Shown: in pieces, positions 1 through 40,001 of the stretch
How the letters are laid out: the number at the start of each line of letters is the position of its first letter
Numbering within the stretch: the first letter of the stretch is position 1
Sequence record: MT446394.1
DNA: 40,001 nucleotides
Reading direction: 5' to 3' (one strand)
DNA from: Escherichia virus TH20
Notes under the pieces: model-generated
What the model was told of the DNA's origin: nothing
Database searches by the model: none
Seen by the model: only the letters and a program-made list of their open reading frames with translations
Program-made: the position numbers and the translations under genes

Positions 1-807
1 GTTGACGGTAGGCTGAAGGTTGAATGACCCTAAGAACATCAGGTTCAGACGAGTGGTATCCTTCTTGCGGTATTCCTGCCAGACCGGGAAACCATCAGGT
101 GTGACCCAGTGTACCGGAAGGCAAGGCTTCAGGATTTCACCCGTCTTCTTGTCCTTCACTTCAGCAGCCAGCAGCTTGGCAGCACCTTGAAGCCACTTCA
201 TAGCGTCTACCGCAGCAACTACGGTCACGCTCACAGCTTCCCAAATCATCTTAGCCATGAATCGGGACGCTTGGCTTGGCTCGGTGAACATAGCTCCAGA
301 CCCTGCGTCAATTGCGGGCATCACGATGTCCTCGTAAACTTGGTCTGCGAAGCCGTACTCTTTCGACCCGTAGGCCAGAGTCATGACTGAGCGCTTAGTA
401 ACCTTGCGTGACATACCGTAAGTCAGCCACTGCCGGGCCAGCTCTCGTGTCCCCAGCTTGAGACGTTCGGTAATCTCACCAGTTTTCTTGTCCTCGTGAG
501 TTACCATCTCGTTGTCCGTGCCGTTAACCAACAGGACTTTAAGCTCCTCCTCAATGCGGTCAGACACGATGCGGTAGATGTCTTGGACCTTACCGGAAGG
601 CGTCAGGTTTACTGCATGTCCACCGATGTGATCACGAAGCATCGCGCTGAAGTGCTGAATCCCAGAGCAGGACCCATCGAAAGCTATCGGCAGCGAGCAG
701 GAGTAAGACAAACCGTGGTGCATTACGCCAGCATACTCGAAGCAGAACGCTAGGAAGCAGAACGGAGAGTCTAACTTACCCCACCACTCAATGCTGTCCA
801 TCGGTGC
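1..807. repeat. Window-end duplication, copy 1 (same sequence as 39195-40001); artefact of wrapping a circularised or permuted assembly
   Basis: Track ORFs 109..390 and 496..753 have identical translations to 39303..39584 and 39690..39947 (offset 39,194); first 46 nt match by eye. Confidence 0.9.
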
Positions 808-2316
808 CTTAGCGGTAGCCATGATGTTGTCGTGGTTATCTTCCACCCACTTGATGCGCTCATCGAAGGTTACTTTATCGACACCCGCACAGTTTGCACC
901 GTGGACCTTCAGCCATTTGAAACCATCAGCACCAATAGGCTTACCGACTGCCAGAGTCAGGAGACCCTTTTGCATGTCGTTACCCTGAGGGTTGAACATC
1001 GGCACAGCGTAGACGCGACCGCGCCAGTCCATGTTATACGGGAACCAGATGGCCTTGAACTGAGAGAACTTGTTCGCTTGGTTAACGATAAAGCTCAGTG
1101 ACAATCTGCGTGACTGGCGGGCCTTCTCTCGGCGGTAGATACCAGCAGCAGTCTTCTTCCATGCCTTGAGTTCCTCTTCAGTCTCACCCGCATAGTCTTC
1201 AGGCTTCAGTGGCTCCATCTGAGGGATGTCATCAATAGGCGTGTTGTTCAACTTCTCGACCATGTTCACCACGTCCAGAACCTTCTTGTTCACTTTCCAA
1301 GGCGTATTCTGGATGATATTCACAGCGTCATAGACTTCAGGCATGTACACGTCTTCATAGCGTGCCACCGCAGACTTAGACCCTAAGCGAATCAATGGTA
1401 GTGGTCTGCGACCTTTGGCCCAGTACCCACCGCCTACGACACCAGTCCATGGCTTAGGTGGAACGACGCAAGGTTGATAGACCGGAGCGATACCCGCAAG
1501 GCTGAAGCCTCGTTGTGCCATCTTCTTGACCCAGAAGTCTGACAGGTGGACCATCTCTACATCAGCCGCTGCATTGCCAGCACCGTAGCGCTTAAGCTCG
1601 ACCAGTTGTGTTGACTGGATGACAATCTCAAGCATCTTGATTCCAACGTGGACAGCCTCGGTCGGACTCCAAGTCCCCCACGCATCTTCCAGTTGTCCTT
1701 GCTCCAGCATGGATGTCTCAACCGCTTGCATGTAGGCTTTTTTGTAGGATGCCCCGGCCCGCTTGTTCAGGTTCTCAGCTATCGCCTTCTTGAAGTGCTC
1801 CTTCTCCTTGTCACGGATGCGACCGAAGCGGATTTCGTCCTCAAGTGTGCGACCTATCGCGGAGGCCATCGGTGTAATCGGTATCCCTTCAGGCTTGACC
1901 AGCTTGGAGAGTATTACCTTCAGTATGATGACCGCAGCAGACTCGCAGGAGATACGCAGATAGCGGTCCTTGACGGCCTTCTCTTCAGTGCTCAACATGG
2001 TGAACGCTACGCTAGGACGAGAGGTTGACAGCTTCCCGTCTGGACCTTCATGCCACTCCCTGACGGCTTGCGCAATCTTAGGGACCAGAGTCTGCATCAA
2101 AGGCTTGGCGACCTGATTGTCTGCCAGTTCCCCACGCTCAGTCTGTCGCTCAAGGTTCTTGATGAAACGTCGCTCGCCTTCAGTGTATGCCTCATGCTCA
2201 AGCTGAAGCTGTTTGACTGCAAGGTCTTGTCCATAGTGGTCAGCCAGCAGGTTAAACGGCTCAATAGCGTTAGACACATCAGAGAAGTCGTGTTTGTCAA
2301 TAGAGATGACGCTCAT
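1..2316 (-). CDS. T7-type single-subunit DNA-directed RNA polymerase (gene 1), N-terminal 772 codons; continues at 38829..39194 (full length about 893 aa)
   Basis: ATG at 2316-2314 with AAGGA upstream; hand translation MSVISIDKHDFSD... runs co-linear with T7 RNAP (FPYNMDWRGRVYA, NPQGNDM, HGANCAGVDK); no stop before window start. Confidence 0.95.
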   Translation of the reverse strand, partial: MSVISIDKHDFSDVSNAIEPFNLLADHYGQDLAVKQLQLEHEAYTEGERRFIKNLERQTERGELADNQVAKPLMQTLVPKIAQAVREWHEGPDGKLSTSRPSVAFTMLSTEEKAVKDRYLRISCESAAVIILKVILSKLVKPEGIPITPMASAIGRTLEDEIRFGRIRDKEKEHFKKAIAENLNKRAGASYKKAYMQAVETSMLEQGQLEDAWGTWSPTEAVHVGIKMLEIVIQSTQLVELKRYGAGNAAADVEMVHLSDFWVKKMAQRGFSLAGIAPVYQPCVVPPKPWTGVVGGGYWAKGRRPLPLIRLGSKSAVARYEDVYMPEVYDAVNIIQNTPWKVNKKVLDVVNMVEKLNNTPIDDIPQMEPLKPEDYAGETEEELKAWKKTAAGIYRREKARQSRRLSLSFIVNQANKFSQFKAIWFPYNMDWRGRVYAVPMFNPQGNDMQKGLLTLAVGKPIGADGFKWLKVHGANCAGVDKVTFDERIKWVEDNHDNIMATAKAPMDSIEWWGKLDSPFCFLAFCFEYAGVMHHGLSYSCSLPIAFDGSCSGIQHFSAMLRDHIGGHAVNLTPSGKVQDIYRIVSDRIEEELKVLLVNGTDNEMVTHEDKKTGEITERLKLGTRELARQWLTYGMSRKVTKRSVMTLAYGSKEYGFADQVYEDIVMPAIDAGSGAMFTEPSQASRFMAKMIWEAVSVTVVAAVDAMKWLQGAAKLLAAEVKDKKTGEILKPCLPVHWVTPDGFPVWQEYRKKDTTRLNLMFLGSFNLQPTVN

Positions 2317-2385
2317 ACTTAAAGTCCTTGTTATTAGTCTTTCACTTAAAGTCTCTTTGGTCTTTCACTTGGAGTCTTAGACCTT

Positions 2386-2408
2386 GAGTCCTATAGTGAT
2401 AATTAAGT
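2386..2408 (-). promoter_or_regulatory. Phage-RNAP promoter-like site (variant TTAATTATCACTATAGGACTC) about 70 nt upstream of the RNAP gene
   Basis: CACTATAGG core on minus strand, +1 G at 2391; differs from window consensus at -10 and +3 to +6. Confidence 0.45.
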
Positions 2409-2413
2409 CAGAA

Positions 2414-2674
2414 TCACTTGAATATCAGTGGGTTAGCGTGAAGATGGCTGAAGTCACCATGAGTCGTGTGCTTGATGGTTGACCGTTGGTCTATCGCCGT
2501 CCAGCCTGAGACTAAAAGTTTACCATCGTCAGTGATTGGTCGTCCACCATACGCCAGACACATCAGTTCGGACTTATGGCCCTCAGCCATCATGCGGCGC
2601 TGTAAGAACATGTCACGCTGCGCTTGCTCAACACGGCTACGGCTAGAGGGTTTGTTAGTGTATACGGTTTTCAT
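2414..2674 (-). CDS. Hypothetical early protein, 86 aa
   Basis: ATG at 2674 overlaps stop of upstream ORF (TAATG); last ORF of the early operon before gene 1; no family recognised. Confidence 0.5.
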   Translation of the reverse strand: MKTVYTNKPSSRSRVEQAQRDMFLQRRMMAEGHKSELMCLAYGGRPITDDGKLLVSGWTAIDQRSTIKHTTHGDFSHLHANPLIFK

Positions 2675-2871
2675 TACAGTTTGCTCCCAAGAGTTGCTAT
2701 ATCCCAGACGTTCGCTAAGTTGCGCATGAATCGTCCGTTAGGTTGACGTACAGTCCAGCGACCCAGACGTACATAGTTAAATTTGTAGACTTTACGCGCT
2801 TTGTTGATGTCTCTCACCAGCACGTAGGTGATAAGTCCATAGCCGAAGATACCCAGAAGTATCCAGCTCAT
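2674..2871 (-). CDS. Hypothetical early protein, 65 aa, hydrophobic N-terminus then basic tail
   Basis: ATG start overlapping upstream stop (TAATG); N-terminal WILLGIFGYGLITYVLV looks like a TM helix. Confidence 0.5.
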   Translation of the reverse strand: MSWILLGIFGYGLITYVLVRDINKARKVYKFNYVRLGRWTVRQPNGRFMRNLANVWDIATLGSKL

Positions 2872-2960
2872 TAGAATGACCCTCGCTTGATTGCGTCAAG
2901 AAGGCCCCAAGCTATCAGGAAGATGACCGGAGACAGGCATACCCAGTAACCTATATTCAT
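2871..2960 (-). CDS. Hypothetical small hydrophobic peptide, 29 aa
   Basis: Hand translation MNIGYWVCLSPVIFLIAWGLLDAIKRGSF; TAGGAG 6 nt upstream of ATG; stop overlaps next start; below track size cutoff. Confidence 0.3.
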   Translation of the reverse strand: MNIGYWVCLSPVIFLIAWGLLDAIKRGSF

Positions 2961-3030
2961 AGTTAACTCCTATCAATGTAAGTGAAAATCTTTGAGGCCA
3001 CCTATCAGTCGATGACCTCTCGTCTATCAC

Positions 3031-3156
3031 TCAGTACCCGCCTGTCAGCGTTATGGTCAGGCTATGGTGATTAGCCACGTAGCAGGCCCCGCGCTTCATC
3101 ATCTCGTAGCACCCATCGTAGAACGCCTGTTCACTACTATAAGTTATCTGGTACAT
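3031..3156 (-). CDS. Hypothetical early protein, 41 aa
   Basis: Hand translation MYQITYSSEQAFYDGCYEMMKRGACYVANHHSLTITLTGGY; GAGGA upstream; below track size cutoff. Confidence 0.3.
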   Translation of the reverse strand: MYQITYSSEQAFYDGCYEMMKRGACYVANHHSLTITLTGGY

Positions 3157-3158
3157 GT

Positions 3159-3314
3159 TTACTTGTCCTCAGAGTGTAAGCTGTCGTGTATACGCTTGCG
3201 GCCCTCATAGACCGCCTTCAGGTGACGCATAGTCGCATCATGGTTTAACTGCCCGGTCTTGACCATAATCCGGGCGTTAGCGACGTGGTGCTGGCAGAGA
3301 CCATAAGTTACCAT
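3159..3314 (-). CDS. Hypothetical early protein, 51 aa
   Basis: ATG overlaps stop of Ocr-like gene (TGATG); hand translation [51 protein letters not shown]. Confidence 0.35.
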   Translation of the reverse strand: MVTYGLCQHHVANARIMVKTGQLNHDATMRHLKAVYEGRKRIHDSLHSEDK

Positions 3315-3823
3315 CACTCGCAGTCCTCCTCAGCAGCCGCAGGGTCGAACACTACGTTATCGTTGATGTCTTCGACCTGCATGTGAAAACCTTCCTCATA
3401 GAGTTCTTTTGCACATGCAATAGCCTCGTAAAGTGATACAGATGCCTCAATTATCTCGCCTGTTCTAGTGTCAACTACCCAATATTCAGCCTTTTCGTCT
3501 TCCTCCTCAGCCTCAAACCAGACCACATCCGAGCTATTAGACACATCGTTATATAGTGCCTCATAAATGCGAGCTTGCAGTATACGCGTTACGTCCTTGG
3601 TCTCAGGCATCAGCCCAGAGTCTTCAAACTCGTGGTCGATACCATCAGCAGCCATCACCGTGAAGATCTCGTGGTAATAGTGCGGAACCTGACCGTCTAC
3701 GACTTCATGCAGCGCATCGTAATAATCATCACCTTCAGCTATTTCGTCGTACTGAATGCGCTCGTTAAACGCTTCAACAGTTGCAGCTAGCAGCTCATAG
3801 TATGCGTTAGCGTTACGTTCCAT
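3314..3823 (-). CDS. Ocr-like anti-restriction DNA-mimic protein (T7 gene 0.3 homologue) with C-terminal extension, 169 aa
   Basis: Acidic protein; N-terminal 95 aa share [42 protein letters not shown] with T7 Ocr; ATG 3823 preceded by GAGAGGA; first gene after the host-promoter region. Confidence 0.8.
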
Positions 3824-4134
3824 AATTATATCCTCTCAGTTGTTAGTGACTATCAGTCAGAGCCTTCAGATGTAGACTCAAAGACTCTGTAGTTAGTCGC
3901 TATCGGCGCACATTAAGAGTTTATCCAGATTGTTAAAGAGCGTTGAGGTCGTCAACCTCCGAGGTATTCGGTAGTTCCTAACCTTGTCTGTCACCGCGCT
4001 ATAGGTAGTGACTTAGTATCCGACAACCAGACCTTCTTCACTCGGTGAAGCCCGACCTCTCAATTTACTCTTAGTGAGGTGCTTAGAGTGTACCTGCTGC
4101 CAGTCCTTGGTAGCGTCTTGCTGCTTGGTGAATC

Positions 4135-4164
4135 ATACTACTTTAAGTCGTTACTGCTTGTCAA
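4135..4164 (-). promoter_or_regulatory. Candidate host sigma70 early promoter (T7 A2/A3-like): TTGACA, 18-nt spacer, TAGTAT
   Basis: -35 at 4164-4159 and -10 at 4140-4135 on minus strand; flanking AAGTAGACAGCCTGATAAGTC resembles the T7 early promoter region as I recall it. Confidence 0.35.
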
Positions 4165-4276
4165 CTACTTTCTGTCATCTGCCTGTTGTTCGTATGACTT
4201 ATCAGGCTGTCTACTTAACCGGGATGACCCGGCGTCTTCACTATCCGGTTGTTGCCGTGTCGTGTTGATGGAAGCT

Positions 4277-4305
4277 ATTAGGCCCTAGTCTGGACCTATA
4301 GTCAA
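4277..4305 (-). promoter_or_regulatory. Candidate host sigma70 early promoter (T7 A1-like): TTGACT, 17-nt spacer, CCTAAT
   Basis: -35 at 4305-4300, weak -10 at 4282-4277; overlaps a degenerate phage-promoter-like CTATAGG element. Confidence 0.25.
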
Positions 4306-4417
4306 TAGGTAATTTGAAATAATATTGATTGAGCTATCGTCGGCCCCATGGTGTAAGAGGATATAGTCTTTGACTAACATGTCTTTGACCTTAAGTCTAT
4401 AGCCATTGTGTCTATTA

Positions 4418-4485
4418 ACTGTAGGTTTAGACTGTAGGTAGCGGCATTACCGATGGTAGATGACTGTAGGTAGTTAGACTGTAGG
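4418..4485. repeat. Array of four CCTACAGT octamer repeats (minus-strand sense), left-end side of predicted terminal repeat
   Basis: ACTGTAGG on plus strand at 4418, 4431, 4463, 4478; analogous in position to the CCTAAAG arrays of T7. Confidence 0.6.
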
Positions 4486-4499
4486 TAGTGACTCAAGGT

Positions 4500-4689
4500 C
4501 TGATACAGATAGAGACTCAAAGACAGACCCATAGTCCCAACCTATCGTCCTTCCCTAAGCCATAGCCTCTACCTATCGTTGACCTGAAGTCTTTACCAGC
4601 GGTCAAACCTTATGATAGACTGGGGTAGGGCCTTTGGTCTGGACTGAAAGAGGGCCTATGGGGAGACTTGAGGTTCTTGAACTGTGAGA
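4500..4689. repeat. Predicted direct terminal repeat (single collapsed copy); physical left terminus near 4689 on the minus strand
   Basis: Minus-strand TCTCACAGTTCAAGAACC at 4689-4672 matches the conserved left-end start of T7/T3; distal boundary (about 4500) is a guess from similarity to the T7 repeat end. Confidence 0.35.
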
Positions 4690-4727
4690 TGTGGTCTCAA
4701 ACTTTTGGTCCAAAACTCATCGTCACT

Positions 4728-4765
4728 ACTGTAGGCCACAGCCACTGTAGGTCAAGGACCGTAGG
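4728..4765. repeat. Array of three CCTACAGT-type octamer repeats, right-end side of predicted terminus
   Basis: ACTGTAGG at 4728 and 4744, ACCGTAGG at 4758 on plus strand. Confidence 0.55.
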
Positions 4766-4926
4766 TCAGGCGACACTAGGATAGACCAATAAGTAGGATG
4801 ACCCTAAGTGAGCTTCTCTTAAGGTGTTACCTAAAGTCCTTGACTACAGTAGCTAAGGTCAGTAGAGTAGCGTCAGCTATGAACTGACCTTAGGTCTTGC
4901 TTTCGTTGATTGTTACCATGATTGCG

Positions 4927-5085
4927 TTAATTACACTCAGACACCAGAGAACATACGAGAGTCTCGACCCACCCGACCCACTGACTTCCAGCAGTAACGC
5001 CAGCAGCAAGTAGAACAGCAGCAAGAAACCTGTATGTAGCTCGATTGGTCGCCAGAGCTTTAAGTACAGCTTTGGTCTTTGCCAT
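4927..5085 (-). CDS. Small protein at the gene 19.5 position, 52 aa
   Basis: Hand translation MAKTKAVLKALATNRATYRFLAAVLLAAGVTAGSQWVGWVETLVCSLVSECN; GGAGG upstream (10-nt spacer); lies between the rightmost phage promoter and the genome end as in T7. Confidence 0.4.
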   Translation of the reverse strand: MAKTKAVLKALATNRATYRFLAAVLLAAGVTAGSQWVGWVETLVCSLVSECN

Positions 5086-5264
5086 ATGCTACATACCTCC
5101 TGTATCTATGGTCGGTGACTATCTGTATTGGAGGGATTATGATTAATATCACCTCCTTCCATCGGTGCAAGCCTTAGGTAAGAACTAGGAGTCTGCCTCC
5201 TAAGGTCTTGCATAAAGTCTGCATATGTATATTCACTACAGTAATACTATAAGTAACCGGGGGT

Positions 5265-5287
5265 CTTCCCTATAGTGATAGTTAAGT
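5265..5287 (-). promoter_or_regulatory. Phage-RNAP promoter (phiOR position, downstream of large terminase): ACTTAACTATCACTATAGGGAAG
   Basis: Near-consensus 23-mer on minus strand, +1 G at 5270. Confidence 0.7.
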
Positions 5288-5381
5288 CCAAACTCCTTGT
5301 AAAACAGTAGGTTAGACTGGTAGCAACTATAGGTTACTAACTGCGTATTCATGCAGCTTTCACCTATAGTTATTCATTCAG

Positions 5382-7145
5382 CTAGTGGAACGTAACGTAT
5401 GACCCTAGTCCAAGCTCGTCGTCCGTATCGTGAGTTACCCGGACCCCATTGTCCCAGAACTCAGTGTGGATGGACTCGAAGCCTTTCCGTGGGTTCTCCA
5501 TCTGTTCCTCCAGCCACTCCTCAGTGACTTCACGTTCGCCTTTGTTGGCATCCTTAGCCATAGACTCAACGAAGAACTGTACACCGATAGCTAGCGCATC
5601 AAGTCGGTCATCGTGTGCCAAGGCCCCACGTTCACGAGAGATACGTGTCATCTGGTAGAAGAGAGAGTAGATAGGGTTACGAACACCATCCTTATCAGAG
5701 GCCGACTGGTAGTCTTGGACGATAGCAGCAGCGTTAACGATAAGTCGGTGAGACCCCATGATAGGCTCCAGAACGTCACAGATGCGGAGTTCTTTCTGAC
5801 CCTTACTCTTCACTTCAGTTACAGCCGCAGGATGGATACGGGCCGCTACAGGCTTGAATAGCTCAAGGTACATACCATCACCGAAGTTACCCTCAATGAC
5901 GTATTCGTTGACCTTCCACTTACGACCAATCTTAGCCAGCGCTTCAAGCGTAGAGTCTTCATAACCACCCCGCATACCACCAACTTCCATAGCGAAGATG
6001 TAGCCGTTGAGCTGGTACAGTACCGCATAGCCAGTTTCATCCTTACCACGACCACTAGGGTCAATGACCAGAATCTTCTGGGTGTACGAACTGAAGGCAG
6101 AACCTACAGTCTGATACGTGTGGTATGAGTCACCCATGAGTCCAACGTTAGGAACGTCCTCACGCTTGTTCTGAGGGTTTGGCAGCCATTGGTAGACCAT
6201 TGGGCTGGACGCTGGGTCCAAGTCGGCTACGATAAGGTCACGGAGCTTCAGAGGGTACTTCTCAGCATCACTTAGGTTCGGGTTAAGCATGAACTGTAGA
6301 GCGAAGCCGGCTTTACCATAGGACAGCTCACGTTCCTTCAGGTCAGTATCGTCGAATCGAACTTCATCGGTCGGACGCCAGTAGAAGGCCTCAGGGTCCT
6401 CTTCAAGCTCTGCCTGAAGCATAGGAGCCAGACGGTCTCCGTAAGACTGCCAGTCCTTCCTGTCGCGTGGATAACGAGCAGGCCAGATAGTAGTGGTGTA
6501 CCCACGGCCTTCCAACTCACGATACAAGGTCATCTCGTTCTGAGGAGTACCCAGATAGATGATCGTACCTCCCGGCTTCAGGATAGCGTCGAACTCTTTC
6601 ACAAGCTCTGACAGACGGTCTCGTGCGGCCTGAGTCGCTGAGTTGTTTGGAACCTCCACGTCGTCGGCAATCAGGATGTCGGCACGACTACCAGTCAACT
6701 GACCAGTGATACCAACGGACTTAACCGAAGGTGAGTGGTCTGGCTTGGCTGGTCCAACATCGAAGCTGATAACCGCATCTCGCTGCCCCTGCTTAGGTTT
6801 GAGCTCCTGAAGCTGAGGCATGAGGTCGATGATTCGCTTGATGAAGATGGAGTTAGCATCGGCTCGTTCCTTTGAGGCCGACACAATCATGAACTTCAAG
6901 TCTGGGTTGTTCCATAACTTCCAGACCACGAAGGCACACGTAATGAAGGACTTCCCGATACCACGGAACGCTTGTAGGATGAAGCGCCTGTTGCCCCCAG
7001 ACGATAGTTTCTTCGCCATGTCAATCTGACAGCGAGTCGGGACTGGGAGTGACAGAGCTTTCCACAGGACGAACAGGAAGAACACGAAGTCTGCCTTCAT
7101 ACGGGCAGTCATTAGCGCCTGACGCGCCACTAAATCTTTACTCAA
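5382..7145 (-). CDS. Terminase large subunit (T7 gp19-like), 587 aa
   Basis: Co-linear with T7 gp19 ([39 protein letters not shown]); start is TTG at 7145 with AAGGAGG 6 nt upstream, overlapping spanin stop. Confidence 0.97.
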
Positions 7146-7591
7146 TGCGTCACCTCCTTATCTTGCTGCAAGGCTCTCACAGTGTCCTGAAGGGCCTTAA
7201 TCCACTTGTCTCCTTTCACTCCGATGACGATAAGACGTTTAGCATCTCGTTCGTCAAGTTCGGCGTAACCATCAATGACGCATCGACCGTCACTTTGCGT
7301 GGTTCCACTCGTTGGTTTGACTCGGATGCGCAGCCGCTTATTGTCAGACTGAAGGTCAGCAATAATCCTATCAGTGCTGCCTTCCAGCGAGGACATTTCG
7401 TCCTGAAACCGTTTGGACACTTTGTTGACTTCATCTTGGACAGCAAGCCTTGTATCTTCCGATGCCTTAAGATTCGAGGTGTATTCTTCATTGACCTTAG
7501 CCTCCCACTTATTGTTAGCGGTGTGGTAGCCACCAGCAAACATCACTGCTGCAAGTAACCACGGAGCCGCTCTCTTTAAAAATTCGAGCAT
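7142..7591 (-). CDS. i-spanin (T7 gp18.5 / Rz-like), 149 aa
   Basis: N-terminal TM segment [14 protein letters not shown], coiled-coil body; position between small and large terminase; GGGAGGG upstream of ATG 7591. Confidence 0.85.
7216..7491 (-). CDS. o-spanin lipoprotein (T7 gp18.7 / Rz1-like) embedded out of frame in the i-spanin gene
   Basis: [25 protein letters not shown] with lipobox LTISGC aligns to remembered T7 gp18.7; start could be ATG 7491 or 7434. Confidence 0.6.
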   Translation of the reverse strand: MKNTPRILRHRKIQGLLSKMKSTKCPNGFRTKCPRWKAALIGLLLTFSLTISGCASESNQRVEPRKVTVDASLMVTPNLTNEMLNVLSSSE

Positions 7592-7644
7592 AGTTGCCCT
7601 CCCGGTTTATCAGATTTCACGTAGAGTCTCCTCCACTAGTTAGT

Positions 7645-7690
7645 GTTAACCATAAAGGCCACTACATATAGTAATGACCTTGAGTCTAAC
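7645..7690 (-). promoter_or_regulatory. Conserved stem-loop, candidate RNase III processing site (R18.5 position)
   Basis: One of three copies of AATCATAAAGGCCAC...ATGACCTTGAGTCTA; the stem needs a G-U pair on the minus-sense RNA but is a C-A mismatch on the plus strand. Confidence 0.4.
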
Positions 7691-7692
7691 AC

Positions 7693-7956
7693 TTATTGAA
7701 CACCATACCCGGTGTCATTATCTTCCGTAGATGAGAGCACCTTATCGTACTCTGCGTTCAGGGCCTCCATATCAGCCAGAGTCTTCTCGTCGACAGACAC
7801 CTTGCTTAGCACGAAGTTGTGACGAGCCAGTAGCTTCTCAATGGCGTTGTAAAGCTGAGGTGAACGCTTAGTGTCATCCCGCAGGTCTTGCAGCATGAGT
7901 CGAGCACGTTCAGTATCTAGCATCAAGAGGAACTTCTCTAAGTCCATCTGCGTCAT
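7693..7956 (-). CDS. Terminase small subunit (T7 gp18-like), 87 aa
   Basis: Size and position; ATG 7956 overlaps holin stop (ATGA). Confidence 0.8.
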   Translation of the reverse strand: MTQMDLEKFLLMLDTERARLMLQDLRDDTKRSPQLYNAIEKLLARHNFVLSKVSVDEKTLADMEALNAEYDKVLSSTEDNDTGYGVQ

Positions 7957-8147
7957 GTTTTACCCCCTCCTTTAATCGTTTTGTAGACTAGCACACCAAT
8001 CTGGACAACGGTGTACGCGATAGCTGCAACGTAGAACCATTCGTTAAGTGTGAGTCCGAAGAAGAACCGACTGGCACCATCAGCCGCAGCGGTCCCGACT
8101 ATAGGAGAGGCTTTAAGGACCTCATTCTTGAAGTCTAACTCAATCAT
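7953..8147 (-). CDS. Class II holin (T7 gp17.5-like), 64 aa
   Basis: GLTLNEWFYVAAIAYTVVQIG matches T7 gp17.5; GGAGGT upstream. Confidence 0.85.
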   Translation of the reverse strand: MIELDFKNEVLKASPIVGTAAADGASRFFFGLTLNEWFYVAAIAYTVVQIGVLVYKTIKGGGKT

Positions 8148-8255
8148 AAAACCTCCAGTTTAAAGCGGGTCGTCCGTGACCCAAAGTTGTTACCATAAGT
8201 TGGTCAGCGTGTAGTTAGCCTCTACCCCCTTCCACACACGCCGAAGAGGTTTTTT

Positions 8256-10805
8256 TTAAATGGTTGCTATTTGCCACCGTCGATCATAGTAATGGGAGAA
8301 TCCGCTATACGTCAAAGTCATATGAACAATAGCCATTGATATTGATGCTGACGGGCAGCTGACACGGATGAATGTTTGTCCGCCTCTAACTAATTTCTGC
8401 ACATTAAACCCTGACAGGCTTTTATCCCCGGCATCAAGATTACTCCATAAAGCCCCCGATGCTACGTTGGACTCGCTACTACCAGACATACTAAACATCA
8501 AACGCCCTCCAGCCTCTCTACCACCAAGTCCATTTTTGTTTACGGGTATGATTGACATTTCCCCGGCAAGGAAGCACGCACCATACCTTGATTCTTCACC
8601 GACAGTGGTTAGCAGAATGTCTACCGCTCTGTTCCACGGAAGTATGAATGTCGCCTGCTCGGTTTTTACTTCATTAAAATACGCGTCAGCTGTCACATTT
8701 ATTGACGAAAGAGTTACGCCGTCATAGGAGTTACGCCCTTCTAGTGGTGCATGGCCATATACCCTATTTCCTGCTCTGACGCTTCGGATTCTGGTGTCTG
8801 CTAATCTTGAGGCGTCAGCAGCTTTAACGAATCTGAAATTATCTCCTAAAACCAGAGAGTTACCGTAAGCATTAACGTTTCCTGACGTATTTTTGTTTAT
8901 TAAGGCAATATGGTAATCCGCCTTAACATAACCGGAGTCCAGCACAATACTTCCATTCGGCATTCTTGCCTCGCTTGTCGGCATTTCAATGAACCGAGTG
9001 ACACCAGTGTTCATTGAACTTTGAATCCAACATGACAATCCCTTAAGGGTGAACTTAAACTGGTCATCTGTTTCTGCATAATCAGAGAAATCAATACCCA
9101 CAGTGCCGTTTATGCCCTCGATACCCATGCCGTCTATTGTTACGGACCGCAACTGCCCACCTACACGATGTGGTCGTATACAACCATCAGCGGCGATATT
9201 TGACGCAGTTACATACATGACAGGGTATCCACCAGCTACCGGTTCGTACGTACTTCTGTCTATGGAATAACCCCAGAGAAAGCCATCGTCGCAGTGGTGC
9301 GCCCATATAGAATTAATGTTGGTGCTGGTATTTCCACTAAGAGCAATGCCATACTTGCAATCGTACATATAGATGTTTTCTATTGTACTGACGAAAGTAA
9401 GCGCCGGTAGCGCGAATTTATAATGATAGAACTCAACATTACGAATCGTGCACAGTTTACCACCACCACCCGATAATTCGGACCCACTTATCATCAACGG
9501 GCATCCAACATAATCTGCGTCAGCATTTCTGAAAGCAATGTTTTCAACAGAAAGGCTATGGCCCCACGAGGTACTTACGAACCCACCAGTTGTCGATGTG
9601 TATATAATGCTTTTACGGGGAGAGTCACCGATAAGGCTAAGCATTACCCCATCCCATCTATACGCGCTAATGTCAATCTGTGTGCTGCCCATATAGATTG
9701 GCTGTTCGATTAATAAAGGAATATTGTGCGCAATACTTGCGGTATACGCAGCCAGCATCGCGGCCCCGTCGTTATGGGTTCCGGAAAGGTTGGCAGCCCC
9801 CATGCTTGGCGCTTTAGGATATGGAGTACCCTGAATGGTGCTGCCGACGATATATGGAGCATCCATCCATGCGCCAAACATTTTAGGAGTAATTCCCCGA
9901 ACGTTTGATAAGTCCCTTTTCCAGCGCTTACCTCCACTAGTAATTATAACAACGCCATTATCATCATTAGTTGTGGAATCTGCTAAGTCCGCATAGAACC
10001 ACCCACCACCAGAATCACCAGACTCATTTGGTGCAATTGATGTTGTATGTTTTTCTACAAAAATGCGCTGGCCATCAACATCAGGTTCAATAGTTCTTAA
10101 TGTTGATATATCATCGCATTTGCCGATTAACTTAAATCCATCGCTTTTATTTAATTGACTCCTTAATGAAGCATCACCTACACTAACCCACGCACCTACT
10201 CCAATCCCACCGGAAGTTTCAGGAGTTGAACCAGCAGGAACGTTCTTTGGAAGAGTACCATCCCAGCGGTAATAATCACCATCCTCTTCCCATAGCAGGA
10301 CCGTGTTCCATGTTGTAACGTTGAAGCCTTTCTCGAAGGAGCGACTGGTAATATAGCCAATTCGACCAGCTTCCTTGATACTCGCAGCTATTCCTCGTGC
10401 TTCGTCCTCGCTATCCTTAGCGTTGCTAGCAGAGCTACCAGCAGCAGCGGCATATTCCTTCGCTAAGTCAACCGTTTGGTCTCGACCTTCTTCTGCAATA
10501 TGGATAGCCTGAAGCTCTGCATTGGTCAGGTCACTAGCTGTCAACACTGAGCCATTCCTGAAGTCTACCACTAAGTCAGTTCCAGTCTGACGGTGAATAC
10601 GAACGATGTCGAAACCTGATTGGTCAACCAGCATCTCAATCATCGTTGGATTAAGGAATCGGTAATCTCGACCAGCTTCCAGTACACGGTTCAGGGCAGG
10701 GTTAGAGCTATTCACCAGCGTAACAACAACAAACGTTCTGGCTAGGTAGTCGAACTCAATCCTGTACTGAGTGTTTCCTGAAGGGAATTGTGTAATCGTG
10801 GACAT
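8256..10805 (-). CDS. Tailspike: T7 gp17-like N-terminal anchor fused to a depolymerase-like beta-helix body, 849 aa
   Basis: N-terminus FDYLARTFVVVTL...VDFRNGSVLTASDL resembles T7 gp17 1-150; remainder is Gly/Ser/Thr/Asn-rich as in pectate-lyase-fold capsule depolymerases; AAGGAGG upstream. Confidence 0.9.
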   Translation of the reverse strand: MSTITQFPSGNTQYRIEFDYLARTFVVVTLVNSSNPALNRVLEAGRDYRFLNPTMIEMLVDQSGFDIVRIHRQTGTDLVVDFRNGSVLTASDLTNAELQAIHIAEEGRDQTVDLAKEYAAAAGSSASNAKDSEDEARGIAASIKEAGRIGYITSRSFEKGFNVTTWNTVLLWEEDGDYYRWDGTLPKNVPAGSTPETSGGIGVGAWVSVGDASLRSQLNKSDGFKLIGKCDDISTLRTIEPDVDGQRIFVEKHTTSIAPNESGDSGGGWFYADLADSTTNDDNGVVIITSGGKRWKRDLSNVRGITPKMFGAWMDAPYIVGSTIQGTPYPKAPSMGAANLSGTHNDGAAMLAAYTASIAHNIPLLIEQPIYMGSTQIDISAYRWDGVMLSLIGDSPRKSIIYTSTTGGFVSTSWGHSLSVENIAFRNADADYVGCPLMISGSELSGGGGKLCTIRNVEFYHYKFALPALTFVSTIENIYMYDCKYGIALSGNTSTNINSIWAHHCDDGFLWGYSIDRSTYEPVAGGYPVMYVTASNIAADGCIRPHRVGGQLRSVTIDGMGIEGINGTVGIDFSDYAETDDQFKFTLKGLSCWIQSSMNTGVTRFIEMPTSEARMPNGSIVLDSGYVKADYHIALINKNTSGNVNAYGNSLVLGDNFRFVKAADASRLADTRIRSVRAGNRVYGHAPLEGRNSYDGVTLSSINVTADAYFNEVKTEQATFILPWNRAVDILLTTVGEESRYGACFLAGEMSIIPVNKNGLGGREAGGRLMFSMSGSSESNVASGALWSNLDAGDKSLSGFNVQKLVRGGQTFIRVSCPSASISMAIVHMTLTYSGFSHYYDRRWQIATI

Positions 10806-10851
10806 TATGCCTCCTTTGTGATTTAAATGGAGGCCTATGGTAGCGCCTCCC

Positions 10852-10874
10852 GTTTCCTATAGTGATAGTTTAGT
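10852..10874 (-). promoter_or_regulatory. Phage-RNAP promoter upstream of tailspike gene (phi17 position): ACTAAACTATCACTATAGGAAAC
   Basis: 23-mer overlaps gene 16 stop; followed in the leader by hairpin GGAGGC-N10-GCCTCC (10831-10852) and the RBS. Confidence 0.7.
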
Positions 10875-13800
10875 CCTTGATGTGGATGCCTTGCTCCTCA
10901 AACGTTCCAAGCAACAGCTTCTGGGTAATTGGGTCGTTAGGAACCAGTTCACGGAACGTATTATACATCCCGGTCATGTAGTCTCGCTCGTTGACACGAG
11001 TATCAGCCTTGAGGTAGCCAGCCAAGTTGTAAGCCGAAGCACCAACGTTAGCAGCATATCCGAAAGCGGGAACCTGCTCCAAGAAGCTACCAACAACATT
11101 CATCACAGGGTCACTTGTAGCTGCACCATACGCGATGGCACGTTCAGGTTTCTCTGTAGGTGAACGAGGAAGGATAGACGAACGTAGCATCTTAGTGTCC
11201 TCATACCCAGCGATCCCGCCCAGAATGTTGGCGACACCTAGTGGTCCACCGAGATGTGAACTACGTGATAGAGCTGCATATCCAATCATCGTTGGGTCCA
11301 GAGCTTGCTTGAGGTAGTCACGGTCTCGACCATCCTGCATAGCGTAAGCCTTGACATGCACCTGAGCCATGTAGTAGATACCAGCAAGACCCATAGAGAT
11401 CACAGTGGACAGAGCGGCGTCCATCGCTCGGTTGTTCTTCGTGGCGTTATAGAAGGTTCGCATGGTACGTCCATTGATGGACTTGATGACGAAGTTCTTA
11501 AACTGAAGGACAGTCTTAGCGAGAGGACCATAAGCCTTGGCGTCCATGTTTGACAGCTTGTGGGGCCGGAGTAACGTTTCGTCAGCGATGGTGTCACCCA
11601 TACGCCACAGGTCCATAGCCCTTGGGTCCTGACTGAACGCCTTCTTATCCTTGATGGTATACTTCCCGTCTGGACCACGAGTCACTGACTCACGGATTAA
11701 TGACTTAATGCCCTTCCACTGCTCGTCGGAGATACCAGCGGTCTTAAGCCAGCGGTCATCGAACTTACGCTTACTACCAGTCAGGCTATGCTCAACGATG
11801 TCAGACAGGAAGCCTTGACGTCCAGCATCTAACAGGTAGTTGGTCGTACCATTGAGGACTTTAGTGAACGGAGAGCGTACTGCAAGTTCACCAGTGTAAT
11901 ACTTAGCAGTCCCCAGAGCTGTAGCTGTACCACGACCGAGGTCACTGTAAGACCGCAGACGGTCAATGACGTCCTGTTTAGACGGGCGGATTGAGTCATC
12001 AAGTTCCTTACCGAAGAGAACATTGTGAAGGTCCTTAATCTCTGAGGCTCCGACCTTCTTGTTACGGAAGGCTAGGTCACGGAACATCGGGACTCCATGA
12101 AGCATTGCACGAACGTTACCGCGAGCCAGCATACCACCAATCTCCGTTAAGTTCTGAACACCCATGTAGGCATTCTTAGCGAAGAACGATAGGTCTGTCA
12201 TTGTGCGCATCACGGTAGCGAAGGCTGCATCGTCAGCACCATCACGTCGAGCACGACCAGTGAGAATCTTCAAGGTGTCACGTAAGGTCGAGACCTCACC
12301 TTTCAACTTACCGTCATCACCAGCCTTGTTCATCATGGTCTCAACCAAGTCCTTCATTTCCTTCGTGGTCTTGCCTGTACCAGCCATGATAGCAATGTCA
12401 CCATTAACTCGACGGTTGTAGGCCGGGACAATCTTGTCCATGTCCCACTCACGCAGGTTGTTGACACTGAAGGTCTGCCCATTAGGTAGGACGATTGACA
12501 TATCGCTATCGAACAGGTTACGAGCCTCAAGGAAGCTGTTGTTCTCCAGACCAACCAGACCGCTGATGTTCTCTTCCATTACGGATGAACGTTCGAACTG
12601 CTCGGTGTGGGAGATACCGTAAGCCTTATCGTTGGCGTACTTATCTACCGCAGCAGCAAGTCCCTCTGGAGTCAACGTAGGGTCAGCCTCTAAGAGTGCC
12701 TCGTCCACGCGTTTCTTGACTTCAGGTCTGGACGCATAGCTGGTCAACCATGACTTCTTGATGGCCTCCTGCAACGCCTCTTGACTCCCAAGCTCCTTGA
12801 TGTACAGCTCCTTCATCTGTTTGCTATACACGTGAGGGACGTAGGTTCCCTTGAAGCGGCTACCCGGAAAGATAGACTGAGCGTCTGGCCGACCAAACAT
12901 AGCTGGGTTCTCCATCATCTCACGCTTGGCGTCAAACTGGTTCTTCAGTAGGTCATAGACTTTCAGTTCTCCCGGAGTCAGTTCAGCCTTCAGGTTTCCG
13001 CTACCATCTTCGATAGCCATAGACACGCGCTGGTAGATGTCCTGACGGAATGCTCCAGAGTCTCGCCAGAATGCTGTCTGGAAGTACGGGTCCTTTAGTG
13101 CCTCAGTAACCGCATCGTCGATGTCGTTGTAGAACCGATGGTCCACAGCACGAAGTCTCTCGAACACGTCTGACGATGTTGTCCCGATTTTACCTGAGGC
13201 CCCAGACTGCATACCAGTAGGTGAACGCACTAAGTCAGCAGCTACTCCACGAATCTCAGGGTTCTCAGACCGAAGCAGCTTCAGGCCAATCTCGGTAAGT
13301 CCACCAAGGTTCACACCAGCAGCGGCACGTTCCGGCTCAATCACTTCGTCAAAGACTTGACGTGTCTTAGGGTTCAGAGGGTTCTCACCAATCAGGATTG
13401 AACCGTCTTCTAATCGTACACTTCCCGGCTCATTCGGAACGTCAGCGAACTTAACGCCTTGATGACTAAAGGTCTGCTCACCTTCCTGAATAGGGAGACG
13501 AGACAGGTCCTGACCAACAACGTTACGAGCGGTCTCACGAGCTTCCAGACGTGTAGCTGGACCAGCAAACTCGTTGGTTGACTTGCCTAGGGCCTTGCCG
13601 ATAGCGTCCCCGATAGCTGTCATTCCCCCACCGAAGAGAGCACCGCCCATAATTGCCTCAGCCACGTGAGCGTCCCCACCAGCAACTGAGGTTCGAGCAA
13701 TCTCGGATGCCCCAGCCAGAGCACCAGACTGAGCAGCCACAGTGAACATCTTGTTGACTAGCTTCCCACCTTTACCTACCTGCCAAGCAATAGGAACGTA

Positions 13801-14757
13801 GGTCAGAGGGTCCACGCCAGCACCAATCACACCAGCCGCCAGTTGAGCGCCAGTCCCAGCCTTGGCCTTCTCTTGGTCCAACTTCTGGTTCTCAAGCGCC
13901 AAGTTAATAAGCTCGGTCAGGTTCTGAGGAGAACCACCAGTAATGACTCCGTAATACTGAGGCATAACCCCAGCGTTACGAATCTGGTCCAGCTCTTCAC
14001 GAGTCCACTTATGGTTGTTCCATCTGGTCGGGTTGAACACATCGCCAATGACATCCAGTGAATCCTCAGTCTGGCCAGCCCGGATAGCCACGCCTACCAT
14101 AGAGTTCTTCACTTCAGCTTCTGTCGCCGCACCGAAACCGAACCACGTAGAGCGGTCCTCACGCTCCTGCATGGTCTCTCCAGTAGCCTTATAGAACATC
14201 TCACCGAACGATTCGTTGGGAGCTTCAGGTGCTTGACCCTCAATGTTCAGACCAGCAGCGGTCGGAAGGTTCTCACCCAGAGCTACTTTAGGTTTAGCCT
14301 TGAGTCCTTCCGTGAGTGCGTCAAATACGTTAGCGCTTACTGGTGGAGTCTTTGGGCTAATGCCGTTGAGTGCCCGTGCGACTCCCTTCTGATAGACTTC
14401 AGGGTCGTACCGTGAGCCTGTCTCATGGAAGCTGATAGCTTGTGCCAGAGAAGACAGGGTGTCAGGGTCCGATAGGTCGAGACTCTGTGTAGCTGGAATA
14501 CCAGTTGCAGCCACCACTGAGTCAATATAAGCCTTAGTGTCGTTCTCGTTAGGAGGTGCCCATCTGTTGATAATCTTCTCGATGGAATCATAACCTTGGC
14601 GACCGTAGGACAGCAGGTTTTTACCTAAAGCTCGGACGCCAGACTCTGGACTATCGAAGGTGACGAATGCGCCATCATCTCCAGTCATTCCTTCCCATTG
14701 GTCCTTACTTACCCGGATGTTACCCGGATTGTTATTGCGAATACCACGAGTCGCCAT
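10870..14757 (-). CDS. Internal virion (core) protein with N-terminal lytic transglycosylase domain (T7 gp16-like), 1295 aa
   Basis: Size, position, N-terminal NNPGNIR...HETG-type transglycosylase region; ATG 14757 with AAGGAG upstream. Confidence 0.95.
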   Translation of the reverse strand: MATRGIRNNNPGNIRVSKDQWEGMTGDDGAFVTFDSPESGVRALGKNLLSYGRQGYDSIEKIINRWAPPNENDTKAYIDSVVAATGIPATQSLDLSDPDTLSSLAQAISFHETGSRYDPEVYQKGVARALNGISPKTPPVSANVFDALTEGLKAKPKVALGENLPTAAGLNIEGQAPEAPNESFGEMFYKATGETMQEREDRSTWFGFGAATEAEVKNSMVGVAIRAGQTEDSLDVIGDVFNPTRWNNHKWTREELDQIRNAGVMPQYYGVITGGSPQNLTELINLALENQKLDQEKAKAGTGAQLAAGVIGAGVDPLTYVPIAWQVGKGGKLVNKMFTVAAQSGALAGASEIARTSVAGGDAHVAEAIMGGALFGGGMTAIGDAIGKALGKSTNEFAGPATRLEARETARNVVGQDLSRLPIQEGEQTFSHQGVKFADVPNEPGSVRLEDGSILIGENPLNPKTRQVFDEVIEPERAAAGVNLGGLTEIGLKLLRSENPEIRGVAADLVRSPTGMQSGASGKIGTTSSDVFERLRAVDHRFYNDIDDAVTEALKDPYFQTAFWRDSGAFRQDIYQRVSMAIEDGSGNLKAELTPGELKVYDLLKNQFDAKREMMENPAMFGRPDAQSIFPGSRFKGTYVPHVYSKQMKELYIKELGSQEALQEAIKKSWLTSYASRPEVKKRVDEALLEADPTLTPEGLAAAVDKYANDKAYGISHTEQFERSSVMEENISGLVGLENNSFLEARNLFDSDMSIVLPNGQTFSVNNLREWDMDKIVPAYNRRVNGDIAIMAGTGKTTKEMKDLVETMMNKAGDDGKLKGEVSTLRDTLKILTGRARRDGADDAAFATVMRTMTDLSFFAKNAYMGVQNLTEIGGMLARGNVRAMLHGVPMFRDLAFRNKKVGASEIKDLHNVLFGKELDDSIRPSKQDVIDRLRSYSDLGRGTATALGTAKYYTGELAVRSPFTKVLNGTTNYLLDAGRQGFLSDIVEHSLTGSKRKFDDRWLKTAGISDEQWKGIKSLIRESVTRGPDGKYTIKDKKAFSQDPRAMDLWRMGDTIADETLLRPHKLSNMDAKAYGPLAKTVLQFKNFVIKSINGRTMRTFYNATKNNRAMDAALSTVISMGLAGIYYMAQVHVKAYAMQDGRDRDYLKQALDPTMIGYAALSRSSHLGGPLGVANILGGIAGYEDTKMLRSSILPRSPTEKPERAIAYGAATSDPVMNVVGSFLEQVPAFGYAANVGASAYNLAGYLKADTRVNERDYMTGMYNTFRELVPNDPITQKLLLGTFEEQGIHIKD

Positions 14758-14761
14758 TATG

Positions 14762-17044
14762 TTACTCCTTACCGATTAGTACGTTTGCGATACCCTCCAA
14801 TGAGACGTCATTGTACATCCCTCCGCGCTTCTCGATGTTGGCCTCTCGGTCAGCTCGACGTTTGTCACCAGCAGCTTTAGTCCCGACTATACGCGCTCGC
14901 TTGTTAGCGTCAAGTTCTGCCTGAGCGTATGCGGCATCTTGTGCCTTCTGCTGTTGTTCGCGGTAGAGTTTACCTACAAGTTCTTTATCGTAGCGAATAC
15001 GAATAGTCCCTGTAGCGTCTTGGAGGAAGATAGAGCCATTCTGTTCAACAACGGACAACTGAGAGTTCACTACCCAAGGGTTGGCCTTAATGAGCTGCTT
15101 ACGAGCGGTGTCGATAATGTCTCGACCAACCTGCCACGACTCTGGGTTATCCCCGACCATAAGCTGGTGCTTGGACACCATGCCGATGGACTTACCGTCC
15201 GAACCTTCAGATTGGAACGTTACGGTGTTCTCATTCAGCCAGCGTTGAGTCTGCTGAGTTGCAGCGTCAGCGTTACCTGTACGATAGTACCATGAGTCCC
15301 ATACCTTACGAGCACTTGCGTCCAGAGACGTTGGTAGACGAGACAACTTGGTGTTCTTGGAGTCGTTCTTCAGCTCCTGCCACGCCTTGTCTGACTCCAT
15401 GCGCATCTCACGGCTTTGACTTGCAGCTTGCTTATCAGCTTCAATCATCGTCTGAGGGTCCAGACCCATCTTGTCCATCTGGTCAAACGTAGAGAACAAC
15501 TGAGCTTGGTCAGGATACAGAGCAGCGAAACTTGAAGGGTCCTGAGTGTAGGCACGACGAAGAGATTCGAAGCGTTTCATCTTGTCTGGGTCGTACTGCC
15601 CACGGATGACAGCAGCTTGCCACTCACCAGCGGCGTCCTGAGTCAGCGTCTGGAAGGCATTACGGAACGGACCGTTGTTAGTGTCAGCTCTTAACAATGC
15701 CACCTTCTGAGCGTCCTTAGCAGCCTCAGGGATGTCCATCTGGTCAATCTGCTGTAGCTTAGCAGACGCATAGTTGTTCATGTCTGAACGCTTGAACTCT
15801 CCTGTAGCTTCAGATACCGGAAGGTCCTCATAGTTGGTGGACACGTTGTCACCAGCCAGACGTCGCTGATAAACTTGGTCAATGACCAGTTGCTTGTTCT
15901 GGGTCTGGATTAACTTCGTGTTCTCCTTTGCCTGTTCAGCAGACTTACGCTTTACCGCTTCCAGTAGTGTGACTTCGGCGTTAATAAGCATCTGGCGCTG
16001 AGGAGTGAGTTCTTCACCGGGTTGAAGCTGGTTGTTCTGCTCCTTGAGTTTTTGAATCTGGGCCAGACCGATGGTTGGGTCATCCTGAAGAATCGCAGAC
16101 TGAACGCCTAACGCCAAGTCTTCCTGATACTTAGCCACCAGTTTATACTCAGTACCTTGGGCCTCAACCATAGCAGCATTGAAGACGTCAGGTCCTACAA
16201 TCTCTTCGATGGTAGCGTCAACACCATTAAGGGTGATACGCTCGCCACGGACTTGCTGTAGGAAGTTTGAGCCTCCTGACTTCTGGATTGCGTCACGTAC
16301 CGTCTGGGCGATGACCTCTCGTGCTCGCTGGTCCGAAGGGATAGCAGCAGTTGTTAGACCATCCCGCAGGTAGGCCATGAAGGTCTTTCCAGACTCAGGA
16401 GAACGCATCAGGTCCCCATCGTTAAGGAACGAGTTCATCTCAATACGAGTGTTCAACATTGCTGTCTCTTCAGACTGCTTACTGAAATACTTATTGAAGG
16501 ACCCGTAGATAGCGATGTTTCTGTCCGTGATGTTATCGTTGAATCCACGCTGGAAGAACTCGTCGGTAGGGTTAATACCCGCCTCTTCAGCATAGGACTT
16601 AGCGGCATCCTGAAGTCGCTGGTGGCGATACTCTTCCATGTCCTGACGTGTACGGAACTCACCGTTCTGAATCTTAACGTTAATCTCGTCGTCTACAGCA
16701 AAGGCGGCATTACGACCAGTCTTGACTCGAAGTGCTTCCATAGCGTAAGGGTCGTCCTGATACAGCAATGTGCCGTTCTGGATAGCCTCACGTCTCTGCT
16801 GAGGTGTCAGTTTGCGGATAATCTCGTTAGACCGCTCGTCAGCTCTTGTCTTCTCATCGTCTTTGAACTGCTTGTACAATCCGGTCCCAGACTCAACGAA
16901 GTTGGTTAACGCACGAGCCAGCCCGGAGTCCCCAGTAGGAGCCTGAACGTTGGCTGCTTGATAGTTGACGGCGATAGTTTTACCCGGCGCTCTGCCGCGA
17001 CCCATAGTCCGATTAGCCAGAGCTGATTCAATATTACTAGCCAT
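14762..17044 (-). CDS. Internal virion (core) protein (T7 gp15-like), 760 aa
   Basis: Size and position between gp14 and gp16; GAGGAGG upstream. Confidence 0.9.
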   Translation of the reverse strand: MASNIESALANRTMGRGRAPGKTIAVNYQAANVQAPTGDSGLARALTNFVESGTGLYKQFKDDEKTRADERSNEIIRKLTPQQRREAIQNGTLLYQDDPYAMEALRVKTGRNAAFAVDDEINVKIQNGEFRTRQDMEEYRHQRLQDAAKSYAEEAGINPTDEFFQRGFNDNITDRNIAIYGSFNKYFSKQSEETAMLNTRIEMNSFLNDGDLMRSPESGKTFMAYLRDGLTTAAIPSDQRAREVIAQTVRDAIQKSGGSNFLQQVRGERITLNGVDATIEEIVGPDVFNAAMVEAQGTEYKLVAKYQEDLALGVQSAILQDDPTIGLAQIQKLKEQNNQLQPGEELTPQRQMLINAEVTLLEAVKRKSAEQAKENTKLIQTQNKQLVIDQVYQRRLAGDNVSTNYEDLPVSEATGEFKRSDMNNYASAKLQQIDQMDIPEAAKDAQKVALLRADTNNGPFRNAFQTLTQDAAGEWQAAVIRGQYDPDKMKRFESLRRAYTQDPSSFAALYPDQAQLFSTFDQMDKMGLDPQTMIEADKQAASQSREMRMESDKAWQELKNDSKNTKLSRLPTSLDASARKVWDSWYYRTGNADAATQQTQRWLNENTVTFQSEGSDGKSIGMVSKHQLMVGDNPESWQVGRDIIDTARKQLIKANPWVVNSQLSVVEQNGSIFLQDATGTIRIRYDKELVGKLYREQQQKAQDAAYAQAELDANKRARIVGTKAAGDKRRADREANIEKRGGMYNDVSLEGIANVLIGKE

Positions 17045-17055
17045 TAGTCCTCCTC

Positions 17056-17643
17056 TTAGCTATGACCTGTAGGTGTGCCTTTAGCAGCACTAATTGGTGC
17101 AGCACCACCAGAGCTGGACGCTCCAGCGATTGACTTACCAGCGGCGTAGCCTTGCATCCCGGCGTTAGCAACATTAAGTGCATGAGCCAGTGGGCTGGTC
17201 TTGATGATTTTACCTTGACCACGGATAGCAGACTTGGTGTTCTCAATGTTGGCGATACGGTTCCCAAATATAGCCGCATAGTCACGGTTGTAGCTTTCGG
17301 TAATCCCTGCTCGCTCCTTGACCGTATCTCCTTCGACCTGACGTTCAATCCTGTCCATAGAGTTACCTTCCAGACCGGACTCAGCCACCGCAGCTCTGAC
17401 CATACCCTGATTGCGGATACCGTTTAGCGTGGTCTCTGTCAGTTCAGCCATCTGCTGCTCCTTCAGGTCTCGCTCCTGCATCTTCAGGTTGGCGTCAGAG
17501 TAGTTCATCTGCTTAATCATCTCCTGAGACTGACGGTTCTGAGCATCAATTGCTGCACCTTCGGCCTTGGCCTGCTGGGATGCGGACATAGTGGCCCCGG
17601 CTACAGCCATGATCCCTAGACCGATGGATACTGGTTCACACAT
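17056..17643 (-). CDS. Internal virion protein (T7 gp14-like), 195 aa
   Basis: GNSMDRIERQVEGD...YNRDYAAIFG resembles remembered T7 gp14; GGAGGT upstream. Confidence 0.85.
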   Translation of the reverse strand: MCEPVSIGLGIMAVAGATMSASQQAKAEGAAIDAQNRQSQEMIKQMNYSDANLKMQERDLKEQQMAELTETTLNGIRNQGMVRAAVAESGLEGNSMDRIERQVEGDTVKERAGITESYNRDYAAIFGNRIANIENTKSAIRGQGKIIKTSPLAHALNVANAGMQGYAAGKSIAGASSSGGAAPISAAKGTPTGHS

Positions 17644-18037
17644 GGTTCACCTCCAGATAGTTGATAGCGTTTCTAAGCAACTGGACGTCATCCTTCAGCT
17701 TGCCTATAGCTTGATTGCAGTTGGTACATAGCAGCCCTCTAACCTTTCCAGTTGAATGGCAATGGTCTACCGCTAGTCTTCCTACAGACTCTGTACCATG
17801 ACAAATAGCACATGTTCCACCTTGCTCACGAAGCATTTTATCATACTCCTCAGGTGTTATTCCGTATCCTTTCTTCAGGTTATACCTCCTGTTGTGCTCT
17901 GGGGTTCTATCCTTCCGTATCTTGGACCAACAGCTTCTGCAATGAGGCTTGCGCCTGTTCGGGTCTTTCTTGGTGGCCTGTTTGTGAAACTCAGTGATTG
18001 GTTTCTCCAGACCACAAGTTAAACAAACCTTGGTCAT
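17636..18037 (-). CDS. HNH endonuclease (endonuclease VII-like), free-standing, between genes 13 and 14
   Basis: CAICH...LAVDHCHSTGKVRGLLCTNCNQAIG; likely start ATG 18037 (AAGGAG upstream); track start 18100 is GTG inside gene 13. Confidence 0.8.
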   Translation of the reverse strand: MTKVCLTCGLEKPITEFHKQATKKDPNRRKPHCRSCWSKIRKDRTPEHNRRYNLKKGYGITPEEYDKMLREQGGTCAICHGTESVGRLAVDHCHSTGKVRGLLCTNCNQAIGKLKDDVQLLRNAINYLEVNHV

Positions 18038-18039
18038 CT

Positions 18040-18495
18040 TTACTCCTTGGTGATTGTGAATAGAATGAATACTTCTCCAGTCACTGGACTTCTGGTCCAC
18101 TTATCGTCGTGGAACTTAGCGCCTATTGACTTGAGAAACCGGATGTGGGACGCATTGCCTTCCCAGACGTAGTTCCATAGTACCGGATAGTCCTCCAGCA
18201 TCTTGTCACGATACTCCATGATTCTCTCACGGAACTCTCGCTTACCTTTAGGTGGGAGACGCTCGGTCATTCTGGTTGTCAGGAACCAAACGTTGTCACC
18301 TTGGTTGCCGCCATAGGCGTAAATATCCCCAGTAGCGTTAGTTAAAACCACAGATGAAGACGTTAGGTGTGCTTGCAGCCTTTCAGTGAGACCCTCAGTG
18401 GTCCCGTAGTTGGCTTTACACTCCTCTAAGTCGTCATCTGTAAGTTGTGCAGCAGCGTGCCAAACGTCTACATCTGTAGCCTTGCGAATATACAT
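18040..18495 (-). CDS. Virion assembly / internal protein at the gene 13 position, 151 aa
   Basis: Assigned by position downstream of the phi13-type promoter; no motif recognised. Confidence 0.5.
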   Translation of the reverse strand: MYIRKATDVDVWHAAAQLTDDDLEECKANYGTTEGLTERLQAHLTSSSVVLTNATGDIYAYGGNQGDNVWFLTTRMTERLPPKGKREFRERIMEYRDKMLEDYPVLWNYVWEGNASHIRFLKSIGAKFHDDKWTRSPVTGEVFILFTITKE

Positions 18496-18514
18496 AAAGT
18501 CTCCTTATAACCTT

Positions 18515-18564
18515 AAGGGCCTATAGTCCCTATAGTGATAGTTAAGGTAAATCTATAGGCCCTT
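18515..18564 (-). promoter_or_regulatory. Perfect 12-bp inverted repeat (AAGGGCCTATAG / CTATAGGCCCTT) enclosing the phi13 promoter; candidate RNase III site
   Basis: Arms at 18515-18526 and 18553-18564, 26-nt loop; sits between tail tube B stop and gene 13. Confidence 0.45.
18525..18547 (-). promoter_or_regulatory. Phage-RNAP promoter (phi13 position): CCTTAACTATCACTATAGGGACT
   Basis: Near-consensus 23-mer, +1 G at 18530. Confidence 0.7.
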
Positions 18565-18571
18565 CAATAAG

Positions 18572-20929
18572 TTAGACGGAACGAGCTTTCTTAGCGTATG
18601 ACGCCTCCCAGCCACACCCAACGATGGACACTGGGGTAGGATAGTCTGACTCTAAGGTTAGACTCGTGGTTAATGCGTTACCATTCATAGCGAAGCGATA
18701 CTGACCGTCCCCAATGTTGGTAGTCCCGATGGTTTGCTGACCAAGGGTGTACCCATTAAAGGTGTTAACGAACTCCCGCTCACCGTTTCTGACAATGAGT
18801 CTAAGAGCGCCAGTGTCCTTGTAGTTGACCCAAGCCCGACGAAGTTGTAGGCGTCCAGTGTCTTCAGACTGAGTGCCCCTCTCGTCTTCAATCTTAATCA
18901 GGAACCGTGAGAACTTGTAGGACATCAGATAAGACCGTCCGATGAACACTGTACGTCCTGACCAATCGCCATTGAGCACAGCCACAGTTGAGATGTCGGT
19001 CAATTCACCAAGGTCCACGTAGGCACCCTGACTGTCAATCAGATAGTACCGACCGGGAGACGGAGCGTTTCCACCATAAGCAGAACCAATGTCAACCGTA
19101 GTCTTATAGGTGTCAGCGTTGTATGAGCCAATTGGTATTACCATAGACACCTTGGAGTCAACGTGGAGTCTATATGGCTCTAACGGAAAGTCAGTTGCCT
19201 CCTTGATGAACTTAAGGTGCTCAAGGTCCACTCCTCCTTGGTGCTGACGAACAATGAACATGGTAGAGCCAATCGACGCAGACGCCAGAATCTTATCAGC
19301 TTTAGGGAACTCCCAGTGCGACCAAGAGGCTTGAAGCTGTACGCCGTCCTTAAACAAGAACTTGTAGATGTAGATTCTGTTGTATGCACCTGTAGAGTTG
19401 ACGCAGATGTAGTTCTCAGTCCCTGTCCCCTGAATGTCAAACACCCCGTTAGGGATATAGGACAGTACGTGTCCAGTGGTATCATCGGCATCCTTCACGT
19501 CAGACACATCTGCTACAGCGAAGTATCTCTTAATGCTGGTGAATGACCCACGAGGCGCTGAGAAGAAGACTGAGCGTCCTACAGCGAACGGTCTGGCATT
19601 ATCACCTAAGGCAAACTCTGAGCCTACATCAAGCTGGATAGACTTCGAGGTAAGGACCCCTGAGCTTGTCATCACGAACTGCACCTCATCTGACCAAAGT
19701 AGTAGCTGCTCGCTAAACGGAACGGCATACTTAAGGATTGAGATTCTAGGGTGACTTACAGCTACGTCAATAGGATCATCATCACTCAGTGTAGCCACAC
19801 TCTTAGGGAAGAACGCAAAGTAGCTGGCTGAACGGCTCATGATTACGTTCTCACCTGACAAGAACCCTAGCCTGTTCCTGTAGAAGAACACATCGTTAAT
19901 CGTAGCATCCACGAAGCTAGGCATAGGGTTTATGTCATCATTACCAGCGCCACGCTTGGACCAGTCCAGAGTCTTGAACTCAAAGGATCCATCAGACTTT
20001 CTTACCAGAGCATGCGGCATTGTGGTGACATCGAACCCAGTTACCACTCCCGGCTCTACTGTCTCCTTCCACGTCTTAGTGTTGGAGTCATACATCACGT
20101 AATATTCATCGGCGCTACTGTTGGTCTCACCTTGAATCTTAATGATGTACCCATTTGGAGCCGCAAGGGGCAACTTAGAGATTGTTTGCACCGTGTCGAG
20201 GACTGGGCTGATTAGTTGGTTAGCGTAGCCATCCTCAGTCTCCACTGAGTTAATGTCAGTCCCTGAAGGGGCAGTGATTAACAGGAATCCAGACCCAAGG
20301 TCGAACGTGAAGGTAGGATAGGCAGCAACAAGAAGGTCTCTCAGAGCTGCACCGATAGCCTGAGCATCAACCTTAGGAGGGTCATTCTCGGCATCATTAC
20401 CTGCTGGTAGCTTATGCGAGACCTTAACGCCACCGTTGATTCCCACCTTAAGGGTGCGACCATACTGTCCACCGCGCAGGTTAATTAAAGCGCGTGCTTT
20501 ACGATTATAACCAGAGTGTGACTTCTCGCTTCCACCTTTAACGACAACCTTACGGTTAACGACGAATGTATAGTCTGCCACAGTAACGACACGGATGTCA
20601 TCTCGCGGGTTGGACGACTTAACGTAGTCTACCGCACCGGAAACTGAGTATTGATTACCGCTCAAGTCAACTACCTGAATGTTGGTCCCGTTGAACACGA
20701 TGTAATACTGCTCCTGCTCATCACGGTTAATCAGGTGGAACTTGGGGTTACTCCCAACGTCGATGTTAAGACGTCGCTTGAAGACTGTAGGTGGGCGCTT
20801 CTGGAGGCCATCACTCTCGGATGACCAGCAGTTAACTTGAGCCTCGCCTTGGTCTGAGAACCTCAGGATGTCAGGCTGTTGGCTAATGCCACCCTTAAGA
20901 TTTTTTATGCTTTGCGTAATAAGCGGCAT
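18572..20929 (-). CDS. Tail tubular protein B (T7 gp12-like), 785 aa
   Basis: Size and position; AAGGAGA upstream of ATG 20929. Confidence 0.95.
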   Translation of the reverse strand: MPLITQSIKNLKGGISQQPDILRFSDQGEAQVNCWSSESDGLQKRPPTVFKRRLNIDVGSNPKFHLINRDEQEQYYIVFNGTNIQVVDLSGNQYSVSGAVDYVKSSNPRDDIRVVTVADYTFVVNRKVVVKGGSEKSHSGYNRKARALINLRGGQYGRTLKVGINGGVKVSHKLPAGNDAENDPPKVDAQAIGAALRDLLVAAYPTFTFDLGSGFLLITAPSGTDINSVETEDGYANQLISPVLDTVQTISKLPLAAPNGYIIKIQGETNSSADEYYVMYDSNTKTWKETVEPGVVTGFDVTTMPHALVRKSDGSFEFKTLDWSKRGAGNDDINPMPSFVDATINDVFFYRNRLGFLSGENVIMSRSASYFAFFPKSVATLSDDDPIDVAVSHPRISILKYAVPFSEQLLLWSDEVQFVMTSSGVLTSKSIQLDVGSEFALGDNARPFAVGRSVFFSAPRGSFTSIKRYFAVADVSDVKDADDTTGHVLSYIPNGVFDIQGTGTENYICVNSTGAYNRIYIYKFLFKDGVQLQASWSHWEFPKADKILASASIGSTMFIVRQHQGGVDLEHLKFIKEATDFPLEPYRLHVDSKVSMVIPIGSYNADTYKTTVDIGSAYGGNAPSPGRYYLIDSQGAYVDLGELTDISTVAVLNGDWSGRTVFIGRSYLMSYKFSRFLIKIEDERGTQSEDTGRLQLRRAWVNYKDTGALRLIVRNGEREFVNTFNGYTLGQQTIGTTNIGDGQYRFAMNGNALTTSLTLESDYPTPVSIVGCGWEASYAKKARSV

Positions 20930-20938
20930 ATGCTCTCC

Positions 20939-21166
20939 TTAAATCATACTCATTAGGACGTATCCCTCAGCGATGTTACCAACGTCAGCAATGTGGACAA
21001 CCTTACGTGCTACCTGTTGTCCAGTATACCCGTTGTCCCACTCATTCAGGATAAGCCAGTCGCCAACCTTAAAGTCCCGGTCGTTAAGTCTCAGCTCTGC
21101 TGTCTTTAGACCTAGTTGTACCGGGCCAAAGTGCTGGCGGTGAATCTTCAGGTTGTGACTAGCCAT
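20939..21166 (-). CDS. Small ASCH/DUF3850-like (PUA-fold) protein, 75 aa, between tail tubular A and B
   Basis: Pattern GxKTxExRLNDRDFKVGDWLxLxEWD...YTG as I recall for DUF3850; ATG overlaps gene 11 stop (TAATG), GGGAGGG upstream. Confidence 0.55.
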   Translation of the reverse strand: MASHNLKIHRQHFGPVQLGLKTAELRLNDRDFKVGDWLILNEWDNGYTGQQVARKVVHIADVGNIAEGYVLMSMI

Positions 21167-21732
21167 TAGTCCCTCCCGATGTCGGACATCATGTTGTAGC
21201 GACCAGTATCCATCTCGTATTCCATGACCTGCTGATAGAGTTCTGCTTCCTGCTCACGAAGGTATAGTTCAGACTCTGGGCTACCGAAGAACTTAGCGTT
21301 GAACTCACGGCTAGCCTTGGTAACGATGTAGTCCCTGAAGACCACTGGCATCTCAGAGAATGGTTTCATCTCAACAAGCTCTACCGTTATAGGGTCGGTG
21401 AAAGTGGTTGACTGAGTGGACAGGTCGTACAGGTATCCACCCATGTTGCTATAATAGCTGGTGGCCCCGGCAGTCATTACACGAAGGTATGACGGTAGGA
21501 ATCTAATCCTGTTGTCTTGGACATCAGGTGTCAGGACAGCAGCTTCATTAATGTTAAAGTTCCATCCTTTAGCTTGGACCTGACGATTGACACGATGCAG
21601 GATACGTTGAGCATTCGAGACGTCAGCATTGCCTTCGTCAAGCTGTAGGACTGCTGGTTCACCGATAGCAGCTAACATATCGTTGATGGCGTCTAAGTCA
21701 TCGTTAGCATTCAGTGGAATGTATTGAGCCAT
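21166..21732 (-). CDS. Tail tubular protein A (T7 gp11-like), 188 aa
   Basis: Size and position after capsid terminator; AAGGAGG upstream. Confidence 0.9.
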   Translation of the reverse strand: MAQYIPLNANDDLDAINDMLAAIGEPAVLQLDEGNADVSNAQRILHRVNRQVQAKGWNFNINEAAVLTPDVQDNRIRFLPSYLRVMTAGATSYYSNMGGYLYDLSTQSTTFTDPITVELVEMKPFSEMPVVFRDYIVTKASREFNAKFFGSPESELYLREQEAELYQQVMEYEMDTGRYNMMSDIGRD

Positions 21733-21747
21733 AGGCCCTCCTTAAGC

Positions 21748-21787
21748 AAAAAAAAAACCCCTCAAGCACCCGAAGGCACCCAAGGGG
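21748..21787 (-). terminator. Tphi-like intrinsic/RNAP terminator after the capsid gene
   Basis: Minus-sense CCCCTTGGGTGCC-TTCG-GGTGCTTGAGGGG with G-U pairs followed by T10; same position and style as T7 Tphi. Confidence 0.7.
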
Positions 21788-21793
21788 TTTAAA

Positions 21794-22084
21794 TTAGTTT
21801 GTGAACGAAACGTTGAATGACCTAACGGTAGACCCGTCATATCCAACAGTTACAAGACCTGTCACAGCATCGGTGGCCTTGAAGTAGAGACTTGAAGTTC
21901 TACGAGAGTAGCTCACACCATCCGGCATGGTTACATCCAGCAGAGACCAGTCGGTCACATCTGCCAGCTCAGGGAAGTCCACCTTAATACTGACACCAAC
22001 TGAGGACTCCAAGGTTTCCAAGGTAGGACCCTCAGTAGAGAGAGTCCTGAAGGTCATTAACCCGCTGCTGCTGGACTGAAAACC
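21794..22084 (-). CDS. Capsid 10B-type C-terminal extension, reached by -1 frameshift at GGTTTTC (22084-22078), or a separately translated 87-aa ORF
   Basis: -1 frame is open from the heptamer near the 10A end through ORF 21794..22057; ATG at 22057 overlaps 10A stop (TAATG). Confidence 0.5.
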   Translation of the reverse strand, partial: GFQSSSSGLMTFRTLSTEGPTLETLESSVGVSIKVDFPELADVTDWSLLDVTMPDGVSYSRRTSSLYFKATDAVTGLVTVGYDGSTVRSFNVSFTN

Positions 22085-23106
22085 AGAGCACCAGCCGCTT
22101 CAGGACGCAGACCACCGTGACCCATAGCGTATTTACCAACAATCAGGTCGCCCTGAGCATCGACGTCACGGTCACGTTCCAGCGCCAAGTCACGCAGCTT
22201 CACAGTACCAACAGCGGAGCGGTGAGAGAATAGGCCCACAACGTTGTCCATAGCAACTTTAACGTCGTTAGCAGTAGTTGCCGGGAATGCGTGTTTCTGA
22301 CCGGAAGCGATAGAGATACCATCGGCACCACGGGTCTCACCAGCGCCACCCTGTACCAGATGCGGAACTTCAACAACAACGAAGCCCATCACGTTACGGA
22401 TGTTACCAGTCTCCGGGTCAATCAGCGCAGCGTAGTTAGCAGCGTTAGGCATCAGAGCTGCTAGAATCGCAGAGTAGTTGTTAGGCGTGGTGTAGAAGTA
22501 ACGGTCGCCAGCAGGAACGTAGTTGGAGGTCAGCTTCGCACGAGCAATGGTCAGTTGGCCGATGATTGCTTCACCAAGCTTAGCCGGAGTGTTAAGGTCG
22601 GCTTTAGTGCCAACTTCAAGTACGGACGCAGTGCCCAGACCAGCGATATTCTCGTTGGATGCAGCCGGGAGGTTACACAGGATAGCCATTTCAGCCAGAA
22701 CAGCACCATCAGCAGCGATAGCCAGAGCTTCACCCAACTGGTTGGAGTACTCGCCGGCCACGTCATAGTGGTTCATCGCGTCTTCAATGTCGAAAATCAT
22801 CACATCGGCAGTCAGCAGACCATCAATGGTAATCACTTTCTCGGTATGTTTGATACCTTTACGCTTATCGGACAGTCGCTCACCCGGAGCCAGATACACA
22901 CCAGAGGTGCGACCCATGACCGGGAACTGAGCAGACTTACCGTTCTGAATGGTACGGACAATATGCTTGTCAGCAGTTACAGAGCGGCGAGTGAATGCGG
23001 TCAGGACTTCACCAGCAAATACCTTCAGGAACAACGCCAGAGCGTCGGAACTGGATTTGCCTTTACCTTGGTCTGTACCAATTTTCTGACCCGGAACGTT
23101 TGCCAT
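22057..23106 (-). CDS. Major capsid protein (T7 gp10A-like), 349 aa
   Basis: Co-linear with T7 gp10A (LALFLKVF.GEVLTAF, EKVITIDGLLTADV, NVMGF.VVEVPHL, KYAMGHGGLRPEAAGA); AGGAGA upstream. Confidence 0.97.
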   Translation of the reverse strand: MANVPGQKIGTDQGKGKSSSDALALFLKVFAGEVLTAFTRRSVTADKHIVRTIQNGKSAQFPVMGRTSGVYLAPGERLSDKRKGIKHTEKVITIDGLLTADVMIFDIEDAMNHYDVAGEYSNQLGEALAIAADGAVLAEMAILCNLPAASNENIAGLGTASVLEVGTKADLNTPAKLGEAIIGQLTIARAKLTSNYVPAGDRYFYTTPNNYSAILAALMPNAANYAALIDPETGNIRNVMGFVVVEVPHLVQGGAGETRGADGISIASGQKHAFPATTANDVKVAMDNVVGLFSHRSAVGTVKLRDLALERDRDVDAQGDLIVGKYAMGHGGLRPEAAGALVFSPAAAG

Positions 23107-23208
23107 ATGATAATTCTCCTATTCAATTGAAAGATAAAGTTTATTACTTACTGTACGCCCAATCCGTATGGACTGAAGTAATAGGGAAACCTTGAGTCTT
23201 TCTCTCGG

Positions 23209-23231
23209 TCTCCCTATAGTGATAGTTTAGT
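23209..23231 (-). promoter_or_regulatory. Phage-RNAP promoter upstream of capsid gene (phi10 position): ACTAAACTATCACTATAGGGAGA
   Basis: Best match to consensus including GGGAGA start; +1 G at 23214. Confidence 0.8.
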
Positions 23232-23232
23232 C

Positions 23233-24117
23233 CTACAGGCTTGAGGCAGCTACCTTAGCGCGAACTTCCATCGTGTACTTAGCGTCACGCAGGTATCGCG
23301 GGTCACTCATAGCCTTAATCATGTCAGCCTTAGAGCTGAATGCTTCGGTCTGAGGAGCCTTAGGTGCGACCACAGGTTTAGCCTGATTGATTATGGTACG
23401 CTGAGGTTTAACGCCTACAGCTTTACCCAGAGTCTTGCCAGCCAGATTCAGCAGAGCTTTGGTAGTCGCAATGTCCTTACGGACGATAGCAGCTTCCAGT
23501 GCCTCACGAGTTGACGGGTCGTTGGACTCAAGGTGAGACAGGATGCGGTTAAACTGTTCAGCTCCACCAGCGTAGCGAACCACTCCAGCAGCATACTGTT
23601 CAGCCAGTGCTTCCTGACCACGGACAAACGAATCTACGAAACGCTTGGTGTAACCTGCTTCCTGCAACTTAGCGTAGGATGCGTCAGACAGCTTACCGTC
23701 CTTGGCGTATTCAGCCTTGATAGCGGTAATTTCATCAGCAGTGACCTTGCCAGCTTCCACAGCAGAAGACACCATGTCGTCGAATGCAGCTTCGTTTTCA
23801 TCCAGAGCGGCGACACTTTCGGTCAGCTCTTTCGGTGCATCACCTAGTTCGATGAACTCAGGCTGCTCACCATCGGTCTCAGACTCTTCGTCATCTGACT
23901 CGTGGTCTTCTTCACCTTCAGCCTCTTCGACGTTCTCGTCTTCTTCGGCCGCCTCTTCGTTTTCGGCTTCCAGTTGCTTGAAGGTAATAGCATCATCGCC
24001 ATCACGAACCGCTACGTCCTGTTCAAGCATAGACTTCTGGTGTTCGTTCAGGTCCTCAACGGAACCAGTGATTGCATTAGAGCTAACGCCGAACTCGGCA
24101 TAAACTGATTGAGACAT
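23233..24117 (-). CDS. Scaffolding protein (T7 gp9-like), 294 aa, acidic
   Basis: Position between portal and capsid, Glu/Asp-rich; AAGGAGA upstream. Confidence 0.9.
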   Translation of the reverse strand: MSQSVYAEFGVSSNAITGSVEDLNEHQKSMLEQDVAVRDGDDAITFKQLEAENEEAAEEDENVEEAEGEEDHESDDEESETDGEQPEFIELGDAPKELTESVAALDENEAAFDDMVSSAVEAGKVTADEITAIKAEYAKDGKLSDASYAKLQEAGYTKRFVDSFVRGQEALAEQYAAGVVRYAGGAEQFNRILSHLESNDPSTREALEAAIVRKDIATTKALLNLAGKTLGKAVGVKPQRTIINQAKPVVAPKAPQTEAFSSKADMIKAMSDPRYLRDAKYTMEVRAKVAASSL

Positions 24118-24214
24118 TGAGTCATTCTCCTTTAAGTCGTTAATAGGTAAACACCTACTTGCAGTGTGGGACTAACGGCTACCATATGGTCGGCTTAGTC
24201 GCTCTTACTTTCAG

Positions 24215-24237
24215 TGTTCCTATAGTGATAGTTTAGG
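24215..24237 (-). promoter_or_regulatory. Phage-RNAP promoter (phi9 position): CCTAAACTATCACTATAGGAACA
   Basis: 23-mer overlapping portal stop, +1 G at 24220. Confidence 0.7.
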
Positions 24238-25801
24238 CTTGAGCCATGTCCTCACCCGCTCCCTGACCTACAGCAGCGCCCATGTTAGCACCAGCAGCAG
24301 ACGCACCGTTGACCACAGCTCCTTGAGCTGATTGTTCAGCAATACGTTGCATCTTCTCGTCCTGAGTCAGTAGCAGACCAGCAGTGTCAATGCCTAAGGC
24401 ATTCAGAAGTCTCAGCTTAAGGGTAGGCAAGTTAATGTCTGGGTCCTGTTGCAGAGGCTGTAGCCCGGTCATCATGTTGACTGCCTGAGTCAGTTTCTCC
24501 AAGTCCTGACCACGACCTAACGCTTCAAGACCTGTGGAGACAGTAGGCTCTACCGCTTCTTTCGGAAGGTCAGGAATCATGCCAGCAGACTGAAGCTGGT
24601 TCATCAGAACACGGACGATAGGTAACTGAAGCTCTTGGGATTGTACTGAGTACACGCCACCTAAGGTCGCCTCCAGTTCGCCAGCAACATAACGAATCTC
24701 TTCAGCAGTGACTCGCTCGGCATTACGCTGAACAGCACTATTAAGAAGGAAGGCCCAGCCTAAACGTTGCTCGATAGCGTCAGCCACCGACTTGGCAATC
24801 GTAAAGTCCTGACCTTTCGTTAGTTGCAGGAAGTTGATGTCCTCAACGCGACCAGCCACGAACTCACCTGTAGCCGCCTTGTTCAGACGACGAGGTTGCG
24901 TGATACCGTTCGGGTTAACGAGGCCCACCACCTTGGAGGCTACCTTAGCCATTTTGGTGATAGCTTCTGTAATCGTCTCCAGCGAGTTCAGGTCTCCCAG
25001 ATACTCCTCGCAGTAAGAACGACCATAGTCTTCACCATCTAGTCGAACCATTCGTACCGGGATGTATGGACATGCAGTCAGTGGGTAGGAACCCTCGGTC
25101 CCTGCTACCTCAATGCCTTCCACTTCTTCATAGCGCAGATACTCGTCGTCCTGACGGTAGATGTGCGTATACACTTCCAGCTCTGTGTCAGGCTCATAGT
25201 CGTCTGCGTTGAGTTGAGACTTCACGTCTTCCGGTAGAGCACTAAACGCTACCTTGTCGAGAGTCACAATCTGCAAGATGTTACCGAAAGCATCACGTTG
25301 AACAACGTAGGACACTAAGCGGTACATTCGCATTGGACTGTAGGTTCCCTGTTCAGGCTCTGGAATGTAGAGCAGACAGTTACCGGAGACGATAAGCTGC
25401 TTCAGTGCTTCGAACAATGGAACACGGAAACTATTAGTCTCCATGTAGGCCATCAATACACGTTCGACCATAGCCAGCCCTTCGTCAACACGCGCAGCAG
25501 CCTCTGAGTCCTGACTCAAGGTCTTGGCCTCATATTCGGAGACTGTCAGTCGCATCCACGGTGACTGAGGGAATAACGCCAACATCAGCTTTGCAGCCAA
25601 GTTGTTCAAGCAGCGAGCACCTACAGCTTGCCACGGAGTTGTGTACTCAGTAGACGAGTTGTCGGACTCCTTAGGAAACAGTGACGGGATAGTGACAGCA
25701 GCACAGTTCTGAGCGCGTGTCTCATATGGCTGTCTACCGTTCTTCAGTCGGTCATAGACCGCTTTGGCTCCTTCAGCAGCGAACCCTTCACGTTCAGCCA
25801 T
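24233..25801 (-). CDS. Portal (head-tail connector) protein (T7 gp8-like), 522 aa
   Basis: Size and position; AAGGAGG upstream of ATG 25801. Confidence 0.95.
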   Translation of the reverse strand: MAEREGFAAEGAKAVYDRLKNGRQPYETRAQNCAAVTIPSLFPKESDNSSTEYTTPWQAVGARCLNNLAAKLMLALFPQSPWMRLTVSEYEAKTLSQDSEAAARVDEGLAMVERVLMAYMETNSFRVPLFEALKQLIVSGNCLLYIPEPEQGTYSPMRMYRLVSYVVQRDAFGNILQIVTLDKVAFSALPEDVKSQLNADDYEPDTELEVYTHIYRQDDEYLRYEEVEGIEVAGTEGSYPLTACPYIPVRMVRLDGEDYGRSYCEEYLGDLNSLETITEAITKMAKVASKVVGLVNPNGITQPRRLNKAATGEFVAGRVEDINFLQLTKGQDFTIAKSVADAIEQRLGWAFLLNSAVQRNAERVTAEEIRYVAGELEATLGGVYSVQSQELQLPIVRVLMNQLQSAGMIPDLPKEAVEPTVSTGLEALGRGQDLEKLTQAVNMMTGLQPLQQDPDINLPTLKLRLLNALGIDTAGLLLTQDEKMQRIAEQSAQGAVVNGASAAGANMGAAVGQGAGEDMAQA

Positions 25802-25812
25802 TCGTCACCTCC

Positions 25813-26061
25813 TTAAATAGAAATACCGCCACCAGAGGTGCGAGAGACCTGAAGGCTCCGCTTACCGGAACGCTTCACTTTCTTCTCGTCAGATGCGGTT
25901 GCTTCAGTATCCACATCCTCCACTTTGTCGTTCGGTACTTCCACTGGTGCTGCTGGGGTCTGAGCCTCAACAACCTTAGGAGCATCGTCAGAGCCAAGAC
26001 CCACTGTCCCTAACGTACTTTTCACCACTTTCTTGAAAGCCTTACTGATTGATTTACCCAC
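25813..26061 (-). CDS. Tail assembly / host-range protein (T7 gp7.3-like), 82 aa
   Basis: MGKS...SRTSGGGISI matches T7 gp7.3 ends; GTG start with AAGGAGA 6 nt upstream. Confidence 0.75.
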   Translation of the reverse strand: MGKSISKAFKKVVKSTLGTVGLGSDDAPKVVEAQTPAAPVEVPNDKVEDVDTEATASDEKKVKRSGKRSLQVSRTSGGGISI

Positions 26062-26458
26062 GGTTAATCTCCTTAGTTGTTACGATGTCTACCGACCCTG
26101 AAACATGCTTGACACGGGAATACCAGCCAAGGCCCCAACGCTTGCACTCTTCGCCTATGATGTGCCTGACAGTCTCAAGAACCTTGCGGGAGGACTGCGA
26201 GTCACGACGAATAGCGACGATTGAAAGGTCCAGACCGGGAGTCGGTCGGTGCCAAGATGCGGTAGCCAGCATGTAGAGGTACGCTACTGGTTGACCTGAG
26301 ACATCGTAGATTGTGTACTCTTCACCGTCGAACTCGTCAGCCATACGGTAAGTATGAGCCTTGAAGTCCTCGAATGACTTGAAGTTAGACTGCCCGTCTT
26401 CCCAGAGGCGACAAGCGCACATATGGCGACCTTCGCGTGAGTTGAGATATGGTAGCAT
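26054..26458 (-). CDS. Hypothetical protein at the gene 7 position, 134 aa
   Basis: ATG 26458; assigned by position only. Confidence 0.45.
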   Translation of the reverse strand: MLPYLNSREGRHMCACRLWEDGQSNFKSFEDFKAHTYRMADEFDGEEYTIYDVSGQPVAYLYMLATASWHRPTPGLDLSIVAIRRDSQSSRKVLETVRHIIGEECKRWGLGWYSRVKHVSGSVDIVTTKEINRG

Positions 26459-26462
26459 TGTC

Positions 26463-26687
26463 TCACCCCATGTTGACGCCAGAGTTACGCATAGCGCGAC
26501 TTACTGACGATTTATCTTTAGGCGCAGACTCCTTCTTAACCTTCAGGTCTTTGATACCTTTGGTCTCGTTGGTGTCCACATCCGATTCAGCCCCGATGTC
26601 AACTGACGCAACTTCCTCACTCAGAGGTGCTGGTTCAGGTGCTTGGACCGAAGGCTTCGGAGTGCTAATCTTTGGACTGAAACACAT
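26463..26687 (-). CDS. Virion protein (T7 gp6.7-like), 74 aa
   Basis: N-terminus MCFSPKISTPK and EPAPL as in T7 gp6.7; AGGAGGG upstream. Confidence 0.75.
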   Translation of the reverse strand: MCFSPKISTPKPSVQAPEPAPLSEEVASVDIGAESDVDTNETKGIKDLKVKKESAPKDKSSVSRAMRNSGVNMG

Positions 26688-26701
26688 AGTCCCTCCTACA
26701 G

Positions 26702-26974
26702 TTAATCGAACTGAACGGTATCTTTCAGCTCACGACGCATAGCAATCGCAGAGTCGAGAGTGTCAGAGCAATACTGGAGACCCTTGATAAACCCGGCAAT
26801 GAACGCATCGCTGTAGCCCTGCTGCTTGAGGAGACTGATAGCTCCAGTCTTCTCAGCGTAGCTTGCGTTGAACAGTACGTGCATGAACTGGATGGCAGAC
26901 TGGGAGATGTTCGGGACATCAAGTCTTTCTTCCTGTAACTGCTTAACAACGTTTTCAATAGCATTAATCGCCAT
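26702..26974 (-). CDS. Hypothetical protein at the gene 6.5 position, 90 aa
   Basis: First ORF after the phi6.5-type promoter; AGAGGAGA upstream. Confidence 0.5.
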   Translation of the reverse strand: MAINAIENVVKQLQEERLDVPNISQSAIQFMHVLFNASYAEKTGAISLLKQQGYSDAFIAGFIKGLQYCSDTLDSAIAMRRELKDTVQFD

Positions 26975-27035
26975 CTTGAATCTCCTCTTTAAGTTAAGAC
27001 TAAAGTCTATCTTATAGTCATATCTTAGGTCCTAA

Positions 27036-27058
27036 AGTCCCTATAGTGATAGTTTAGT
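27036..27058 (-). promoter_or_regulatory. Phage-RNAP promoter (phi6.5 position): ACTAAACTATCACTATAGGGACT
   Basis: Near-consensus 23-mer, +1 G at 27041. Confidence 0.7.
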
Positions 27059-27184
27059 ATTTCACCTATGGATGACTGTTGGATTGATAGGATATGACTA
27101 TCGGTTAGACTCAGTGTTTAGGGCGGTTGTTCGACCCGAACCACTTGTACATGCAGTAAAGGGCCAGAAGTCCGGCCCAGTAAA

Positions 27185-28051
27185 TTACATGGATGGTGTC
27201 CACAGGATGACCTCCTTTGACTTAGGGTCATAGTCAGAGGCTCGACAAATACGAGCGACCTGAGCTTGGACCAGAAGTTCCTCCTCGGTCATCCCAGCTT
27301 TAGCAGCCAGAGTCACCATGCAGTCCCACAGCGTCATGTCTTCACGCTTTGGATACTTCTTCCACTCAGTCTTAATCTGGCCTTTGTTCTTACCAGTCTT
27401 AAGCTCACGGCTCTCCTGCACGAAGTAGTACGGCTCGTCAAGGAACGCACGAGTGGTGTCCTCACCCATCCCCGGAATGCCACCGTAGCCATCTGTAGTG
27501 TCACCCTTGATGGTTTGCTCCATGTGCCAGTAGTCTGCCTCAGCAGTCGTATGACTCAGGATTTCACCAGTGGTTAACCAGAAGAACTCACAGTTCGGGA
27601 TGGTCTTGAAGTCCTTATCGCAGGATACCAGAACCGCATGATCACAGCCGACAATCTGAGGTCGGGTCCCGATGATGCCCATACAGTCATCACCTTCAAG
27701 CATAGGACGCAGGAAGCTGTTGAACCGTGGGTCAGCCATCACTTCGGCTACGAACTTCTTGTATCCTACAGGCTTGCGAGAACCTTTACGGTTGGCCTTA
27801 TAGGTAGGTAATATTGACTTGCGCCAGTTCACGTCATCGGTGAAGCACATCACAATCTTAGCGTCTTTCCACGCCTTTCGCTTCTTAATGATTTCAGCGA
27901 TGGTGTTCTCAAGGATACGACGCGCCTTGGCGTGGTCACAAATCAGAGTATAAATATCATCGCCCCAATCGGTCTCATCCTCAGCCGCAGCCATAGATGA
28001 AAACACTAAGTAGTCACCATCTAACACAAGAGCTACTTTCTTTTCGCTCAT
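27185..28051 (-). CDS. 5'-3' exonuclease (T7 gp6-like), 288 aa
   Basis: HAKAR.ILE, KANRK, PMLEGDD, SCDKDFKTIPNC, WDC...AKAGMTEE match T7 gp6; real start ATG 28051 (GGAGG upstream); track start 28105 is GTG. Confidence 0.9.
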   Translation of the reverse strand: MSEKKVALVLDGDYLVFSSMAAAEDETDWGDDIYTLICDHAKARRILENTIAEIIKKRKAWKDAKIVMCFTDDVNWRKSILPTYKANRKGSRKPVGYKKFVAEVMADPRFNSFLRPMLEGDDCMGIIGTRPQIVGCDHAVLVSCDKDFKTIPNCEFFWLTTGEILSHTTAEADYWHMEQTIKGDTTDGYGGIPGMGEDTTRAFLDEPYYFVQESRELKTGKNKGQIKTEWKKYPKREDMTLWDCMVTLAAKAGMTEEELLVQAQVARICRASDYDPKSKEVILWTPSM

Positions 28052-28257
28052 AGACAGCCTCCGTGTTGGTTCAGGAACTTGGTGCCAGCAGCGGTAATCT
28101 CCCACGCACCGTTGTTACGCCCGTCCATAGACAAGCAGCTAAGATGTCCACGACTCGCAGCCTCAGCCACAAGTGCAGCGTTGTTGCGCACATAGTTGGA
28201 CTGGAAGGTCTTCGGGCAGGACTTAAGGGCCGCAAGGACCCGTAAGTATTCACTCAT
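28048..28257 (-). CDS. T7 gp5.7-like protein, 69 aa
   Basis: LKSCPKTFQSNYVRNNAALVAEAASRGH...GAWEITA matches remembered T7 gp5.7 nearly residue for residue. Confidence 0.8.
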   Translation of the reverse strand: MSEYLRVLAALKSCPKTFQSNYVRNNAALVAEAASRGHLSCLSMDGRNNGAWEITAAGTKFLNQHGGCL

Positions 28258-28538
28258 TGCTTGACCTCGAATCGCAGGTTGGATACTCCGAACTTGCCAT
28301 CATCAAAGGCGTCTACCAGCTCCTCCTTGATGACCTTCTTGGCGGCAATCTCAAGGGCAGACTCAGGGCCTGACTCGATTGCTGCTTTGACCAGAGCCAA
28401 CTGAAGTCCATCCAGCTTCTCACCCTCAGCGTAGGCTTTAGTCATCTCAGCCAGTTGGCGACACATGGTCTCTTCTTCTTTTGAGTTGACAACCATCTTC
28501 AGGTCGAAACTTACACGAATACGTTTAGTAATAGCCAT
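28254..28538 (-). CDS. T7 gp5.5-like protein, 94 aa
   Basis: Position and remembered gp5.5-like pattern (MA.TKR..V.FD.KM, GEK.DG); ATG overlaps upstream stop. Confidence 0.65.
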   Translation of the reverse strand: MAITKRIRVSFDLKMVVNSKEEETMCRQLAEMTKAYAEGEKLDGLQLALVKAAIESGPESALEIAAKKVIKEELVDAFDDGKFGVSNLRFEVKQ

Positions 28539-28726
28539 TAGCTTTCTCCTTGGGATTCAATGTGATTGGTCTTTCCACACAGTCTGCACTGAGTTACTTT
28601 GGGCTTGCCATCCTGCGTGCAGTAGACAAGTACCCAATCTGGATGTTTGCACCGCGACTGATGTAGCTCTTCACGCCTGCGTGTTTCTTCAGCGAACTCT
28701 TCGTATGCGCTGTCATAATGACCCAT
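28538..28726 (-). CDS. Hypothetical small protein with Cys/His-rich zinc-ribbon-like motif, 62 aa
   Basis: SRCKHPDW...CTQDG...QCRLCGK; ATG 28726 with AAGGAG upstream, overlapping HNH stop. Confidence 0.45.
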   Translation of the reverse strand: MGHYDSAYEEFAEETRRREELHQSRCKHPDWVLVYCTQDGKPKVTQCRLCGKTNHIESQGES

Positions 28727-28992
28727 TAGTGACACTCCTTCTTAACAAGTTTGCGCTCGCGGTTCGTCTTAATGACGTGTTCGCGCTTTGGAATACACTG
28801 TAGGTGCTCTATGTTGCAGCACCCACGGTTCAAGCACAAATGGTCTATCTCATAGCCATCTGGTATAGGCCCACGCTTCTGCTTCCACACCCATCGGTGG
28901 AACATGAAGGCGAACTTGTTGCCCTTCCTGTAGCTTCCCATGGGTGTGGAAGCGTAGGGTCTGGGTTCGAGGGTCAATGACACTCTTTCCAC
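28726..28992 (-). CDS. HNH endonuclease, free-standing, after the DNA polymerase gene
   Basis: GYEIDHLCLNRGCCNIEHLQCIPKREH; start uncertain (GTG 28992 inside DNAP end, or ATG 28941). Confidence 0.7.
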   Translation of the reverse strand: MERVSLTLEPRPYASTPMGSYRKGNKFAFMFHRWVWKQKRGPIPDGYEIDHLCLNRGCCNIEHLQCIPKREHVIKTNRERKLVKKECH

Positions 28993-31145
28993 GTTGGTCC
29001 AATCTTACCCTCCGTATCAAGTTCACACTTGAAGTTATAGAAGCGTCCGACCTCACGCATCGCCTCTTGAGCAATACGGACGACATCTTCTGCTATCTCC
29101 TGAGTACGACACGCTATCTGCAATTCATCGTGAATCCAAGCCATTAGCGCAAAGTCTCCGTCCCATCCGTTACCGTAACCAGCCTCTTCAAGTTTCTTCT
29201 CAGTAAGTACCATCCAGTGCTTACAGACTACCGCACCATCACCCTGAAGTAATGCGTTCAGTGCTGAGTGTGGAGACCGTATGTGGATACGGCGACCGTC
29301 AAGTCCACGCAACCAACGGCGTTTCCACTTAACGATGTTCTCTCCGTCCACCCACTTAGAGTCTGATATTAACGTATTACTCACAGCTTCCCTGAGGTCC
29401 TTGATGGCTGGTGTGCCCTCAATGAATTTCTTCATGAGAGCTGAACCTTCCTTCTTACCACCGCCGACTATCAGTCCAATCTTAGCGGCCCCTGCACCAT
29501 ACAGGAACGCATAGATGAACGTCTTAGCGTTGTTACGGAAAGCATCATGGTCGTGGTTCGACTTATCGCGTGGGACGTTAGGTGCTAACCCAGCGTTTAC
29601 TGCGTTGGCCCAGTGGATGTCACCTTCGACCACAGTCTTCGCATATGCACCACCATCAAACGGAGCCGCTCGGTTCCCCAGACAACGAAGCTCAAGACCT
29701 GAGGCATCCACACCTACTTGAATCCAAGGGTCTGGCTTACCGTCCTTCTTGTTCCACGCTGCACCGAAAGCACCACGGCAAGTCTCACCATACGGAGCAC
29801 CGTTAGCAGGGACCTGAGCCATGTTTGGTGAACTATGAGTCGCACGTCCGGTTACTGCCCCGCATGGGTTGATTGAACCGTGCATACGTCCGTCTGGACC
29901 TACAAGTTTCAACCATGCGTTCTTACCTTCAGCAGCCTGCCCGATTCTCTTCTGGACTACCAGATACTCACGGACCAGCTCTACGCAAGCCTGAGCCTCT
30001 GCGTCTGGTAACTTAACGTGTTCTAACGTCTCGTCATCGACTACAGGTTTCCCAGTGTCAGTGAAGTCCACAGGCTCCCATCCACGCTCTATCAGGACTT
30101 TCGCTAAGTGGTCGCCGCTTCCCGGATTAAACTCAACGTAAGTGATGGGCGTGAATGGTGCCCCCTCCATCGTGTCTCGTGAGTCGAACTCGCAAGGCTC
30201 CAGACCTAAGCGTTGTGCTTTGTTCTTCGGTTTCTTAAAGATGCCACCGACCTTAGGATACACGACTCGCGGATACTTCGGAAGGTCCTTACCTGTCCGT
30301 GGATGCCTGAAGAACTCCTTGCCTCCCTTTGGTGCATACCAGCTACCGAAAGTCGAGCGCAGCTTGTCCAGCAACTCCGCACGTTTGACAGTGAGTTCAC
30401 GATATAAGCCTTCGACCATCTCGGTGTTCATCGGATAGCCGTTACGTTCCATCTTCGCACAGGTCCACGCAGCATCATGTTCCAGACGCAACGCATAAAT
30501 CTGTTCGAAAGCGAACTGTTCAGACTGGAAGTAATACTTGTCAGTCAGGAACTTCTTGAACAACGCCAGTGTGACCACAACGTCTTGAACGTTATAGTCC
30601 AGCATCTCCTGAGATGGGAACAACCATTCGTCCCCAGCCTTATATTCGATACCCTCGGCCTTGCACTTGGCAACGTAATCATGTTTGTACTCACCCTTCA
30701 TCTCACCGAGACGATAACCCCAAGCCTCAAGAGACTGACGTCCCATCATCTTAGGTGGCAGACGACCCGCTTTCACCGCGCCCATGTCTGAGAACTTAAT
30801 GTTTGGATACATCAAGCGGCCCAGCACCAAGGTATCAATCATCTTGTGTTTCGGGAAGTTAAAACGTTTCCCAAAGTACAGACGCTTCAGCTTGTCTATA
30901 GCCGGGACGTCATAGTTGATACCATTATGGAAGACAAGCATACCATCAGGTGATGCGGCAATCTCTTCCACCTTCTGCACATACTCTTTGAAGCCACCGA
31001 CGATACCGACCATCGGAGCTACCCCATACTTAAGGGTCTCATTCGACTCGGCATTAATCAGGACCCCACAGTGAAACTGGGACACGGTGTCAAGGAGACC
31101 GTTGGTCTCGATGTCCGAACCCCAAATATCCTTAAGGTCAAACAT
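28974..31145 (-). CDS. DNA polymerase (T7 gp5-like), 723 aa
   Basis: Co-linear with T7 gp5 end to end; real start ATG 31145 (GGAGGA 6 nt upstream); track start 31181 is GTG inside the stem-loop. Confidence 0.97.
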   Translation of the reverse strand: MFDLKDIWGSDIETNGLLDTVSQFHCGVLINAESNETLKYGVAPMVGIVGGFKEYVQKVEEIAASPDGMLVFHNGINYDVPAIDKLKRLYFGKRFNFPKHKMIDTLVLGRLMYPNIKFSDMGAVKAGRLPPKMMGRQSLEAWGYRLGEMKGEYKHDYVAKCKAEGIEYKAGDEWLFPSQEMLDYNVQDVVVTLALFKKFLTDKYYFQSEQFAFEQIYALRLEHDAAWTCAKMERNGYPMNTEMVEGLYRELTVKRAELLDKLRSTFGSWYAPKGGKEFFRHPRTGKDLPKYPRVVYPKVGGIFKKPKNKAQRLGLEPCEFDSRDTMEGAPFTPITYVEFNPGSGDHLAKVLIERGWEPVDFTDTGKPVVDDETLEHVKLPDAEAQACVELVREYLVVQKRIGQAAEGKNAWLKLVGPDGRMHGSINPCGAVTGRATHSSPNMAQVPANGAPYGETCRGAFGAAWNKKDGKPDPWIQVGVDASGLELRCLGNRAAPFDGGAYAKTVVEGDIHWANAVNAGLAPNVPRDKSNHDHDAFRNNAKTFIYAFLYGAGAAKIGLIVGGGKKEGSALMKKFIEGTPAIKDLREAVSNTLISDSKWVDGENIVKWKRRWLRGLDGRRIHIRSPHSALNALLQGDGAVVCKHWMVLTEKKLEEAGYGNGWDGDFALMAWIHDELQIACRTQEIAEDVVRIAQEAMREVGRFYNFKCELDTEGKIGPTWKECH

Positions 31146-31160
31146 GGTTAATCCTCCGTT

Positions 31161-31205
31161 TAGTCTAATCATAAAGGCCACTCGATGTGAATGACCTTGA
31201 GTCTA
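31161..31205 (-). promoter_or_regulatory. Conserved stem-loop, candidate RNase III site upstream of DNA polymerase gene
   Basis: Second copy of AATCATAAAGGCCAC...ATGACCTTGAGTCTA. Confidence 0.4.
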
Positions 31206-31208
31206 GAC

Positions 31209-33088
<1,880 letters not shown>

Positions 33089-33136
33089 TCACTCCTTAAT
33101 CACAAATGCGAACAAAGGGACAGGACTCGCGGGTCC

Positions 33137-33159
33137 CATCCCTAAGGTGATAGTTTAGG
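33137..33159 (-). promoter_or_regulatory. Phage-promoter-like site with altered melting region (CACCTTAGGG instead of CACTATAGGG) upstream of primase-helicase gene
   Basis: Upstream half CCTAAACTATCAC is consensus; -4/-3 changed; function uncertain. Confidence 0.35.
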
Positions 33160-33370
33160 CTTTGAAGAACTGAGACAACTGGTCAGCTTTGGTGTCAGCC
33201 TGACGTGCCTTCATGCCAGCTTCCAGTGACGCGATGGTCAGCTTGTCAGCCAGAGCAGCAGCATCAGCCGCACCGTCAGCAGTCTTCTCTGCTACCTTTC
33301 GTTCCATAACCGCAGCACGACGATAACCACGCACCACCAGACGACCAAGAAATTCGATAAGTTTAATCAT
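33155..33370 (-). CDS. Hypothetical small Ala-rich protein, 71 aa
   Basis: ATG 33370 with AAGGAGA upstream; pattern MxKLIxxLGxLxVRxY...QLSxFF resembles a small T7 protein I cannot place reliably. Confidence 0.5.
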   Translation of the reverse strand: MIKLIEFLGRLVVRGYRRAAVMERKVAEKTADGAADAAALADKLTIASLEAGMKARQADTKADQLSQFFKA

Positions 33371-33393
33371 TTAGTGTTCTCCTTTAGAGTTTA

Positions 33394-33852
33394 TTAACCG
33401 CGGTCGGAAGTGACTAGTCCGTTGGTAGACAGCCAGCGCTGTAAGTCGAAACTTGGACACGCCTTTGGTGCTACGTCATGATGTGCTTTGATTTCTGCCT
33501 GAGGATACAGGACCTTCAGGTCAGCCAGCTTGTTGCGCAGGGAGTTCATCTGGGCTGGAGTGAAGTTAGCTTCAAACTTGCCCTTAGCGTCAATTCCACC
33601 TACAAGGCAGACGCCTACGGACCAGGAGTTCCAATCCTTAACGTGTGACCCTACGACATTGACCGGGCGACCCTCTTCCACAGTACCATCGCGCTTGATG
33701 ATAAAGTGGTAGCCTACGTCCAGCCATCCTTGCTGCTTGTGCCACATGCGGATGGTCTCTACCCCAATGTCCATCTCTGGCTTGGTAGCCGAACAGTGAA
33801 CGAAGATAGCGTCAGTTCGGGACCGTGGTTTGAACTGAACCTTACTTACCAT
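33394..33852 (-). CDS. N-acetylmuramoyl-L-alanine amidase / T7 lysozyme (gp3.5-like), 152 aa
   Basis: TDAIFVHCSATKP, HKQQGWLDVGYHFIIKRDGTVE, HHDVAPKACPSFDL, LVTSDRG match T7 gp3.5. Confidence 0.95.
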   Translation of the reverse strand: MVSKVQFKPRSRTDAIFVHCSATKPEMDIGVETIRMWHKQQGWLDVGYHFIIKRDGTVEEGRPVNVVGSHVKDWNSWSVGVCLVGGIDAKGKFEANFTPAQMNSLRNKLADLKVLYPQAEIKAHHDVAPKACPSFDLQRWLSTNGLVTSDRG

Positions 33853-34151
33853 TGTACACCACCAGCTCTACTACGACCAGATTCAGATGTGACAGGAGGG
33901 ACGCTTGATGCTGGCAGGACTTGAGGTTTATCCTCTACAATTTCCTCAAGATATTCATTTAAAACCCATGCTCCCCACATTCCGTCAGGCTGCGTGTTAG
34001 GACCCGCGCTACCGTGCTTGTAGTAGCCACGCTCGGAGGATTCTACCAGAGTAATGCCAAGCCGGGTTGATGGGTCTTTCACACATTTCGTAACGATAGT
34101 ACTTTTAGGCCACCCGTGGCGGCTAACTTTAAGTTTATATTTCTGAGTCAT
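33846..34151 (-). CDS. Hypothetical protein, 101 aa, inserted between endonuclease I and lysozyme genes
   Basis: ATG 34151 overlaps endonuclease I stop (ATGA), AAGGAG upstream; no T7 counterpart recalled; C-terminal half low complexity. Confidence 0.5.
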   Translation of the reverse strand: MTQKYKLKVSRHGWPKSTIVTKCVKDPSTRLGITLVESSERGYYKHGSAGPNTQPDGMWGAWVLNEYLEEIVEDKPQVLPASSVPPVTSESGRSRAGGVQW

Positions 34152-34603
34152 CACTTAACTCCTTTCTTCTTTGGAATGAGTATACCCGAAGGCAGACGTA
34201 CAGTCGCCTCTCGAAGCCACTCAACCGGGATGAACTTATCGGCATACTTATAGCCGTTCTTTTCGCACCATGCGCCATACGTGGTCGGAGACCCTTTGTA
34301 TAGCTTGGAGCGGGAACTTGAGAACACGAACCGGATGTCTAACTCTGGGTGCTGTTCTCGTACCAGAAGATGCTTCTTACGGTCATCACTATCGAAGATA
34401 CCTTTGGTCTCCACGATGATACCGTTAGGAAGGATAAAGTCCGGCGTGTAGAAGTGGTCCGAAGCAGGAACAACGTACCCAATCTTATATGCTTCATACT
34501 CTGCCTTGACTCCGTTCTTCTCGAGCCACTCTTGGTTCTTTGCTTCCAGTCCAGAGCGGTAAGTCCCGACTGCGTGTCCTCGTGATGCTGACCACTTAGC
34601 CAT
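34151..34603 (-). CDS. Endonuclease I, Holliday junction resolvase (T7 gp3-like), 150 aa
   Basis: FRSGLE, YTPDFxLPNGIxVETKG, SDDRKKHLLxREQHPELDIRxVFSSSRxKLYKGSPT match T7 gp3; real start ATG 34603 (GGAG upstream); track start is TTG. Confidence 0.9.
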   Translation of the reverse strand: MAKWSASRGHAVGTYRSGLEAKNQEWLEKNGVKAEYEAYKIGYVVPASDHFYTPDFILPNGIIVETKGIFDSDDRKKHLLVREQHPELDIRFVFSSSRSKLYKGSPTTYGAWCEKNGYKYADKFIPVEWLREATVRLPSGILIPKKKGVK

Positions 34604-35036
34604 GTTTGATTCTCCATATAATTGCTTGCGGAGTAACACCAAACATCTTGGCTAAATCTACAGGCTTCATATCAGACTTCAGGATAAACTCTACGTCTTC
34701 CTCGGTCAGCTTAGTCTTCTGGTTAGCTTCTCCTTTGAACACTGGCGGTTTCGAATGACGACCCCGCTTCACGCAATCCTGCATGTTGTCTGTCTGAGTC
34801 CCGACTTCAAGATGTTCCGGGTTACAGCAGCAAGGGTTGTCACATTTATGGCGAACTAGGAGGCCATCAGGTATTGGACCACAGTGCTCTCTATAAGAGA
34901 CTCTATGCGCGTAGTCCTGTTTCTGGTTGCCTATGGATATTCTACCATAACCTTGTTTGTACCGGGAGCGTTGCCACTCCCAGCAGCCAGAAGGAGAAAC
35001 TATAGAGTAAGCCTCCAGTTTCTCTTTCAGTGTCAT
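34596..35036 (-). CDS. HNH homing-endonuclease-like protein, free-standing, between SSB and endonuclease I genes
   Basis: HRVSYREHCGPIPDGLLVRHKCDNPCCCNPEHLEVGTQTDN; ATG overlaps SSB stop (TAATG). Confidence 0.8.
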   Translation of the reverse strand: MTLKEKLEAYSIVSPSGCWEWQRSRYKQGYGRISIGNQKQDYAHRVSYREHCGPIPDGLLVRHKCDNPCCCNPEHLEVGTQTDNMQDCVKRGRHSKPPVFKGEANQKTKLTEEDVEFILKSDMKPVDLAKMFGVTPQAIIWRIKHG

Positions 35037-35734
35037 TAGAAGTTGTAGTCACCGGCGTTGTTCTGACCATCGTCCTGACCATCATCGTCAGACCCGAAGT
35101 CATCACCGCCGAAGTCACCATCGGTTGACGCTTTGTAGCCAGTACCGAGGTCTTCATCATCACCCCAGCCACCATCGCCACCAGCACCATCACCTTTCCA
35201 CTCCTTCAGCTCTACCAGAAGGCAGGACTCAAGCTGGAGCTTAACGCTTGCACCAGTCGCAGCGTTCCACTTAAACGGCAGGACTTTAAACTTGACCTTC
35301 AGCTTAGACCCAGCGCCAATATTCGGGACGTCACGGATGAGTTTAGCATCAGTGTCGTAGAACCGTAATACGATAGGCTCGGACTTGCCGTCTTTCAGGT
35401 AAGACGCAAAGCATTTAAACTTAAGGGTAACAGTACCGTCACCATTCTCAATCCACGGCATATCGCCTTCACGCGGCTCGATAGGCTTCTTGCCACGCTG
35501 AACCTGAGGTGGGTTCTTCTCGTGGTCTGCGAGTGCTTTCGCATACGCATCGTCGTGAATCTTCTGTAAGACATCAATCATCTTACGGACCTTCGGGTCA
35601 TCCAGACTGAAAGTCAGGTTAACCTTATGCTCACCACGCTCATTAAACTTGGTGTCTGCTTTGTTCAGCCATGCATAAGGCTCAACGATACCAGCTACCG
35701 GAGTGGTGAAAGTCTTCAGTTGCTCTTTAGCCAT
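35036..35734 (-). CDS. Single-stranded DNA-binding protein (T7 gp2.5-like), 232 aa
   Basis: PPxVxRGKKPxxPxEGDMP, NGDGT.T.KFKC.AS, GASVKLQLES..LVEL and acidic tail ending in F match T7 gp2.5. Confidence 0.9.
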   Translation of the reverse strand: MAKEQLKTFTTPVAGIVEPYAWLNKADTKFNERGEHKVNLTFSLDDPKVRKMIDVLQKIHDDAYAKALADHEKNPPQVQRGKKPIEPREGDMPWIENGDGTVTLKFKCFASYLKDGKSEPIVLRFYDTDAKLIRDVPNIGAGSKLKVKFKVLPFKWNAATGASVKLQLESCLLVELKEWKGDGAGGDGGWGDDEDLGTGYKASTDGDFGGDDFGSDDDGQDDGQNNAGDYNF

Positions 35735-35773
35735 CGGTGTAAATCTCCTAATTTAAAGTTACGAACTGGACGT

Positions 35774-35796
35774 CTGTCCTACAGTGATAGTTTAGG
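35774..35796 (-). promoter_or_regulatory. Phage-promoter-like site with CACTGTAGGA core (phi2.5 position)
   Basis: Upstream half consensus; -3 A to G; overlaps stop of gp2-like gene. Confidence 0.5.
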
Positions 35797-35950
35797 TCTC
35801 AGGACGAATCCGTCCGACCACAAACCCAGCGTCCTCATACTCTTGGGACTTCAGGGTAGCCTCTTCAAGAGACTTTGCGTACACCGGAACATCGAAGGAC
35901 TGAATGCGCCCCTCAAGCTCCACGATGTATTTCTTCTCAACCTCAGTCAT
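35792..35950 (-). CDS. Host RNA polymerase inhibitor (T7 Gp2-like), 52 aa
   Basis: Hand translation; [14 protein letters not shown]...[13 protein letters not shown] parallels T7 Gp2 SFEVPIYAETLDEA...YVPAGFEVTRVRP; AAGGAG upstream; below track cutoff. Confidence 0.75.
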
Positions 35951-36028
35951 AGACCGCGCTCCTTCCATTGGTTGTATAACGTAATGTAGTCCGGGTTGAG
36001 AGTCTTCTCATACATCTCCCGGCACCAC

Positions 36029-36367
36029 TCACTCGGCAGCATAGCACTTACCTTTATGCAAGTCGAACAGCTTCTGATAGAAGGATGCTTTGTTCAGGTC
36101 CTTCTCCATAGTAGCCAGTTCGGACTTCTTACCAGCCCGGAGTCGATACTTCAGGACGTTGCCAAGGCAGAACCCACGGAACTCACTCACAGTCATTGAC
36201 CGTGCAATAATCTCAATGGATTCCACGCTATCAAAGACCTGATAGTGGGACGGCTTGCGGACGTCATCAATTTCTTGTAGTTTGTTACCTACAAGTTTAC
36301 CAACGTGCGGGAATCGGTCGTCACCATTACATGCTTCACAGTATGTGGTGCTATCACAGTATGTCAT
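36029..36367 (-). CDS. DUF3310-type protein, possibly T7 gp1.7-like nucleotide kinase family, 112 aa
   Basis: PSHYQ...SIEII...F.LGNVLKYRLRAGKK...EKDLNKA.FY pattern; N-terminal Cys cluster; family assignment from memory. Confidence 0.45.
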   Translation of the reverse strand: MTYCDSTTYCEACNGDDRFPHVGKLVGNKLQEIDDVRKPSHYQVFDSVESIEIIARSMTVSEFRGFCLGNVLKYRLRAGKKSELATMEKDLNKASFYQKLFDLHKGKCYAAE

Positions 36368-36621
36368 CAGAGCGCCTCCTTAATTACCAGAAGTGCCAGC
36401 TTAATGCGAGGCCATTTTGTAATGACCACAGGCACATCAACTTGTTCTTTATCCATAGCCTTCAGCATAGACTTGCGGGTGACTAGCGCATGAACTGCTG
36501 GAGACAGAGCCACTGTCTTACCAAAGCGGGGTAATGGTTGATTAGCTTTATGGAAGCTGAATGGGCTATGCGACAGGTGGAAGCTTCGAGTAAATCGGTT
36601 GAACATTAAGTTTTTAGACAT
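36367..36621 (-). CDS. Hypothetical protein (gene 1.6 region), 84 aa
   Basis: ATG 36621 with AAGGAGA upstream, first ORF after a phage promoter. Confidence 0.45.
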   Translation of the reverse strand: MSKNLMFNRFTRSFHLSHSPFSFHKANQPLPRFGKTVALSPAVHALVTRKSMLKAMDKEQVDVPVVITKWPRIKLALLVIKEAL

Positions 36622-36647
36622 AAGGTTTCTCCTTTGGTCGGTTAGGG

Positions 36648-36670
36648 TTGTCCTATAGTGATAGCTTAGG
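36648..36670 (-). promoter_or_regulatory. Phage-RNAP promoter (phi1.5/1.6 position): CCTAAGCTATCACTATAGGACAA
   Basis: One mismatch upstream of core; +1 G at 36653. Confidence 0.6.
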
Positions 36671-36729
36671 GTCTAGCTGGTGGCCCAGACGCAAAGAAAC
36701 CCAGCAGTCCTAAGACCACTGGGTTGACG

Positions 36730-36909
36730 TTAACGCATCTTAAAGTTGTTCACCTTAGCAGCCTTACGGTAGCGATGACTCATGGTTGATATTGTCTCTT
36801 CATCGAAGTAGGGCTTGGCCCACTTCTTGAGTTTACGATACCACAGCTCGCCATTTACCACAGCGTAGAGTTGACCACTTGCTATGTTGATATAAAGTTG
36901 TGTACTCAT
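36730..36909 (-). CDS. Hypothetical small protein after ligase, 59 aa
   Basis: ATG 36909 overlaps ligase stop (ATGA); track start 36948 is GTG inside ligase. Confidence 0.4.
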   Translation of the reverse strand: MSTQLYINIASGQLYAVVNGELWYRKLKKWAKPYFDEETISTMSHRYRKAAKVNNFKMR

Positions 36910-37988
36910 GACTTCACCGTTGGGTTGTCTTCGGTTCCACGCCAGCACTTGAAGCTGGGGTGACGAAGGGAGCCATCAGGGAACCGCTCCATGAAGAGGA
37001 CTTCACACTGCCAGCCTTCGTATGGGTTATCGAAGCAAGGTTCGTTACCACCAATGCCGTACGGCGCAAAGATGCCAACCGCAGCAAGCGTGTCCTCCTT
37101 GACCTTAGCCGTAAACTCGTCCTTCTGTTCTTCAGTCAGACCGCAGGCGTTGACCACCATGCCATCCTCCAGTAGAACCTCAAAGCCGATGACCTTACCT
37201 TCGTTAGCCTTACCCTGAGTCCCCCACACGAGGCCACACACGGTCCCGTCGATTGTCTCCTCAGGCTTCATTTTCCACATGCCTGACTTCTTGCCACGCT
37301 TCCACTTACCCAGCGGGTCTTTGACTATCAGACCCTCGTGTCCTTCCAGACGCTTCTCTTCGTACAGGGAGTTGAGCGACTCAAGGTCATAGACCGTGTG
37401 TGACTCAGACAGAACCCAGTCGATTTCCGGGAAGTATTTCTGGAGGAGAGGGACGATAGCTTCGGCCTTCAGGCGTGTGACGCTATGGATAGGACCTTCT
37501 GCTTTCGGGTCGGCTATGGTCGTCATGTCGACGACACCGTAGACCACAACCTGAAGTCGGGACCGGGCGACCCAGAACGGGACCTTCTTGCCACGGCCCT
37601 GATAGCATTCAGCGAACGCCTCGTTGTTAGGCTTCAGCCACTTCGTTCGGATGAGACCTGAGGAGGTGTTGAAGTCCACACCTTTGACCATTACCTCGCC
37701 ATCAATCATCAAGCCCACGCCTTCGTAGCCAGCTTGACGAAGGAACCATCGCCAGTCAGCTTGGGTCCACGCATTCCCTAACTCAGAGTTCATCCACTCC
37801 AAGGCTGGAAGAGGTTTAGACTCACGGCTCAGCCAATAGGTCTCACCTTCACGCAGGACCGGGAGGTTCAACCGGACACCATCGTACTTCACTTCAGCTT
37901 CCAGAGACCCGGCTGCTTCCAGTGCCTTCTTAACACCAGACTCAGAGTAATCTACAGCGCGGTGCGGGTTGGTTTTGATAGTTGTCAT
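36906..37988 (-). CDS. ATP-dependent DNA ligase (T7 gp1.3-like), 360 aa
   Basis: IKTNP, adenylation motif KYDGVR, EGLIVKDP, KRGKKSGxWKMKPE, GSLRHPSF match T7 ligase; preferred start ATG 37988 overlapping gp1.2 stop (TAATG). Confidence 0.95.
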   Translation of the reverse strand: MTTIKTNPHRAVDYSESGVKKALEAAGSLEAEVKYDGVRLNLPVLREGETYWLSRESKPLPALEWMNSELGNAWTQADWRWFLRQAGYEGVGLMIDGEVMVKGVDFNTSSGLIRTKWLKPNNEAFAECYQGRGKKVPFWVARSRLQVVVYGVVDMTTIADPKAEGPIHSVTRLKAEAIVPLLQKYFPEIDWVLSESHTVYDLESLNSLYEEKRLEGHEGLIVKDPLGKWKRGKKSGMWKMKPEETIDGTVCGLVWGTQGKANEGKVIGFEVLLEDGMVVNACGLTEEQKDEFTAKVKEDTLAAVGIFAPYGIGGNEPCFDNPYEGWQCEVLFMERFPDGSLRHPSFKCWRGTEDNPTVKS

Positions 37989-38251
37989 TATGCTTTGCTC
38001 CATGTGTCGATATGGTCAGCGAGACCGTTGAGGTAGTCTGTTGCAGTATTATACAGCACGTCTTCATCGTAGTGTGCGAAGGTCTCAAGCGCGAAGATGT
38101 TACCAGCTCGGTCCTCCACCCTGAGTTTCATGCACTCTTGGCACGACACATGGTCTTGAAACTCCTGAGATATAACAGCGAAGTCTAACTGATAAAGCCT
38201 GTTACACGCTGCTTTGAAAGCGTTGAGGTTGCCACTATAAAGTCGGCCCAT
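37988..38251 (-). CDS. dGTP triphosphohydrolase inhibitor (T7 gp1.2-like), 87 aa
   Basis: MGRLYSGNLxAFKAA.N.L.QLD.AVI and HxDEDVL.N..TD.LN match T7 gp1.2. Confidence 0.85.
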   Translation of the reverse strand: MGRLYSGNLNAFKAACNRLYQLDFAVISQEFQDHVSCQECMKLRVEDRAGNIFALETFAHYDEDVLYNTATDYLNGLADHIDTWSKA

Positions 38252-38255
38252 TTGG

Positions 38256-38435
38256 TTATGCTCCTACGAAGTATTTCTCTTGGTTGACCAGAGAGTCTTT
38301 ACCTTCAGCGTTTCGGAAAGCTCCCTTCACGCCACCACCACGTTTAGTCTTGTTCAGCTTGCGGCCCTTAGGAATGTAACCTTCAGTCTGCTGGCGTTCA
38401 CGGATGCGCTCAAAGTTGATAGTGTTCTGATACAT
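38256..38435 (-). CDS. T7 gp1.1-like small basic protein, 59 aa
   Basis: Hand translation; KGRKLNKTKR identical to remembered T7 gp1.1 segment; GGAGA upstream. Confidence 0.6.
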   Translation of the reverse strand: MYQNTINFERIRERQQTEGYIPKGRKLNKTKRGGGVKGAFRNAEGKDSLVNQEKYFVGA

Positions 38436-38475
38436 ATGGCTAAATCTCCAGTAATTTACGTTTAGTAGTAAGGGT

Positions 38476-38520
38476 TAATCATGAAGGCCACGACTTTGAG
38501 TCATGACCTTTAGTCTAATC
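38476..38520 (-). promoter_or_regulatory. Conserved stem-loop, candidate RNase III site (R1.1 position)
   Basis: Third copy of AATCAT(A/G)AAGGCCAC...ATGACCTT(G/T)AGTCTA. Confidence 0.4.
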
Positions 38521-38538
38521 CTATAGTGATAGTTTAGG
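38516..38538 (-). promoter_or_regulatory. Phage-RNAP promoter (phi1.1 position): CCTAAACTATCACTATAGGATTA
   Basis: Near-consensus 23-mer, +1 G at 38521. Confidence 0.7.
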
Positions 38539-38613
38539 GTTAACCTCTTCTGCGTTGGATTAAAGTGAATACTGCAAGTGCTCCCAGCCACAAGTCCAGT
38601 AACTGTAGGTCTG

Positions 38614-38814
38614 TCATTTGGTTGCCGCCTCTTTAAGCGCTTTCTCGTGTGCCTGCTCAACCTGCTGCGCCAGCCACTTGAATGGGACTTTAAGCTTCTT
38701 TGACTTCTCTGTAGGGATGACCGTGGTCTTCACCAGACCCTTGCCGTTGTGTTCTGTTACGGTCACGATTTGAGTCCCACCATTAACGCCAGTATGCTTG
38801 TGTGCAAATTTCAT
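38614..38814 (-). CDS. Hypothetical protein directly after the RNAP gene, 66 aa
   Basis: ATG 38814 with AGGAGA upstream, 14 nt after RNAP stop; Lys-rich; no family recognised. Confidence 0.45.
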   Translation of the reverse strand: MKFAHKHTGVNGGTQIVTVTEHNGKGLVKTTVIPTEKSKKLKVPFKWLAQQVEQAHEKALKEAATK

Positions 38815-38828
38815 AGCTCTCTCTCCTG

Positions 38829-40001
38829 TTAAGCGAATGCAAAGTCTGAAGACAAGATGTCTTCGATATTCAGTTTACCTTTCTTCGGAAGCTCTGGCAA
38901 CTTATCGCGCTGGCTCTCATGAAGCTGGTATTCAAACTGCTCATAGAAGTCAAGCAGCACATCGTTGTCTCGGTAGGTCTCGACCATCGTCTCACGGACA
39001 CCACGGAACAGATACTCAGCGTCAGCCGGGATGGTCCCGAAGCTATCATGAATCACTGCGAATGACATCACGTCATACTTGCGATGAGTGTGGACTACAG
39101 TCTTGCGTAGGTGGCTACCATCTTGTGAGTGGACGAAGTTCGGGCTAATGCCTGACTCCTGCTTGTGCTTGTCCAGCTCTTTCTTCGTGCCTTTGTTGAC
39201 GGTAGGCTGAAGGTTGAATGACCCTAAGAACATCAGGTTCAGACGAGTGGTATCCTTCTTGCGGTATTCCTGCCAGACCGGGAAACCATCAGGTGTGACC
39301 CAGTGTACCGGAAGGCAAGGCTTCAGGATTTCACCCGTCTTCTTGTCCTTCACTTCAGCAGCCAGCAGCTTGGCAGCACCTTGAAGCCACTTCATAGCGT
39401 CTACCGCAGCAACTACGGTCACGCTCACAGCTTCCCAAATCATCTTAGCCATGAATCGGGACGCTTGGCTTGGCTCGGTGAACATAGCTCCAGACCCTGC
39501 GTCAATTGCGGGCATCACGATGTCCTCGTAAACTTGGTCTGCGAAGCCGTACTCTTTCGACCCGTAGGCCAGAGTCATGACTGAGCGCTTAGTAACCTTG
39601 CGTGACATACCGTAAGTCAGCCACTGCCGGGCCAGCTCTCGTGTCCCCAGCTTGAGACGTTCGGTAATCTCACCAGTTTTCTTGTCCTCGTGAGTTACCA
39701 TCTCGTTGTCCGTGCCGTTAACCAACAGGACTTTAAGCTCCTCCTCAATGCGGTCAGACACGATGCGGTAGATGTCTTGGACCTTACCGGAAGGCGTCAG
39801 GTTTACTGCATGTCCACCGATGTGATCACGAAGCATCGCGCTGAAGTGCTGAATCCCAGAGCAGGACCCATCGAAAGCTATCGGCAGCGAGCAGGAGTAA
39901 GACAAACCGTGGTGCATTACGCCAGCATACTCGAAGCAGAACGCTAGGAAGCAGAACGGAGAGTCTAACTTACCCCACCACTCAATGCTGTCCATCGGTG
40001 C
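38829..40001 (-). CDS. T7-type RNA polymerase (gene 1), C-terminal 390 codons plus stop; the part above 39194 duplicates 1-807
   Basis: Translation ends ...DILSSDFAFA as T7 RNAP; contains HQESGI.PNFVHSQDGSHLR and IHDSFGT active-site region; stop at 38829. Confidence 0.95.
   Translation of the reverse strand, partial: APMDSIEWWGKLDSPFCFLAFCFEYAGVMHHGLSYSCSLPIAFDGSCSGIQHFSAMLRDHIGGHAVNLTPSGKVQDIYRIVSDRIEEELKVLLVNGTDNEMVTHEDKKTGEITERLKLGTRELARQWLTYGMSRKVTKRSVMTLAYGSKEYGFADQVYEDIVMPAIDAGSGAMFTEPSQASRFMAKMIWEAVSVTVVAAVDAMKWLQGAAKLLAAEVKDKKTGEILKPCLPVHWVTPDGFPVWQEYRKKDTTRLNLMFLGSFNLQPTVNKGTKKELDKHKQESGISPNFVHSQDGSHLRKTVVHTHRKYDVMSFAVIHDSFGTIPADAEYLFRGVRETMVETYRDNDVLLDFYEQFEYQLHESQRDKLPELPKKGKLNIEDILSSDFAFA
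39195..40001. repeat. Window-end duplication, copy 2 (same sequence as 1-807)
   Basis: See copy 1. Confidence 0.9.

Follow-up and report, generated by a model that had tools for sequence, protein, structure and literature searches.

A conserved Kayfunavirus promoter upstream of the phage RNA polymerase gene, and a probable RNA-level role for its leader

The sequence immediately upstream of gene 1 in Escherichia virus TH20 (MT446394.1) is best explained by a conserved Kayfunavirus promoter, phi1, for the phage's own RNA polymerase, followed by a leader that probably acts at the RNA level by keeping the ribosome-binding site open, and that is not a canonical RNase III site. We put the probability of this combined reading at roughly 70%. 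The promoter is already known, having been annotated in phages EcoDS1 and CR8. The repeats in the leader are a real, conserved, gene-1-specific motif; the 11-mer, conserved and specific to the leader, is a small question and not a discovery.

The window, i.e., the whole stretch of 40,001 nt that was analysed, is a circularly permuted genome of a Kayfunavirus, a K1F/EcoDS1-like relative of T7, whose genes lie on the minus strand. The two terminal 807-nt segments of the window (1-807 and 39195-40001) have the same sequence, indicating that the window wraps around a circular or concatemeric representation of a 39,194-bp genome. Gene 1 encodes a single-subunit RNA polymerase (Pfam PF00940 and PF14700). 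Its ATG start codon is at 2316..2314 (-), and the N-terminal 771 codons occupy 1..2316 (-). Because the window wraps, the C-terminal part of the gene is found at 39194..38829 (-), where it matches phrog_414; an apparent “388-aa ORF” at 38829-39995 (-) is this C-terminal part of the RNA polymerase gene begun at 2316. The upstream neighbor is a gp0.38-like gene at 2414..2674 (-), assigned from phrog_7066 and the EcoDS1 annotation, with a stop codon 5 nt upstream of promoter position -17. The 5.4 kb surrounding phi1 is 92-94% identical to many Kayfunavirus genomes.

Evidence in support of the promoter came from the phage's own consensus. The sequence CACTATAGG occurs exactly nine times in the genome, always on the coding strand, and extension of these nine sites gives the consensus CTWAACTATCACTATAGG. 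There are 10-11 copies of this consensus in the genome, all on the coding strand and at expected intergenic positions, and the nine extended sites coincide with the promoters annotated in EcoDS1 as phi1.1, phi1.6, phi6.5, phi9, phi10, phi13, phi17 and phiOR. phi1 spans -17 to +6 (GACTTAATTATCACTATAGGACTC, 2386..2408 (-)) and matches the consensus over ~23 bp, including the core TCACTATAGG. When the nine other promoters of the genome were used to train a weight matrix and ~80,000 positions were scored with it, phi1 reached 27.2 bits and ranked 10th; the top non-promoter site scored 16.2 bits. The site is intergenic, on the coding strand, and was found in 49/49 sequences, i.e., the window and 48 relatives (K1F, EcoDS1 and 46 further GenBank, IMG/VR and metagenome sequences). 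The first-pass annotation had described a promoter-like 23-mer about 70 nt upstream of gene 1. The sequence that it gave, TTAATTATCACTATAGGACTC, is present at 2408..2388 (-) but is 21 nt long, and the position upstream of gene 1 is borne out, except that the +1 G lies 75 nt from the ATG. Among the other promoters of the genome, phi13 at 18520-18548 (-) has an overlapping duplicated start, CACTATAGGGACTATAGG, that is identical in EcoDS1, GW1 and Dev2. A weaker promoter, GCCTAAACTATCACCTTAGGGATG, lies ahead of the primase/helicase gene at 33137-33160 (-), where it scores 25.9 bits and has CT instead of TA at -4/-3; EcoDS1 has an annotated promoter (11107-11129) in the matching region.

The strongest evidence for the promoter is that the phi1 site appears, from comparison of genomes, to co-evolve with the specificity of the cognate polymerase. 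In GW1, the gene-1-proximal promoter is AAACCCTCACTATAGG and all promoters are of the TAAACCCTCACTATAGG type. In CR8, which belongs to another genus, the gene-1-proximal promoter is GGAAGGTACACTATAGG and all promoters are of the AAGGAAGGTACACTATAGG type. In both phages, the gene-1-proximal site agrees with the other 8-9 promoters of the same genome. The match to the phage's own consensus, the position kept in 48 relatives, and the covariation with promoter specificity together uphold the earlier reading of the site as a phage-type promoter. By analogy with T7-group promoters, transcription is predicted to start at the +1 G of TATAGG, at 2391 (-). phi1 shares the start sequence GGA with the phage's early and middle promoters; the late promoters have GGG. 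The literature searched, which did not include the K1F genome paper, contained no 5'-end mapping for a Kayfunavirus, so initiation at 2391 is inferred. Searches of the gene 1 leader found no host sigma-70 promoter or intrinsic terminator, and no terminator-like site in 2200-3200 was above chance. The polymerase gene and the cognate promoter 75 nt 5' of it are therefore on one strand with no terminator between the two, which is the “autogene” arrangement.

One position of phi1 departs from all of its relatives. The specificity positions -12, -10, -9 and -8 match the consensus but -11 deviates: this position (2402, minus strand) is T in the window, and is C in 48/48 relatives, including EcoDS1 and K1F (GACTTAACTATCACTATAGG), and in the nine other promoters of the genome. 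In T7, -11 is a specificity contact. The T costs ~5 bits, and with C at this position phi1 would score 32.4 bits. The substitution, if not an error of sequencing, is a genuine down-mutation; it may lower or abolish the activity of phi1 in this isolate. The identification of a promoter change unique to this isolate is one of the useful corrective results of the analysis.

The annotated promoter in EcoDS1 (NC_011042) is at 2244-2266, carries the note “phi”, and, as in the window, lies between gene 0.38 and gene 1. The EcoDS1 leader is the same as that of the window from +1 to the ATG, both 17-mers included. The promoter sequence is also present at the same position before gene 1 in K1F (NC_007456), where repeat 1 reads GACTACAAGT. 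The leader repeats have no annotation in the EcoDS1 and K1F records. A “predicted promoter” is annotated between 0.38 and gene 1 in the Citrobacter phage CR8 (Caroctavirus, HG818824; 3356-3378), and the leader that follows is AT-rich with ACTTTAAG-type motifs, like that of the window. CR8 differs from the window in the specificity region of the promoter, GGAAGGTACACTATAGG, and in having a leader that forms a solid 12-bp hairpin, with neither the AAGTGAAAGAC word nor a complement to the promoter core. The first-pass annotation had contrasted the window with T7. This contrast is correct, since the annotation of T7, and likewise those of BA14 and K11, which are of equal standard, have no phage promoter before gene 1.

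Related arrangements have been described in other phages. In a 2026 Kayfunavirus paper, eight CTWAACTATCACTATAGG elements were reported for phage Sparklingdew, one of which lies at the 3' end of SPD_007, with the RNA polymerase gene being SPD_008 (PMC13298934). The K1F polymerase and its promoter, P_K1F, are active as a pair in vivo (PMC12218169). For the Pseudomonas phage LUZ100, the start site of a promoter also called phi1 was mapped directly upstream of the polymerase gene, and a feedback loop was proposed (PMC10134795). For the vibriophage phiA318, a promoter ahead of the genes for the kinase and the polymerase led to the proposal of a self-driven polymerase (PMC4099482). LUZ100 and phiA318 resemble the window in having a phage-specific promoter directly before the polymerase gene, but they belong to distant genera and their promoter sequences are unrelated. 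Moreover, the LUZ100 loop is coupled to a MarR-type lysogeny switch, whereas Kayfunavirus has no such switch. With LUZ100 and phiA318 as precedents, positive autoregulation of gene 1 is a reasonable inference.

The 75-nt 5' leader of gene 1 (2317..2391 (-)) has a distinctive composition, with a GC content of 37% and a purine content of 64%, as compared to genome values of 50% and 53%. It contains six RGAC units, at +2, +16, +30, +39, +53 and +66, that are ~14 nt apart; six GAC per 75 nt is the maximum for the genome, and is attained by 3/10,000 shuffles. The first-pass annotation had drawn attention to two 17-nt direct repeats, and both are where it placed them: copy 1, GACTCCAAGTGAAAGAC, at 2360..2376 (-), which has diverged in GW1 and IJM, and copy 2, GACTTTAAGTGAAAGAC, at 2337..2353 (-), which carries the AAGTGAAAGAC core. 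The two are alike at 15/17 positions, which is above chance; a direct repeat of this quality was reached in 2/3000 dinucleotide shuffles of the leader. The recurrence that had been noted just before the ATG was also found, as a third, partial copy, GACTTTAAGT, at 2326..2317 (-), adjoining the gene 1 ATG after the Shine-Dalgarno sequence. The Shine-Dalgarno itself, AAGGA at 2325..2329 (-), has the strongest anti-Shine-Dalgarno complementarity in the leader (-5.1 kcal/mol). At the other end of the leader, unit 0 (GGACTCAAGGTCT, 2379..2391 (-)) is identical to the 5' half-consensus of canonical T7-type RNase III sites, ACUCAAGGUC, and is invariant across the genus. A repeat search found four 18-nt copies in the leader. 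Tandem Repeats Finder reported no array in the leader at a minimum score of 30, and no Rfam family reached its gathering score anywhere in the window, with a single chance snoRNA match in 2200-2520 at E <= 10. Rather than being a separate device, the 17-mers are the closest-matching pair among about six near-palindromic units (RGAC-U-YY-AAGU).

Comparison with related phages indicates that the leader is under constraint. Among 26 relatives with leaders of the same length, nucleotide diversity is 0.012 in the leader, as compared to 0.138 at third codon positions, 0.016 and 0.010 at first and second codon positions of gene 1, respectively, and 0.067 upstream of the promoter. A similar degree of conservation is seen in the other promoter leaders of these phages, and the gene 1 leader is thus not set apart by conservation alone. 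The 26 relatives show no variation in the 11-mer AAGTGAAAGAC or in the 23 nt that precede the ATG. Every Kayfunavirus leader examined has at least one copy of the 11-mer, and most have two; outside gene 1 itself, it is found only in the gene 1 leader. The lineage of Dev2, IMM-002, EP1 and EcL30g has a rearranged leader of 81 nt, with six GAC units 13-15 nt apart. The 14-mer GGACTTTAAGTATG, which is the last unit of the leader in the window, recurs unchanged in the start region of T7 gene 1.1. Two translational roles for the repeats were considered and rejected. As pseudo ribosome-binding or standby sites, the repeats would need to pair with the 3' end of 16S rRNA, but only the real Shine-Dalgarno and an AAGG at +7 do so, and the count of pseudo Shine-Dalgarno pairings in the leader is not above that of shuffles. 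Upstream mini-ORFs could begin from a GUG in each repeat; reading of the sequences showed that their frames and stops are not kept between lineages.

It had been suggested that the repeats could be an RNase III site equivalent to T7 R1. This suggestion was assessed with a covariance model. The model was derived from seven RNase III sites of T7 (R0.3, R0.5, R1, R1.1, R1.3, R4.7 and R18.5), which have a clear shared consensus structure, with compensatory changes in 11 pairs. It identified four sites of canonical type in the window, each on the coding strand, with scores of 35-52 bits: 7641-7694 (-) at 51.7 bits, 31160-31211 (-) at 47.0 bits, 38470-38523 (-), after phi1.1, at 39.5 bits, and a hairpin in the early region, before the 0.6 / 0.38 / gene 1 block, at 2980-3032 (-) (R1 model, 35.4 bits, E = 2e-5). 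Matching sites were found with the same model in EcoDS1, GW1, Dev2 and CR8, the records of which have no annotation of RNase III sites. With default filters, the gene 1 leader gave no match to the model in any of the five genomes, and with filters off, 2250-2480 of the window scored at most 3.8 bits. The fold of the leader is no more stable than shuffles (z = +0.56, -0.34 and -0.50), as compared to z-scores of -2.5, -3.9 and -1.9 for T7 R1.1, R1.3 and R1 folded as positive controls, and the leader has no compensatory changes. The leader resembles T7 RNase III sites in having the 5' half-consensus ACUCAAGGUC (+3..+12) immediately downstream of a phage promoter, an arrangement shared with R1.1 and R1.3, but it lacks the 3' half-consensus GUGGCCUUUAUGAU as well as the ~10-bp upper stem, 4/5-nt internal loop and ~9-bp lower stem. 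The leader is not a canonical T7-type RNase III site. In GW1, Dev2 and CR8, the site equivalent to 2980-3032 is directly after the 0.7 kinase gene, where T7 has R1. Hence, an R1 equivalent does exist, ~600 nt upstream of the leader, and the assignment of the R1-type site to 2980-3032 instead of the leader is a useful corrective result. A degenerate promoter-like sequence, GAGTTAACTATGAATATAGGTTAC (12.7 bits), which is probably non-functional, lies just downstream of this early hairpin at 2946-2969 (-).

Two alternative explanations involve RNA structure. The leader might be a non-canonical RNase III site, where an irregular hairpin formed by the repeats is cut, freeing gene 1 mRNA from the early polycistronic transcript. 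The sequence from +2 to +12, GACUCAAGGUC, is the 5' half-consensus of T7 R0.5, R1.1, R4.7 and R18.5, several T7 promoters are directly followed by RNase III sites, and the top of the predicted hairpin (GGUCUAAGACU-CCA-AGUGAAAGACC) shares its geometry with the genuine site after phi1.1 (GGUCAUGACU-CAA-AGUCGUGGCC). Set against these similarities are the score of the leader (at most 3.8 bits versus 35-52 bits for the four sites in the same genome), the missing 3' half-consensus GUGGCCUUUAUGAU, and a predicted helix with a 3x3 purine-purine loop and three more internal loops. The R1 position is also already taken by the canonical site at 2980-3032, and likewise in GW1, Dev2 and CR8. While the hairpin has z = -2.1 when folded by itself, trimming to the hairpin biases this value; the full leader, at z = -0.3 to -0.5, is not above shuffles in stability and shows no compensatory changes. 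We consider cutting of this kind distinctly unlikely. The second explanation is that the promoter doubles as one arm of a hairpin, with the read-through RNA UAUCACUAUAGG pairing with CUUUAAGUGA of repeat 2, such that early and phage-initiated gene 1 mRNAs would differ in 5' structure, stability or processing. The imperfect hairpin that is tentatively predicted at 2342..2399 (-) has 19 bp and four internal loops, and places UCACU/AGG of the promoter RNA opposite CUU/AGUGA of repeat 2, around an inner hairpin. Since the promoter RNA is one arm, this hairpin is possible only in read-through transcripts. The UCACU:AGUGA pairing is part of the minimum-energy folds of the window, K1F, GW1 and Dev2. 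In Dev2, IMM-002 and EP1, position -2 of the gene 1 promoter is A (CACTAAAGG), a change that other Dev2 promoters do not have, and an exact 11-nt inverted complement, CTTTAGTGATA, lies ~45 nt downstream of the promoter (Dev2 sequence 462-535). This perfect match arises from three coordinated differences, one of which is the T-to-A change at promoter -2, and has a duplex energy of -14.4 kcal/mol that was equalled by 0/1000 shuffles, suggesting that pairing may matter in at least one lineage. By contrast, the promoter:leader duplex of the window lineage, at -6.7 kcal/mol, was equalled by 197/1000 shuffles, and those of GW1 and CR8 are also not significant. No hairpin pair has changed on both sides, and 14/19 pairs never vary. 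An inverted repeat could equally work at the DNA level. Across nine phages, accessibility of the ribosome-binding site shows no consistent difference between the two transcript forms; in the window, the opening energies are 3.33 and 3.33 kcal/mol for the phage-initiated and read-through forms, respectively. A related candidate, a translational switch in which repeat 2 pairs with either the promoter RNA or the ATG-side copy, was rejected on the same grounds, because the opening energies in the nine phages are not consistently different. A promoter that doubles as a hairpin arm is an unlikely explanation for this window, for which the promoter-leader hairpin is not established, although it is the most interesting loose end of the analysis. 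The lower stem of T7 R0.5 (1440-1490), AGUGAUA...UAUCACU, contains the words of the outer stem of the Dev2-type leader in the opposite order, which is probably a coincidence.

Other explanations do not depend on a folded leader. The repeats might be operators, the first-pass annotation having raised a protein-binding element as its second reading; a phage or host protein bound to them would hold back translation or transcription of gene 1, and this would keep the polymerase feedback in check. The restriction of the 11-mer AAGTGAAAGAC to gene 1 and its leader, its presence at one copy or more, and mostly two, in every Kayfunavirus leader examined, and a leader as constrained as first and second codon positions yet with little structure, are all consistent with an operator. 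No candidate binding protein has been identified, copy 1 is not kept in GW1 or IJM, and the spacing of the repeats varies, from 23 nt in the group that includes the window to 14 nt in the Dev2 group; we regard operators as quite improbable. The promoter and AT-rich leader could instead be a module of the replication-origin type, comparable to T7 phi1.1A/B, with the GAC/GTC units as primase cores. The T7 phi1.1B-to-gene 1.1 leader is similar in its design to that of the window: a promoter is followed by a leader of ~80 nt that is rich in CTTAAG and ACTTTAAG and ends in the same 14-mer, GGACTTTAAGTATG. However, the phi1.1B leader, which is the AT-rich part of the primary origin, is downstream of gene 1, whereas the leader in the window is upstream. 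Whole-leader homology with the T7 phi1.1B sequence was rejected, since the global alignment (z = 7.8) is carried by the shared 14-mer; without this 14-nt ribosome-binding segment the likeness vanishes, and the best T7 match is elsewhere. The 100 nt over the promoter and leader, with a GC content of 33%, are the third most AT-rich stretch in the genome, but the phi6.5, phi10 and phi1.1 leaders are equally AT-rich. There are six GTC cores on the plus strand, including one canonical TGGTC at 2358-2362 (+); the context favored by T7 primase is found in just 1/6 cores, TGGTC is a 5-mer expected at chance level, and the T7 origin region has just two GAC, counted from its sequence. An origin-type role is highly improbable. 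Lastly, the repeats could be a functionless relic, left when the segment with the promoter start and the ribosome-binding region was duplicated by slippage. Unit 0, CTATAGGACTCAAGGT, and unit 1, CTA-AGACTCCAAGTG, look like a duplication that took in the promoter start, the arrangement of units varies by lineage, and the failure of Tandem Repeats Finder to report an array fits old, degenerate copies. The leader diversity, ~12-fold below that of third codon positions, and the lack of any variation among 26 relatives in the 11-mer and in the 23 nt preceding the ATG, make a relic very unlikely.

Under the preferred reading, i.e., a conserved promoter with a leader that keeps the ribosome-binding site open, host RNA polymerase must transcribe gene 1 early in infection from left-end promoters, reading through the phi1 region. 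The phage polymerase, once made, could re-initiate at G 2391, and this re-initiation would sustain gene 1 mRNA after host transcription shut-off, creating a positive loop. The conserved leader, AT-rich, purine-rich and weakly structured, with a first unit that overlaps the promoter start and a last unit that is the ribosome-binding region, would act at the RNA level: as an untranslated region particular to gene 1, it would leave the ribosome-binding site open. By computation, opening this site in the window costs ~3 kcal/mol in both transcript forms. Keeping the ribosome-binding site open is nonetheless a weak, generic function, and it leaves the repeated, conserved 11-mer unexplained. A speculative proposal for the repeated word, which we judge rather unlikely, is that AAGUGAAAGAC, which is complementary to the promoter core UCACU, is a gene-1-specific element that restrains or times self-expression of the polymerase. 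The word is present in one or two copies and, outside gene 1, is restricted to the gene 1 leader. It might act by pairing with the promoter RNA that is found only in host read-through transcripts, such that early and phage-made mRNAs would have different fates, or a protein of phage or host origin might bind it. The first of these routes agrees with the Dev2/IMM-002 lineage, in which the departure of the promoter from the consensus at -2 completes an exact 11-bp complement.

A polymerase gene that sits behind its own promoter forms a self-amplifying circuit. The EcoDS1 and CR8 annotations already show this self-driven arrangement, and it has been discussed in other T7-like phages. Engineered T7 “autogenes”, those of Dubendorff and Studier in 1991, were reportedly hard to maintain. 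The natural upkeep of a self-driven polymerase gene across the genus is therefore mildly interesting, and implies some built-in restraint.

Follow-up and report, generated by a model that had tools for sequence, protein, structure and literature searches.

The early locus of Escherichia virus TH20 raises the question of whether a phage of the T7 group has exchanged part of its early genes for a new set of inhibitors or keeps the known operon in a form of its own lineage. Five small open reading frames (ORFs) lie there between an ocr-like gene and the RNAP gene, and a preliminary description of this DNA had read them as a replacement of the T7 0.4-0.7 block. The window analysed here is the whole stretch of 40,001 nt taken from record MT446394.1. 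It holds one complete circularly permuted genome of 39,194 bp and its wrap, bases 1-807 being identical to bases 39195-40001. The reading that we favour, with a probability of about 0.85, is that the block is a standard class I (early) K1F-like gene block, the T7/T3 0.3-to-1 operon in a form particular to this lineage and no replacement.

Megablast of positions 2300-3900 matched 238 phage records, and the best-scoring matches were mostly Kayfunavirus by class or name, at 87-95% identity. By sequence comparison the phage is K1F-like and belongs to the genus Kayfunavirus (Studiervirinae). Its genes are carried on the minus strand in the order terminase, left-end promoter region, ocr-like gene, five small ORFs and RNAP gene. 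The ocr-like gene 0.3, the product of which is 97% identical to K1F gp0.3, opens the block, and the RNAP gene starts at 2316. All five ORFs (51, 41, 29, 65 and 86 aa) were found between these two genes as first described (Table 1), and the assignment of the locus to the early region of a T7-group phage was correct. Family assignment gives one gp0.4 family member (ORF1), one T3-type gp0.6 (ORF4) and three uncharacterised genus-level orphans (ORF2, ORF3 and ORF5).

Table 1. Features of the early block and of its two boundaries, with positions in the window
Feature	Position	Strand	Evidence
Candidate R0.3-type RNase III site ahead of ocr, bounding the processed early mRNA on its upstream side	3845..3900	-	T7/T3 R0.3 alignment
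ocr-like gene 0.3, 169 aa	3314..3823	-	Pfam ocr PF08684, E = 1.3e-30; phrog_2568, E = 6.7e-56
ORF1, 51 aa, diverged T7 gp0.4 homologue	3159..3314	-	PF26807, hhalign, reciprocal HMM
ORF2, 41 aa, genus-restricted orphan	3031..3156	-	dN/dS, 109 phage records
R0.5-type RNase III processing hairpin (predicted)	2979..3033	-	Alignment with T7/T3 R0.5, fold z-score
ORF3, 29 aa, single-pass hydrophobic peptide at the T7 gp0.5 position	2871..2960	-	KD17, dN/dS, gene order
ORF4, 65 aa, T3-type gp0.6 (K1F 'gene 0.6')	2674..2871	-	phrog_2385
ORF5, 86 aa, short form of the EcoDS1 'Gp0.38' / CR8 '0.38' family	2414..2674	-	phrog_7066
Phage-RNAP promoter just upstream of gene 1; downstream block boundary	2386..2408	-	Exact core TATCACTATAGG at 2390-2401(-)

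The tight TGATG/TAATG coupling of the ORFs that had been described holds for three of the five junctions, where stop and start overlap by 1 nt (ocr/ORF1, TGATG; ORF3/ORF4 and ORF4/ORF5, TAATG). ORF1 and ORF2 are separated by 2 nt (TAAACATG) and ORF2 and ORF3 by 70 nt. This 70-nt spacer aligns with the R0.5 sites of T7 and T3, the latter being annotated in the T3 record. It can form a hairpin common to both phages, with a lower stem GAGUGAUA/UAUCACUU, which begins within the ORF2 stop codon, and an upper stem AGGUC/GGCCU. The calculated minimum free energy is -24.8 kcal/mol (z = -3.0, compared to z = -3.2 for T7 R0.5 and z = -3.5 for T3 R0.5). The consensus structure (two stems and an internal loop) comprises 20 pairs, three of them with compensatory changes. 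In 14 relatives the hairpin is 90-97% conserved, and the next small hydrophobic ORF always follows it directly, including in loci with inserted extra genes. These features point to a conserved R0.5 RNase III site, at which cleavage is predicted. Since the R0.5 site is conserved from T7/T3, the operon layout is retained, not replaced. Lying between variable genes, the conserved hairpin is also a defined exchange point, which should be useful for phage engineering.

Upstream of ocr, an R0.3-like element aligns with R0.3 of T7 and of T3 (annotated in T3); its fold is weakly better than that of shuffled sequences (z = -1.5). An Rfam scan over positions 2200-5400 gave no match. Downstream, gene 1 is preceded by a phage-RNAP promoter that is conserved in K1F. 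Its core TATCACTATAGG occurs in nine exact copies in the window, all on the minus strand, and 16 matches were obtained with at most two mismatches, compared to 2.5 expected by chance. The complete layout is R0.3, 0.3, 0.4, (ORF2), R0.5, small membrane peptide, 0.6, ORF5 and gene 1. The T7/T3 early operon has the same order from R0.3, 0.3 and 0.4 to R0.5, the small hydrophobic peptide and 0.6, so that the plan which the preliminary description took to be replaced is in fact kept. It differs from the block studied here by three traits: TH20 carries no gp0.7, it has the phage promoter in place of an R1-like site before gene 1, and it possesses two additional genus-specific genes, ORF2 and ORF5.

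As regards gene content, ORF1 had been included in the claim that none of the five proteins resembles T7 gp0.4-0.7. Profile comparison contradicts this claim and gives clear homology to a characterised T7 early protein. A newer Pfam release assigns the exact ORF1 protein to PF26807 (Phage_T7_GP04), and hhalign of the K1F-type family against the T7 gp0.4 family gave 94.9% probability (E = 4e-8, 48 columns). By BLASTP, ORF1 and T7 gp0.4 share 39% identity over 41 residues. Each of the two matches its own PHROG strongly and that of the other at about 1e-5, and phrog_25044 is common to both. The relation is specific in both directions: of the 859 segments obtained by six-frame translation of the window, only the ORF1 frame was matched significantly by the T7-family HMM (E = 8.7e-6; next best 2.6), and the reverse HMM search picked T7 gene 0.4 (E = 1.4e-4; next best 1.1). 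In addition, intermediate sequences in other T7-group phages (L032, L029, P0202) link the two proteins. Scans of all five ORFs with a Pfam set devoid of the PF26807 model, with NCBIfam and with PADLOC gave no match, nor did a PDB sequence search with the ORF1 profile.

Gene position is concordant. ORF1 lies directly downstream of gene 0.3 and its ATG overlaps the ocr stop; T7 Gp0.4, likewise of 51 aa, is encoded by the gene next after ocr, with the same stop/start overlap (T7 position 1278). Both proteins carry the pattern YGL...G...AM..LK..Y...K. They differ in that their identity is only about 33-39% and in that ORF1 has a basic net charge, unlike T7 Gp0.4. Homologues of ORF1 are named 'gp0.35' or '0.4' in EcoDS1, CLB_P1 and CR44b, and K1F gp02 is 73% identical to it. 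Judged by these profiles, ORF1 is a diverged member of the T7 Gp0.4 family.

ORF4 is, by full-length profile comparison, a T3-type gp0.6: it matches phrog_2385 with E = 4.8e-29, as does T3 gp0.6 itself (E = 9.1e-30). It shares 88% identity with K1F 'gene 0.6' and 36% with T3 gp0.6, and its family was recovered in 641 phage records covering Kayfunavirus, Klebsiella, T3-like, Dickeya and Erwinia phages. The protein (pI 11.0) has a strongly hydrophobic N-terminal 17-mer (KD17 2.03), predicted to be a membrane helix, followed by a C-terminal part that is basic and carries the conserved motif TVRxxNGRF. The same architecture and the same length of 65 aa are found in T3 gp0.6, K1F gene 0.6 and EcoDS1 gp0.6, and the T3-type gene also occupies an early position upstream of gene 1. 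In contrast, T7 gp0.6A/B (MreB inhibitor, phrog_8393) is not related to ORF4. Family membership explains little here, since T3-type gp0.6 itself has no known function.

The 0.7 kinase had been reported missing, and it is. Tblastn of T7 and T3 gp0.7 (phrog_2828 / phrog_15752) against the whole 39,194-bp genome gave a best E of 0.26, i.e. no homologue. This absence is typical of the genus and is nothing special to this genome: K1F is also devoid of 0.7 (K1F record and our search), and a short kinase with at least 60% identity was found in about 47 records, compared to 218 records with ORF5, which makes absence the majority state in the genus. In about one fifth of the relatives, such a short kinase immediately precedes R0.5. 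This mosaicism is visible in the gene order of 38 mapped loci. The ocr-like gene, ORF1, ORF4 and ORF5 are present in nearly all Kayfunavirus-type loci, whereas ORF2, ORF3 and K1F gp03 are variably present. Upstream of R0.5, SH3 has a 115-aa HTH/transposase-like ORF and vB_VIPECLMC06 a 244-aa kinase-only T7K homologue. In Enterobacter phage B1, a 243-aa kinase is found between a 41-aa ORF and the later small ORFs, and in CR8 a short kinase is found together with homologues of ORF4 and ORF5.

These results bear on the most serious alternative, according to which none of the five ORFs has a relative among the known early proteins of the T7 group, and together they make up a novel set of host-takeover or anti-defence inhibitors standing in for gp0.4-0.7, kinase included. 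Since the T7 kinase counters defences broadly (PMC13645617), kinase-less phages may need substitutes, and three of the ORFs (ORF2, ORF3 and ORF5) are without match in Pfam, NCBIfam, PADLOC and PDB, those of ORF2 and ORF5 being narrow families. We nevertheless consider this alternative unlikely. It is refuted for ORF1 and ORF4 by their assignment to Phage_T7_GP04 and T3-type gp0.6. A kinase occurs alongside ORF2, ORF4 and ORF5 in vB_VIPECLMC06 and in phage B1, and alongside the ORF4 and ORF5 homologues in CR8, so that these three ORFs are not kinase substitutes. Finally, the possibility that ORF5 is a free-standing shut-off domain of the T7 kinase was rejected, the hhalign probability being below 1%. 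As a discovery the block is modest: it is an ordinary early operon, its phage genus is well sampled, and all five ORFs are already deposited, mostly as 'hypothetical protein'.

The three orphans, which many genome records already list as hypothetical proteins, are those to which the earlier designation 'prime candidates for undescribed inhibitors' can fairly be applied, and it applies to these three only. ORF2 is rich in Ser/Thr/Tyr (32%) and is under the strongest constraint of the five. Among its 109 phage records, 40 are at least 99% identical, an identical protein is encoded on 141 contigs, and only 18 clusters were found among 5.8 billion proteins, none of the 18 with a Pfam match. A partial match to phrog_33188 was observed (E = 1.8e-6).

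The preliminary description had noted two hydrophobic N-termini among the five ORFs, and these are indeed found in ORF3 and ORF4 (Kyte-Doolittle about 2.0 for the 17-mers). In ORF3 the maximum KD17 is 2.04, and an AGGAG Shine-Dalgarno is located 7 nt upstream. No homology was detected between ORF3 and T7 gp0.5, their likeness being limited to a small hydrophobic nature and the same position; searches for T7 gp0.5 and gp0.6A/B (phrog 16572 and 8393) gave no sequence match for any of the five ORFs. In relatives, ORF3 alternates or co-occurs with gp03, the 55-aa two-helix peptide of K1F.

ORF5, a basic and helical protein, matches phrog_7066 with E = 3.9e-41, i.e. the EcoDS1 Gp0.38 / CR8 0.38 family. 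At 90% identity this family falls into 126 clusters, and it accounts for only 14 representative clusters in a set of 1.84 billion proteins. Many relatives carry an N-terminal extension of 22-53 aa (108-139 aa in total), whereas ORF5 is of the short form. The AF2 model obtained with a diverse alignment (pLDDT 80) shows helices at 11-30, 34-41 and 49-66, with the invariant C-terminal motif GDFSHL located in a low-confidence tail. Fold and sequence searches, including PDB with the profile, revealed no relative outside the phrog_7066 family. One could imagine that ORF5, which occupies the T7 gp0.7 position, is a new early host-shut-off or anti-defence effector docking a host protein through its tail (HTTxGDFSHL), that ORF2 is a second new inhibitor, and that together they provide kinase-less Kayfunaviruses with an alternative takeover route. 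We regard this as unlikely. The ocr-associated orf24 of a 2023 accessory-gene screen (bioRxiv 10.1101/2023.04.06.535777), starts MFKHEIYTDCNK and is not one of the five ORFs.

What ORF1 might do can be approached from its T7 counterpart. The synergy-loop face of monomeric FtsZ is where T7 Gp0.4 binds, and none of its residues V15, V22, W28, M32, L35 and Y39 is dispensable (PMC13423816). Aligned by hhalign, ORF1 has the identical residue at five of these six contact positions (V11, V18, M29, L32 and Y36), and its His25 is aligned with W28. In T7 Gp0.4 this tryptophan is essential, W28L and W28A abolishing FtsZ binding; since ORF1 has a histidine there, its FtsZ binding could be altered or lost. 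As judged from the contact residues, inhibition of FtsZ is probably retained. A different picture emerges for the residues by which T7 Gp0.4 triggers CapRel-Ebc: four of the six differ in ORF1 (A12 to Q, T14 to H, L16 to A and S19 to R), R23 is conservatively changed to K and K36 is kept. Sensing by CapRel-Ebc may thus not be retained. Because ORF1 differs at most of the residues by which T7 Gp0.4 triggers this defence, this diverged gp0.4 offers a natural test case for the separation of immune sensing from FtsZ inhibition.

Alternatively, instead of inhibiting FtsZ, ORF1 could bind DNA as a small helix-turn-helix protein of the NinH, Fis or excisionase-like kind. The homologue in Bacteriophage CHX131 is annotated 'NinH protein', an N-terminally extended homologue (P0130) shows a very weak match to DUF1233, a putative excisionase family (E = 0.16), and T7 Trp28 is not conserved. 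Pfam NinH, however, matched neither the family members at E up to 10 nor ORF1 at E up to 1, and the homology to gp0.4 is both specific and reciprocal, with most of the FtsZ interface kept. We consider a DNA-binding ORF1 improbable.

Assignment of ORF1 to the gp0.4 family has a direct counterpart in K1F. In a 2022 study, K1F infection led to multi-ring filaments and FtsZ was blocked; K1F was said to 'lack the 0.4 genes' and a novel inhibitor was proposed (PMC9372555). K1F gp02, the counterpart of ORF1, is by its homology an obvious candidate for this inhibitor. The question is directly testable, since the 49-51 aa gene after ocr is a Pfam-recognised gp0.4 homologue, and we see this testable link from ORF1/K1F gp02 to the 'missing' K1F FtsZ inhibitor as the most useful outcome of the analysis.

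Taken as a lineage version of the T7/T3 operon, the block would work as follows. By analogy with T7, host RNA polymerase would transcribe it early, from the left end; a scan for early host promoters with a weak consensus found 8, compared to 4.4 expected. RNase III is expected to cleave the early transcript at both R0.3 and R0.5, and translation would proceed in two tightly coupled groups, ocr-ORF1-ORF2 and then ORF3-ORF4-ORF5. ORF1, as a diverged gp0.4, would most likely bind monomeric FtsZ on its synergy-loop face and block Z-ring assembly. ORF3 would be a tiny inner-membrane peptide at the gp0.5 position and ORF4 a membrane-anchored T3-type gp0.6, ORF2 and ORF5 being presumably soluble, genus-restricted proteins. 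The 0.7 kinase is missing, as in most of the genus. The stretch from the 0.4 homologue to R0.5 and the slot just after R0.5 are exchange points, occupied in relatives by ORF2, by a short kinase, by an HTH gene or by alternative peptides.

All of the above supposes that the small ORFs are real genes, for which the main support is evolutionary. Chance ORFs are plentiful (97 with 20 aa or more within 6.6 kb), so that small size by itself is not beyond chance. Estimated over 10-16 diverged loci, in which the reading frames are kept, dN/dS is 0.24, 0.05, 0.16, 0.32 and 0.27 for ORF1 to ORF5, compared to 0.10 for ocr. Each of the five has a Shine-Dalgarno-like GGAG-type motif 7-10 nt upstream, and tblastn recovered ORF1 in 180 phage records, ORF2 in 109, ORF4 in 641 and ORF5 in 218. 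The idea that some or all of them are chance open frames in a non-coding leader, to which the abundance of short ORFs and the mere 29 aa of ORF3 might lend colour, can be dismissed as highly improbable, given dN/dS values far below 1 for every one of the five, preserved frames, and Shine-Dalgarno motifs for all of them, all on the coding strand. A further frame, a 44-aa GTG ORF at 2896..3030(-) that spans the hairpin, was judged non-coding, its conservation following that of ORF3 and of the RNA element. Gene calls for all five ORFs exist on an independent public contig.

ORF2 (41 aa) and ORF3 (29 aa) of the early block are separated by a gap that holds a hairpin whose lower stem starts within the ORF2 stop codon and which is homologous to the R0.5 RNase III processing site of T7 and T3 early mRNA. 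Both flanks of R0.5 are gene-exchange spots; genes found there in three relatives are listed in the table together with the features of the window. A 44-aa frame with a GTG start runs through the hairpin and a similar frame is present in phage SH3. The conservation of this frame probably follows from that of the RNA element and of ORF3.

Features of the early region. L007, L055 and L005 are early-region loci of the relatives named; their positions are those of the locus.
Feature	Sequence	Position	Strand	Remarks
R0.3-type RNase III site candidate	window	3845-3900	-	upstream of ocr; aligns with T7/T3 R0.3
R0.5-type hairpin	window	2979-3033	-	inside ORF2/ORF3 gap 2961-3030; conserved
44-aa ORF, GTG start	window	2896-3030	-	traverses R0.5 hairpin; overlaps ORF3 in a different frame
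Phage-RNAP promoter	window	2386-2408	-	exact core TATCACTATAGG; directly upstream of RNAP gene
115-aa HTH/transposase-like ORF	L007 (SH3)	1813-2160		upstream of R0.5
244-aa kinase-only homologue of T7-type gp0.7 kinase	L055 (vB_VIPECLMC06)	1558-2292		upstream of R0.5
55-aa two-helix peptide	L005 (K1F)	1840-2007		downstream of R0.5

ORF2 itself (3031-3156, minus strand) is under the strongest constraint in the early block (dN/dS 0.05). Ser, Thr and Tyr make up 32% of the protein, an unusual composition given the reported depletion of these amino acids from the early proteins of relatives that encode a kinase.

The place taken in T7 and T3 by RNase III site R1 and host promoter C is occupied in the window by a phage-RNAP promoter, which is also kept upstream of gene 1 in K1F. 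Such an arrangement would permit positive autoregulation of gene 1.

At the other end of the block, the fold of the R0.3-like element beats shuffled sequences weakly (z = -1.5). The Ocr-like product encoded downstream (3314-3823, minus strand) has 169 aa, compared to 117 aa in T7. In many relatives the sole matching part is residues 1-103 or 1-110, and residues ~104-169 therefore constitute a variable extra C-terminal segment. In public records, the ocr homologue of Escherichia phage CY1 (locus L001, 1578-2087) is annotated 'protein kinase' and the gp0.4 homologue of CHX131 (locus L002, 2098-2256) 'NinH protein'; both labels are likely misannotations.

In the alignment of the family of ORF5 (2414-2674, minus strand), the window has the short form of 86 aa, and longer forms (108-139 aa) carry an N-terminal extension. 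Near its C terminus, ORF5 has a Phe (LIFK) in place of the usual Cys (LICK).

Finally, positions 1-807 and 39195-40001 are identical (807/807 bases), which makes the window one complete genome of 39,194 bp, circularly permuted and with wrap-around.

Follow-up and report, generated by a model that had tools for sequence, protein, structure and literature searches.

A predicted T7-type genome end with flanking octamer arrays in a wrapped Kayfunavirus assembly

Within the window analysed here, a stretch of 40,001 nucleotides, the region read on the minus strand from 4800 to 4400 is very probably a T7-type genome end enclosed in a wrapped Kayfunavirus assembly. Sequence comparison places a direct terminal repeat at 4689-4511, followed by the motif ATCTGTA and flanked by arrays of a short octamer (Table 1). 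The starting observation, an 18-mer together with a set of octamers, is confirmed as real and far beyond chance, and a terminus at 4689, a collapsed repeat and arrays equivalent to those of T7 are supported by comparison with relatives. The virion DNA is predicted to be linear and about 39,373 bp long, running from TCTCACAGTT/TCTCACAG at 4689 to the end of a second repeat copy near 4511 (...GAGTCTCT). The feature is already known, being a textbook T7-like element of which EcoDS1 and K1F carry nearly identical, annotated versions. T7-type direct terminal repeats, the junction pause site and the flanking short repeats have been on record ever since publication of the T7 sequence.

Table 1. Features of the junction and its surroundings, in window coordinates
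Feature	Coordinates	Strand	Basis or remark
Gene 0.3, ocr-type antirestriction, first gene after left end	3314..3823	minus	Pfam ocr, E 1e-30
Host RNA polymerase early promoters	4126..4308	minus	counterparts of 2 of 3 annotated EcoDS1 host promoters
Left-unique array, four exact CCTACAGT	4418..4485	minus	4485-4478, 4470-4463, 4438-4431, 4425-4418
ATCTGTA concatemer-junction motif	4504..4510	minus	directly after repeat; counterpart of T7/T3 class II pause site ATCTGTT
Direct terminal repeat (predicted), 179 bp, one collapsed copy	4511..4689	minus	end-to-end alignment with relatives' repeats; single copy
Conserved left-end sequence TCTCACAGTTCAAGAACC	4672..4689	minus	unique 18-mer; match to relatives' left ends
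Last 25 unique bases before right-hand repeat (TTTGGACCAAAAGTTTGAGACCACA)	4690..4714	minus	identical in EcoDS1, K1F, Vec13, SH3, SH5
Right-unique array, two exact CCTACAGT and one CCTACGGT	4728..4765	minus	CCTACGGT at 4765-4758, CCTACAGT at 4751-4744 and 4735-4728; kept in K1F, Vec13, partly EcoDS1
Gene 19.5, 52 aa, last gene before right end	4927..5085	minus	ORF list; place and size as EcoDS1 gp19.5, Vec13_53
phiOR phage RNA polymerase promoter	5265..5287	minus	23/23 to annotated EcoDS1 phiOR
Gene 19, terminase large subunit	5382..7145	minus	Pfam Terminase-T7_RNaseH-like (PF22530), E 6e-38
Gene 18, small terminase / DNA packaging protein	7693..7956	minus	Pfam DNA_Packaging_2 (PF11123), E 2e-12

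By its sequence the window belongs to a Kayfunavirus phage (K1F/EcoDS1-like, T7 family, Studiervirinae), showing both high nucleotide identity to K1F/EcoDS1-type genomes and collinearity with them. A 24-kb internal query returned TH16, EcoDS1 and others at about 94% identity over 88-90% of its length. The junction region was matched by 221 phage records, nearly all from Kayfunavirus, at identities of up to 97% (93-97% for Kayfunavirus genomes). All long ORFs of the window lie on the minus strand. Records labelled Enterococcus phage EFA-1, Acinetobacter phage vB_Aba_01KA and Dickeya phage Monomax also match the junction (window 4200-5400), at 86-92%; since this is an E. coli-type Kayfunavirus junction, their host labels look doubtful.

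On the minus strand, TCTCACAGTTCAAGAACC at 4689-4672 is the sole match in 40 kb even with three mismatches allowed (0.03 expected by chance), and it opens with the TCTCA(C/T)AGT start of a T7-type genome end. Comparison with the actual records revealed agreement at 18 of 18 positions with K1F and EcoDS1, 17 of 18 with T3 (TCTCATAGTTCAAGAACC) and 14 of 18 with T7 (TCTCACAGTGTACGGACC); the initial annotation, which had matched this stretch to the left ends of T7 and T3, was approximately right, the agreement being much better with K1F, EcoDS1 and T3 than with T7. The first 22 nt from 4689 (TCTCACAGTTCAAGAACCTCAA) are identical in six of six Kayfunavirus genomes with deposited ends, as in EcoDS1 (EU734172) and K1F (DQ111067), and over the first 60 nt the window shows no difference from EcoDS1 and Peacock. 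When 200 nt from 4689 on the minus strand were used as query, base 1 fell on record base 1 in K1F (two independent sequences), EcoDS1, Vec13, Peacock, Penshu1, PR_Kaz2018, LS2, ECG4 and HC13; a wider search added IMM-002 and Enterobacter phage EV136_1, and base 1 of SH3 and SH5 also corresponds to window 4689.

The ends of these relatives are documented in several ways. The EcoDS1 record carries a 'terminal repeat' at 1-178 and 39075-39252, the Vec13 record a 'long terminal repeat' at 1-179 and 39569-39747, and the SH3 and SH5 records a 'short direct terminal repeat' at 1-184 and 1-191, respectively. The Peacock record describes positions 1-179 as a 'direct terminal repeat predicted by PhageTerm', and the ends of Penshu1 are a PhageTerm read-start prediction. 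The ends of SH3-5 were mapped by run-off sequencing on phage DNA, and the K1F repeat is cited there as 179 bp (PMC4925675). Relatives at 94-96% identity carry PhageTerm or run-off evidence for their ends, and those of the present phage probably lie at the homologous bases. The earlier proposal of a true end near 4689, instead of at the window edges, is supported: this position is base 1 of many independently deposited relatives, and the edges fall inside the RNA polymerase ORF.

For the remainder of the junction, concatemer junctions (right end joined to left-unique DNA) were rebuilt for EcoDS1, K1F and Vec13 and aligned to the window, and all three proved collinear with it over the whole region and on both flanks. 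This alignment supplied the other boundary of the repeat, at about 4511, where the initial annotation had given one terminus only. The predicted repeat also aligns end to end with those of Peacock (179), SH3 and SH5, and it differs from the repeats of its relatives by scattered substitutions (94-96% identity). Exact end duplications were checked at 178 bp in EcoDS1 and K1F, 179 bp in Vec13, 184 bp in SH3, 191 bp in SH5, 160 bp in T7 and 231 bp in T3. As in EcoDS1 and K1F, the repeat (178-179 bp there) is followed by ATCTGTAT, and it is preceded by the same 25 nt, which would adjoin the cleavage site creating the left end. A search for a long inverted repeat or a hairpin across the terminus gave only short imperfect arms.

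The stretch fits a T7-type repeat in being non-coding, within the range of about 150-250 bp and present once per concatemer unit; only short ORFs overlap it. One copy was found in the window, the next best matches being 12-mers at chance level. Bases 1-807 of the window equal bases 39195-40001 with 0 mismatches; the window wraps round a unit of 39,194 bp, and its source is a circularised or wrapped assembly. Since the repeat occurs once per 39,194-bp unit, it appears as a collapsed copy, as had been proposed, and the predicted virion DNA amounts to 39,194 + 179 = 39,373 bp. The EcoDS1 and K1F records are linear with two repeat copies, whereas the window is permuted with one, a permutation that follows from the collapse of the terminal repeat.

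Exact CCTACAGT occurs 13 times in the whole window against 1.55 expected, none of the shuffles reaching 13, and 6 of the 13 copies lie within 340 bp, all on one strand. The seven octamers first reported at 4418-4485 and 4728-4765 stand in coordinates and number; six are exact and the seventh is a one-mismatch variant. Tandem Repeats Finder reported nothing at 4200-5000, because the octamers are interspersed at spacings of 13-32 bp and do not run head to tail. Within the clusters the spacing is 13-16 bp, and T7 also shows 13-bp steps. The proposed analogy with the CCTAAAG arrays of T7 holds by position, one array directly behind the left repeat and one a short way ahead of the right repeat, with 4 + 3 CCTACAGT-type units in the window. 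In T7, 8 exact CCTAAAG follow the left repeat (250 nt), 2 exact precede the right repeat (150 nt) and 3 lie inside it; in the window, 4 exact CCTACAGT follow the left repeat (250 nt), 2 exact plus 1 variant precede the right one (150 nt) and none lies inside. CCTACAGT arrays flank the repeat on both sides in EcoDS1 and K1F as well.

The arrays may take no part in concatemer processing and be filler prone to slippage or recombination, elements of a host-polymerase promoter, or spacing between the repeat and the early promoters, a reading that falls only a little short of probable. The number of copies after the repeat varies freely among close relatives (4 in K1F, 4 in EcoDS1, 5 in Vec13, 5 in SH5 and 7 in SH3), the array indels are of variable length, and the left array of EcoDS1 is longer than that of the window, with extra AACCATAAGTC units. 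Variable short repeats next to the terminal repeat have been described as microevolution in Yersinia T7-like phages (PMC5923468). At 4728-4755 on the minus strand two right-flank octamers form a weak sigma-70-like site (TTGACC-16-TACAGT, 9/12), and E. coli promoter activity of the T7 concatemer junction has been reported in a 2026 preprint. No paper supporting a role of the arrays in packaging or concatemer processing was found in the literature searched, which left out the classical T7/T3 packaging papers, and a full-text search for CCTAAAG returned unrelated primer matches only.

The preservation of the arrays in strand, motif and placement on either flank throughout Kayfunavirus and Caroctavirus speaks against a passive role. 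The two equivalent sites in T7 and T3 are filled by another motif, CCTAAAG, an indication that the presence of such arrays is selected for. In Citrobacter phage CR8 (Caroctavirus), an array of the ACCTACAGT unit follows closely on the left repeat and is annotated as (acctacagtcaac)3; CR8 differs from the window in belonging to another genus, in its regular 13-bp tandem array and in deposited ends about 4 nt off the TCTCA start. The octamer CCTACAGT moreover resembles the terminal sequence CTCACAGT (4682-4689), both ending in ACAGT, more closely than CCTAAAG resembles the T7 terminus; this likeness may hint at a shared recognition element.

The left physical end would be the T at 4689, and for the right end the prediction is 4511 or perhaps a few bases beyond. 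It is rather unlikely, on the alignments, that the ends lie at this junction with a boundary one to several bases off 4511 (for instance a repeat of 178 bp, the K1F length, or of 184 bp, the SH3 length). The boundary is uncertain by a few bases because those deposited for the relatives differ, by up to 5-6 nt: in window terms the repeats end at 4512 (K1F), 4511 (EcoDS1, Vec13, Peacock, SH5) and about 4506 (SH3), and a broader search placed the final bases of K1F, EcoDS1 and CR44b at 4512-4510. However, in most relatives as well as in T7 and T3 the boundary falls immediately ahead of ATCTGT: this motif directly follows the final bases of the repeat (...TCCCT or ...TCTCT) in T7, T3, EcoDS1, Vec13, Peacock, SH5 and the window, while the deposited boundary lies 1 nt before it in K1F and 5 nt after it in SH3. 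These differences may reflect mapping imprecision and not real biology. CR8 was not used to fix the boundaries, as its deposited ends lack the TCTCA start and show an offset of about 4 nt that looks like a mapping difference. A 179-bp repeat ending at 4511 is the preferred reading.

An exact direct repeat at both sequence ends is how many pipelines flag 'complete' viral contigs, but it is exceedingly improbable that the 807-bp redundancy is the true terminal repeat and that the genome ends at the window edges: after re-linearisation at 4689 these edges fall at linear 3883 and 4689, both within an 893-aa ORF (linear 2374-5055) that sits at the place of gene 1 in T7-like genomes and that we take to be the RNA polymerase gene, and are therefore not physical ends, the relatives with deposited ends all start at the homologue of 4689 and none ends at the window edges, and a wrapped sequence seems to have been cut arbitrarily at a length of 40,001. 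Packaging of the headful (pac) or cos type, which goes with circularly permuted or cohesive single-stranded ends and a lambda/P22/T4-type terminase, was likewise rejected, the terminase having a T7-specific nuclease domain and close relatives fixed ends with exact direct repeats.

Directly behind the predicted repeat, TATCTGTA at 4511-4504 has the right place and orientation for the junction motif and keeps six of the seven core bases of (H)ATCTGTT, the seventh being A. It is present in the window and in six of six Kayfunavirus genomes with deposited ends, while T7 and T3 carry ATCTGTT; the EcoDS1 record marks CTATCTGT (177-184) as 'concatemeric junction'. ATCTGTT is the class II pause site at the T7 concatemer junction, where the complex of polymerase and lysozyme pauses and interacts with gp18/gp19 (PMC3276506). 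For the T7 polymerase, any change in the heptamer was reported to abolish class II termination. Given the heptamer ATCTGTA and this intolerance of the T7 polymerase, pausing in the Kayfunavirus lineage would not be assured. The lineage may have altered its pause specificity, or the ATCTGTA motif may serve the terminase instead. Avoidance of ATCTGTW on the sense strand was tested and was not significant (4 vs 9).

The genes and promoters around the junction are arranged as in EcoDS1 and K1F, with the same flanking genes 19, 19.5 and 0.3, and the phiOR sequence is identical to that of EcoDS1. The putative phiOR lies between genes 19 and 19.5 and directs transcription across gene 19.5 towards the junction; a scan of 3700-5400, which takes in the interval from phiOR to the junction, gave no terminator-like site. 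It is one of nine phage-polymerase promoter-like sites (2386-35796), all on the minus strand and built of the core ACTATCAC followed by a TATAGG-like stretch, with starts at 35796, 33159, 27058, 24237, 23231, 18547, 10874, 5287 (phiOR) and 2408; the last (2408-2386) is upstream of the RNA polymerase gene. On the other side of the junction, fuzzy matches to the EcoDS1 host promoters were obtained at 4308-4269 and 4168-4126, and a consensus scan returned TTGACA-18-TAGTAT at 4164-4135. Gene 0.3 encodes 169 aa, equal to K1F gene 0.3. Both subunits of a T7-type terminase, gp18 and gp19, are encoded.

Two further elements were observed in this region. Just downstream of gene 19.5, at 4853-4893 on the minus strand, a hairpin with a perfect 11-bp stem (CTAAGGTCAGT...ACTGACCTTAG) has an RNA fold of -23.5 kcal/mol (z = -3.7); the stem is kept in K1F, Vec13 and EcoDS1, and the loop differs in EcoDS1. 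The lack of a T-run sets it apart from a classical terminator; it may serve as an RNase III or stability element or matter for junction processing, and it leaves the interpretation of the terminus unchanged. In addition, a 52-aa ATG ORF at 4374-4532 on the minus strand spans the repeat end and the octamer array, and further short ORFs occur in 4285-4784. The stretch homologous to 4374-4532 is annotated as 'hypothetical protein' in several records (Peacock CDS 149-244, MZ2340xx). The variable length of the array indels among relatives suggests that these short ORFs are spurious gene calls.

Comparison with T7 and T3 revealed the same plan in a diverged sequence. Shared with the window are the TCTCA(C/T)AGT start, a non-coding repeat with ATCTGT directly after it, arrays on both flanks at a spacing of about 13-16 bp, phiOR between genes 19 and 19.5, and a gp18/gp19 terminase. 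The repeat measures 160 bp in T7 and 231 bp in T3 as against 179 bp in the window; the array motif is CCTAAAG in T7/T3 and CCTACAGT in the window, with three copies inside the T7 repeat and none inside that of Kayfunavirus; and the junction heptamer is ATCTGTT in T7/T3 and ATCTGTA in the window. Beyond the first 18-40 nt or so of the repeat, its last few bases and ATCTGT, the T7/T3 junction sequence is unlike that of the window.

From the observed sequence anatomy, the collinearity with end-mapped relatives, the single repeat copy and the wrapped assembly, a course of events may be proposed by analogy with T7 and T3. Replication would yield head-to-tail concatemers with one shared repeat per junction, and the phage RNA polymerase starting from phiOR (5287-5265) is thought to pause at ATCTGT, at the right edge of the repeat. 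The paused polymerase is in turn thought to help recruit the terminase (gp18/gp19), which would cut at fixed sequences, the repeat being duplicated so that each packaged genome receives a copy at both ends. Such a duplication must take place during packaging, as half of the genomes would otherwise be lost (PMC5923468), and a 2026 review regards the mechanism generating T7-type terminal repeats as still poorly understood. Pausing, cleavage and repeat duplication in the present phage are thus proposed by analogy.

The immediate value of the finding lies in annotation. The record should be re-linearised at 4689 (minus strand) and the 179-bp repeat added at its right end (about 39,373 bp), and gene calls are unwarranted for the small ORFs across 4374-4713. 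The run-off primer used for Citrobacter phage SH3, GCCCTACCCCAGTCTATCAT (PMC4925675), appears by eye as an exact match inside the window repeat, at 4619-4638 on the minus strand, and would lend itself to mapping the ends of the present phage. The case further illustrates that the true termini of a permuted T7-like assembly can be located from the sequence by a reader without tools, and it adds no new mechanism. It is a tentative and on the whole doubtful suggestion that the flanking arrays (CCTACAGT in Kayfunavirus/Caroctavirus, CCTAAAG in T7/T3) and ATCTGTA are functional recognition elements that co-evolved with the terminase or RNA polymerase of each lineage. If they are, the arrays could be auxiliary loading sites for terminase or polymerase, and ATCTGTA could be a class II pause signal of altered specificity for the K1F-type polymerase.

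Follow-up and report, generated by a model that had tools for sequence, protein, structure and literature searches.

The closest described relatives of the promoter system analyzed here are those of the Kayfunavirus phages K1F and Ro45lw. Grafting the specificity loop of K1F RNA polymerase (RNAP) into T7 RNAP, together with a promoter of the K1F type at positions −12 to −7, gives an orthogonal pair (PMC3458549), and the native K1F RNAP with its promoter PK1F is in use as an orthogonal system (PMC12218169). Purified RNAP of Escherichia phage Ro45lw transcribes in vitro from ACTTAACTATCACTATAGGGA, and 5′-end sequencing places the start at a G (PMC12272871). For another Kayfunavirus, the promoter repeat has been given as the consensus CTWAACTATCACTATAGG (PMC13298934).

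Escherichia virus TH20 displays the properties of promoters of the T7 group (Studiervirinae), i.e. an element of about 23 bp in eleven copies (about 10–17 per genome in the group), location on the coding strand, intergenic position and a cognate RNAP. The PK1F sequence of Temme et al. 2012 is reportedly TAATAACTATCACTATAGGGAGA.

Genome of TH20

The window, i.e. the whole stretch of 40,001 nucleotides that was analyzed, represents the complete genome of 39,194 bp in circularly permuted form, and bases 1–807 are a repeat of positions 39195–40001. TH20 belongs to the genus Kayfunavirus (K1F-like, Studiervirinae). It shows 93%–94% identity to many Kayfunavirus records over 82%–96% of each genome half, and the gene order is that of K1F. 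Differences from K1F are found mainly in the tail spike and in some small genes. The RNAP gene and a terminator are located as follows.

1..2316, minus strand: gene 1, single-subunit RNA polymerase, codons 1–772; continues at 39194..38829; 98.6%–99.5% identical to K1F gp1
38829..40001, minus strand: gene 1, C-terminal 391 codons and stop codon; 39195–40001 duplicates 1–807
39198..39251, minus strand: specificity loop coding region, TTRLNLMFLGSFNLQPTV (T7 residues 744–761); the same DNA is also at 4–57
21755..21790, minus strand: Tphi-like terminator between the capsid region and gene 11, with a G+C-rich stem of 16 bp and a T run after it

In the T7 record, Tphi is annotated between genes 10 and 11. 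The Tphi-like terminator of TH20 is predicted to close the phi10 transcription unit, as in T7. A simple terminator scan found no TE-like early terminator downstream of the ligase gene.

The promoter family

Eleven 23-mers (positions −17 to +6) are present in the 39,194-bp unique genome, all of them on the minus (coding) strand. An unsupervised repeat search shows these to be the largest repeat family in the genome. The original prediction listed eleven minus-strand sites by the plus-strand start of the 23-mer, i.e. +1 minus 5, and a sequence search and direct reading found a site at every one of these coordinates.

2386..2408, minus strand: gene-1 promoter, +1 at 2391, ACTTAATTATCACTATAGGACTC; the RNAP gene starts 75 nt downstream, at 2316; T for C at −11
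38516..38538, minus strand: phi1.1-position promoter, +1 at 38521, CCTAAACTATCACTATAGGATTA; follows gene 1/1.05 and precedes the 1.1/1.2 genes
36648..36670, minus strand: phi1.5/1.6-position promoter, +1 at 36653, CCTAAGCTATCACTATAGGACAA; between the ligase gene (1.3) and gene 1.6
35774..35796, minus strand: phi2.5-position promoter, +1 at 35779, CCTAAACTATCACTGTAGGACAG; TAA at −15 to −13 is the gene 2.0 stop codon; 45 nt upstream of gene 2.5
33137..33159, minus strand: phi4-position promoter, +1 at 33142, CCTAAACTATCACCTTAGGGATG; 57 nt upstream of primase/helicase gene 4; variant at −4/−3
27036..27058, minus strand: phi6.5-position promoter, +1 at 27041, ACTAAACTATCACTATAGGGACT; between gene 6 and gene 6.5
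24215..24237, minus strand: phi9-position promoter, +1 at 24220, CCTAAACTATCACTATAGGAACA; TAA at −15 to −13 serves as stop codon for portal gene 8; scaffold gene 9 follows
23209..23231, minus strand: phi10-position promoter, +1 at 23214, ACTAAACTATCACTATAGGGAGA; 108 nt upstream of capsid gene 10
18525..18547, minus strand: phi13-position promoter, +1 at 18530, CCTTAACTATCACTATAGGGACT; between gene 12 and gene 13
10852..10874, minus strand: phi17-position promoter, +1 at 10857, ACTAAACTATCACTATAGGAAAC; TAA at −15 to −13 is the gene 16 stop codon; 52 nt upstream of tail-spike gene 17
5265..5287, minus strand: phiOR-position promoter, +1 at 5270, ACTTAACTATCACTATAGGGAAG; 112 nt separate it from terminase gene 19, and the terminal repeat follows about 580 nt further on

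All eleven sites are located between genes or overlap no more than a stop codon, and the next gene start is 33–109 nt downstream. The 20-mer CTAAACTATCACTATAGGGA had been given as the sequence shared by the family. It stands as the consensus but not as an exact sequence, as only two sites (23211 and 27038) have it without change; eight sites have 1–3 mismatches and site 2386 has four. The latter was therefore outside of a search that allowed three mismatches and was confirmed by reading. Chance can be excluded: none of 100 dinucleotide-preserving shuffles contained any match to CTAAACTATCACTATAGGGA at three or fewer mismatches.

A 23-column weight matrix was made from the eleven sites and both strands of the unique genome were scanned. 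The sites score 31.2–38.2 bits (23.8–36.9 bits when each is left out of the matrix), far above everything else. The best plus-strand site has 5.1 bits; thus equally good matches on that strand, which would have spoken against the original prediction, are absent. The next best site in the genome, at 27012 on the minus strand, has 13.0 bits and is not counted as a twelfth promoter because the best of 200 shuffles scores 16.2 bits.

The columns at −16 to −15, −13, −10 to −5 and −2 to +2 are invariant across the eleven sites. Positions −7 to +2, with the core CACTATAGG, are constant among the copies except for three single-site variants. The specificity block at −12 to −8 reads ACTAT, the A and the C being present in 10 of 11 sites each and the T, A and T in all eleven (AACTATCACTATAGG). 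The six promoters from phi6.5 to phiOR score 35.5–38.1 bits. Those furthest from the consensus are the four middle-gene promoters (38521 to 33142) and the gene-1 site, at 31.2–35.5 bits; this deviation resembles that of T7 class II promoters. The gene-1 site (2391) is the weakest match, with 31.2 bits (leave-one-out 25.7), and site 33142 has a leave-one-out score of 23.8 bits. Both carry a variant in normally invariant columns (T at −11 and CT at −4/−3, respectively) and, judged by sequence, may be weak promoters.

Comparison with K1F and other relatives

Eleven sites of the consensus [A/C]CT[A/T]AACTATCACTATAGG[G/A] are likewise present in K1F (DQ111067). They occupy the same gene junctions as in TH20, and one of them precedes gene 1 by 75 nt. 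K1F also has the same weak twelfth site after phi6.5. The 23-mers of the two phages show three single-base differences, which are at −11 of the gene-1 site, at −17 of phi4 and in the region from +3 onward of phiOR. The ACTAT block at −12 to −8 is present in K1F, Ro45lw and Sparklingdew as well. The minimal promoter of Ro45lw is identical to the TH20 phiOR site (5270) over −17 to +4. A 15-mer scan suggests that the motif is common in contigs of K1F size: at least several contigs of about 40 kb with multiple hits, mixed with single chance hits, are among the IMG/VR matches listed.

The cognate T7-type RNAP encoded in the TH20 genome has 893 aa and is 64% identical to T7 gp1. The motifs around T7 residues D537, K631 and D812 are invariant in a five-way RNAP alignment. 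The specificity loop, TTRLNLMFLGSFNLQPTV, is identical to the K1F loop, with N at T7 position 756. Ro45lw RNAP is 94% identical to that of TH20 and has the same contact residues; its loop differs by M750L and one further conservative change.

Comparison with T7, T3 and K11

Promoters of T7, T3 and K11 were taken from the annotated phage records, and the T7 matrix was made from 17 annotated promoters. TH20 and T7 have in common the 23-bp architecture, the GG start, the promoter positions on the gene map, a promoter TAA that is also used as stop codon by the gene before it, and Tphi after gene 10. The phi10-position promoter (23214) has a GGGAGA start, like T7 class III promoters. T3 and K11 promoters display the same architecture and core as those of TH20.

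The original prediction assigned the sites to the T7 positions phi1.1, 1.5/1.6, 2.5, 4, 6.5, 9, 10, 13, 17 and OR, and the gene neighbours bear this out for ten of them. The eleventh (2386) is at none of these positions; as the window is circularly permuted, it proves to be 75 nt upstream of gene 1. TH20 has 11 promoters and T7 has 17. The T7 promoters phiOL, phi1.3, phi3.8, 4c, 4.3 and 4.7 are absent from TH20, which in turn has the promoter directly before gene 1.

The predicted difference of ACTAT at −12 to −8 from T7, T3 and K11 is borne out by the annotated promoters of those phages; the block is ACCCT in T3 and GGGCA in K11. The RNAP loop, with which comparison had been suggested, also differs from the loops of all three. 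The residues at T7 positions 748, 756 and 758 are N-N-Q in TH20, N-R-Q in T7, D-R-Q in T3 and K-N-K in K11, and the base-contact residues are R-N-N-Q in TH20 and R-N-R-Q in T7. This assignment is from alignment to T7 RNAP and the published T7 structures and not from a complex of the K1F type.

Nature of the sites

The eleven 23-mers are very probably (about 95%) promoters of the phage's own T7-type single-subunit RNA polymerase, and the set is a position-for-position copy of that of K1F. The sequence family, its strand and positions, the identity of the loop to that of K1F and the non-overlap with T7 promoters are established here; promoter activity, the G start and orthogonality come from work on close relatives. 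Each individual site in TH20 is predicted from its sequence to be active.

By T7 structural knowledge and the alignment, the specificity loop would read −12 to −8 (ACTAT) in the major groove, with base contacts probably made by R746, N748, N756 and Q758 (T7 numbering). The diverged N-terminal AT-rich recognition loop would read −17 to −13 ([A/C]CT[A/T]A). The shared TATA at −4 to −1 would melt, and RNA synthesis would begin with the G of GG(G/A). In T7 order, i.e. 1.1, 1.6, 2.5, 4, 6.5, 9, 10, 13, 17 and OR, the promoters are expected to open the middle and late transcription units, and from the additional site just before gene 1 the RNAP would be able to transcribe its own gene.

That this is an ordinary promoter set of T7 specificity, with no separate polymerase/promoter specificity, is most improbable. 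The sequence at −8 to +2, TCACTATAGG, is identical to that of T7, and the RNAP, at 64% identity to that of T7, conserves R746, N748 and Q758. However, positions −17 to −9 ([A/C]CTAAACTA in TH20 and TAATACGAC in T7) all differ except −13, R756N and Q754S are found in the specificity loop, and the AT-rich recognition loop is divergent. TH20 sites score −9 to −38 bits on the T7 matrix and T7 promoters −9 to −26 bits on the TH20 matrix, which points in silico to orthogonality to T7 RNAP, as published for K1F (PMC3458549, PMC12218169). It is equally hard to credit that the family is a dispersed element with another function, for instance as a signal for replication or packaging, a hot spot of recombination or a target of homing. 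The sole observation in favor of this is that the phi1.1 and phiOR positions coincide with origin- or packaging-related regions of T7, in which promoters also serve as signals for replication or maturation. Against it, every copy points in the direction of the genes and is a short way upstream of a gene start, the core CACTATAGG is common to annotated T7 and K11 promoters (that of T3 differs by one base), and the same sequence drives in vitro transcription with its cognate RNAP (PMC12272871).

A further alternative, which is unlikely but deserves more weight than these two, is that just ten of the eleven function as promoters and that site 2391 is decaying or deliberately weakened in TH20 by the C-to-T change at −11. 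This site scores lowest in the family, and all 13 aligned relatives (K1F and 12 IMG/VR contigs) have C at −11 where TH20 has T. Position −11 falls in the block read by the specificity loop and is a main discriminator between T7 and T3 promoters. Promoters are annotated elsewhere in the Ro45lw record, but not before gene 1. However, K1F and the 12 metagenomic relatives show hardly any variation in the site or in its 75-nt leader, and a related site is present in Ro45lw, where the gene-1-proximal sequence is CACTAAAGG compared to CACTATAGG in TH20. This conservation argues for function at the gene-1 position. In addition, T7 uses promoters that are substituted in the −12 to −8 block, e.g. phiOL and phi3.8.

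The gene-1 site is also the leftmost phage promoter of TH20, as no phiOL-type site exists. The T7, T3 and K11 records, like that of Ro45lw, have no annotated phage promoter directly before gene 1. It is a speculative and rather doubtful proposal that the TH20 site provides a genus-specific positive feedback on RNAP synthesis, that it may replace phiOL as the leftmost promoter or hand-over point for polymerase-driven genome entry, and that the TH20 change at −11 could down-tune this feedback. A reading of the leader as an R1-type RNase III site, as in T7 and T3, is unsupported, since its fold is no better than that of shuffles (z = −0.34). The gene-1 promoter may already be described in the original K1F genome paper.

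Significance

The original prediction of a distinct polymerase-promoter pair is correct in that the specificity block and the RNAP loop differ from those of T7, T3 and K11, and cross-matrix scores separate TH20 from T7. The pair is not new, however; it is the K1F/Kayfunavirus pair, which is already described, laboratory-tested and established in synthetic biology as an orthogonal expression tool. The finding is thus correct but ordinary, and there is nothing new in the TH20 set. It does show that a phage promoter family is recoverable from raw sequence alone. The promoter before gene 1 and its −11 variant raise a regulatory question of minor weight. For the TH20 genome, the analysis provides annotation, and little beyond: a complete promoter map, a Tphi-like terminator and the specificity class of the RNAP.

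Genome frame and gene order

Bases 1–807 of the window are identical to bases 39195–40001, therefore the window represents one circularly permuted genome, with 39,194 unique bp and an 807-bp overlap. By megablast the nearest relatives are K1F-like phages (Kayfunavirus, Studiervirinae), with about 93–94% identity over most of the length. All genes are carried on the minus strand, and the whole T7-type gene order, ocr through gene 19, is recovered by tblastn with proteins of coliphage K1F (DQ111067, a Kayfunavirus) as queries. The window break falls inside the RNA polymerase (RNAP) gene. The left end of the K1F genome maps to position 4689 and its right end to 4512, thus the terminal repeat is present once, collapsed, at 4689–4512.

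RNA polymerase features
2316 to 1, resuming 39194 to 38829, minus: gene 1, RNAP, 893 aa, no internal stop codons
39198–39251 (the same DNA as 4–57), minus: specificity-loop coding DNA

The gene 5 (DNA polymerase) position, 28974–31181 on the minus strand, displays one unbroken 735-codon frame. In the K1F record a homing-endonuclease gene sits between the two joined parts of the DNA polymerase coding sequence. The tail-spike gene 17 (8256–10805, minus strand) encodes 849 aa. Its first 223 aa are 90% identical to the K1F endosialidase, and no more than this part is shared. Pfam shows Phage_T7_tail and Tail_spike_N and no further families at the default threshold (E 0.001). The K1 capsule is probably not the target of the phage.

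The promoter family

The original prediction was of eleven phage promoters sharing a 20-mer. This sequence is found at ten places with three or fewer mismatches, all ten on the minus strand, and 100 dinucleotide-preserving shuffles gave no match at that threshold. The remaining site, given as 2386, departs from the 20-mer at four bases and was verified by inspection of the sequence. The predicted coordinates are the exact plus-strand starts of 23-mers that encompass −17 to +6. An unsupervised repeat search shows the family to be the largest in the genome.

A weight matrix was built from the eleven sites and both strands were scanned. The sites score 31.2–38.2 bits (23.8–36.9 with leave-one-out), and the maximum in 200 shuffles is 16.2 bits. 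The best plus-strand match reaches only 5.1 bits, therefore the family is not contradicted by equally good matches on that strand. The best non-family site has 13.0 bits. This is a degenerate promoter-like 23-mer, CCTAAGATATGACTATAAGATAG, at 27007–27029 on the minus strand (+1 at 27012), and it follows the phi6.5-position promoter at a distance of 29 nt. Its score is lower than the shuffle maximum, K1F has it in identical form, and it could be a decayed tandem copy.

Predicted promoters of the phage RNAP, named by +1, with the corresponding T7 promoter
2391, minus: 75 nt before gene 1 (RNAP); no T7 counterpart
38521, minus: before genes 1.1/1.2; phi1.1
36653, minus: 32 nt before gene 1.6; phi1.5/1.6
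35779, minus: 45 nt before gene 2.5; phi2.5
33142, minus: 57 nt before gene 4; phi4
27041, minus: 67 nt before gene 6.5; phi6.5
24220, minus: 103 nt before gene 9; phi9
23214, minus: 108 nt before gene 10; phi10
18530, minus: 35 nt before gene 13; phi13
10857, minus: 52 nt before gene 17; phi17
5270, minus: 112 nt after gene 19; phiOR

All eleven sites are intergenic or overlap only a stop codon. The T7 positions named in the original prediction hold for ten sites, with the exception of 2391. The consensus is [A/C]CT[A/T]A-ACTAT-CACTATA-GG[G/A], with invariant columns at −16, −15, −13, −10 to −5 and −2 to +2. Deviations are located in the middle-gene promoters (38521, 36653, 35779 and 33142) and the gene-1 site, and promoters from phi6.5 onward are nearer the consensus. 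This split mirrors that of class II and class III promoters in T7.

At four sites the TAA at −15 to −13 also terminates the preceding gene, i.e. genes 2.0, 3.7-like, 8 and 16 (35792–35794, 33155–33157, 24233–24235 and 10870–10872, minus strand). T7 displays the same reuse one codon further upstream, where the TAA at −17 to −15 ends gene 8 (gene 8 end 21850, phi9 start 21865).

A strong hairpin separates the capsid region from gene 11 and is predicted to act on the phage polymerase as a Tphi-like terminator; its placement agrees with the T7 layout.

21790–21755, minus: 16-bp G+C-rich hairpin followed by a T-run

A three-member repeat family on the minus strand forms stable bulged hairpins. In position and shape these resemble the T7 RNase III processing sites R18.5, R4.7 and R1.1.

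7647–7688, minus: upstream of gene 18.5 (fold z = −5.4)
31166–31205, minus: upstream of the DNA polymerase gene (z = −3.1)
38476–38517, minus: right after the phi1.1-position promoter (z = −3.8)

Polymerase and promoter specificity

The sites were compared with the 17 annotated T7 promoters and the annotated T3 and K11 promoters. At −12 to −8 the window has ACTAT, T7 CGACT, T3 ACCCT and K11 GGGCA, which bears out the proposed distinctness of this block. Scored with the T7 matrix, the window sites range from −9 to −38 bits; with the window matrix, the T7 promoters range from −9 to −26 bits. Good matches to the other phage's matrix are absent from both genomes.

Alignment of the window, T7, T3, K11 and K1F polymerases shows 64% identity of the window RNAP to that of T7 and 98.6–99.5% to K1F gp1. 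The specificity loop (T7 744–761), to which the original prediction pointed for comparison, is TTRLNLMFLGSFNLQPTV and is identical to that of K1F; it differs from T7 (QTRLNLMFLGQFRLQPTI), T3 and K11. The base-contact positions are those named from the T7 complex structure (PMC11880802).

Residues at 746/748/756/758
Window and K1F: R N N Q
T7: R N R Q
T3: R D R Q
K11: R K N K

The alignment shows divergence in the region of the N-terminal AT-rich recognition loop as well, which fits the different −17 to −13 sequence.

Relation to K1F and other Kayfunavirus

K1F carries the same set of eleven sites, alike in sequence and in the junctions that they occupy. Among the matches listed, many IMG/VR contigs of about 40 kb contain the 15-mer AACTATCACTATAGG more than once. 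An orthogonal pair was obtained by grafting the specificity loop of K1F into T7 RNAP and replacing promoter positions −12 to −7 by the K1F-subfamily consensus (Temme et al. 2012; PMC3458549), and this pair was improved by M750R (Segall-Shapiro et al. 2014; PMC4299498). The window loop has M at that position and is consistent with this report. Native K1F RNAP is used with PK1F for orthogonal expression and mutagenesis (PMC12218169), and in the residue/base network of a 2025 covariation study K1F occupies a separate node (PMC11880802).

The RNAP of Ro45lw (Kayfunavirus) is 94% identical to the window RNAP and has the same contact residues. The purified enzyme transcribes from ACTTAACTATCACTATAGGGA, with the start mapped to G by 5′-end sequencing (PMC12272871). 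Between −17 and +4, this minimal promoter and the window phiOR site have the same sequence. In a 2026 paper on the genome of another Kayfunavirus, the same dispersed repeat, CTWAACTATCACTATAGG, is described as promoters (PMC13298934).

The gene-1 site

In the T7, T3 and K11 records a phiOL is annotated close to the left end, and none of the three shows a phage promoter immediately upstream of gene 1. Unlike these, the window has no phiOL-type site in the stretch that separates the terminal repeat from the early genes (4689–3823, left end to the ocr gene), and its leftmost phage promoter is the gene-1 site. Sigma-70-like candidate early promoters include 4164–4135 (TTGACA/18/TAGTAT) and 3852–3825.

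Across K1F and 12 IMG/VR contigs of about 39–40 kb, hardly any variation is seen in the gene-1 site or its 75-nt leader, and Ro45lw also has a site at the gene-1-proximal place, with CACTAAAGG. Position −11 (window 2402) is C in all 13 relatives, located with a pattern accepting either C or T there, and T only in the window. The C-to-T change, private to this isolate, falls within the specificity block and may reduce transcription of gene 1 by its own polymerase.

Thus the eleven-site observation is confirmed, and we infer individual activity of each predicted site in this isolate. Only the gene-1 promoter, the absence of phiOL and the private −11 change are outside the T7 template, and all are minor. 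The proposal of a separate polymerase–promoter specificity is essentially correct; the pair belongs to the known K1F type, and the promoter set is a copy of that of K1F.

Follow-up and report, generated by a model that had tools for sequence, protein, structure and literature searches.

What is the function of a short palindrome that recurs almost unchanged in the genome of Escherichia virus TH20, and is it read as DNA or as RNA? The window that we analysed is a stretch of 40,001 nucleotides (sequence record MT446394.1), for which the original prediction had placed three near-identical stem-loop elements at 7645-7690, 31161-31205 and 38476-38520 (hereafter sites 1, 2 and 3). All three are indeed present there. 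The pattern AAGGCCAC-N(6-20)-ATGACCTT matches the window three times (7655-7681, 31174-31198 and 38484-38510), whereas not one of 100 dinucleotide-preserving shuffles contained a match (mean 0.00, maximum 0). The flanks quoted as shared are nearly but not fully identical: site 2 is an exact match to AATCATAAAGGCCAC...ATGACCTTGAGTCTA, site 1 has one difference (flank AACCAT) and site 3 has two (flanks CATGAAGG and CCTTTAG).

Positions 1-807 of the window are an exact repeat of positions 39195-40001 (807 identical bases), so that the window represents one 39,194-bp genome wrapped around. This wrapped genome is circularly permuted with respect to the usual T7-type map, and its RNA polymerase gene (about 893 codons, minus strand) spans the wrap junction, from ~2316 down to 38829. 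Its relatives in megablast searches are Escherichia phages of the genus Kayfunavirus (K1F-like, related to T7), to which its nucleotide identity is ~93-94% in the replication region, rising to as much as 99% near the genes for lysis and packaging. When we searched for the phage promoter consensus CTAAACTATCACTATAGG, we found 12 matches in the window against 0.05 expected by chance. Eleven of them are credible and all are in minus-strand sense, at 2390-2407, 5269-5286, 10856-10873, 18529-18546, 23213-23230, 24219-24236, 27040-27057, 33141-33158, 35778-35795, 36652-36669 and 38520-38537; the twelfth (2950-2967), with three mismatches, is probably a chance match. Since the long ORFs and the 11 credible promoters all lie on the minus strand, it is the minus-sense RNA that serves as messenger.

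On this RNA the stem AAGGUCA/UGGCCUU is uninterrupted and makes use of a U.G wobble. The suggestion that a 7-bp stem is complete on the minus-sense RNA only was correct as regards the asymmetry, but the 7 bp turned out to be the core alone. The entire hairpin measures ~50 nt and consists of an upper stem of 10-12 bp and a lower stem of 7-9 bp, separated by an asymmetric internal loop that reads ACUC on its 5' and UAUGA on its 3' side in the minus-sense RNA, and each upper stem contains two U.G wobbles, both of which become C.A mismatches on the plus strand. Folding of the minus-sense strand, which had been proposed as a check, gave a complete stem, and the sense strand folded better than its complement at all three sites. 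Over identical intervals the minus-sense and plus-sense energies were -23.4 versus -12.5 kcal/mol at site 1, -19.4 versus -10.0 kcal/mol at site 2, and -18.6 versus -18.1 kcal/mol at site 3, where the energy asymmetry is small, yet the stem is uninterrupted on the minus-sense RNA only. The folding z-scores of single copies are only moderate (-2.1 to -3.1); the significance of the element comes from its repetition, homology and covariation.

The three hairpins are all on the minus strand, and their scores with a covariance model range from 63 to 70 bits. Site 1 (7642..7693; model match 7628-7703, 70.1 bits, E 1e-13) folds with 21 pairs, four of them G.U, and its lower stem begins at the final base of the gene 18 stop codon. 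It occupies the junction between gene 18, encoding the terminase small subunit (7693..7956, minus; phrog_1351, E 9.9e-35), and gene 18.5, encoding an Rz-like spanin (7142..7591, minus; phrog_1327, E 6.3e-60), and is equivalent to T7 R18.5 in both position and sequence, as had been predicted. Site 2 (31162..31209; match 31147-31220, 64.9 bits, E 1.6e-12) lies directly upstream of gene 5, the DNA polymerase gene (28974..31145, minus; phrog_17, E 1e-164), with the hairpin ending 16 nt before the start codon; for the small ORF upstream of this site we found no T7 homologue. The equation of site 2 with T7 R4.7 holds for the position, which is equivalent, but the label can be positional only because this phage has no gene 4.7, and for the same reason the mid-genome site stands directly before gene 5 here. 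Site 3 (38471..38522; match 38457-38532, 62.7 bits, E 5.4e-12) has an uninterrupted upper stem of 12 bp and lies between a phage promoter (38520..38537, minus, a match to the consensus) and a gene 1.1-like ORF (38256..38435, minus; phrog_4383, E 4.8e-42), which in tblastn resembles T7 gene 1.1 only weakly (40.5% identity over 37 aa, E 0.008) and is followed by a homologue of the gene 1.2 dGTPase inhibitor (37988-38251; phrog_2949). This order, with the site after the promoter and before the gene 1.1-like ORF and gene 1.2, bears out the predicted correspondence to T7 R1.1.

For decades, textbooks have described the RNase III sites of phages of the T7 group. The T7 records NC_001604 and V01146 list no RNase III sites, and the seven T7 cleavage coordinates that we used go back to Dunn & Studier 1983. 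Around all seven, the T7 sequence shows ACTCAAGGTC...GTGGCCTTTATGATT and the cut falls in one and the same alignment column; it is this agreement that supports the coordinates. The three window sites could be aligned column for column with the seven T7 sites (R0.3, R0.5, R1, R1.1, R1.3, R4.7 and R18.5), all having in common (U)AGACUCAAGGUC...GUGGCCUUUAUGAUU, and the alignment of the ten sequences contains 11 invariant and 10 near-invariant columns. By the conserved ACUCAAGGUC...GUGGCCUUUAUGAUU, the hairpins are homologous to the RNase III signals mapped experimentally in T7. The consensus fold of the ten has 18 pairs, 10 of which show compensatory changes, and is built of a 9-bp lower stem and an upper stem of 9 bp or more, with a 4-nt/5-nt internal loop between them. 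The canonical T7 sites thus show the same conserved sequence, the same layout of lower stem, internal loop and upper stem, and the same two U.G wobbles. They are also placed in the same way, in intergenic spacers on the transcribed strand and at syntenic places (one downstream of gene 18, one ahead of the gene 5 region and one, beside a phage promoter, in the spacer that separates genes 1 and 1.1). Unlike in T7, the apical loops and the lower-stem sequences differ here, though they covary.

The likeness is closest between site 2 and T7 R1.1. The two have the same 10-bp upper stem (AAGGUCAUUC/GAGUGGCCUU) and the same 3' strand of the internal loop, UAUGAUU; however, R1.1 has a GCAA tetraloop where site 2 has the apical loop ACAUC, and the lower stem of site 2 (GGUCUAG/UUAGACU) is different from that of R1.1. 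Sites 1 and 3 have the first eight upper-stem base pairs in common with R1.1 (AAGGUCAU/GUGGCCUU). R1.1 RNA and its minimal derivative are the standard in-vitro substrates of E. coli RNase III; in the minimal form, both recognition boxes, proximal and distal, lie in this upper stem, and the boxes of R1.1 have been mapped biochemically (PMC1540722). Judged by the identity of their upper stems, the window sites have recognition boxes like those of R1.1, which would suit the E. coli enzyme. [quoted passage not shown] The prediction of an RNA-level RNase III element on the minus strand agrees with the sequence, the position and the conservation of the sites. Repetition, an RNA-strand-specific fold, homology to T7 sites, synteny and covariation are what we observed in these hairpins, and judging from their sequences they are very probably T7-type RNase III processing signals; RNase III as the enzyme, the exact position of the cut and any effects on mRNA stability or translation would carry over from T7.

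The alignment of the three window and seven T7 sites was used to build the covariance model, which recovered T7 R6.5, a site left out of its building, and found six syntenic copies in K1F, in whose record these sites are unannotated. Orthologous hairpins are thus present in other sequenced members of Kayfunavirus (K1F, at these six places, Vec13 and others). Rfam gave no match in the whole window at gathering thresholds and none at E up to 10 for 7600-7730, and appears to have no model for these sites. In the window, the covariance model detected no counterpart of T7 R1.3, since genes 1.2 and 1.3 (ligase) overlap here, and none of the promoter-overlapping T7 sites R3.8, R6.5 and R13. We also observed that relatives of ~41 kb (loci L221-L275, ~941-1023) have a second match ~270 nt downstream of gene 1.1; this is the position of T7 R1.3, at which the window has none.

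With the same model, two further copies came to light in the early region (2967-3041 and 3831-3911), both diverged and both on the minus strand. Three near-identical elements had been claimed, and three there are, but the copies of the element number at least five. The fourth, R0.5-like copy (2979..3033, minus; match 2967-3041, 37.7 bits, E 3.7e-6) keeps the upper stem AGGUCAUC/GGUGGCCU, has a larger internal loop and folds at -20.6 kcal/mol versus -9.5 for the antisense; it lies upstream of a short ORF starting at ~2961 and has a syntenic match in K1F at 1758-1832. The fifth, R0.3-like copy (3844..3902, minus) is weaker (match 3831-3911, 25.2 bits, with an E of 0.003 from a rough calibration). 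It stands directly upstream of the ocr-like gene 0.3 (3823..3314, minus) and corresponds to a K1F match at 1022-1096, itself upstream of the K1F gene 0.3. The lower stem and the loop layout are kept in this copy but the upper-stem sequence differs, and the fold, at -20.8 kcal/mol, has a z-score of only -1.0. All five copies are oriented alike relative to transcription (minus, the coding strand) and lie in intergenic spacers at positions syntenic with T7 sites. The sense strand folds better than the antisense at every one of them, by ~9-11 kcal/mol at three copies, 3.4 at the gene 0.3 copy and 0.5 at site 3.

A further candidate, an R1-like site before the RNA polymerase gene, consists of the half-motif ACUCAAGGUC after the 2390-2407 promoter; it was not accepted because its fold is weak (-12.7 kcal/mol, z -0.5) and it has no covariance-model score. 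The transcript from this promoter, which is directly upstream of the RNA polymerase gene (2316-2407, minus), would begin with GGACUCAAGGUC, which corresponds to the 5' half of the motif, and this is followed by the short repeats AAGUGAAAGAC and CUUUAAGU, in two copies each. At most, the 2316-2407 region may be a degenerate R1-like site.

In order to follow the element in relatives, we scanned IMG/VR with the pattern AAGGTC-N(8-22)-GTGGCCTT. The matches were mostly due to chance, re-scoring with the covariance model leaving three real sites among the 80 loci listed, and orthologous loci were therefore gathered from IMG/VR via their flanking proteins. The hairpin after gene 18 is present in all 23 close relatives, and one IMG/VR locus scores as site 1 does (70.1 bits). 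Of 24 relatives with at least 72% identity in the N-terminus of the DNA polymerase, 23 have it before the polymerase gene, and nearly all of the 78 related loci collected around gene 1.1 show a strong match directly ahead of that gene. The upper-stem pairs are 99-100% paired in the three orthologue sets, and the substitutions that occur are compensated (C-G to U-A, A-U to G-C, U-A to C-G), in contrast to the uncompensated, stem-breaking changes that would have spoken against the original prediction. Overall, 89-92% of cells are paired in the three sets, compared with at most 59% when the partners are slid, and in the gene 1.1 set the corresponding values are 91.6% and at most 51%; because the alignments are model-fitted and the sequences closely related, these counts lean towards structure. 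Five of the nine lower-stem pairs of the gene 1.1 set change on both sides, and its two U.G wobbles are kept in 82 and 78, respectively, of the 83 distinct sequences. In more distant T7-like contigs (terminase small subunit ~52-56% identical) no site is detectable after gene 18, so that the modelled family is confined to those of the sampled genomes that are more closely related to T7. As an additional observation, in several relatives (loci L172-L181, ~631-703) a promoter (..CTATCACTGTAGGA) abuts the hairpin before the DNA polymerase gene, an arrangement that resembles site 3; site 2 has no promoter there.

If the T7 sites are taken as a guide, the minus-strand genes would be transcribed as long polycistronic RNAs in which each signal would fold into its ~50-nt hairpin. 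The lower and upper stems, which amount to about two helical turns of double-stranded RNA, would then be bound by the host RNase III, an endonuclease specific for double strands. We propose that the cut is confined to a single strand because of the asymmetric internal loop; internal loops restrict RNase III cleavage to one phosphodiester (PMC1540722). From the T7 alignment, the cut is predicted on the minus strand after the U of CCUUUAU/G (the slash marks the cut), that is between 7652 and 7651 at site 1 (CCUUUAU/GGUU), between 31171 and 31170 at site 2 (CCUUUAU/GAUU) and between 38481 and 38480 at site 3 (CCUUCAU/GAUU). The upstream message would be left with a stable 3' hairpin, which would shield it from 3'-to-5' exonucleases, as such hairpins do in processed RNAs (PMC1540722), and the 5' end of the downstream message would be fixed at a point 25-60 nt ahead of its start codon. 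Cleavage at site 1 would thus give a 60-nt leader ahead of the gene 18.5 ATG, with the gene 18 mRNA terminating in the hairpin left behind. At site 2 the leader would measure 25 nt and contain the ribosome-binding sequence GGAGGA before the ATG at 31145, and at site 3 it would measure 45 nt before the ATG at 38435. Transcripts from the 38520-38537 promoter would start at ~G38521, within the 5' arm of the site 3 lower stem.

The hairpins could also act as RNA without any involvement of RNase III, as a stabilising stem-loop, a protein-binding site or a translational operator. [quoted passage not shown] However, the nearly identical T7 sequences are classic, biochemically characterised RNase III substrates (PMC1540722), and the hairpins do not include the ribosome-binding sites of the genes downstream (at site 2, for instance, GGAGGA is found 5 nt past the lower stem), so that there is no obvious operator arrangement. 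Given the near identity to characterised substrates, an RNase III-independent role would seem unnecessary from the sequences; we consider it very unlikely and rejected it as the primary function. The strictness of the conservation might instead reflect a second constraint acting in addition to RNase III processing, since it is stricter than RNase III recognition is thought to need: the upper stem is identical, the wobbles are invariant and ACUC/UAUGA is near-invariant across paralogues and across T7-, K1F- and ~41-kb T7-like genomes. We regard such an added constraint as improbable, though less so than a role independent of the enzyme. The binding of the loop by a phage or host factor could be its cause, as could concerted evolution through recombination of the copies with one another at gene-module borders, or an interplay with DNA-hairpin-sensing defences such as Lamassu/DdmABC.

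The last of these candidates touches on a DNA-level explanation, in which the palindromes would act mainly as DNA hairpins or cruciforms and serve, for example, as part of a replication origin, as a recombination signal or as a defence trigger. When cloned, a T7-derived sequence that includes an RNase III site, from a fragment described as belonging to the primary replication origin, causes cell death that depends on DdmABC (Lamassu), and comparable palindromes of a T7-like vibriophage do so too; the triggering is independent of orientation and is weakened by stem-breaking mutations (PMC11707656). Such sequences can therefore be read as DNA. Being sensed by a defence system is nevertheless a cost for the phage and not a function, and the same study knows of no role for these structures in DNA (PMC11707656). 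A DNA hairpin would favour Watson-Crick pairs at the two wobble positions, but the U.G wobbles, which are C.A on the opposite strand, have been retained in nearly all of the orthologues counted above instead of drifting towards such pairs. The folding of the sense RNA is much stronger at three of the five sites, and the five copies share one orientation relative to transcription. The conserved wobbles and the uniform orientation point to selection on the sense RNA; together with the sense-RNA folding, they led us to reject a DNA hairpin as the primary function, a possibility that we rate as highly improbable.

Equally improbable, in our estimate, is that the hairpins are rho-independent terminators and close transcription units at three points, downstream of gene 18, of the small ORF that precedes gene 5 and of the RNA polymerase region. 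Like intrinsic terminators, they are G+C-containing hairpins followed by a few U residues, and in the record of the relative vB_EcoA_ASO2B (MZ726794.1) the orthologous gene 18/18.5 hairpin is indeed annotated as a rho-independent terminator on the basis of WebGeSTer and TranstermHP (locus L277 744-780, which is MZ726794.1 36793-36829, orthologous to 7642-7693). Taking the G+C core GGUCAU..GUGGCC alone as the stem leaves a tail, UUUAUGGU, with five U in eight positions. However, the first two U of this tail are themselves base-paired, to the conserved AA that forms the foot of the upper stem, the remainder belongs to the conserved internal loop and the covarying lower stem, which a terminator would not need, and a consensus terminator scan flagged none of the three hairpins, with no qualifying U tract. 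The promoter map argues in the same direction. There is no phage promoter from site 1 to genes 18.5 and 19, the nearest being at 10856 upstream and at 5269 downstream, and none from site 2 to the DNA polymerase gene, for which the nearest are at 33141 upstream and at 27040 downstream. Efficient termination would silence the terminase large subunit (gene 19) and the DNA polymerase, and since these essential downstream genes have no promoter of their own, the hairpins cannot be efficient terminators. A terminator as primary function was thus rejected by scan, structure and promoter map, and the label in vB_EcoA_ASO2B is probably that of a mislabelled RNase III site.

Elements of this kind are already known, and the phage itself has close relatives among those sequenced, so that the value of recognising the element as an RNase III signal lies mainly in annotation, as the hairpins are unannotated in K1F and carry a terminator label in at least one relative. 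Such a label would suggest, wrongly, that terminase and spanin are not transcribed together. Among the papers searched, none joined 'RNase III' and 'Kayfunavirus'. The covariance model finds the hairpins reliably where Rfam offers no model, and the map of sites could be useful for engineering K1F-like phages or for modelling their gene expression, as well as in view of the reports of such palindromes as triggers of a Lamassu-type defence system.

Two further features of the genome were observed in passing. The interval from the ocr-like gene 0.3 to the gene for the RNA polymerase (2414-3317, minus) contains small ORFs only, none of them long enough for a protein kinase of the T7 gene 0.7 type, and the K1F record likewise has no gene 0.7-sized ORF between its gene 0.3 and RNA polymerase gene; in T7 infection, the gene 0.7-type protein kinase has been reported to increase RNase III activity. 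In the gene 17 position, an 849-aa minus-strand ORF (8256-10805) corresponds to the tail fibre or tailspike. With positions 7000-9000 as megablast query, the matches to the closest relatives end at ~8229, so that the 3' part of this gene is unlike theirs, as would be expected for an exchanged host-range module.

Follow-up and report, generated by a model that had tools for sequence, protein, structure and literature searches.

The tailspike of phage TH20 is probably an O-antigen depolymerase, with O83 as its most likely target. We favor this reading because a close relative was isolated on an O83:H1 host, because all three complete E. coli genomes with a prophage copy of the spike body belong to serogroups O83 and O32, and because those prophage copies have AT3 acyltransferase genes as neighbors. 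The parts of the proposal carry different weights. That the protein is a β-helix tailspike and the sole receptor-binding protein (RBP) of the genome is close to certain. That its target is an O-antigen is likely, and O83 or O32 as the serogroup is held with moderate confidence; the whole package, in which a glycan-degrading tailspike acts on an O-antigen of the O83/O32 serogroup, is slightly more probable than not.

The stretch of DNA analyzed, a window of 40,001 nt, wraps around a single complete genome of 39,194 bp (nt 1–807 recur as nt 39195–40001) from a phage that belongs to Kayfunavirus, a genus of T7-like E. coli phages. The list of open reading frames contains, on the minus strand at 8256..10805, a frame of 849 codons plus a stop codon that begins with ATG, in exact agreement with the preliminary description, and its position between gp16 and the holin/terminase genes is that seen in other Kayfunaviruses (Table 1). 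The genes present are those of a canonical T7-like phage, and no second fiber or spike gene was found in the complete genome, which supports the earlier view that this is the only RBP. A second RBP, a split adapter and receptor-binding domain (RBD) as in CLB_P1, or paired adjacent “tail spike protein” genes, as annotated in ZG49, can be rejected, the ORF being single and continuous with only 108 nt remaining before the holin. A terminator scan found no intrinsic terminator immediately 3′ of the gene. Kayfunaviruses and Kagunaviruses are glycan-dependent phages with enzymatic tailspikes, and it is by way of surface glycans that Kayfunavirus spikes determine host specificity (PMC10408124, PMC11990801). 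The proposal that this gene is the likely host-specificity determinant is supported.

Table 1. Coordinates of the TH20 tailspike gene, its neighbors, its predicted domains, and its mosaic junctions
Feature	Position in window	Strand	Basis or remark
Tailspike gene, gp17 position	8256..10805	-	Between gp16-like internal virion protein and holin
gp16-like internal virion protein	10870..14757		Neighbor of tailspike gene
Holin	7953..8147		Neighbor of tailspike gene
T7 gp17-like N-terminal tail anchor, aa 1-150	10356..10805	-	PF03906, PDB 7boz, 9vvr_A
Tail_spike_N (CBA120 TSP1/Gp66-type N-terminal domain), aa 151-212	10170..10355	-	PF18668, PDB matches
Neck/intermediate domain, aa 213-345	9771..10169	-	Sequence matches to CBA120 TSP2, Depo32/DpK2
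Right-handed parallel β-helix, aa 346-660	8826..9770	-	Predicted fold
Candidate active-site stretch, D482, D540, E563, D572 (+ Y485, Y531)	9090..9362	-	Family conservation
Low-confidence linker, aa 661-707	8685..8825	-	pLDDT <50 in both models
C-terminal β-sandwich, aa 708-849	8259..8684	-	All-β model, pLDDT 75-93
Junction 1, gene nt ~650-664, aa ~218	10142..10156	-	Generic Kayfunavirus identity stops, exchangeable cassette starts
Junction 2, gene nt ~1112-1141, aa ~371-380	9665..9694	-	TH16-like to Kagunavirus-like, first helix rungs
Junction 3, cassette 3′ end	8212..8254	-	Kayfunavirus identity back 44 nt past stop codon

The preliminary description had estimated a T7 gp17-like anchor of about 150 residues, and this length is correct on the strength of three matches: PF03906 (Phage_T7_tail) at residues 10–113 (E 5.7e-15, 55.8 bits versus a gathering cut-off of 25.2), the N-terminal part of T7 gp17 (PDB 7boz) at residues 6–114, and PDB 9vvr_A, an 843-aa “Tail spike protein” that is ~95% identical over residues 1–226. 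At the DNA level, the anchor is ~96% identical to those of many Kayfunaviruses. The Tail_spike_N domain that follows is part of this genus-conserved anchor; it matches PF18668 at residues 155–211 (E 6.2e-19, 68.3 bits versus a gathering cut-off of 25), residues 146–230 match CBA120 TSP1, TSP3, and TSP4 in the PDB search, and its AlphaFold model has pLDDT values of 65–84. The neck has sequence matches to its small counterpart domains in CBA120 TSP2 (5w6p, residues 12–101) and Depo32/DpK2 (residues 182–281). PDB sequence and profile searches found no relative past residue ~313, the matches being confined to the N-terminal domains. The protein is presumably a homotrimer, since homologous N-terminal domains have been solved as trimers.

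For the remainder of the protein, AlphaFold models and fold searches give a right-handed parallel β-helix of the depolymerase type, not a fiber. The β-helix of roughly 700 residues originally described is therefore present in kind but not in extent: it spans only ~315 residues, and a linker and three other domains lie around it, such that the post-anchor body consists of five parts (Tail_spike_N, neck, β-helix, linker, and C-terminal β-sandwich). The full-length AF2 model had low TM-scores and a poor N terminus, for which T7-type sequences were too sparse in the alignment, a weakness that was remedied in a model of the body only; both are models of monomers. The linker may be ordered only within the trimer. 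The C-terminal β-sandwich, which may serve in trimerization or glycan binding, gave no match to Pfam or NCBIfam models or to PDB sequences, and its family-conserved residues include W787, K804, R814, H828, R843, and W844. An NCBIfam search of the tailspike gave no meaningful match, and no model in our local Pfam copy matched the body, although in precomputed annotation the bodies of two homologues that are 94–95% identical (P0001 and P0003) are labeled PF27114, “Phage_tail_beta,” a name that carries no known function. Structural neighbors include the capsule depolymerases Depo32, DpK2, K5 lyase, and the Acinetobacter TSPs; the uronate-acting epimerases and lyases AlgE4, RbmB, and K5 lyase are among the top ones. 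The same fold is also found in non-enzymatic adhesins, such as PfbA, and a BFVD fold search added no close structural neighbor.

The β-helix is presumed to be the glycan-binding and catalytic domain, and we infer that the tailspike is enzymatically active. An acidic cluster in the middle rungs is the candidate active site: of the 22 family members, all have D540, E563, and D572, and 21 have D482, and the four residues are retained in a relative with only 24% identity (P0042). In the model, D540 and E563 each come two residues short of the end of a long strand, the two strands (529–542 and 555–565) being consecutive, and they are predicted to be stacked on adjacent rungs. Literature searches found no assay of any member of the body family.

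As judged by identity along its length, the tailspike gene is a three-part mosaic, composed of a Kayfunavirus anchor, a TH16-type neck, and a Kagunavirus-type helix. As far as gene nt 650 the sequence is 96% identical to that of ZG49, an identity that is then lost, with dense mismatches from nt 654; similarity to Kagunaviruses begins at nt 664, and the alignment to the P22-like prophage protein begins at residue 213. The neck is 98% identical to that of phage TH16 in DNA and 97% in protein, versus 81–83% protein identity to Kagunaviruses. The DNA identity to TH16 continues at ~98% to nt ~1110 and drops to 53–69% beyond, and from nt ~1100 onward the Kagunaviruses EC3-1 and NRG857CP3 are 90–97% identical instead. 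In protein, the helix is 95% identical to those of Kagunavirus siphophages and 61% identical to that of TH16. At the 3′ end, Kagunavirus similarity stops at nt 2552, and identity to ZG49 (97%) is back at nt 2594. The GC content of the cassette is 44–46.5%, versus 50.1% for the genome. At least two recombination events would have given rise to such a gene, the first joining a cassette of the body family behind a Kayfunavirus anchor at residue ~218 and the second, at residue ~375, bringing in a Kagunavirus-type helix and C terminus.

The body family is small: in an exhaustive phmmer search of 1.84 billion representative proteins, no more than 14 clusters and one distant relative came up, so the alignment was hardly deepened. 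A distant DNA search with the TH20 helix gave nothing beyond a match of 145 nt, present in two genomes. The same body is nevertheless carried by diverse adaptors, namely PF03906 (T7-like), PF09008 (P22 head-binding), and the Kagunavirus N terminus; it also occurs on T1-like phages of 48 kb, on phages of ~105 kb and ~154 kb, and in P22-like prophages. Among members whose host serotype is known, the neck, helix, and C terminus are 40–95% identical to those of TH20, and other members fall as low as ~31% in the C-terminal segment. For members at 55–60% identity, the hosts with which the phages were deposited are Klebsiella, Serratia, Enterobacter, and APEC IMT5155, the APEC host being of type O2:K1; such phages may have additional spikes. 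The family as a whole may cover further glycans. Literature searches on PDB entries 9vvr and 9lna, on related phages, and on an O83 tailspike gave nothing relevant.

The serogroup assignment is based on four hosts of known type, two of them O83 (NRG857c and 22KM0354) and two O32 (573 and mip270_04). The closest link is through phage NRG857C_P3, whose tailspike is 95% identical to that of TH20 in the helix and 92% in the C-terminal domain, and which was isolated on strain “NRG807C,” ST135 O83:H1 (supplementary tables, 10.1101/2023.11.22.567924); O83 wzx and wzy are present in the NRG 857C genome. Among 5,426 complete E. coli genomes, a DNA-level match to the prophage copy of the tailspike is present only in those of 573 and mip270_04 (both O32) and 22KM0354 (O83), and when the complete genomes were searched with the P0029 prophage allele, no carriers beyond the same three came up. 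O32 was found in nine genomes and O83 in 35, together 0.8% of the complete genomes, and the probability that all three carriers would be O83 or O32 by chance is ~5e-7. The gene clusters of the two serogroups are collinear, with six of seven genes homologous. An AT3 acyltransferase gene (PF01757), in one case fused to SGNH, directly follows every prophage copy of the tailspike. Such a spike–acyltransferase layout is that of O-antigen-modifying, serotype-converting P22-like and Sf6-like phages. The preliminary description had left the target as one capsule or O-antigen type; the hosts and the AT3 neighbors narrow this to an O-antigen, probably O83/O32. The helix sequences do not cluster by serogroup, that of the O83 prophage being 47% and those of the O32 prophages 40–49% identical to TH20, and the target may be O83, O32, or both.

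Several other readings of the spike have to be weighed against an O83/O32 O-antigen depolymerase. The spike could be a capsule (K-antigen) depolymerase, the link to O83 arising through the group 2 capsule of B2 O83 clones. The type phages K1F and K1G/K1H do target the K1 capsule (PMC10408124, PMC11990801), many of the structural neighbors listed above are capsule depolymerases, and in the Picard collection table the last column, possibly one of capsule types, gives the same value, “5,” for four of the O83 strains shown (LF82, LF73, NRG807C, and IAI55); for the B2 hosts, a capsule may yet be the target. This reading nevertheless seems improbable. It is hard to square a capsule target with carriers that are all of two serogroups whose O-antigen clusters are homologous, and prophage carrier 573 lacks both a kps locus at pheV and a group 1 capsule locus, its colanic-acid locus being normal. 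Moreover, an acyltransferase beside the spike, as in each of the prophages, is a typical feature of O-antigen serotype conversion, and, to our knowledge, all P22-like tailspikes characterized so far are O-antigen enzymes. It is similarly doubtful that the spike binds its glycan without cleaving it or modifies it otherwise, as an esterase/deacetylase like G7C gp63.1 would. Conservation of the acidic cluster at 24% identity argues against this, as does its location, because in β-helix glycosidases and lyases (the P22, Sf6, HK620, and CBA120 TSPs) the catalytic residues lie in the central rungs. Neither Pfam nor NCBIfam searches found an SGNH or esterase domain in the tailspike, and a short-tailed podovirus must cross the O-antigen layer, which characterized tailspikes do enzymatically.

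A depolymerase for another O-antigen, with the target moved by the 5% difference in the helix or by the TH16-type neck, is also unlikely, if less so. The hosts of the members at 55–60% identity would be consistent with it, as would the 61%-identical helix of the neck donor TH16, and Pas et al. saw many RBP subtypes with inconsistent serogroups. The same study found, however, that RBDs with more than 30% identity usually share a serogroup (PMC10408124), and the identity of TH20 to the O83:H1-isolated phage is far above this in both the helix and the C-terminal domain. A stronger form of the O83/O32 reading would make the body family one of narrow O83/O32-specific depolymerases spread over at least six phage lineages, possibly O-antigen lyases, which we regard as quite unlikely. 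A lyase rather than a hydrolase is possible because O83 reportedly contains 4-substituted glucuronic acid and because of the uronate-acting enzymes among the structural neighbors.

In architecture and evolutionary logic, the TH20 spike is the same as the Kayfunavirus and Kagunavirus tailspikes described by Pas et al. in 2023, in which a conserved anchor is combined with an exchanged β-helix RBD, an arrangement common to Kayfuna-, Kaguna-, and Lederbergviruses (PMC10408124). The TH20 gene differs from those spikes in having a second, internal breakpoint inside the RBD. Further, its RBD family is not among their 15 serogroup-assigned subtypes, which cover O2, O8, O16, O18, O22, O26, O45, O77, O78, O103, O104, O111, O145, and O157, and their tables list neither TH16 nor the T1-like carriers (PMC10408124). 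A subtype was there called serogroup-specific when at least 90% of host strains were of one serogroup, two RBPs being the smallest number allowed (PMC10408124); with two O83 and two O32 hosts, the TH20 family falls short of 90% for a single serogroup, although the two clusters are homologous.

Resemblance to other well-studied spikes is more remote. The helices of CBA120 TSP2 and TSP4 (6w4q, 5w6p, and 5w6h) are 12–15% identical, with no sequence-level match, and, unlike TH20, the TSPs of this Kuttervirus attach N-terminally within a branched TSP complex and have O157 and O78 as substrates. The endoglycosidases of the Lederbergviruses P22, Sf6, and HK620 have helices without sequence similarity to that of TH20 and carry a head-binding domain, in contrast to the T7-type anchor here. 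The endosialidase of K1F, the Kayfunavirus type species, is encoded at the same genomic position as the TH20 spike, and the first 653 nt of the TH20 gene are ~96% DNA-identical to those of the Kayfunaviruses vB_EcoP_F and PR_Kaz2018, which share the gp17-like anchor and whose spikes are annotated as endosialidases. The K1F tailspike is a β-propeller sialidase with a C-terminal intramolecular chaperone. A K1F-like endosialidase is ruled out for TH20 by the β-helix fold and by the lack of sialidase or chaperone Pfam matches.

In the mechanism that we propose, residues 1–212 (gp17-like anchor and Tail_spike_N) would attach the spike to the tail, and residues 213–849 (neck, β-helix, linker, and C-terminal β-sandwich) would form an exchangeable cassette for binding and, most likely, cleaving the O-antigen of the host. 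Cleavage would open the way for the virion to the outer membrane, at which point the T7-type ejection machinery would act.

Modular tailspikes with swapped RBDs are already well described, and in this respect the biology of the TH20 spike is unsurprising. Its practical value lies in a specific and cheaply testable prediction, that of an RBD module for the O83 O-antigen or its relative O32; literature searches found no published tailspike subtype assigned to O83, and O83:H1 is the serotype of the Crohn's disease-associated adherent-invasive E. coli strains LF82 and NRG857c. Because the module is already found on podovirus, siphovirus, and prophage adaptors, it is a good candidate for retargeting phages or tailocins and for a serotyping or decapsulation-type reagent. 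Were the family indeed O83/O32-specific, it would offer a ready O83 reagent or phage part against LF82 and NRG857c. More generally, the body family has no solved structure and no mechanistically known sequence relative, and a structure together with the reaction products would define a new branch of β-helix depolymerases.

The tailspike gene is an open reading frame on the minus strand (8256..10805) that begins with ATG and encodes 849 aa, exactly as the preliminary description had placed it. That description divided the protein into a T7 gp17-like anchor of ~150 aa, which is correct, and a β-helix of ~700 aa. A β-helix is indeed present, but it spans only ~315 aa, and the rest consists of three further domains and a linker.

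Domain layout of the 849-aa tailspike
Feature	Residues (aa)	Basis
T7 gp17-type anchor	1-150	PF03906 match, aa 10-113
Tail_spike_N	151-212	PF18668 match, aa 155-211
Neck domain	213-345	Matches CBA120 TSP2 and the Klebsiella Depo32/DpK2 small domain
β-Helix	346-660	Stack of short strands in AlphaFold models
Linker	661-707	pLDDT < 50 in both models
C-terminal β-sandwich	708-849	All-β, well modelled

Residues 1-226 are ~95% identical to PDB 9vvr_A, an 843-aa "Tail spike protein"; past aa ~313, sequence and profile searches of the PDB returned no relatives of solved structure. Residues 213-702 fall in phrog_33504, which carries no functional annotation in PHROGs, and PF27114 (Phage_tail_beta) is the precomputed annotation on the body (the part after the N-terminal anchor region) of homologues.

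Nucleotides 1-807 of the window are identical, over all 807 nt, to nucleotides 39195-40001. Thus, the window wraps a complete 39,194-bp phage genome, opened inside the T7-like RNA polymerase gene, with minus-strand open frames of 390 aa entering at its end and 788 aa running off its start. Across 24 kb covering replication and structural genes, its identity to Kayfunaviruses such as EcoDS1 and PDP351P4 is 93-95%. All large ORFs lie on the minus strand and form a canonical T7-like set, in which PHROG scans matched the gp11 and gp12 tail tube proteins, the gp13, gp14, and gp15 internal virion proteins, the small terminase subunit, and an Ocr-like protein. The holin gene is separated from the spike gene by 108 nt. 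Neither the ORF list nor the PHROG scans of the complete genome yielded a second fibre or spike gene, and the proposal that the spike is the only receptor-binding protein is thus supported genome-wide. A 134-aa ORF (26054-26458, minus strand) was assigned to phrog_2746 (E 8e-48), the T7 gp7.3-type "host range and adsorption protein." Its product is no receptor-binding spike, yet it is a second virion component annotated as affecting adsorption. A 154-aa endonuclease VII/HNH-like ORF (17636-18100, minus strand; phrog_2633, E 2.7e-45) sits between, and overlaps, the gp13-like (18040..18495) and gp14-like (17056..17643) genes; it probably represents a homing endonuclease inserted into the virion genes.

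Mean AlphaFold2 pLDDT was 69.5 for the full-length spike and 81.4 for the body modelled by itself. The top Foldseek matches in the PDB are all phage tailspikes or depolymerases (CBA120 TSP4 and TSP2, AM24, K2-2 TSP, Depo32, and DpK2; E 1e-17 to 1e-12), and a search of BFVD agrees; on these matches, the predicted fold of the body is established as a right-handed parallel β-helix. Fold-match scores are flat and extend to lyases, hydrolases, epimerases, and PfbA, a non-enzymatic adhesin. The modelled fold does not by itself fix the chemistry, and either a hydrolase or a lyase would be compatible with it. Conserved across the body family (homologues spanning neck, helix, and C terminus) are Asp-540, Glu-563, and Asp-572 (22 of 22 members), Asp-482 (21 of 22), and also Tyr-485 and Tyr-531; P0042, the sole distant relative, at 24% identity, retains all four acidic residues. 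In the model, two consecutive long strands (529-542 and 555-565) carry Asp-540 and Glu-563, each two residues short of its strand's end, and these two residues probably stack on adjacent rungs. The catalytic carboxylates of characterised tailspikes stack on adjacent rungs. The predicted fold and the single receptor-binding protein support the interpretation as a depolymerase-type tailspike, with the domain layout corrected, and we infer that the spike cleaves glycan.

The spike gene is a mosaic. At the DNA level, the Kayfunavirus ZG49 matches it at 96% from upstream to gene nt 650, where similarity is lost, and again at 97% from 44 nt past the stop codon. Another Kayfunavirus, TH16, is ~98% identical to nt ~1110 and 53-69% thereafter. 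The Kagunavirus siphophages EC3-1 and NRG857CP3 show no match before nt 664, 61-89% to nt 1100, and 90-97% over the helix. Protein identities to TH16 are 97% in the neck, 61% in the helix (aa 378-660), and 70% in the C-terminal segment, versus 81-83, 95, and 92%, respectively, for EC3-1 and NRG857CP3. GC content is 44-46.5% in the cassette against 50.1% for the genome. Pas et al. (PMC10408124) described this same kind of mosaic, in which anchors track phage taxonomy and receptor-binding domains track host serotype; the small addition here is a breakpoint at aa ~375, within a receptor-binding domain family. The three-part recombination map is clean and worth keeping. ZG49, otherwise a typical Kayfunavirus, carries two adjoining "tail spike protein" CDSs of 686 and 386 aa (NC_047777.1, 4001-7241) versus the single 849-aa gene here, and thus spike organisation varies within the genus.

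The family is narrow: a word-indexed search found 36 proteins, and exhaustive phmmer against 1.84 billion representatives found only 14 clusters (50% identity). The body nonetheless follows at least three types of adaptor (the PF03906 T7-type anchor, the PF09008 P22 head-binding domain, and the Kagunavirus N terminus). It occurs in Kayfunavirus, Kagunavirus, P22-like E. coli prophages, T1-like 48-kb phages (Opt-719, Sadiya, Phleasolo, and KpnD_Opt-79), the ~154-kb phages YX22 and fGh-Ecl02, and a metagenomic phage contig of about 105 kb. For other members, the hosts of the phages are Klebsiella, Serratia, Enterobacter, or O2:K1, and all of these phages may bear additional spikes. Literature searches turned up no experimental study of a family member. 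In a metagenomic phage contig of about 102 kb (ERZ28574976), an 81%-identical body is fused to a P22-type head-binding domain (10001-12220) and adjoins interrupted anaerobic ribonucleotide reductase genes (three NRDD fragments and an HNH gene), with RNA ligase, PhoH, and Clp protease nearby; this is a virulent large-phage setting for a head-binding domain usually tied to P22-like podoviruses.

What, then, does the spike recognise? Kayfunaviruses and Kagunaviruses need O-antigen or capsule, which they engage via enzymatic spikes (PMC11990801). Four lines (isolation host, carrier serogroups, an acyltransferase neighbour, and a capsule-less carrier) converge on O-antigen, which we consider the likely target, and, with more reserve, on serogroup O83 or O32. 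The closest helix is that of NRG857C_P3, a phage isolated on "NRG807C" (ST135 O83:H1, phylogroup B2) according to the supplementary tables of 10.1101/2023.11.22.567924. The genome of E. coli O83:H1 NRG 857C contains "O83 family" wzx and wzy. The prophage version of the spike has DNA-level matches in only three of 5,426 complete E. coli genomes, namely 573, 22KM0354, and mip270_04, whose proteins are body-family members across neck, helix, and C terminus (40-59% identity). The O-antigen cluster is O32 in 573 and mip270_04 and O83 in 22KM0354. In the same genomes, O32 wzy occurs in 9 and O83 wzy in 35, jointly 0.8%, so that the chance of all three carriers being O32 or O83 is ~5e-7, or ~6e-5 counting only two as independent. 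Every prophage locus has an AT3-family acyltransferase gene directly after the spike, in one case as a fusion with an SGNH domain, and an integrase gene also follows in three of four. A spike followed by an acyltransferase is the classical layout of O-antigen-modifying temperate phages (Sf6 oac and related systems). As to capsule, the colanic-acid locus of strain 573 is ordinary, and its pheV site, where the end of yghD lies 150 bp from tRNA-Phe, contains no kps genes; none of the usual sites offers a group 1, 2, or 3 capsule as receptor.

Within the O83/O32 assignment, the helix sequences show no grouping by serogroup and thus do not separate O83-only, O32-only, and dual specificity. The O32 (573, 14244-20938) and O83 (NRG 857C, 6003-12331) clusters are collinear, sharing the order wzx, wzy, GT2, GT, hypothetical gene, WecB/WfeD-type GT, and last GT. 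Of the seven products, six have a homologue in the other cluster (31-56% aa identity), the last glycosyltransferase alone being unrelated, and the two O-units are therefore probably similar. O83 reportedly contains 4-substituted GlcA, a finding attributed to Jann et al. 1994, a study cited in PMC7685785. In the O32 genome CE0032f, a 99.8%-identical wzy is annotated "O83 family," and automated naming therefore mixes up the two serogroups.

The spike belongs to a very well-known kind of protein. Worth carrying forward is a concrete, testable O83/O32 O-antigen assignment for an uncharacterised receptor-binding domain family. The Crohn's-associated adherent-invasive E. coli strains LF82 and NRG857c have serotype O83:H1, which gives the assignment some applied value.

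Follow-up and report, generated by a model that had tools for sequence, protein, structure and literature searches.

A putative free-standing homing endonuclease gene of the DHHRN family between virion genes 13 and 14 of a Kayfunavirus

Gene 13.5 and its surroundings

The window, by which we mean the whole stretch of 40,001 nucleotides analyzed here (Escherichia virus TH20, record MT446394.1), is a complete, circularly permuted Kayfunavirus genome whose two ends overlap by about 800 bp; it is reverse-complemented with respect to Escherichia phage EcoDS1, to which it is about 95% identical. On its minus strand, an open reading frame of 133 codons runs from an ATG at 18037 to a TGA stop at 17636 (17636-18037) and translates as MTKVCLTCG...CAICHGTESVGRLAVDHCHSTGKVRGLLCTNCNQAIG...EVNHV, a product that includes the motif CAICH...LAVDHCHSTGKVRGLLCTNCNQAIG. 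The initial annotation had placed a CAICH-bearing gene at 17636-18037, and these coordinates proved exact. A longer start, at GTG 18100, is unlikely, since ATG 18037 is preceded five bases upstream by AAGGAG. Homologous proteins begin with M-x-K-x-C, in agreement with the ATG, and the EcoDS1 annotation uses the same start.

The family to which this frame, gene 13.5, had been attributed, endonuclease VII/HNH, is also the correct one: the protein is of the Endonuclease VII, or beta-beta-alpha-Me 'HNH-like', type. Residues 54-129 match the Pfam family Endonuclease_7 (PF02945) with an E-value of 2.2e-28 and 98 bits for a cut-off of 23.6, a score that places the predicted family membership far beyond chance. 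No second Pfam family matches the protein, and PHROG 2633, 'endonuclease VII', matches it at E 4e-45. In EcoDS1, the protein of gene 13.5 (YP_002003777 / ACF15821) is 100% identical and bears the RefSeq label 'endonuclease VII'.

Both neighbors are virion genes read from the same strand. On the left lies gene 13 (18040-18495), encoding an internal virion/scaffold protein (PF11090, E 1e-35), and on the right gene 14 (17056-17643), encoding internal virion protein B (PF24072, E 2e-45). Further out are gene 12, the nozzle gene (18572-20929), which lies upstream of gene 13 and matches its T7 Pfam family, and, downstream of gene 14, gene 15 (14762-17044), which has no Pfam match and was assigned by synteny with EcoDS1. 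The position between genes 13 and 14 given in the initial annotation is thus confirmed, as is its remark that T7 has no gene at this place: in T7, four bases separate gene 13 from gene 14, and nothing intervenes. Judged from its reading frame and family matches, gene 13.5 is a real and intact gene for a predicted Endonuclease VII-type nuclease, set between two virion genes.

The fit of the gene between its neighbors is tight. Its Shine-Dalgarno sequence, the AAGGAG mentioned above (18043-18048, minus strand), is read in the last codons of gene 13, whose TAA stop occupies 18040-18042. At the right junction (17636-17654, minus strand), the 3' end of the nuclease gene contributes a GGAGGTG (17648-17654) that acts as the Shine-Dalgarno sequence for gene 14, whose ATG (17641-17643) overlaps, in ATGTGTGA, the TGA (17636-17638) that ends the nuclease frame. 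A phage RNA polymerase promoter, phi13 (18525-18547, minus strand), identical to the phi13 feature of EcoDS1, drives genes 13, 13.5, 14, 15 and 16. A scan with the promoter consensus returned nine sites where none was expected, the next one downstream of phi13 on the same strand being located at 10854-10872. Between these two promoters, terminator and sigma-70 signals showed no excess over shuffled expectation, and gene 13.5 is therefore read within the late 13-16 transcript.

Two other features of the genome deserve mention. A T7-type endonuclease I, a Holliday junction resolvase, is encoded by gene 3 (34151-34642, minus strand; Pfam Phage_endo_I, E 2e-77). Two further cassettes, of HNH_3 type, are present in this genome and missing from EcoDS1, which adds to the signs of mobility described below. 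GC content over gene 13.5 is 0.46 vs about 0.50, a slight dip that is uninformative as a sign of foreign origin.

Conserved residues, predicted fold and nearest enzymes

An alignment of 51 homologues delineates two cysteine clusters and a catalytic core, all residues of which are invariant or at least 90% conserved. The first cluster, C5, C8, C33 and C36 (17930-18025, minus strand), forms an N-terminal Cys4 zinc repeat that aligns to the first beta4alpha2 repeat of Hpy99I and is a predicted DNA-reading module. The second, C76, C79, C104 and C107 (17717-17812, minus strand), is a Cys4 zinc site enclosing D91, H92, H94, R100 and N108, in near-invariant columns that also align with T4 Endonuclease VII. 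The Endonuclease VII pattern CX2-4C ... D-H-x-H ... R ... CX2C-N is found complete, as C76/C79, D91-H92-C93-H94, R100 and C104/C107-N108, and in the alignment the T4 equivalents of these residues are C23/C26, D40/H41/H43, R54 and C58/C61/N62. The D, H, R and N residues serve as metal ligands or general base, functions established for T4 Endonuclease VII and, by mutagenesis, for F-CphI (PMC6083498).

The AlphaFold2 model of the protein is confident (mean pLDDT 92.7). The predicted structure consists of a beta4alpha2 unit followed by a second unit that bears the beta-beta-alpha-Me motif, its two strands (89-92 and 99-103) leading into a helix (105-113). When the model was compared with the PDB using Foldseek, Hpy99I was the top match (E 5e-6 over 137 columns) and T4 Endonuclease VII the second, with an rmsd of 3.0-3.5 A over about 86 columns. 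Sequence profiles gave the same order: Hpy99I residues 75-198 align with query residues 3-135 (E 7e-17) and cover both zinc repeats, whereas T4 Endonuclease VII aligns through its residues 7-73 with query residues 62-123 only (E 2e-12), its residues 74-157 remaining unmatched. Hpy99I thus outscores the T4 enzyme and matches over the full length while the latter matches the core only, a ranking drawn from profile comparison.

Hpy99I is a type II restriction endonuclease (PDB 3FC3) whose architecture reads a specific duplex sequence and whose zinc repeats align with those of gp13.5. In its crystal structure with DNA, the first of two beta4alpha2 zinc repeats reads the major groove and the second holds the active site (PMC2699513). 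Since gp13.5 matches both repeats, it has the build of the part with which a specific endonuclease reads DNA sequence; the overall superposition with the model is poor (rmsd 12 A), and the relative orientation of the repeats is not fixed by it. We considered and rejected the idea that gene 13.5 encodes an Hpy99I-like type II restriction enzyme: it is flanked by the genes for gp13 and gp14, and the alignment begins at Hpy99I residue 75, leaving out the N-terminal beta-barrel. A methyltransferase partner is absent from the EcoDS1 gene list.

T4 endonuclease VII (gp49; PDB 1EN7, 2QNC), the junction resolvase of T4, has the catalytic core and the structural zinc site in common with gp13.5, at 32-34% identity. 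The T4 enzyme, however, has its motif at the N-terminus, ahead of a C-terminal domain, whereas that of gp13.5 is C-terminal (residues 54-129 of 133), preceded by an extra zinc repeat, and the T4 C-terminal domain is absent. This difference matters in light of the DHHRN family, which was defined from F-CphI and divided into two clades by Fang et al. 2018 (PMC6083498): a resolvase clade, whose members resemble T4 gp49 over their full length and have an N-terminal motif, and an endonuclease clade, whose members have a C-terminal motif and include Hpy99I, podovirus proteins and enzymes encoded by introns in T7-like phages. The podovirus members of this second clade, of putative homing or restriction enzymes, come from phages that also encode endonuclease I (PMC6083498). 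In gp13.5 we find both features of the endonuclease clade, the C-terminal motif and a T7-type endonuclease I in the same genome, and the EcoDS1 protein (ACF15821) is listed in Table S1 of that study with motif location 'C' (PMC6083498). F-CphI itself, from cyanophage S-PM2, has been shown experimentally to be a homing endonuclease in which the D, H, R and N residues are essential (PMC6083498). This founding member resembles gp13.5 in its C-terminal CxxC...DHxH...R...CxxCN arrangement, its size and its free-standing nature. It differs in its setting: its target, psbA of a T4-like cyanophage, lies beside a group I intron site, and the position at which it cleaves has been mapped, while the neighbors of gene 13.5 are virion genes 13 and 14.

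The same observations bear on whether the product is what its label says, a true Endonuclease VII, that is, a structure-specific resolvase or debranching enzyme that would clear branched DNA before packaging, as T4 gp49 does. The shared catalytic motif and core fold speak for such a function, and so do the RefSeq and PHROGs labels 'endonuclease VII'. A resolvase function is, however, already supplied by endonuclease I (34151-34642). With a T4 match confined to query residues 62-123, no T4 C-terminal domain and a C-terminal motif, gp13.5 falls into the non-resolvase clade of Fang et al.; its gene, moreover, is missing from most relatives (about 85% of the sample described below). Since the protein neither aligns over its full length with T4 Endonuclease VII nor is conserved across relatives, we rejected its assignment to the T4-type resolvase class, and consider a resolvase function very improbable.

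Occupancy of the 13|14 junction among relatives

A query of 2 kb spanning the locus found matches in 221 phage records, from which we drew an evenly spaced, non-exhaustive INPHARED sample containing 55 relatives with both flanks. The slot holds the allele of the present phage in two of these and a PSK1-type allele in three; two or three others retain short remnants, and about 47, the type phage K1F included, have an empty 13|14 junction. The junction is thus empty in about 85% of sampled close relatives, and it is empty also in ST66 and CR44b. A search of IMG/VR returned 42 loci, two of them with a close gene 13, and the slot survey is based on the INPHARED sample; among the IMG/VR loci from Kayfunavirus (gp14 at least 89% identical), 21 of 23 are empty, one (L026) carries a third allele and another (L028) a remnant. 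Orthologues are few: besides that of EcoDS1, only five of 50,697 phage records contain one (PDP351P4, vB_EcoP-101136BS1, Hafnia phage yong1/Ca, where it is ORF40, PDP21P1 and vB_VIPECLMC06), with proteins 89-97% identical. In EcoDS1 and these five, slot, length and junctions are the same as in the present phage, and nothing of substance differs. The paper on the Hafnia phage describes the gene as 'extra' vs phage ST31.

The scarcity of the gene weighs on another function proposed in the initial annotation, a terminase-associated HNH protein that would aid genome cutting during packaging. Some cos-type siphoviruses do use HNH proteins as packaging cofactors, and gene 13.5 is located among late and structural genes. 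T7-like phages, however, package with gp18 and gp19 alone. In the window, gene 19 (5382-7145) and gene 18 (further upstream, in the 7.6-8.2 kb region) lie some 10 kb from gene 13.5, and the protein matches Endonuclease_7 only, not the HNH type of cos-packaging phages. Moreover, the EcoDS1-like, K1F-like and Salmonella relatives that lack the gene are viable, plaque-forming isolates. On account of this distance, and of the absence of the gene from most plaque-forming relatives, we reject a packaging role, to which we assign hardly any probability at all.

Alignment of carriers with empty sites reveals a cassette with sharp borders. Carriers match empty sites up to and including the AAGGAG in the last codons of gene 13 and again from the start codon of gene 14 onward, and the left junction is common to all carriers. 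In 101136BS1, the ATG of the nuclease gene stands exactly where the gene 14 ATG stands in empty K1F-type sites. At empty sites, the end of gene 13 provides the Shine-Dalgarno sequence of gene 14, which in carriers is replaced by the GGAGGTG of the cassette. Presence/absence polymorphism at one locus and precise cassette boundaries, both expected of a homing gene, are therefore found together for gene 13.5.

Three alleles occupy this one slot: the EcoDS1 type, the PSK1 type (43% identical) and the L026 type (40% identical), carried by backbones that are about 95% identical, with gp14 at 89-97% identity. Remnants testify to decay: KM02 has a PSK1-type gene with an internal deletion, and in ZG49 a deletion has taken the 3' third of gene 13 together with the 5' two-thirds of the nuclease gene. 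Gene 13 itself exists within the genus as two alleles about 65% identical, and each of these has been seen with an EcoDS1-type nuclease, with a PSK1-type nuclease and with an empty junction, so that recombination breakpoints must lie immediately beside the cassette. Such breakpoints agree with a general pattern, in which nuclease genes are located at the borders of genetic exchange, beside essential phage genes (PMC10448857).

Use of the slot extends beyond the genus, to other genera of the Studiervirinae. Relatives at 45-53% identity reside in the same 13|14 slot in phiYeO3-12, in AP5 (vB_YenP_AP5) and in T7-like phages of Klebsiella, Erwinia and Rahnella; these gene 13.5 products also belong to the Endonuclease VII family and measure about 125-130 aa, and they form separate allelic lineages. 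The AP5 and phiYeO3-12 proteins are 74% identical, against 96-100% for the flanking genes. In further T7-like phages, other members of the family reside elsewhere: next to the gene for DNA polymerase or that for exonuclease, or within the early region.

A putative homing cycle and the start of gene 14

Sequence evolution within the cassette indicates constraint on the protein. Among seven carriers, dN/dS ranges from 0.06 to 0.20 for dS values up to about 1, and gp13.5 is therefore under purifying selection and not decaying in carrier lineages. A recent sweep was considered and dismissed: from one carrier to another, the nuclease gene is no more alike at the nucleotide level than the backbone, whose identity it tracks.

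The flank on the gene 14 side, in turn, contains a single tract linked to the state of the slot. In the first 30 nt of gene 14 (17614-17643, minus strand), mismatches between occupied and empty classes exceed those within classes by 3.67, a value reached in none of 5000 label permutations, which leave shared ancestry uncorrected. The six other bins tested, which serve as the sole control, show at most a weak excess (+0.57 at 90-120 nt, p about 0.02). The first 30 nt, which co-vary with slot state, thus constitute the only linked flank tract, and could represent a target, an immunity tract or a co-conversion tract; as the genomes compared are phylogenetically non-independent, the link is supportive and not proof. 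We also looked for a long co-conversion tract and discarded it: carriers and empty sites differ by 10-12 mismatches per 50 nt over the first 100-150 nt of gene 14, which the empty-vs-empty control attributes mostly to general hypervariability.

These data must be set against the main rival to a homing function, namely a domesticated or beneficial accessory nuclease. Such an enzyme would be kept for a benefit to the phage, such as degradation of host or competitor DNA or anti-defense, would spread by ordinary recombination and would leave its own empty site uncut. A dN/dS of about 0.1 sustained over divergences up to dS of about 1 is what such a nuclease would show, and strong purifying selection fits a nuclease benefiting the phage as well. 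Gene identity that follows the backbone is likewise compatible with it, since presence/absence and recombination could produce this pattern without nuclease-driven conversion. The authors of the Hafnia phage Ca paper speculated that the enzyme cuts host DNA, and one report (PMC13096335) documents side benefits of other phage homing endonucleases. A gene of general benefit sits poorly, however, with its absence from about 85% of the close relatives that infect the same hosts and with the repeated losses recorded by the remnants. The confinement of unrelated alleles to the same junction is predicted by site-specific invasion, not by general benefit, and the slot-linked flank amounts to 30 nt only. 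We therefore regard the accessory nuclease as unlikely, though less so than any other rival function considered here.

Our preferred reading, which we hold to be probable, is that a free-standing homing endonuclease of the DHHRN family is encoded by gene 13.5, the gene having settled in the Kayfunavirus 13|14 junction. Of the possibilities raised in the initial annotation, this is the one that holds, given a sporadic, precisely bounded cassette in a conserved junction and membership of a clade already predicted to consist of homing endonucleases. The comparative data, i.e. exact boundaries, three alleles, remnants, independence from the gene 13 allele, a dN/dS of about 0.1 and a 30-nt linked flank, all fit such a predicted element. 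From these sequence comparisons we infer that the enzyme cleaves at a specific site, where this target lies and that the inheritance of the gene is super-Mendelian. The identification is correct but ordinary, in that the gene was already annotated and its product already predicted to be a homing endonuclease. In the literature searched, gp13.5 and gene 13.5 appear in annotation tables only, with no report of cleavage, target site or homing cross, close homologues included.

A homing cycle consistent with these elements can be proposed. Gene 13.5 would be transcribed late from phi13 along with the virion genes, and would be translated from its own Shine-Dalgarno sequence within the end of gene 13, its own 3' end providing a new one for gene 14; through these two signals, the cassette would leave its essential neighbors undisturbed. 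In the protein, the first zinc repeat would read DNA sequence, by analogy with Hpy99I. The second would form the beta-beta-alpha-Me active site, with H92 as the probable general base, D91 and N108 as metal ligands, and H94 and R100 as further participants. During co-infection with an empty-junction relative, the enzyme would nick or cut the genome of that relative at or near the 13|14 junction, probably in or beside the first 30 or so nucleotides of gene 14. The break would then be repaired by recombination from the nuclease-bearing genome, and the gene would be copied into the recipient with a very short flank.

The linked tract shows a haplotype structure that partly follows the nuclease allele. 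Six of the seven EcoDS1-type carriers share the haplotype TGTGAACCAGTATCCATCGGTYTAGG, at the position of which all PSK1-type and L026-type carriers have CCAATT. Three empty loci nevertheless display a carrier haplotype: two (L021 and L022) have TGTGAACCAGTATCCATCGGTYTAGG and one (L014, probably ST31) has CCAATT. These could be either precise losses or cognate uninterrupted sites. L021 and L022 tell somewhat against the homing reading, since they blur the division into sensitive and immune alleles.

The start codon of gene 14 varies as well. The present phage, EcoDS1 and the whole set of 21 empty sites compared have ATG, the five remaining EcoDS1-type carriers (of seven) have GTG, and every one of the five carriers and remnants of PSK1 or L026 type has ATT. 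A more distant empty locus (L008, gp14 73% identical) also has GTG. One possible explanation, which we put forward tentatively and consider rather doubtful, is that the recognition site of the nuclease overlaps the translation start of gene 14, an essential ejectosome gene, and that carriers avoid being cut themselves because their first ten codons, and even the start codon, have been recoded. If this were true, the initiation region of a core virion gene would be the scene of an arms race driven by a selfish nuclease, and gp14 dosage could change as a side effect.

The direct value of the finding is small. On gene 13.5 of T7-like phages, the 'endonuclease VII' label is best understood to mean 'putative DHHRN-family homing endonuclease', and should suggest neither a resolvase nor a packaging factor. 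To our knowledge, none of the DHHRN enzymes of T7-like phages has been characterized so far. The gene is dispensable, which is useful for engineering or minimizing Kayfunavirus genomes for therapy. Moreover, the 13|14 junction, with its three alleles, remnants, empty sites, two gene 13 backgrounds and 30-nt linked flank, offers a compact natural system for the cycle of homing endonuclease gain, replacement, decay and loss in T7-like phages. The one mildly new lead is the link between slot state and recoding of the gene 14 initiation region, start codon included.

Gene 14 start codon and gene 13 alleles

The state of the slot between genes 13 and 14, that is, whether the junction carries a nuclease gene, a remnant or nothing, co-varies with the start codon of gene 14 (window 17641-17643, minus strand, and the homologous position in the comparison loci L001-L054). 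This codon is ATG in the window, in EcoDS1 and in all 21 of the 21 closely related empty loci, and GTG in a more distant empty locus (L008) as well as in the other five carriers of the EcoDS1-type nuclease allele. In all carriers or remnants of the PSK1 and L026 alleles (5/5) the position reads ATT, and the annotated gp14 is shorter, beginning at Met12.

The adjoining gene 13 of Kayfunavirus (window 18040-18495, minus strand; loci L009-L029) exists as two alleles that are about 65% identical, despite which gene 14 remains more than 90% identical across these loci. The K1F-type allele of gene 13 extends about 17 nt into gene 14. At 2423-3022 of the IMG/VR contig L028, a deletion has cut off gene 13 after about 108 of its 151 codons and fused it to the final third of a PSK1-type nuclease gene; on this sequence, loss of the gp13 C-terminus therefore seems to be tolerated by a viable phage, unless the truncation is an assembly error. 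The phi13 promoter upstream of gene 13 is flanked by a perfect 10-nt inverted repeat, GGGCCTATAG ... CTATAGGCCC (window ~18514-18559, minus strand), which is identical in EcoDS1 and is possibly an RNA processing site or hairpin.

Further HNH genes in TH20

An HNH_3 gene (28726-28992, minus strand; PF13392, E 3e-19), found in the window and lacking in EcoDS1, immediately follows the DNA polymerase gene 5 (28974-31181, minus strand). The polymerase now terminates in ...aaagagtgtcatTGA. The closing sequence of the HNH ORF, aaggagtgtcacTAATG, exactly matches EcoDS1 from the original 3' end of the polymerase gene into the start of the gene that follows. The HNH gene is a cassette insertion bringing a recoded duplicate of the final four polymerase codons (KECH).

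A second HNH_3 gene (34596-35036, minus strand; 146 aa, E 2e-15, PHROG 1872/59), likewise missing from EcoDS1, lies between gene 2.5 (35036-35734) and gene 3, encoding endonuclease I (34151-34642, minus strand). Together with gene 13.5, the putative homing endonuclease gene of the slot, these make three free-standing HNH-superfamily genes in the TH20 genome, all of them wedged between essential genes.

Other features relative to EcoDS1

Gene 17 (ORF 8256-10805), which encodes the tail fibre, is for the most part replaced in comparison with EcoDS1, the unmatched stretch being 8215-10174. An ORF of 75 aa with a DUF3850/ASCH domain (20939-21166, minus strand; E 1.5e-19), located between tail genes 11 and 12, is common to the window and EcoDS1 and has no counterpart in T7. 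Both ends of the window (1-2588 and 38818-40001) contain the same part of the RNA polymerase gene region, ~800 bp corresponding to EcoDS1 3845-4651. The window, a circularly permuted assembly, therefore exceeds a single genome in length.

Follow-up and report, generated by a model that had tools for sequence, protein, structure and literature searches.

Does the spacer between gene 12 and gene 13 in a T7-group phage genome hold only a late promoter, or does it also hold an RNA element that is made when transcription reads through from gene 12? This question was raised by a perfect inverted repeat around the promoter phi13 in Escherichia virus TH20 (MT446394.1). The whole stretch of 40,001 nucleotides that was analyzed is called the window here. 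The window is a Kayfunavirus genome (K1F-like, T7 group). A 2-kb query around the hairpin showed 98.1% identity to Escherichia phage EcoDS1 over its full length, and the same query also matched more than 200 other Kayfunavirus records. The genes of the window lie on the minus strand, and 5' and 3' below refer to this transcribed strand. The coordinates of all features at this locus are collected in Table 1.

Table 1 Features of the gene 12-gene 13 spacer and its surroundings, in window positions; promoter positions are relative to the phi13 start.
Feature	Position	Strand	Basis or remark
Tphi-like terminator	21790->21755	(-)	Terminator scan
Gene 12 (tail tubular protein B)	18572..20929	(-)	ORF list and EcoDS1 gp12; upstream cistron; the 5' arm comes from its read-through RNA
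Gene 12 stop TAA (RNA UAA)	18574-18572	(-)	Sequence
Candidate lower stem, 5' half UAACU	18570..18574	(-)	MFE and centroid folds of the 101-nt RNA; includes the gene 12 stop codon; weak
Hairpin 5' arm AAGGGCCUAUAG	18553..18564	(-)	-34 to -23; in read-through transcripts only
5' arm conserved core GGCCUAUAG	18553-18561	(-)	Comparison of 27 distinct relatives
Apical loop, 26 nt	18527..18552	(-)	5 variable bases (-22 to -18) and promoter positions -17 to +4, including +1
Phage RNA-polymerase promoter phi13 CCTTAACTATCACTATAGGGACT	18525..18547	(-)	-17 to +6; +5 and +6 overlap the 3' arm
Hairpin 3' arm CUAUAGGCCCUU	18515..18526	(-)	+5 to +16; in both read-through and phi13-initiated RNA
3' arm conserved core	18518-18526	(-)	Comparison of 27 distinct relatives
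Candidate lower stem, 3' half GGUUA	18508..18512	(-)	Folds; just upstream of the gene 13 SD; weak
Gene 13 Shine-Dalgarno (SD) AAGGAG	18506-18501	(-)	Sequence
Gene 13 start ATG	18495	(-)	Sequence
Gene 13 (internal virion protein)	18040..18495	(-)	ORF list and EcoDS1 gp13; first cistron downstream of phi13 and the hairpin

The inverted repeat and the promoter inside it

The repeat search returned two arms of 12 nt, 18515-18526 and 18553-18564, which are 100% complementary and separated by 26 nt (AAGGGCCTATAG / CTATAGGCCCTT). The first-pass annotation had described a perfect 12-bp inverted repeat with a 26-nt loop containing the promoter start. This description was exact, with +1 placed at 18530. 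In the RNA, the gene 12 UAA is followed by UAUUG, the 5' arm, the loop AUUUACCUUAACUAUCACUAUAGGGA, the 3' arm, AAGGUUAU, AAGGAG, ACUUU, and the gene 13 AUG.

The start site was assigned from the match of the core to the 10 promoter-like sites of the window, from the annotation of phi13 in EcoDS1, and from the annotated start in T7. On the minus strand, 10 promoter-like sites were found against 0.64 expected by chance, and the phi13 core ATCACTATAGGGA is among them. The consensus of these 10 sites is CCTAAACTATCACTATAGGGA, and phi13 matches it. The EcoDS1 record, 98% identical to the window, annotates the homologous 23 nt as promoter 'phi13'. T7 has its annotated start at the first G behind TATA, and the alignment places +1 of the window at the same base. 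The name phi13, which had been given to this promoter from the letters only, thus fits both the window consensus and the EcoDS1 annotation. The promoter from -17 to +4 is held inside the loop of the hairpin within the gene 12-gene 13 spacer, so the promoter and the hairpin are nested as had been proposed.

Two classes of RNA can be made across this spacer. RNA reading through from gene 12 contains both arms, so that the 12-bp hairpin can form. The folding energy of the 50-nt RNA is -20.4 kcal/mol, compared with -10.5 +/- 2.6 kcal/mol for shuffled sequences (z = -3.76), and 0 of 200 shuffles were as stable; on the transcribed strand the hairpin is more stable than its composition predicts. RNA started at phi13 has one arm only, as follows directly from the position of the 3' arm behind the start. 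These two statements of the first-pass annotation were therefore borne out. The promoter-site scan of the window found no phage promoter from the Tphi-like terminator to phi13, so read-through of Tphi is the only source of gene 11-12 message. In T7, the gene 11-12 message likewise comes from Tphi read-through (PMC5592923).

The chance of finding such a repeat was estimated in dinucleotide-shuffled sequences. With loops of 3-60 nt allowed, a shuffled 40-kb window had 0.16 perfect 12-bp inverted repeats on average, and at least one was present in 11% of the shuffles. The real window has one further perfect inverted repeat of this class besides that of phi13. The repeat by itself is only moderately unlikely; it is non-random because of its position and conservation, not because of its mere presence. 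Only 2 of the 10 window promoters are spanned by long stems, namely phi13 (12 bp) and the phi6.5-equivalent (11 bp), and the stems at the other eight are 4-8 bp.

Single-sequence folds of a 101-nt RNA placed a candidate lower stem of 5 bp, UAACU/GGUUA, below the main stem, with a 5-nt/2-nt internal loop between the two. Across the relatives, this lower stem is paired in 92.6% of the cells without compensatory change, and it is missing from the RNAalifold consensus of the alignment. A T7-group R13 site is expected to have about two helical turns of irregular duplex, with the scissile bond in an internal loop between an upper and a lower stem. For the window, a 12-bp stem (9 bp genus-wide), an internal loop, and the candidate lower stem were predicted in this order by the single-sequence folds. 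An Rfam scan of 18300-18800 on both strands gave no match up to E = 10.

Other hairpins were noticed in the window. The only other perfect inverted repeat of at least 12 bp is a 14-bp repeat, 28881-28894 / 28940-28953, with a 45-nt spacer. Its RNA (28881-28953) folds at -45 kcal/mol (z = -5.4). The DNA polymerase ORF (28974..31181, minus strand) lies just upstream of this repeat, which is contained in a small ORF (28726..28992) found where gene 5.5 would be. An 11-bp hairpin, AACUAUAGGU...ACCUAUAGUU, is located at 5325-5371 on the minus strand (z = -5.0); the right-end promoter (+1 = 5270) follows about 50-100 nt downstream. The CUAUAGG motif of the phi13 arms is also present in this hairpin, and its 3' half CCTATAGT is complementary to the core of the right-end promoter. 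Downstream of that promoter, close to the right end of the genome, a perfect 11-bp inverted repeat, CTAAGGTCAGT, with a 19-nt spacer is found at 4853-4893.

Conservation within Kayfunavirus and across Studiervirinae

For the comparison within the genus, 27 distinct Kayfunavirus spacers were assembled from IMG/VR, metagenomes, and GenBank. The genus-wide consensus stem is 9 bp (GGCCUAUAG/CUAUAGGCC) with a loop of 26-29 nt. In one relative, an A-to-G change gives a G·U pair in the core; the other pairs in the 27 sequences are Watson-Crick. The outer 3 bp are lineage-specific, and on these sequences all 12 bp are perfect in the K1F/EcoDS1 sub-lineage only. Conservation of the repeat in relatives thus stood for the 9-bp core over the 27 distinct sequences and fell for the full 12 bp, the third pair of which is kept in 7 of 27.

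No compensatory pair (0) was found in the stem among the 27 distinct Kayfunavirus sequences, and the shuffle controls were not exceeded. The support that these alignments offer at the genus level is accordingly that of conservation only, and the invariance of the core gives nothing direct on pairing. By column conservation, given as the majority fraction, the 5' core scores 0.984 and the 3' core 0.992; the five loop bases beside the 5' arm score 0.77, and the end of gene 12 scores 0.76. The conservation of the 3' arm could come partly from the initially transcribed sequence or the 5' UTR. Neither the promoter nor the coding sequence includes the 5' arm, so its invariance is unexplained by promoter or protein constraints.

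The same arms enclose three promoter sequences in the relatives: the window type, ATTACACCCTCACTATAGGGA, and AAATATTTAACACTCACTATAGGGA. At four loci (L011, L023, L049, and L097), ATTACACCCTCACTATAGGGA or AAATATTTAACACTCACTATAGGGA was observed at phi13 between identical hairpin arms. Different promoters between identical arms imply, as far as the sequences can tell, that the RNA-polymerase/promoter specificity has switched within the genus. One locus, from Enterobacter phage 04_vB_Eclo_IJM (L047), has indels in both arms. These arm changes were given no weight because the gene 12 region of this record is annotated as short hypothetical ORFs only, and the changes may be sequencing or assembly errors.

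The public annotations were also compared. Among the 60 Kayfunavirus matches listed, no stem-loop or RNase III feature stands under the match; the features there are genes, promoters, or a ribosome-binding site. Similarly, no stem-loop is annotated at phi13 in the EcoDS1, K1F, and CR44b records, which were the ones compared in detail.

At the other side of gene 13, gene 13.5 was observed between genes 13 and 14 (window about 17636-18040, minus strand). It is annotated as endonuclease VII in NC_011042 and phiYeO3-12. The end of gene 13 is where most Kayfunavirus matches stop aligning, which suggests that gene 13.5 is a sporadically distributed and possibly mobile insert.

Beyond the genus, an alignment of gp13 led to 72 loci with 57 distinct Studiervirinae spacers in several promoter-specificity groups. 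In 57 of the 57 distinct spacers, phi13 is inside a hairpin, and the arm sequences differ between the groups. Among the 20 distinct sequences of the T7/T3/K11-type set, the 5' arm follows the promoter core: position +7 is paired as U-A, G-C, or C-G, and in one phage GGGGAC replaces GGGAGA and the 5' arm matches the change. G·U pairs occur at -2 in 12 of the 20 sequences and at -4 in 17 of the 20. A G·U pair is a mismatch in DNA, so pairing in RNA is favored, and the comparison points to an element that works as RNA rather than as DNA. Two more groups have flanking arms as in Kayfunavirus with unrelated sequences, ACCCUAUG/CAUAGGGU and ACCCC/GGGGU. These cross-genus hairpins, with their compensatory changes and G·U pairs, support the family as a whole; they do not give a pair-by-pair homology with the Kayfunavirus stem.

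Predicted processing of read-through RNA and the competing readings

Taken together, the hairpin is best explained as the Kayfunavirus counterpart of the T7-group R13 processing hairpin, an RNA element that encloses the late promoter phi13; we put the probability of this reading at about 65%, with cleavage itself predicted by homology. Polymerases that pass the Tphi terminator and continue through genes 11-12 copy both arms, and the RNA can then fold into the 12-bp stem with the promoter in the loop. By homology with R13 and R6.5 of T7 and T3, the host RNase III would recognize this hairpin and cut near its 3' base, at about +17 (window about 18514). The cut in T7 R13 falls a few bases after the phi13 start, a point that was not used as evidence here. 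In sites that RNase III cuts, the proximal and distal boxes, defined from the position of the cut, are free of inhibitory base pairs (antideterminants). After the cut, again by homology, the gene 11-12 message would keep the hairpin as a protective 3' end, and genes 13-16 would be released on a message of their own. Transcripts started at phi13 have the 3' arm alone, so they are unable to form the site and would escape processing. In this genus, the 3' arm is a separate CUAUAGG copy just after the promoter core, which gives the same layout of arms flanking a promoter as in T3 R6.5.

A functional RNA structure might also work without being an RNase III substrate. The hairpin could be a barrier to 3'-end exonucleases, or it could make the translation of gene 13 dependent on the origin of the transcript, with the SD paired upstream of the hairpin in read-through RNA and open in phi13-initiated RNA. 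The stem of 9 bp conserved in the genus, with its loop of 26-29 nt, is short for an RNase III substrate, and T7 R13 is itself weakly cleaved (PMC5592923). The partition-function folds agree with a difference in translation, as GGAG of the SD is mostly paired in the read-through RNA (unpaired probability 0.08-0.26) and mostly free in the phi13-initiated RNA (0.64, 0.67, 0.96, and 0.23); in the computed folds, the gene 13 SD is less accessible in the read-through RNA than in the phi13-initiated or the cut RNA. However, the pairings that occlude the SD are neither conserved nor covarying in the relatives, several of which have a longer and different 3' spacer. A 3' barrier would need something that makes the 3' end, and a terminator-like signal was not found here. 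The homologous sites in T3 and phiYeO3-12 are, moreover, annotated as RNase III sites. A structure of this kind that is not processed is unlikely on this evidence. That the hairpin stops or pauses the phage RNA polymerase behind gene 12 is the least probable of the readings, although it is stable and stands right after the stop codon. Intrinsic and Tphi-type terminators are G+C-rich hairpins that have a short loop and a U-run behind them. Here no U-run follows the stem, the next bases being UUAAGGUUAU, and the 26-nt loop is unlike the known hairpin terminators of phage RNA polymerases. The scan of 18000-19000 detected no terminator-like site, and the same scan found the Tphi-like terminator of Table 1; the terminator reading was rejected on the tail sequence and the scan.

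The complementary arms could also be a functionless by-product, if a local duplication of the palindromic CTATAG(G) segment of the promoter, together with an upstream copy, made them complementary by accident. CTATAG is self-complementary and is present in three copies here, in the 5' arm, the promoter core, and the 3' arm; the 3' arm segment CTATAGGCC resembles the core CTATAGGGA and directly follows it. The frequency of such repeats in shuffled windows (11%) also leaves room for chance. An accident is nevertheless improbable, as the 5' arm at -34 to -23 is outside the promoter and near-invariant while its neighbors vary, the arms survive replacement of the promoter, other genera keep a phi13 hairpin with unrelated arms and compensatory changes, and 8 of the 10 window promoters have no such stem. 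Even less probable is an element at the DNA level that modulates the firing of phi13, such as the site of a dimeric protein or a cruciform. The Watson-Crick pairs of Kayfunavirus and the symmetric bracketing of the promoter by the arms would suit such an element, but the pairing in the T7/T3/K11-type homologues depends on G·U, a mismatch in DNA, and one Kayfunavirus relative has a G·U pair too. The 9-mer GGCCTATAG is present in the two arms only and absent from the rest of the window, which also argues against a DNA element. A spacer of 26 nt disfavors cruciform extrusion, and the late promoters of T7-group phages are not known to have a DNA-binding regulator. A dispersed DNA motif was considered as well and was rejected, as GGCCTATAG is confined to the two arms.

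Within the R13-type reading, a further proposal concerns the origin of the separate 3' arm and is put forward tentatively. An ancestral R13 may have been rebuilt in Kayfunavirus by duplication of the CUAUAGG start segment of the promoter, which would have freed the hairpin from promoter specificity; the classes of gene 13 mRNA may then differ in translation as well as in processing, with the read-through RNA alone masking the SD until it is cut. If the duplication did move the 3' arm off the core, the three promoter sequences between identical arms in the relatives would be explained.

The feature is an unannotated example of a known arrangement and not a new mechanism, as the principle was laid out for T7 decades ago. 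It adds a probable, unannotated regulatory RNA element to phages of the K1F/EcoDS1 type, which are used in phage therapy and engineering. Any refactoring of such genomes, or swapping of their promoters, should take into account that the bases -34 to -23 and +5 to +16 relative to the phi13 start probably have a function. The design of a promoter within a processing hairpin, at gene 13 and at gene 6.5, has been held in every Studiervirinae group sampled despite the replacement of the arms.

Comparison with R13, R6.5, and Tphi-type terminators

R13 is among the RNase cleavage sites of T7 (PMC6938266; PMC5592923), and an arrangement of promoter and RNase site together has been described as common in T7 (PMC6938266). 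Within T7, R13 has been described as a weak cleavage site and R6.5 as a strong one (PMC5592923). In the curated T3 record, a stem_loop at 25443-25480 is labeled 'RNase III recognition site R13' and has phi13 (25457-25479) inside; R6.5 is annotated at 17135-17206, with phi6.5 (17160-17182) inside. A 'putative RNase III site R13' also stands in the curated phiYeO3-12 record, where it occupies 26209-26246 and encloses phi13 (26223-26245). In the GenBank and RefSeq records of T7, the phi13 promoter is annotated and an R13 feature is absent; the T7 spacer folds into UUCUCCCUGUGGUG...CACUAUAGGGAGAA at -29.5 kcal/mol (z = -4.6). The label "R13-type", which the first-pass annotation had applied to the hairpin, fits: the gene 12/13 junction is the same, phi13 is nested in the R13 annotations of T3 and phiYeO3-12, and the T7 fold is alike.

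The window's phi6.5-equivalent promoter (+1 = 27041, minus strand) is also enclosed by a hairpin. Its imperfect arms, 27004-27027 / 27088-27111, are 24 nt long and 83% complementary with an 11-bp perfect core, and the RNA folds at -31.3 kcal/mol (z = -3.7). This hairpin likely corresponds to the RNase III site R6.5 of T3 and T7.

The Kayfunavirus hairpin shares with R13 of T7, T3, and phiYeO3-12 its place in the gene 12/13 spacer downstream of Tphi read-through, and in each case the promoter is nested in the stem-loop. The 5' arm likewise needs read-through RNA, and promoter-initiated RNA is without it. In T7 and T3 R13, however, the promoter core (-7 to +7) serves as the 3' arm, and G·U pairs or a small internal loop are found in the stem, whereas in the window the 3' arm is separate (+5 to +16), the promoter is in the 26-nt loop, and the pairs are Watson-Crick throughout. 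The arm sequences are unrelated to those of the T7, T3, and phiYeO3-12 R13, and cleavage, although weak, is documented for T7 R13 while the Kayfunavirus hairpin is a predicted site. Its geometry is like that of R6.5 in T3 (and T7), where the arms flank a promoter in the apical loop and the 3' arm starts a few bases after +1; R6.5 differs in its locus, before gene 6.5, and in its stem, which is longer and built in two tiers, the lower one measuring 9 bp in T3. With the Tphi-type hairpin terminators it has in common a stable hairpin in an intergenic spacer of a late transcript. It differs from them in its large loop, in having no U-run, and in giving no match in the terminator scan, which the Tphi-like site of the window did match.
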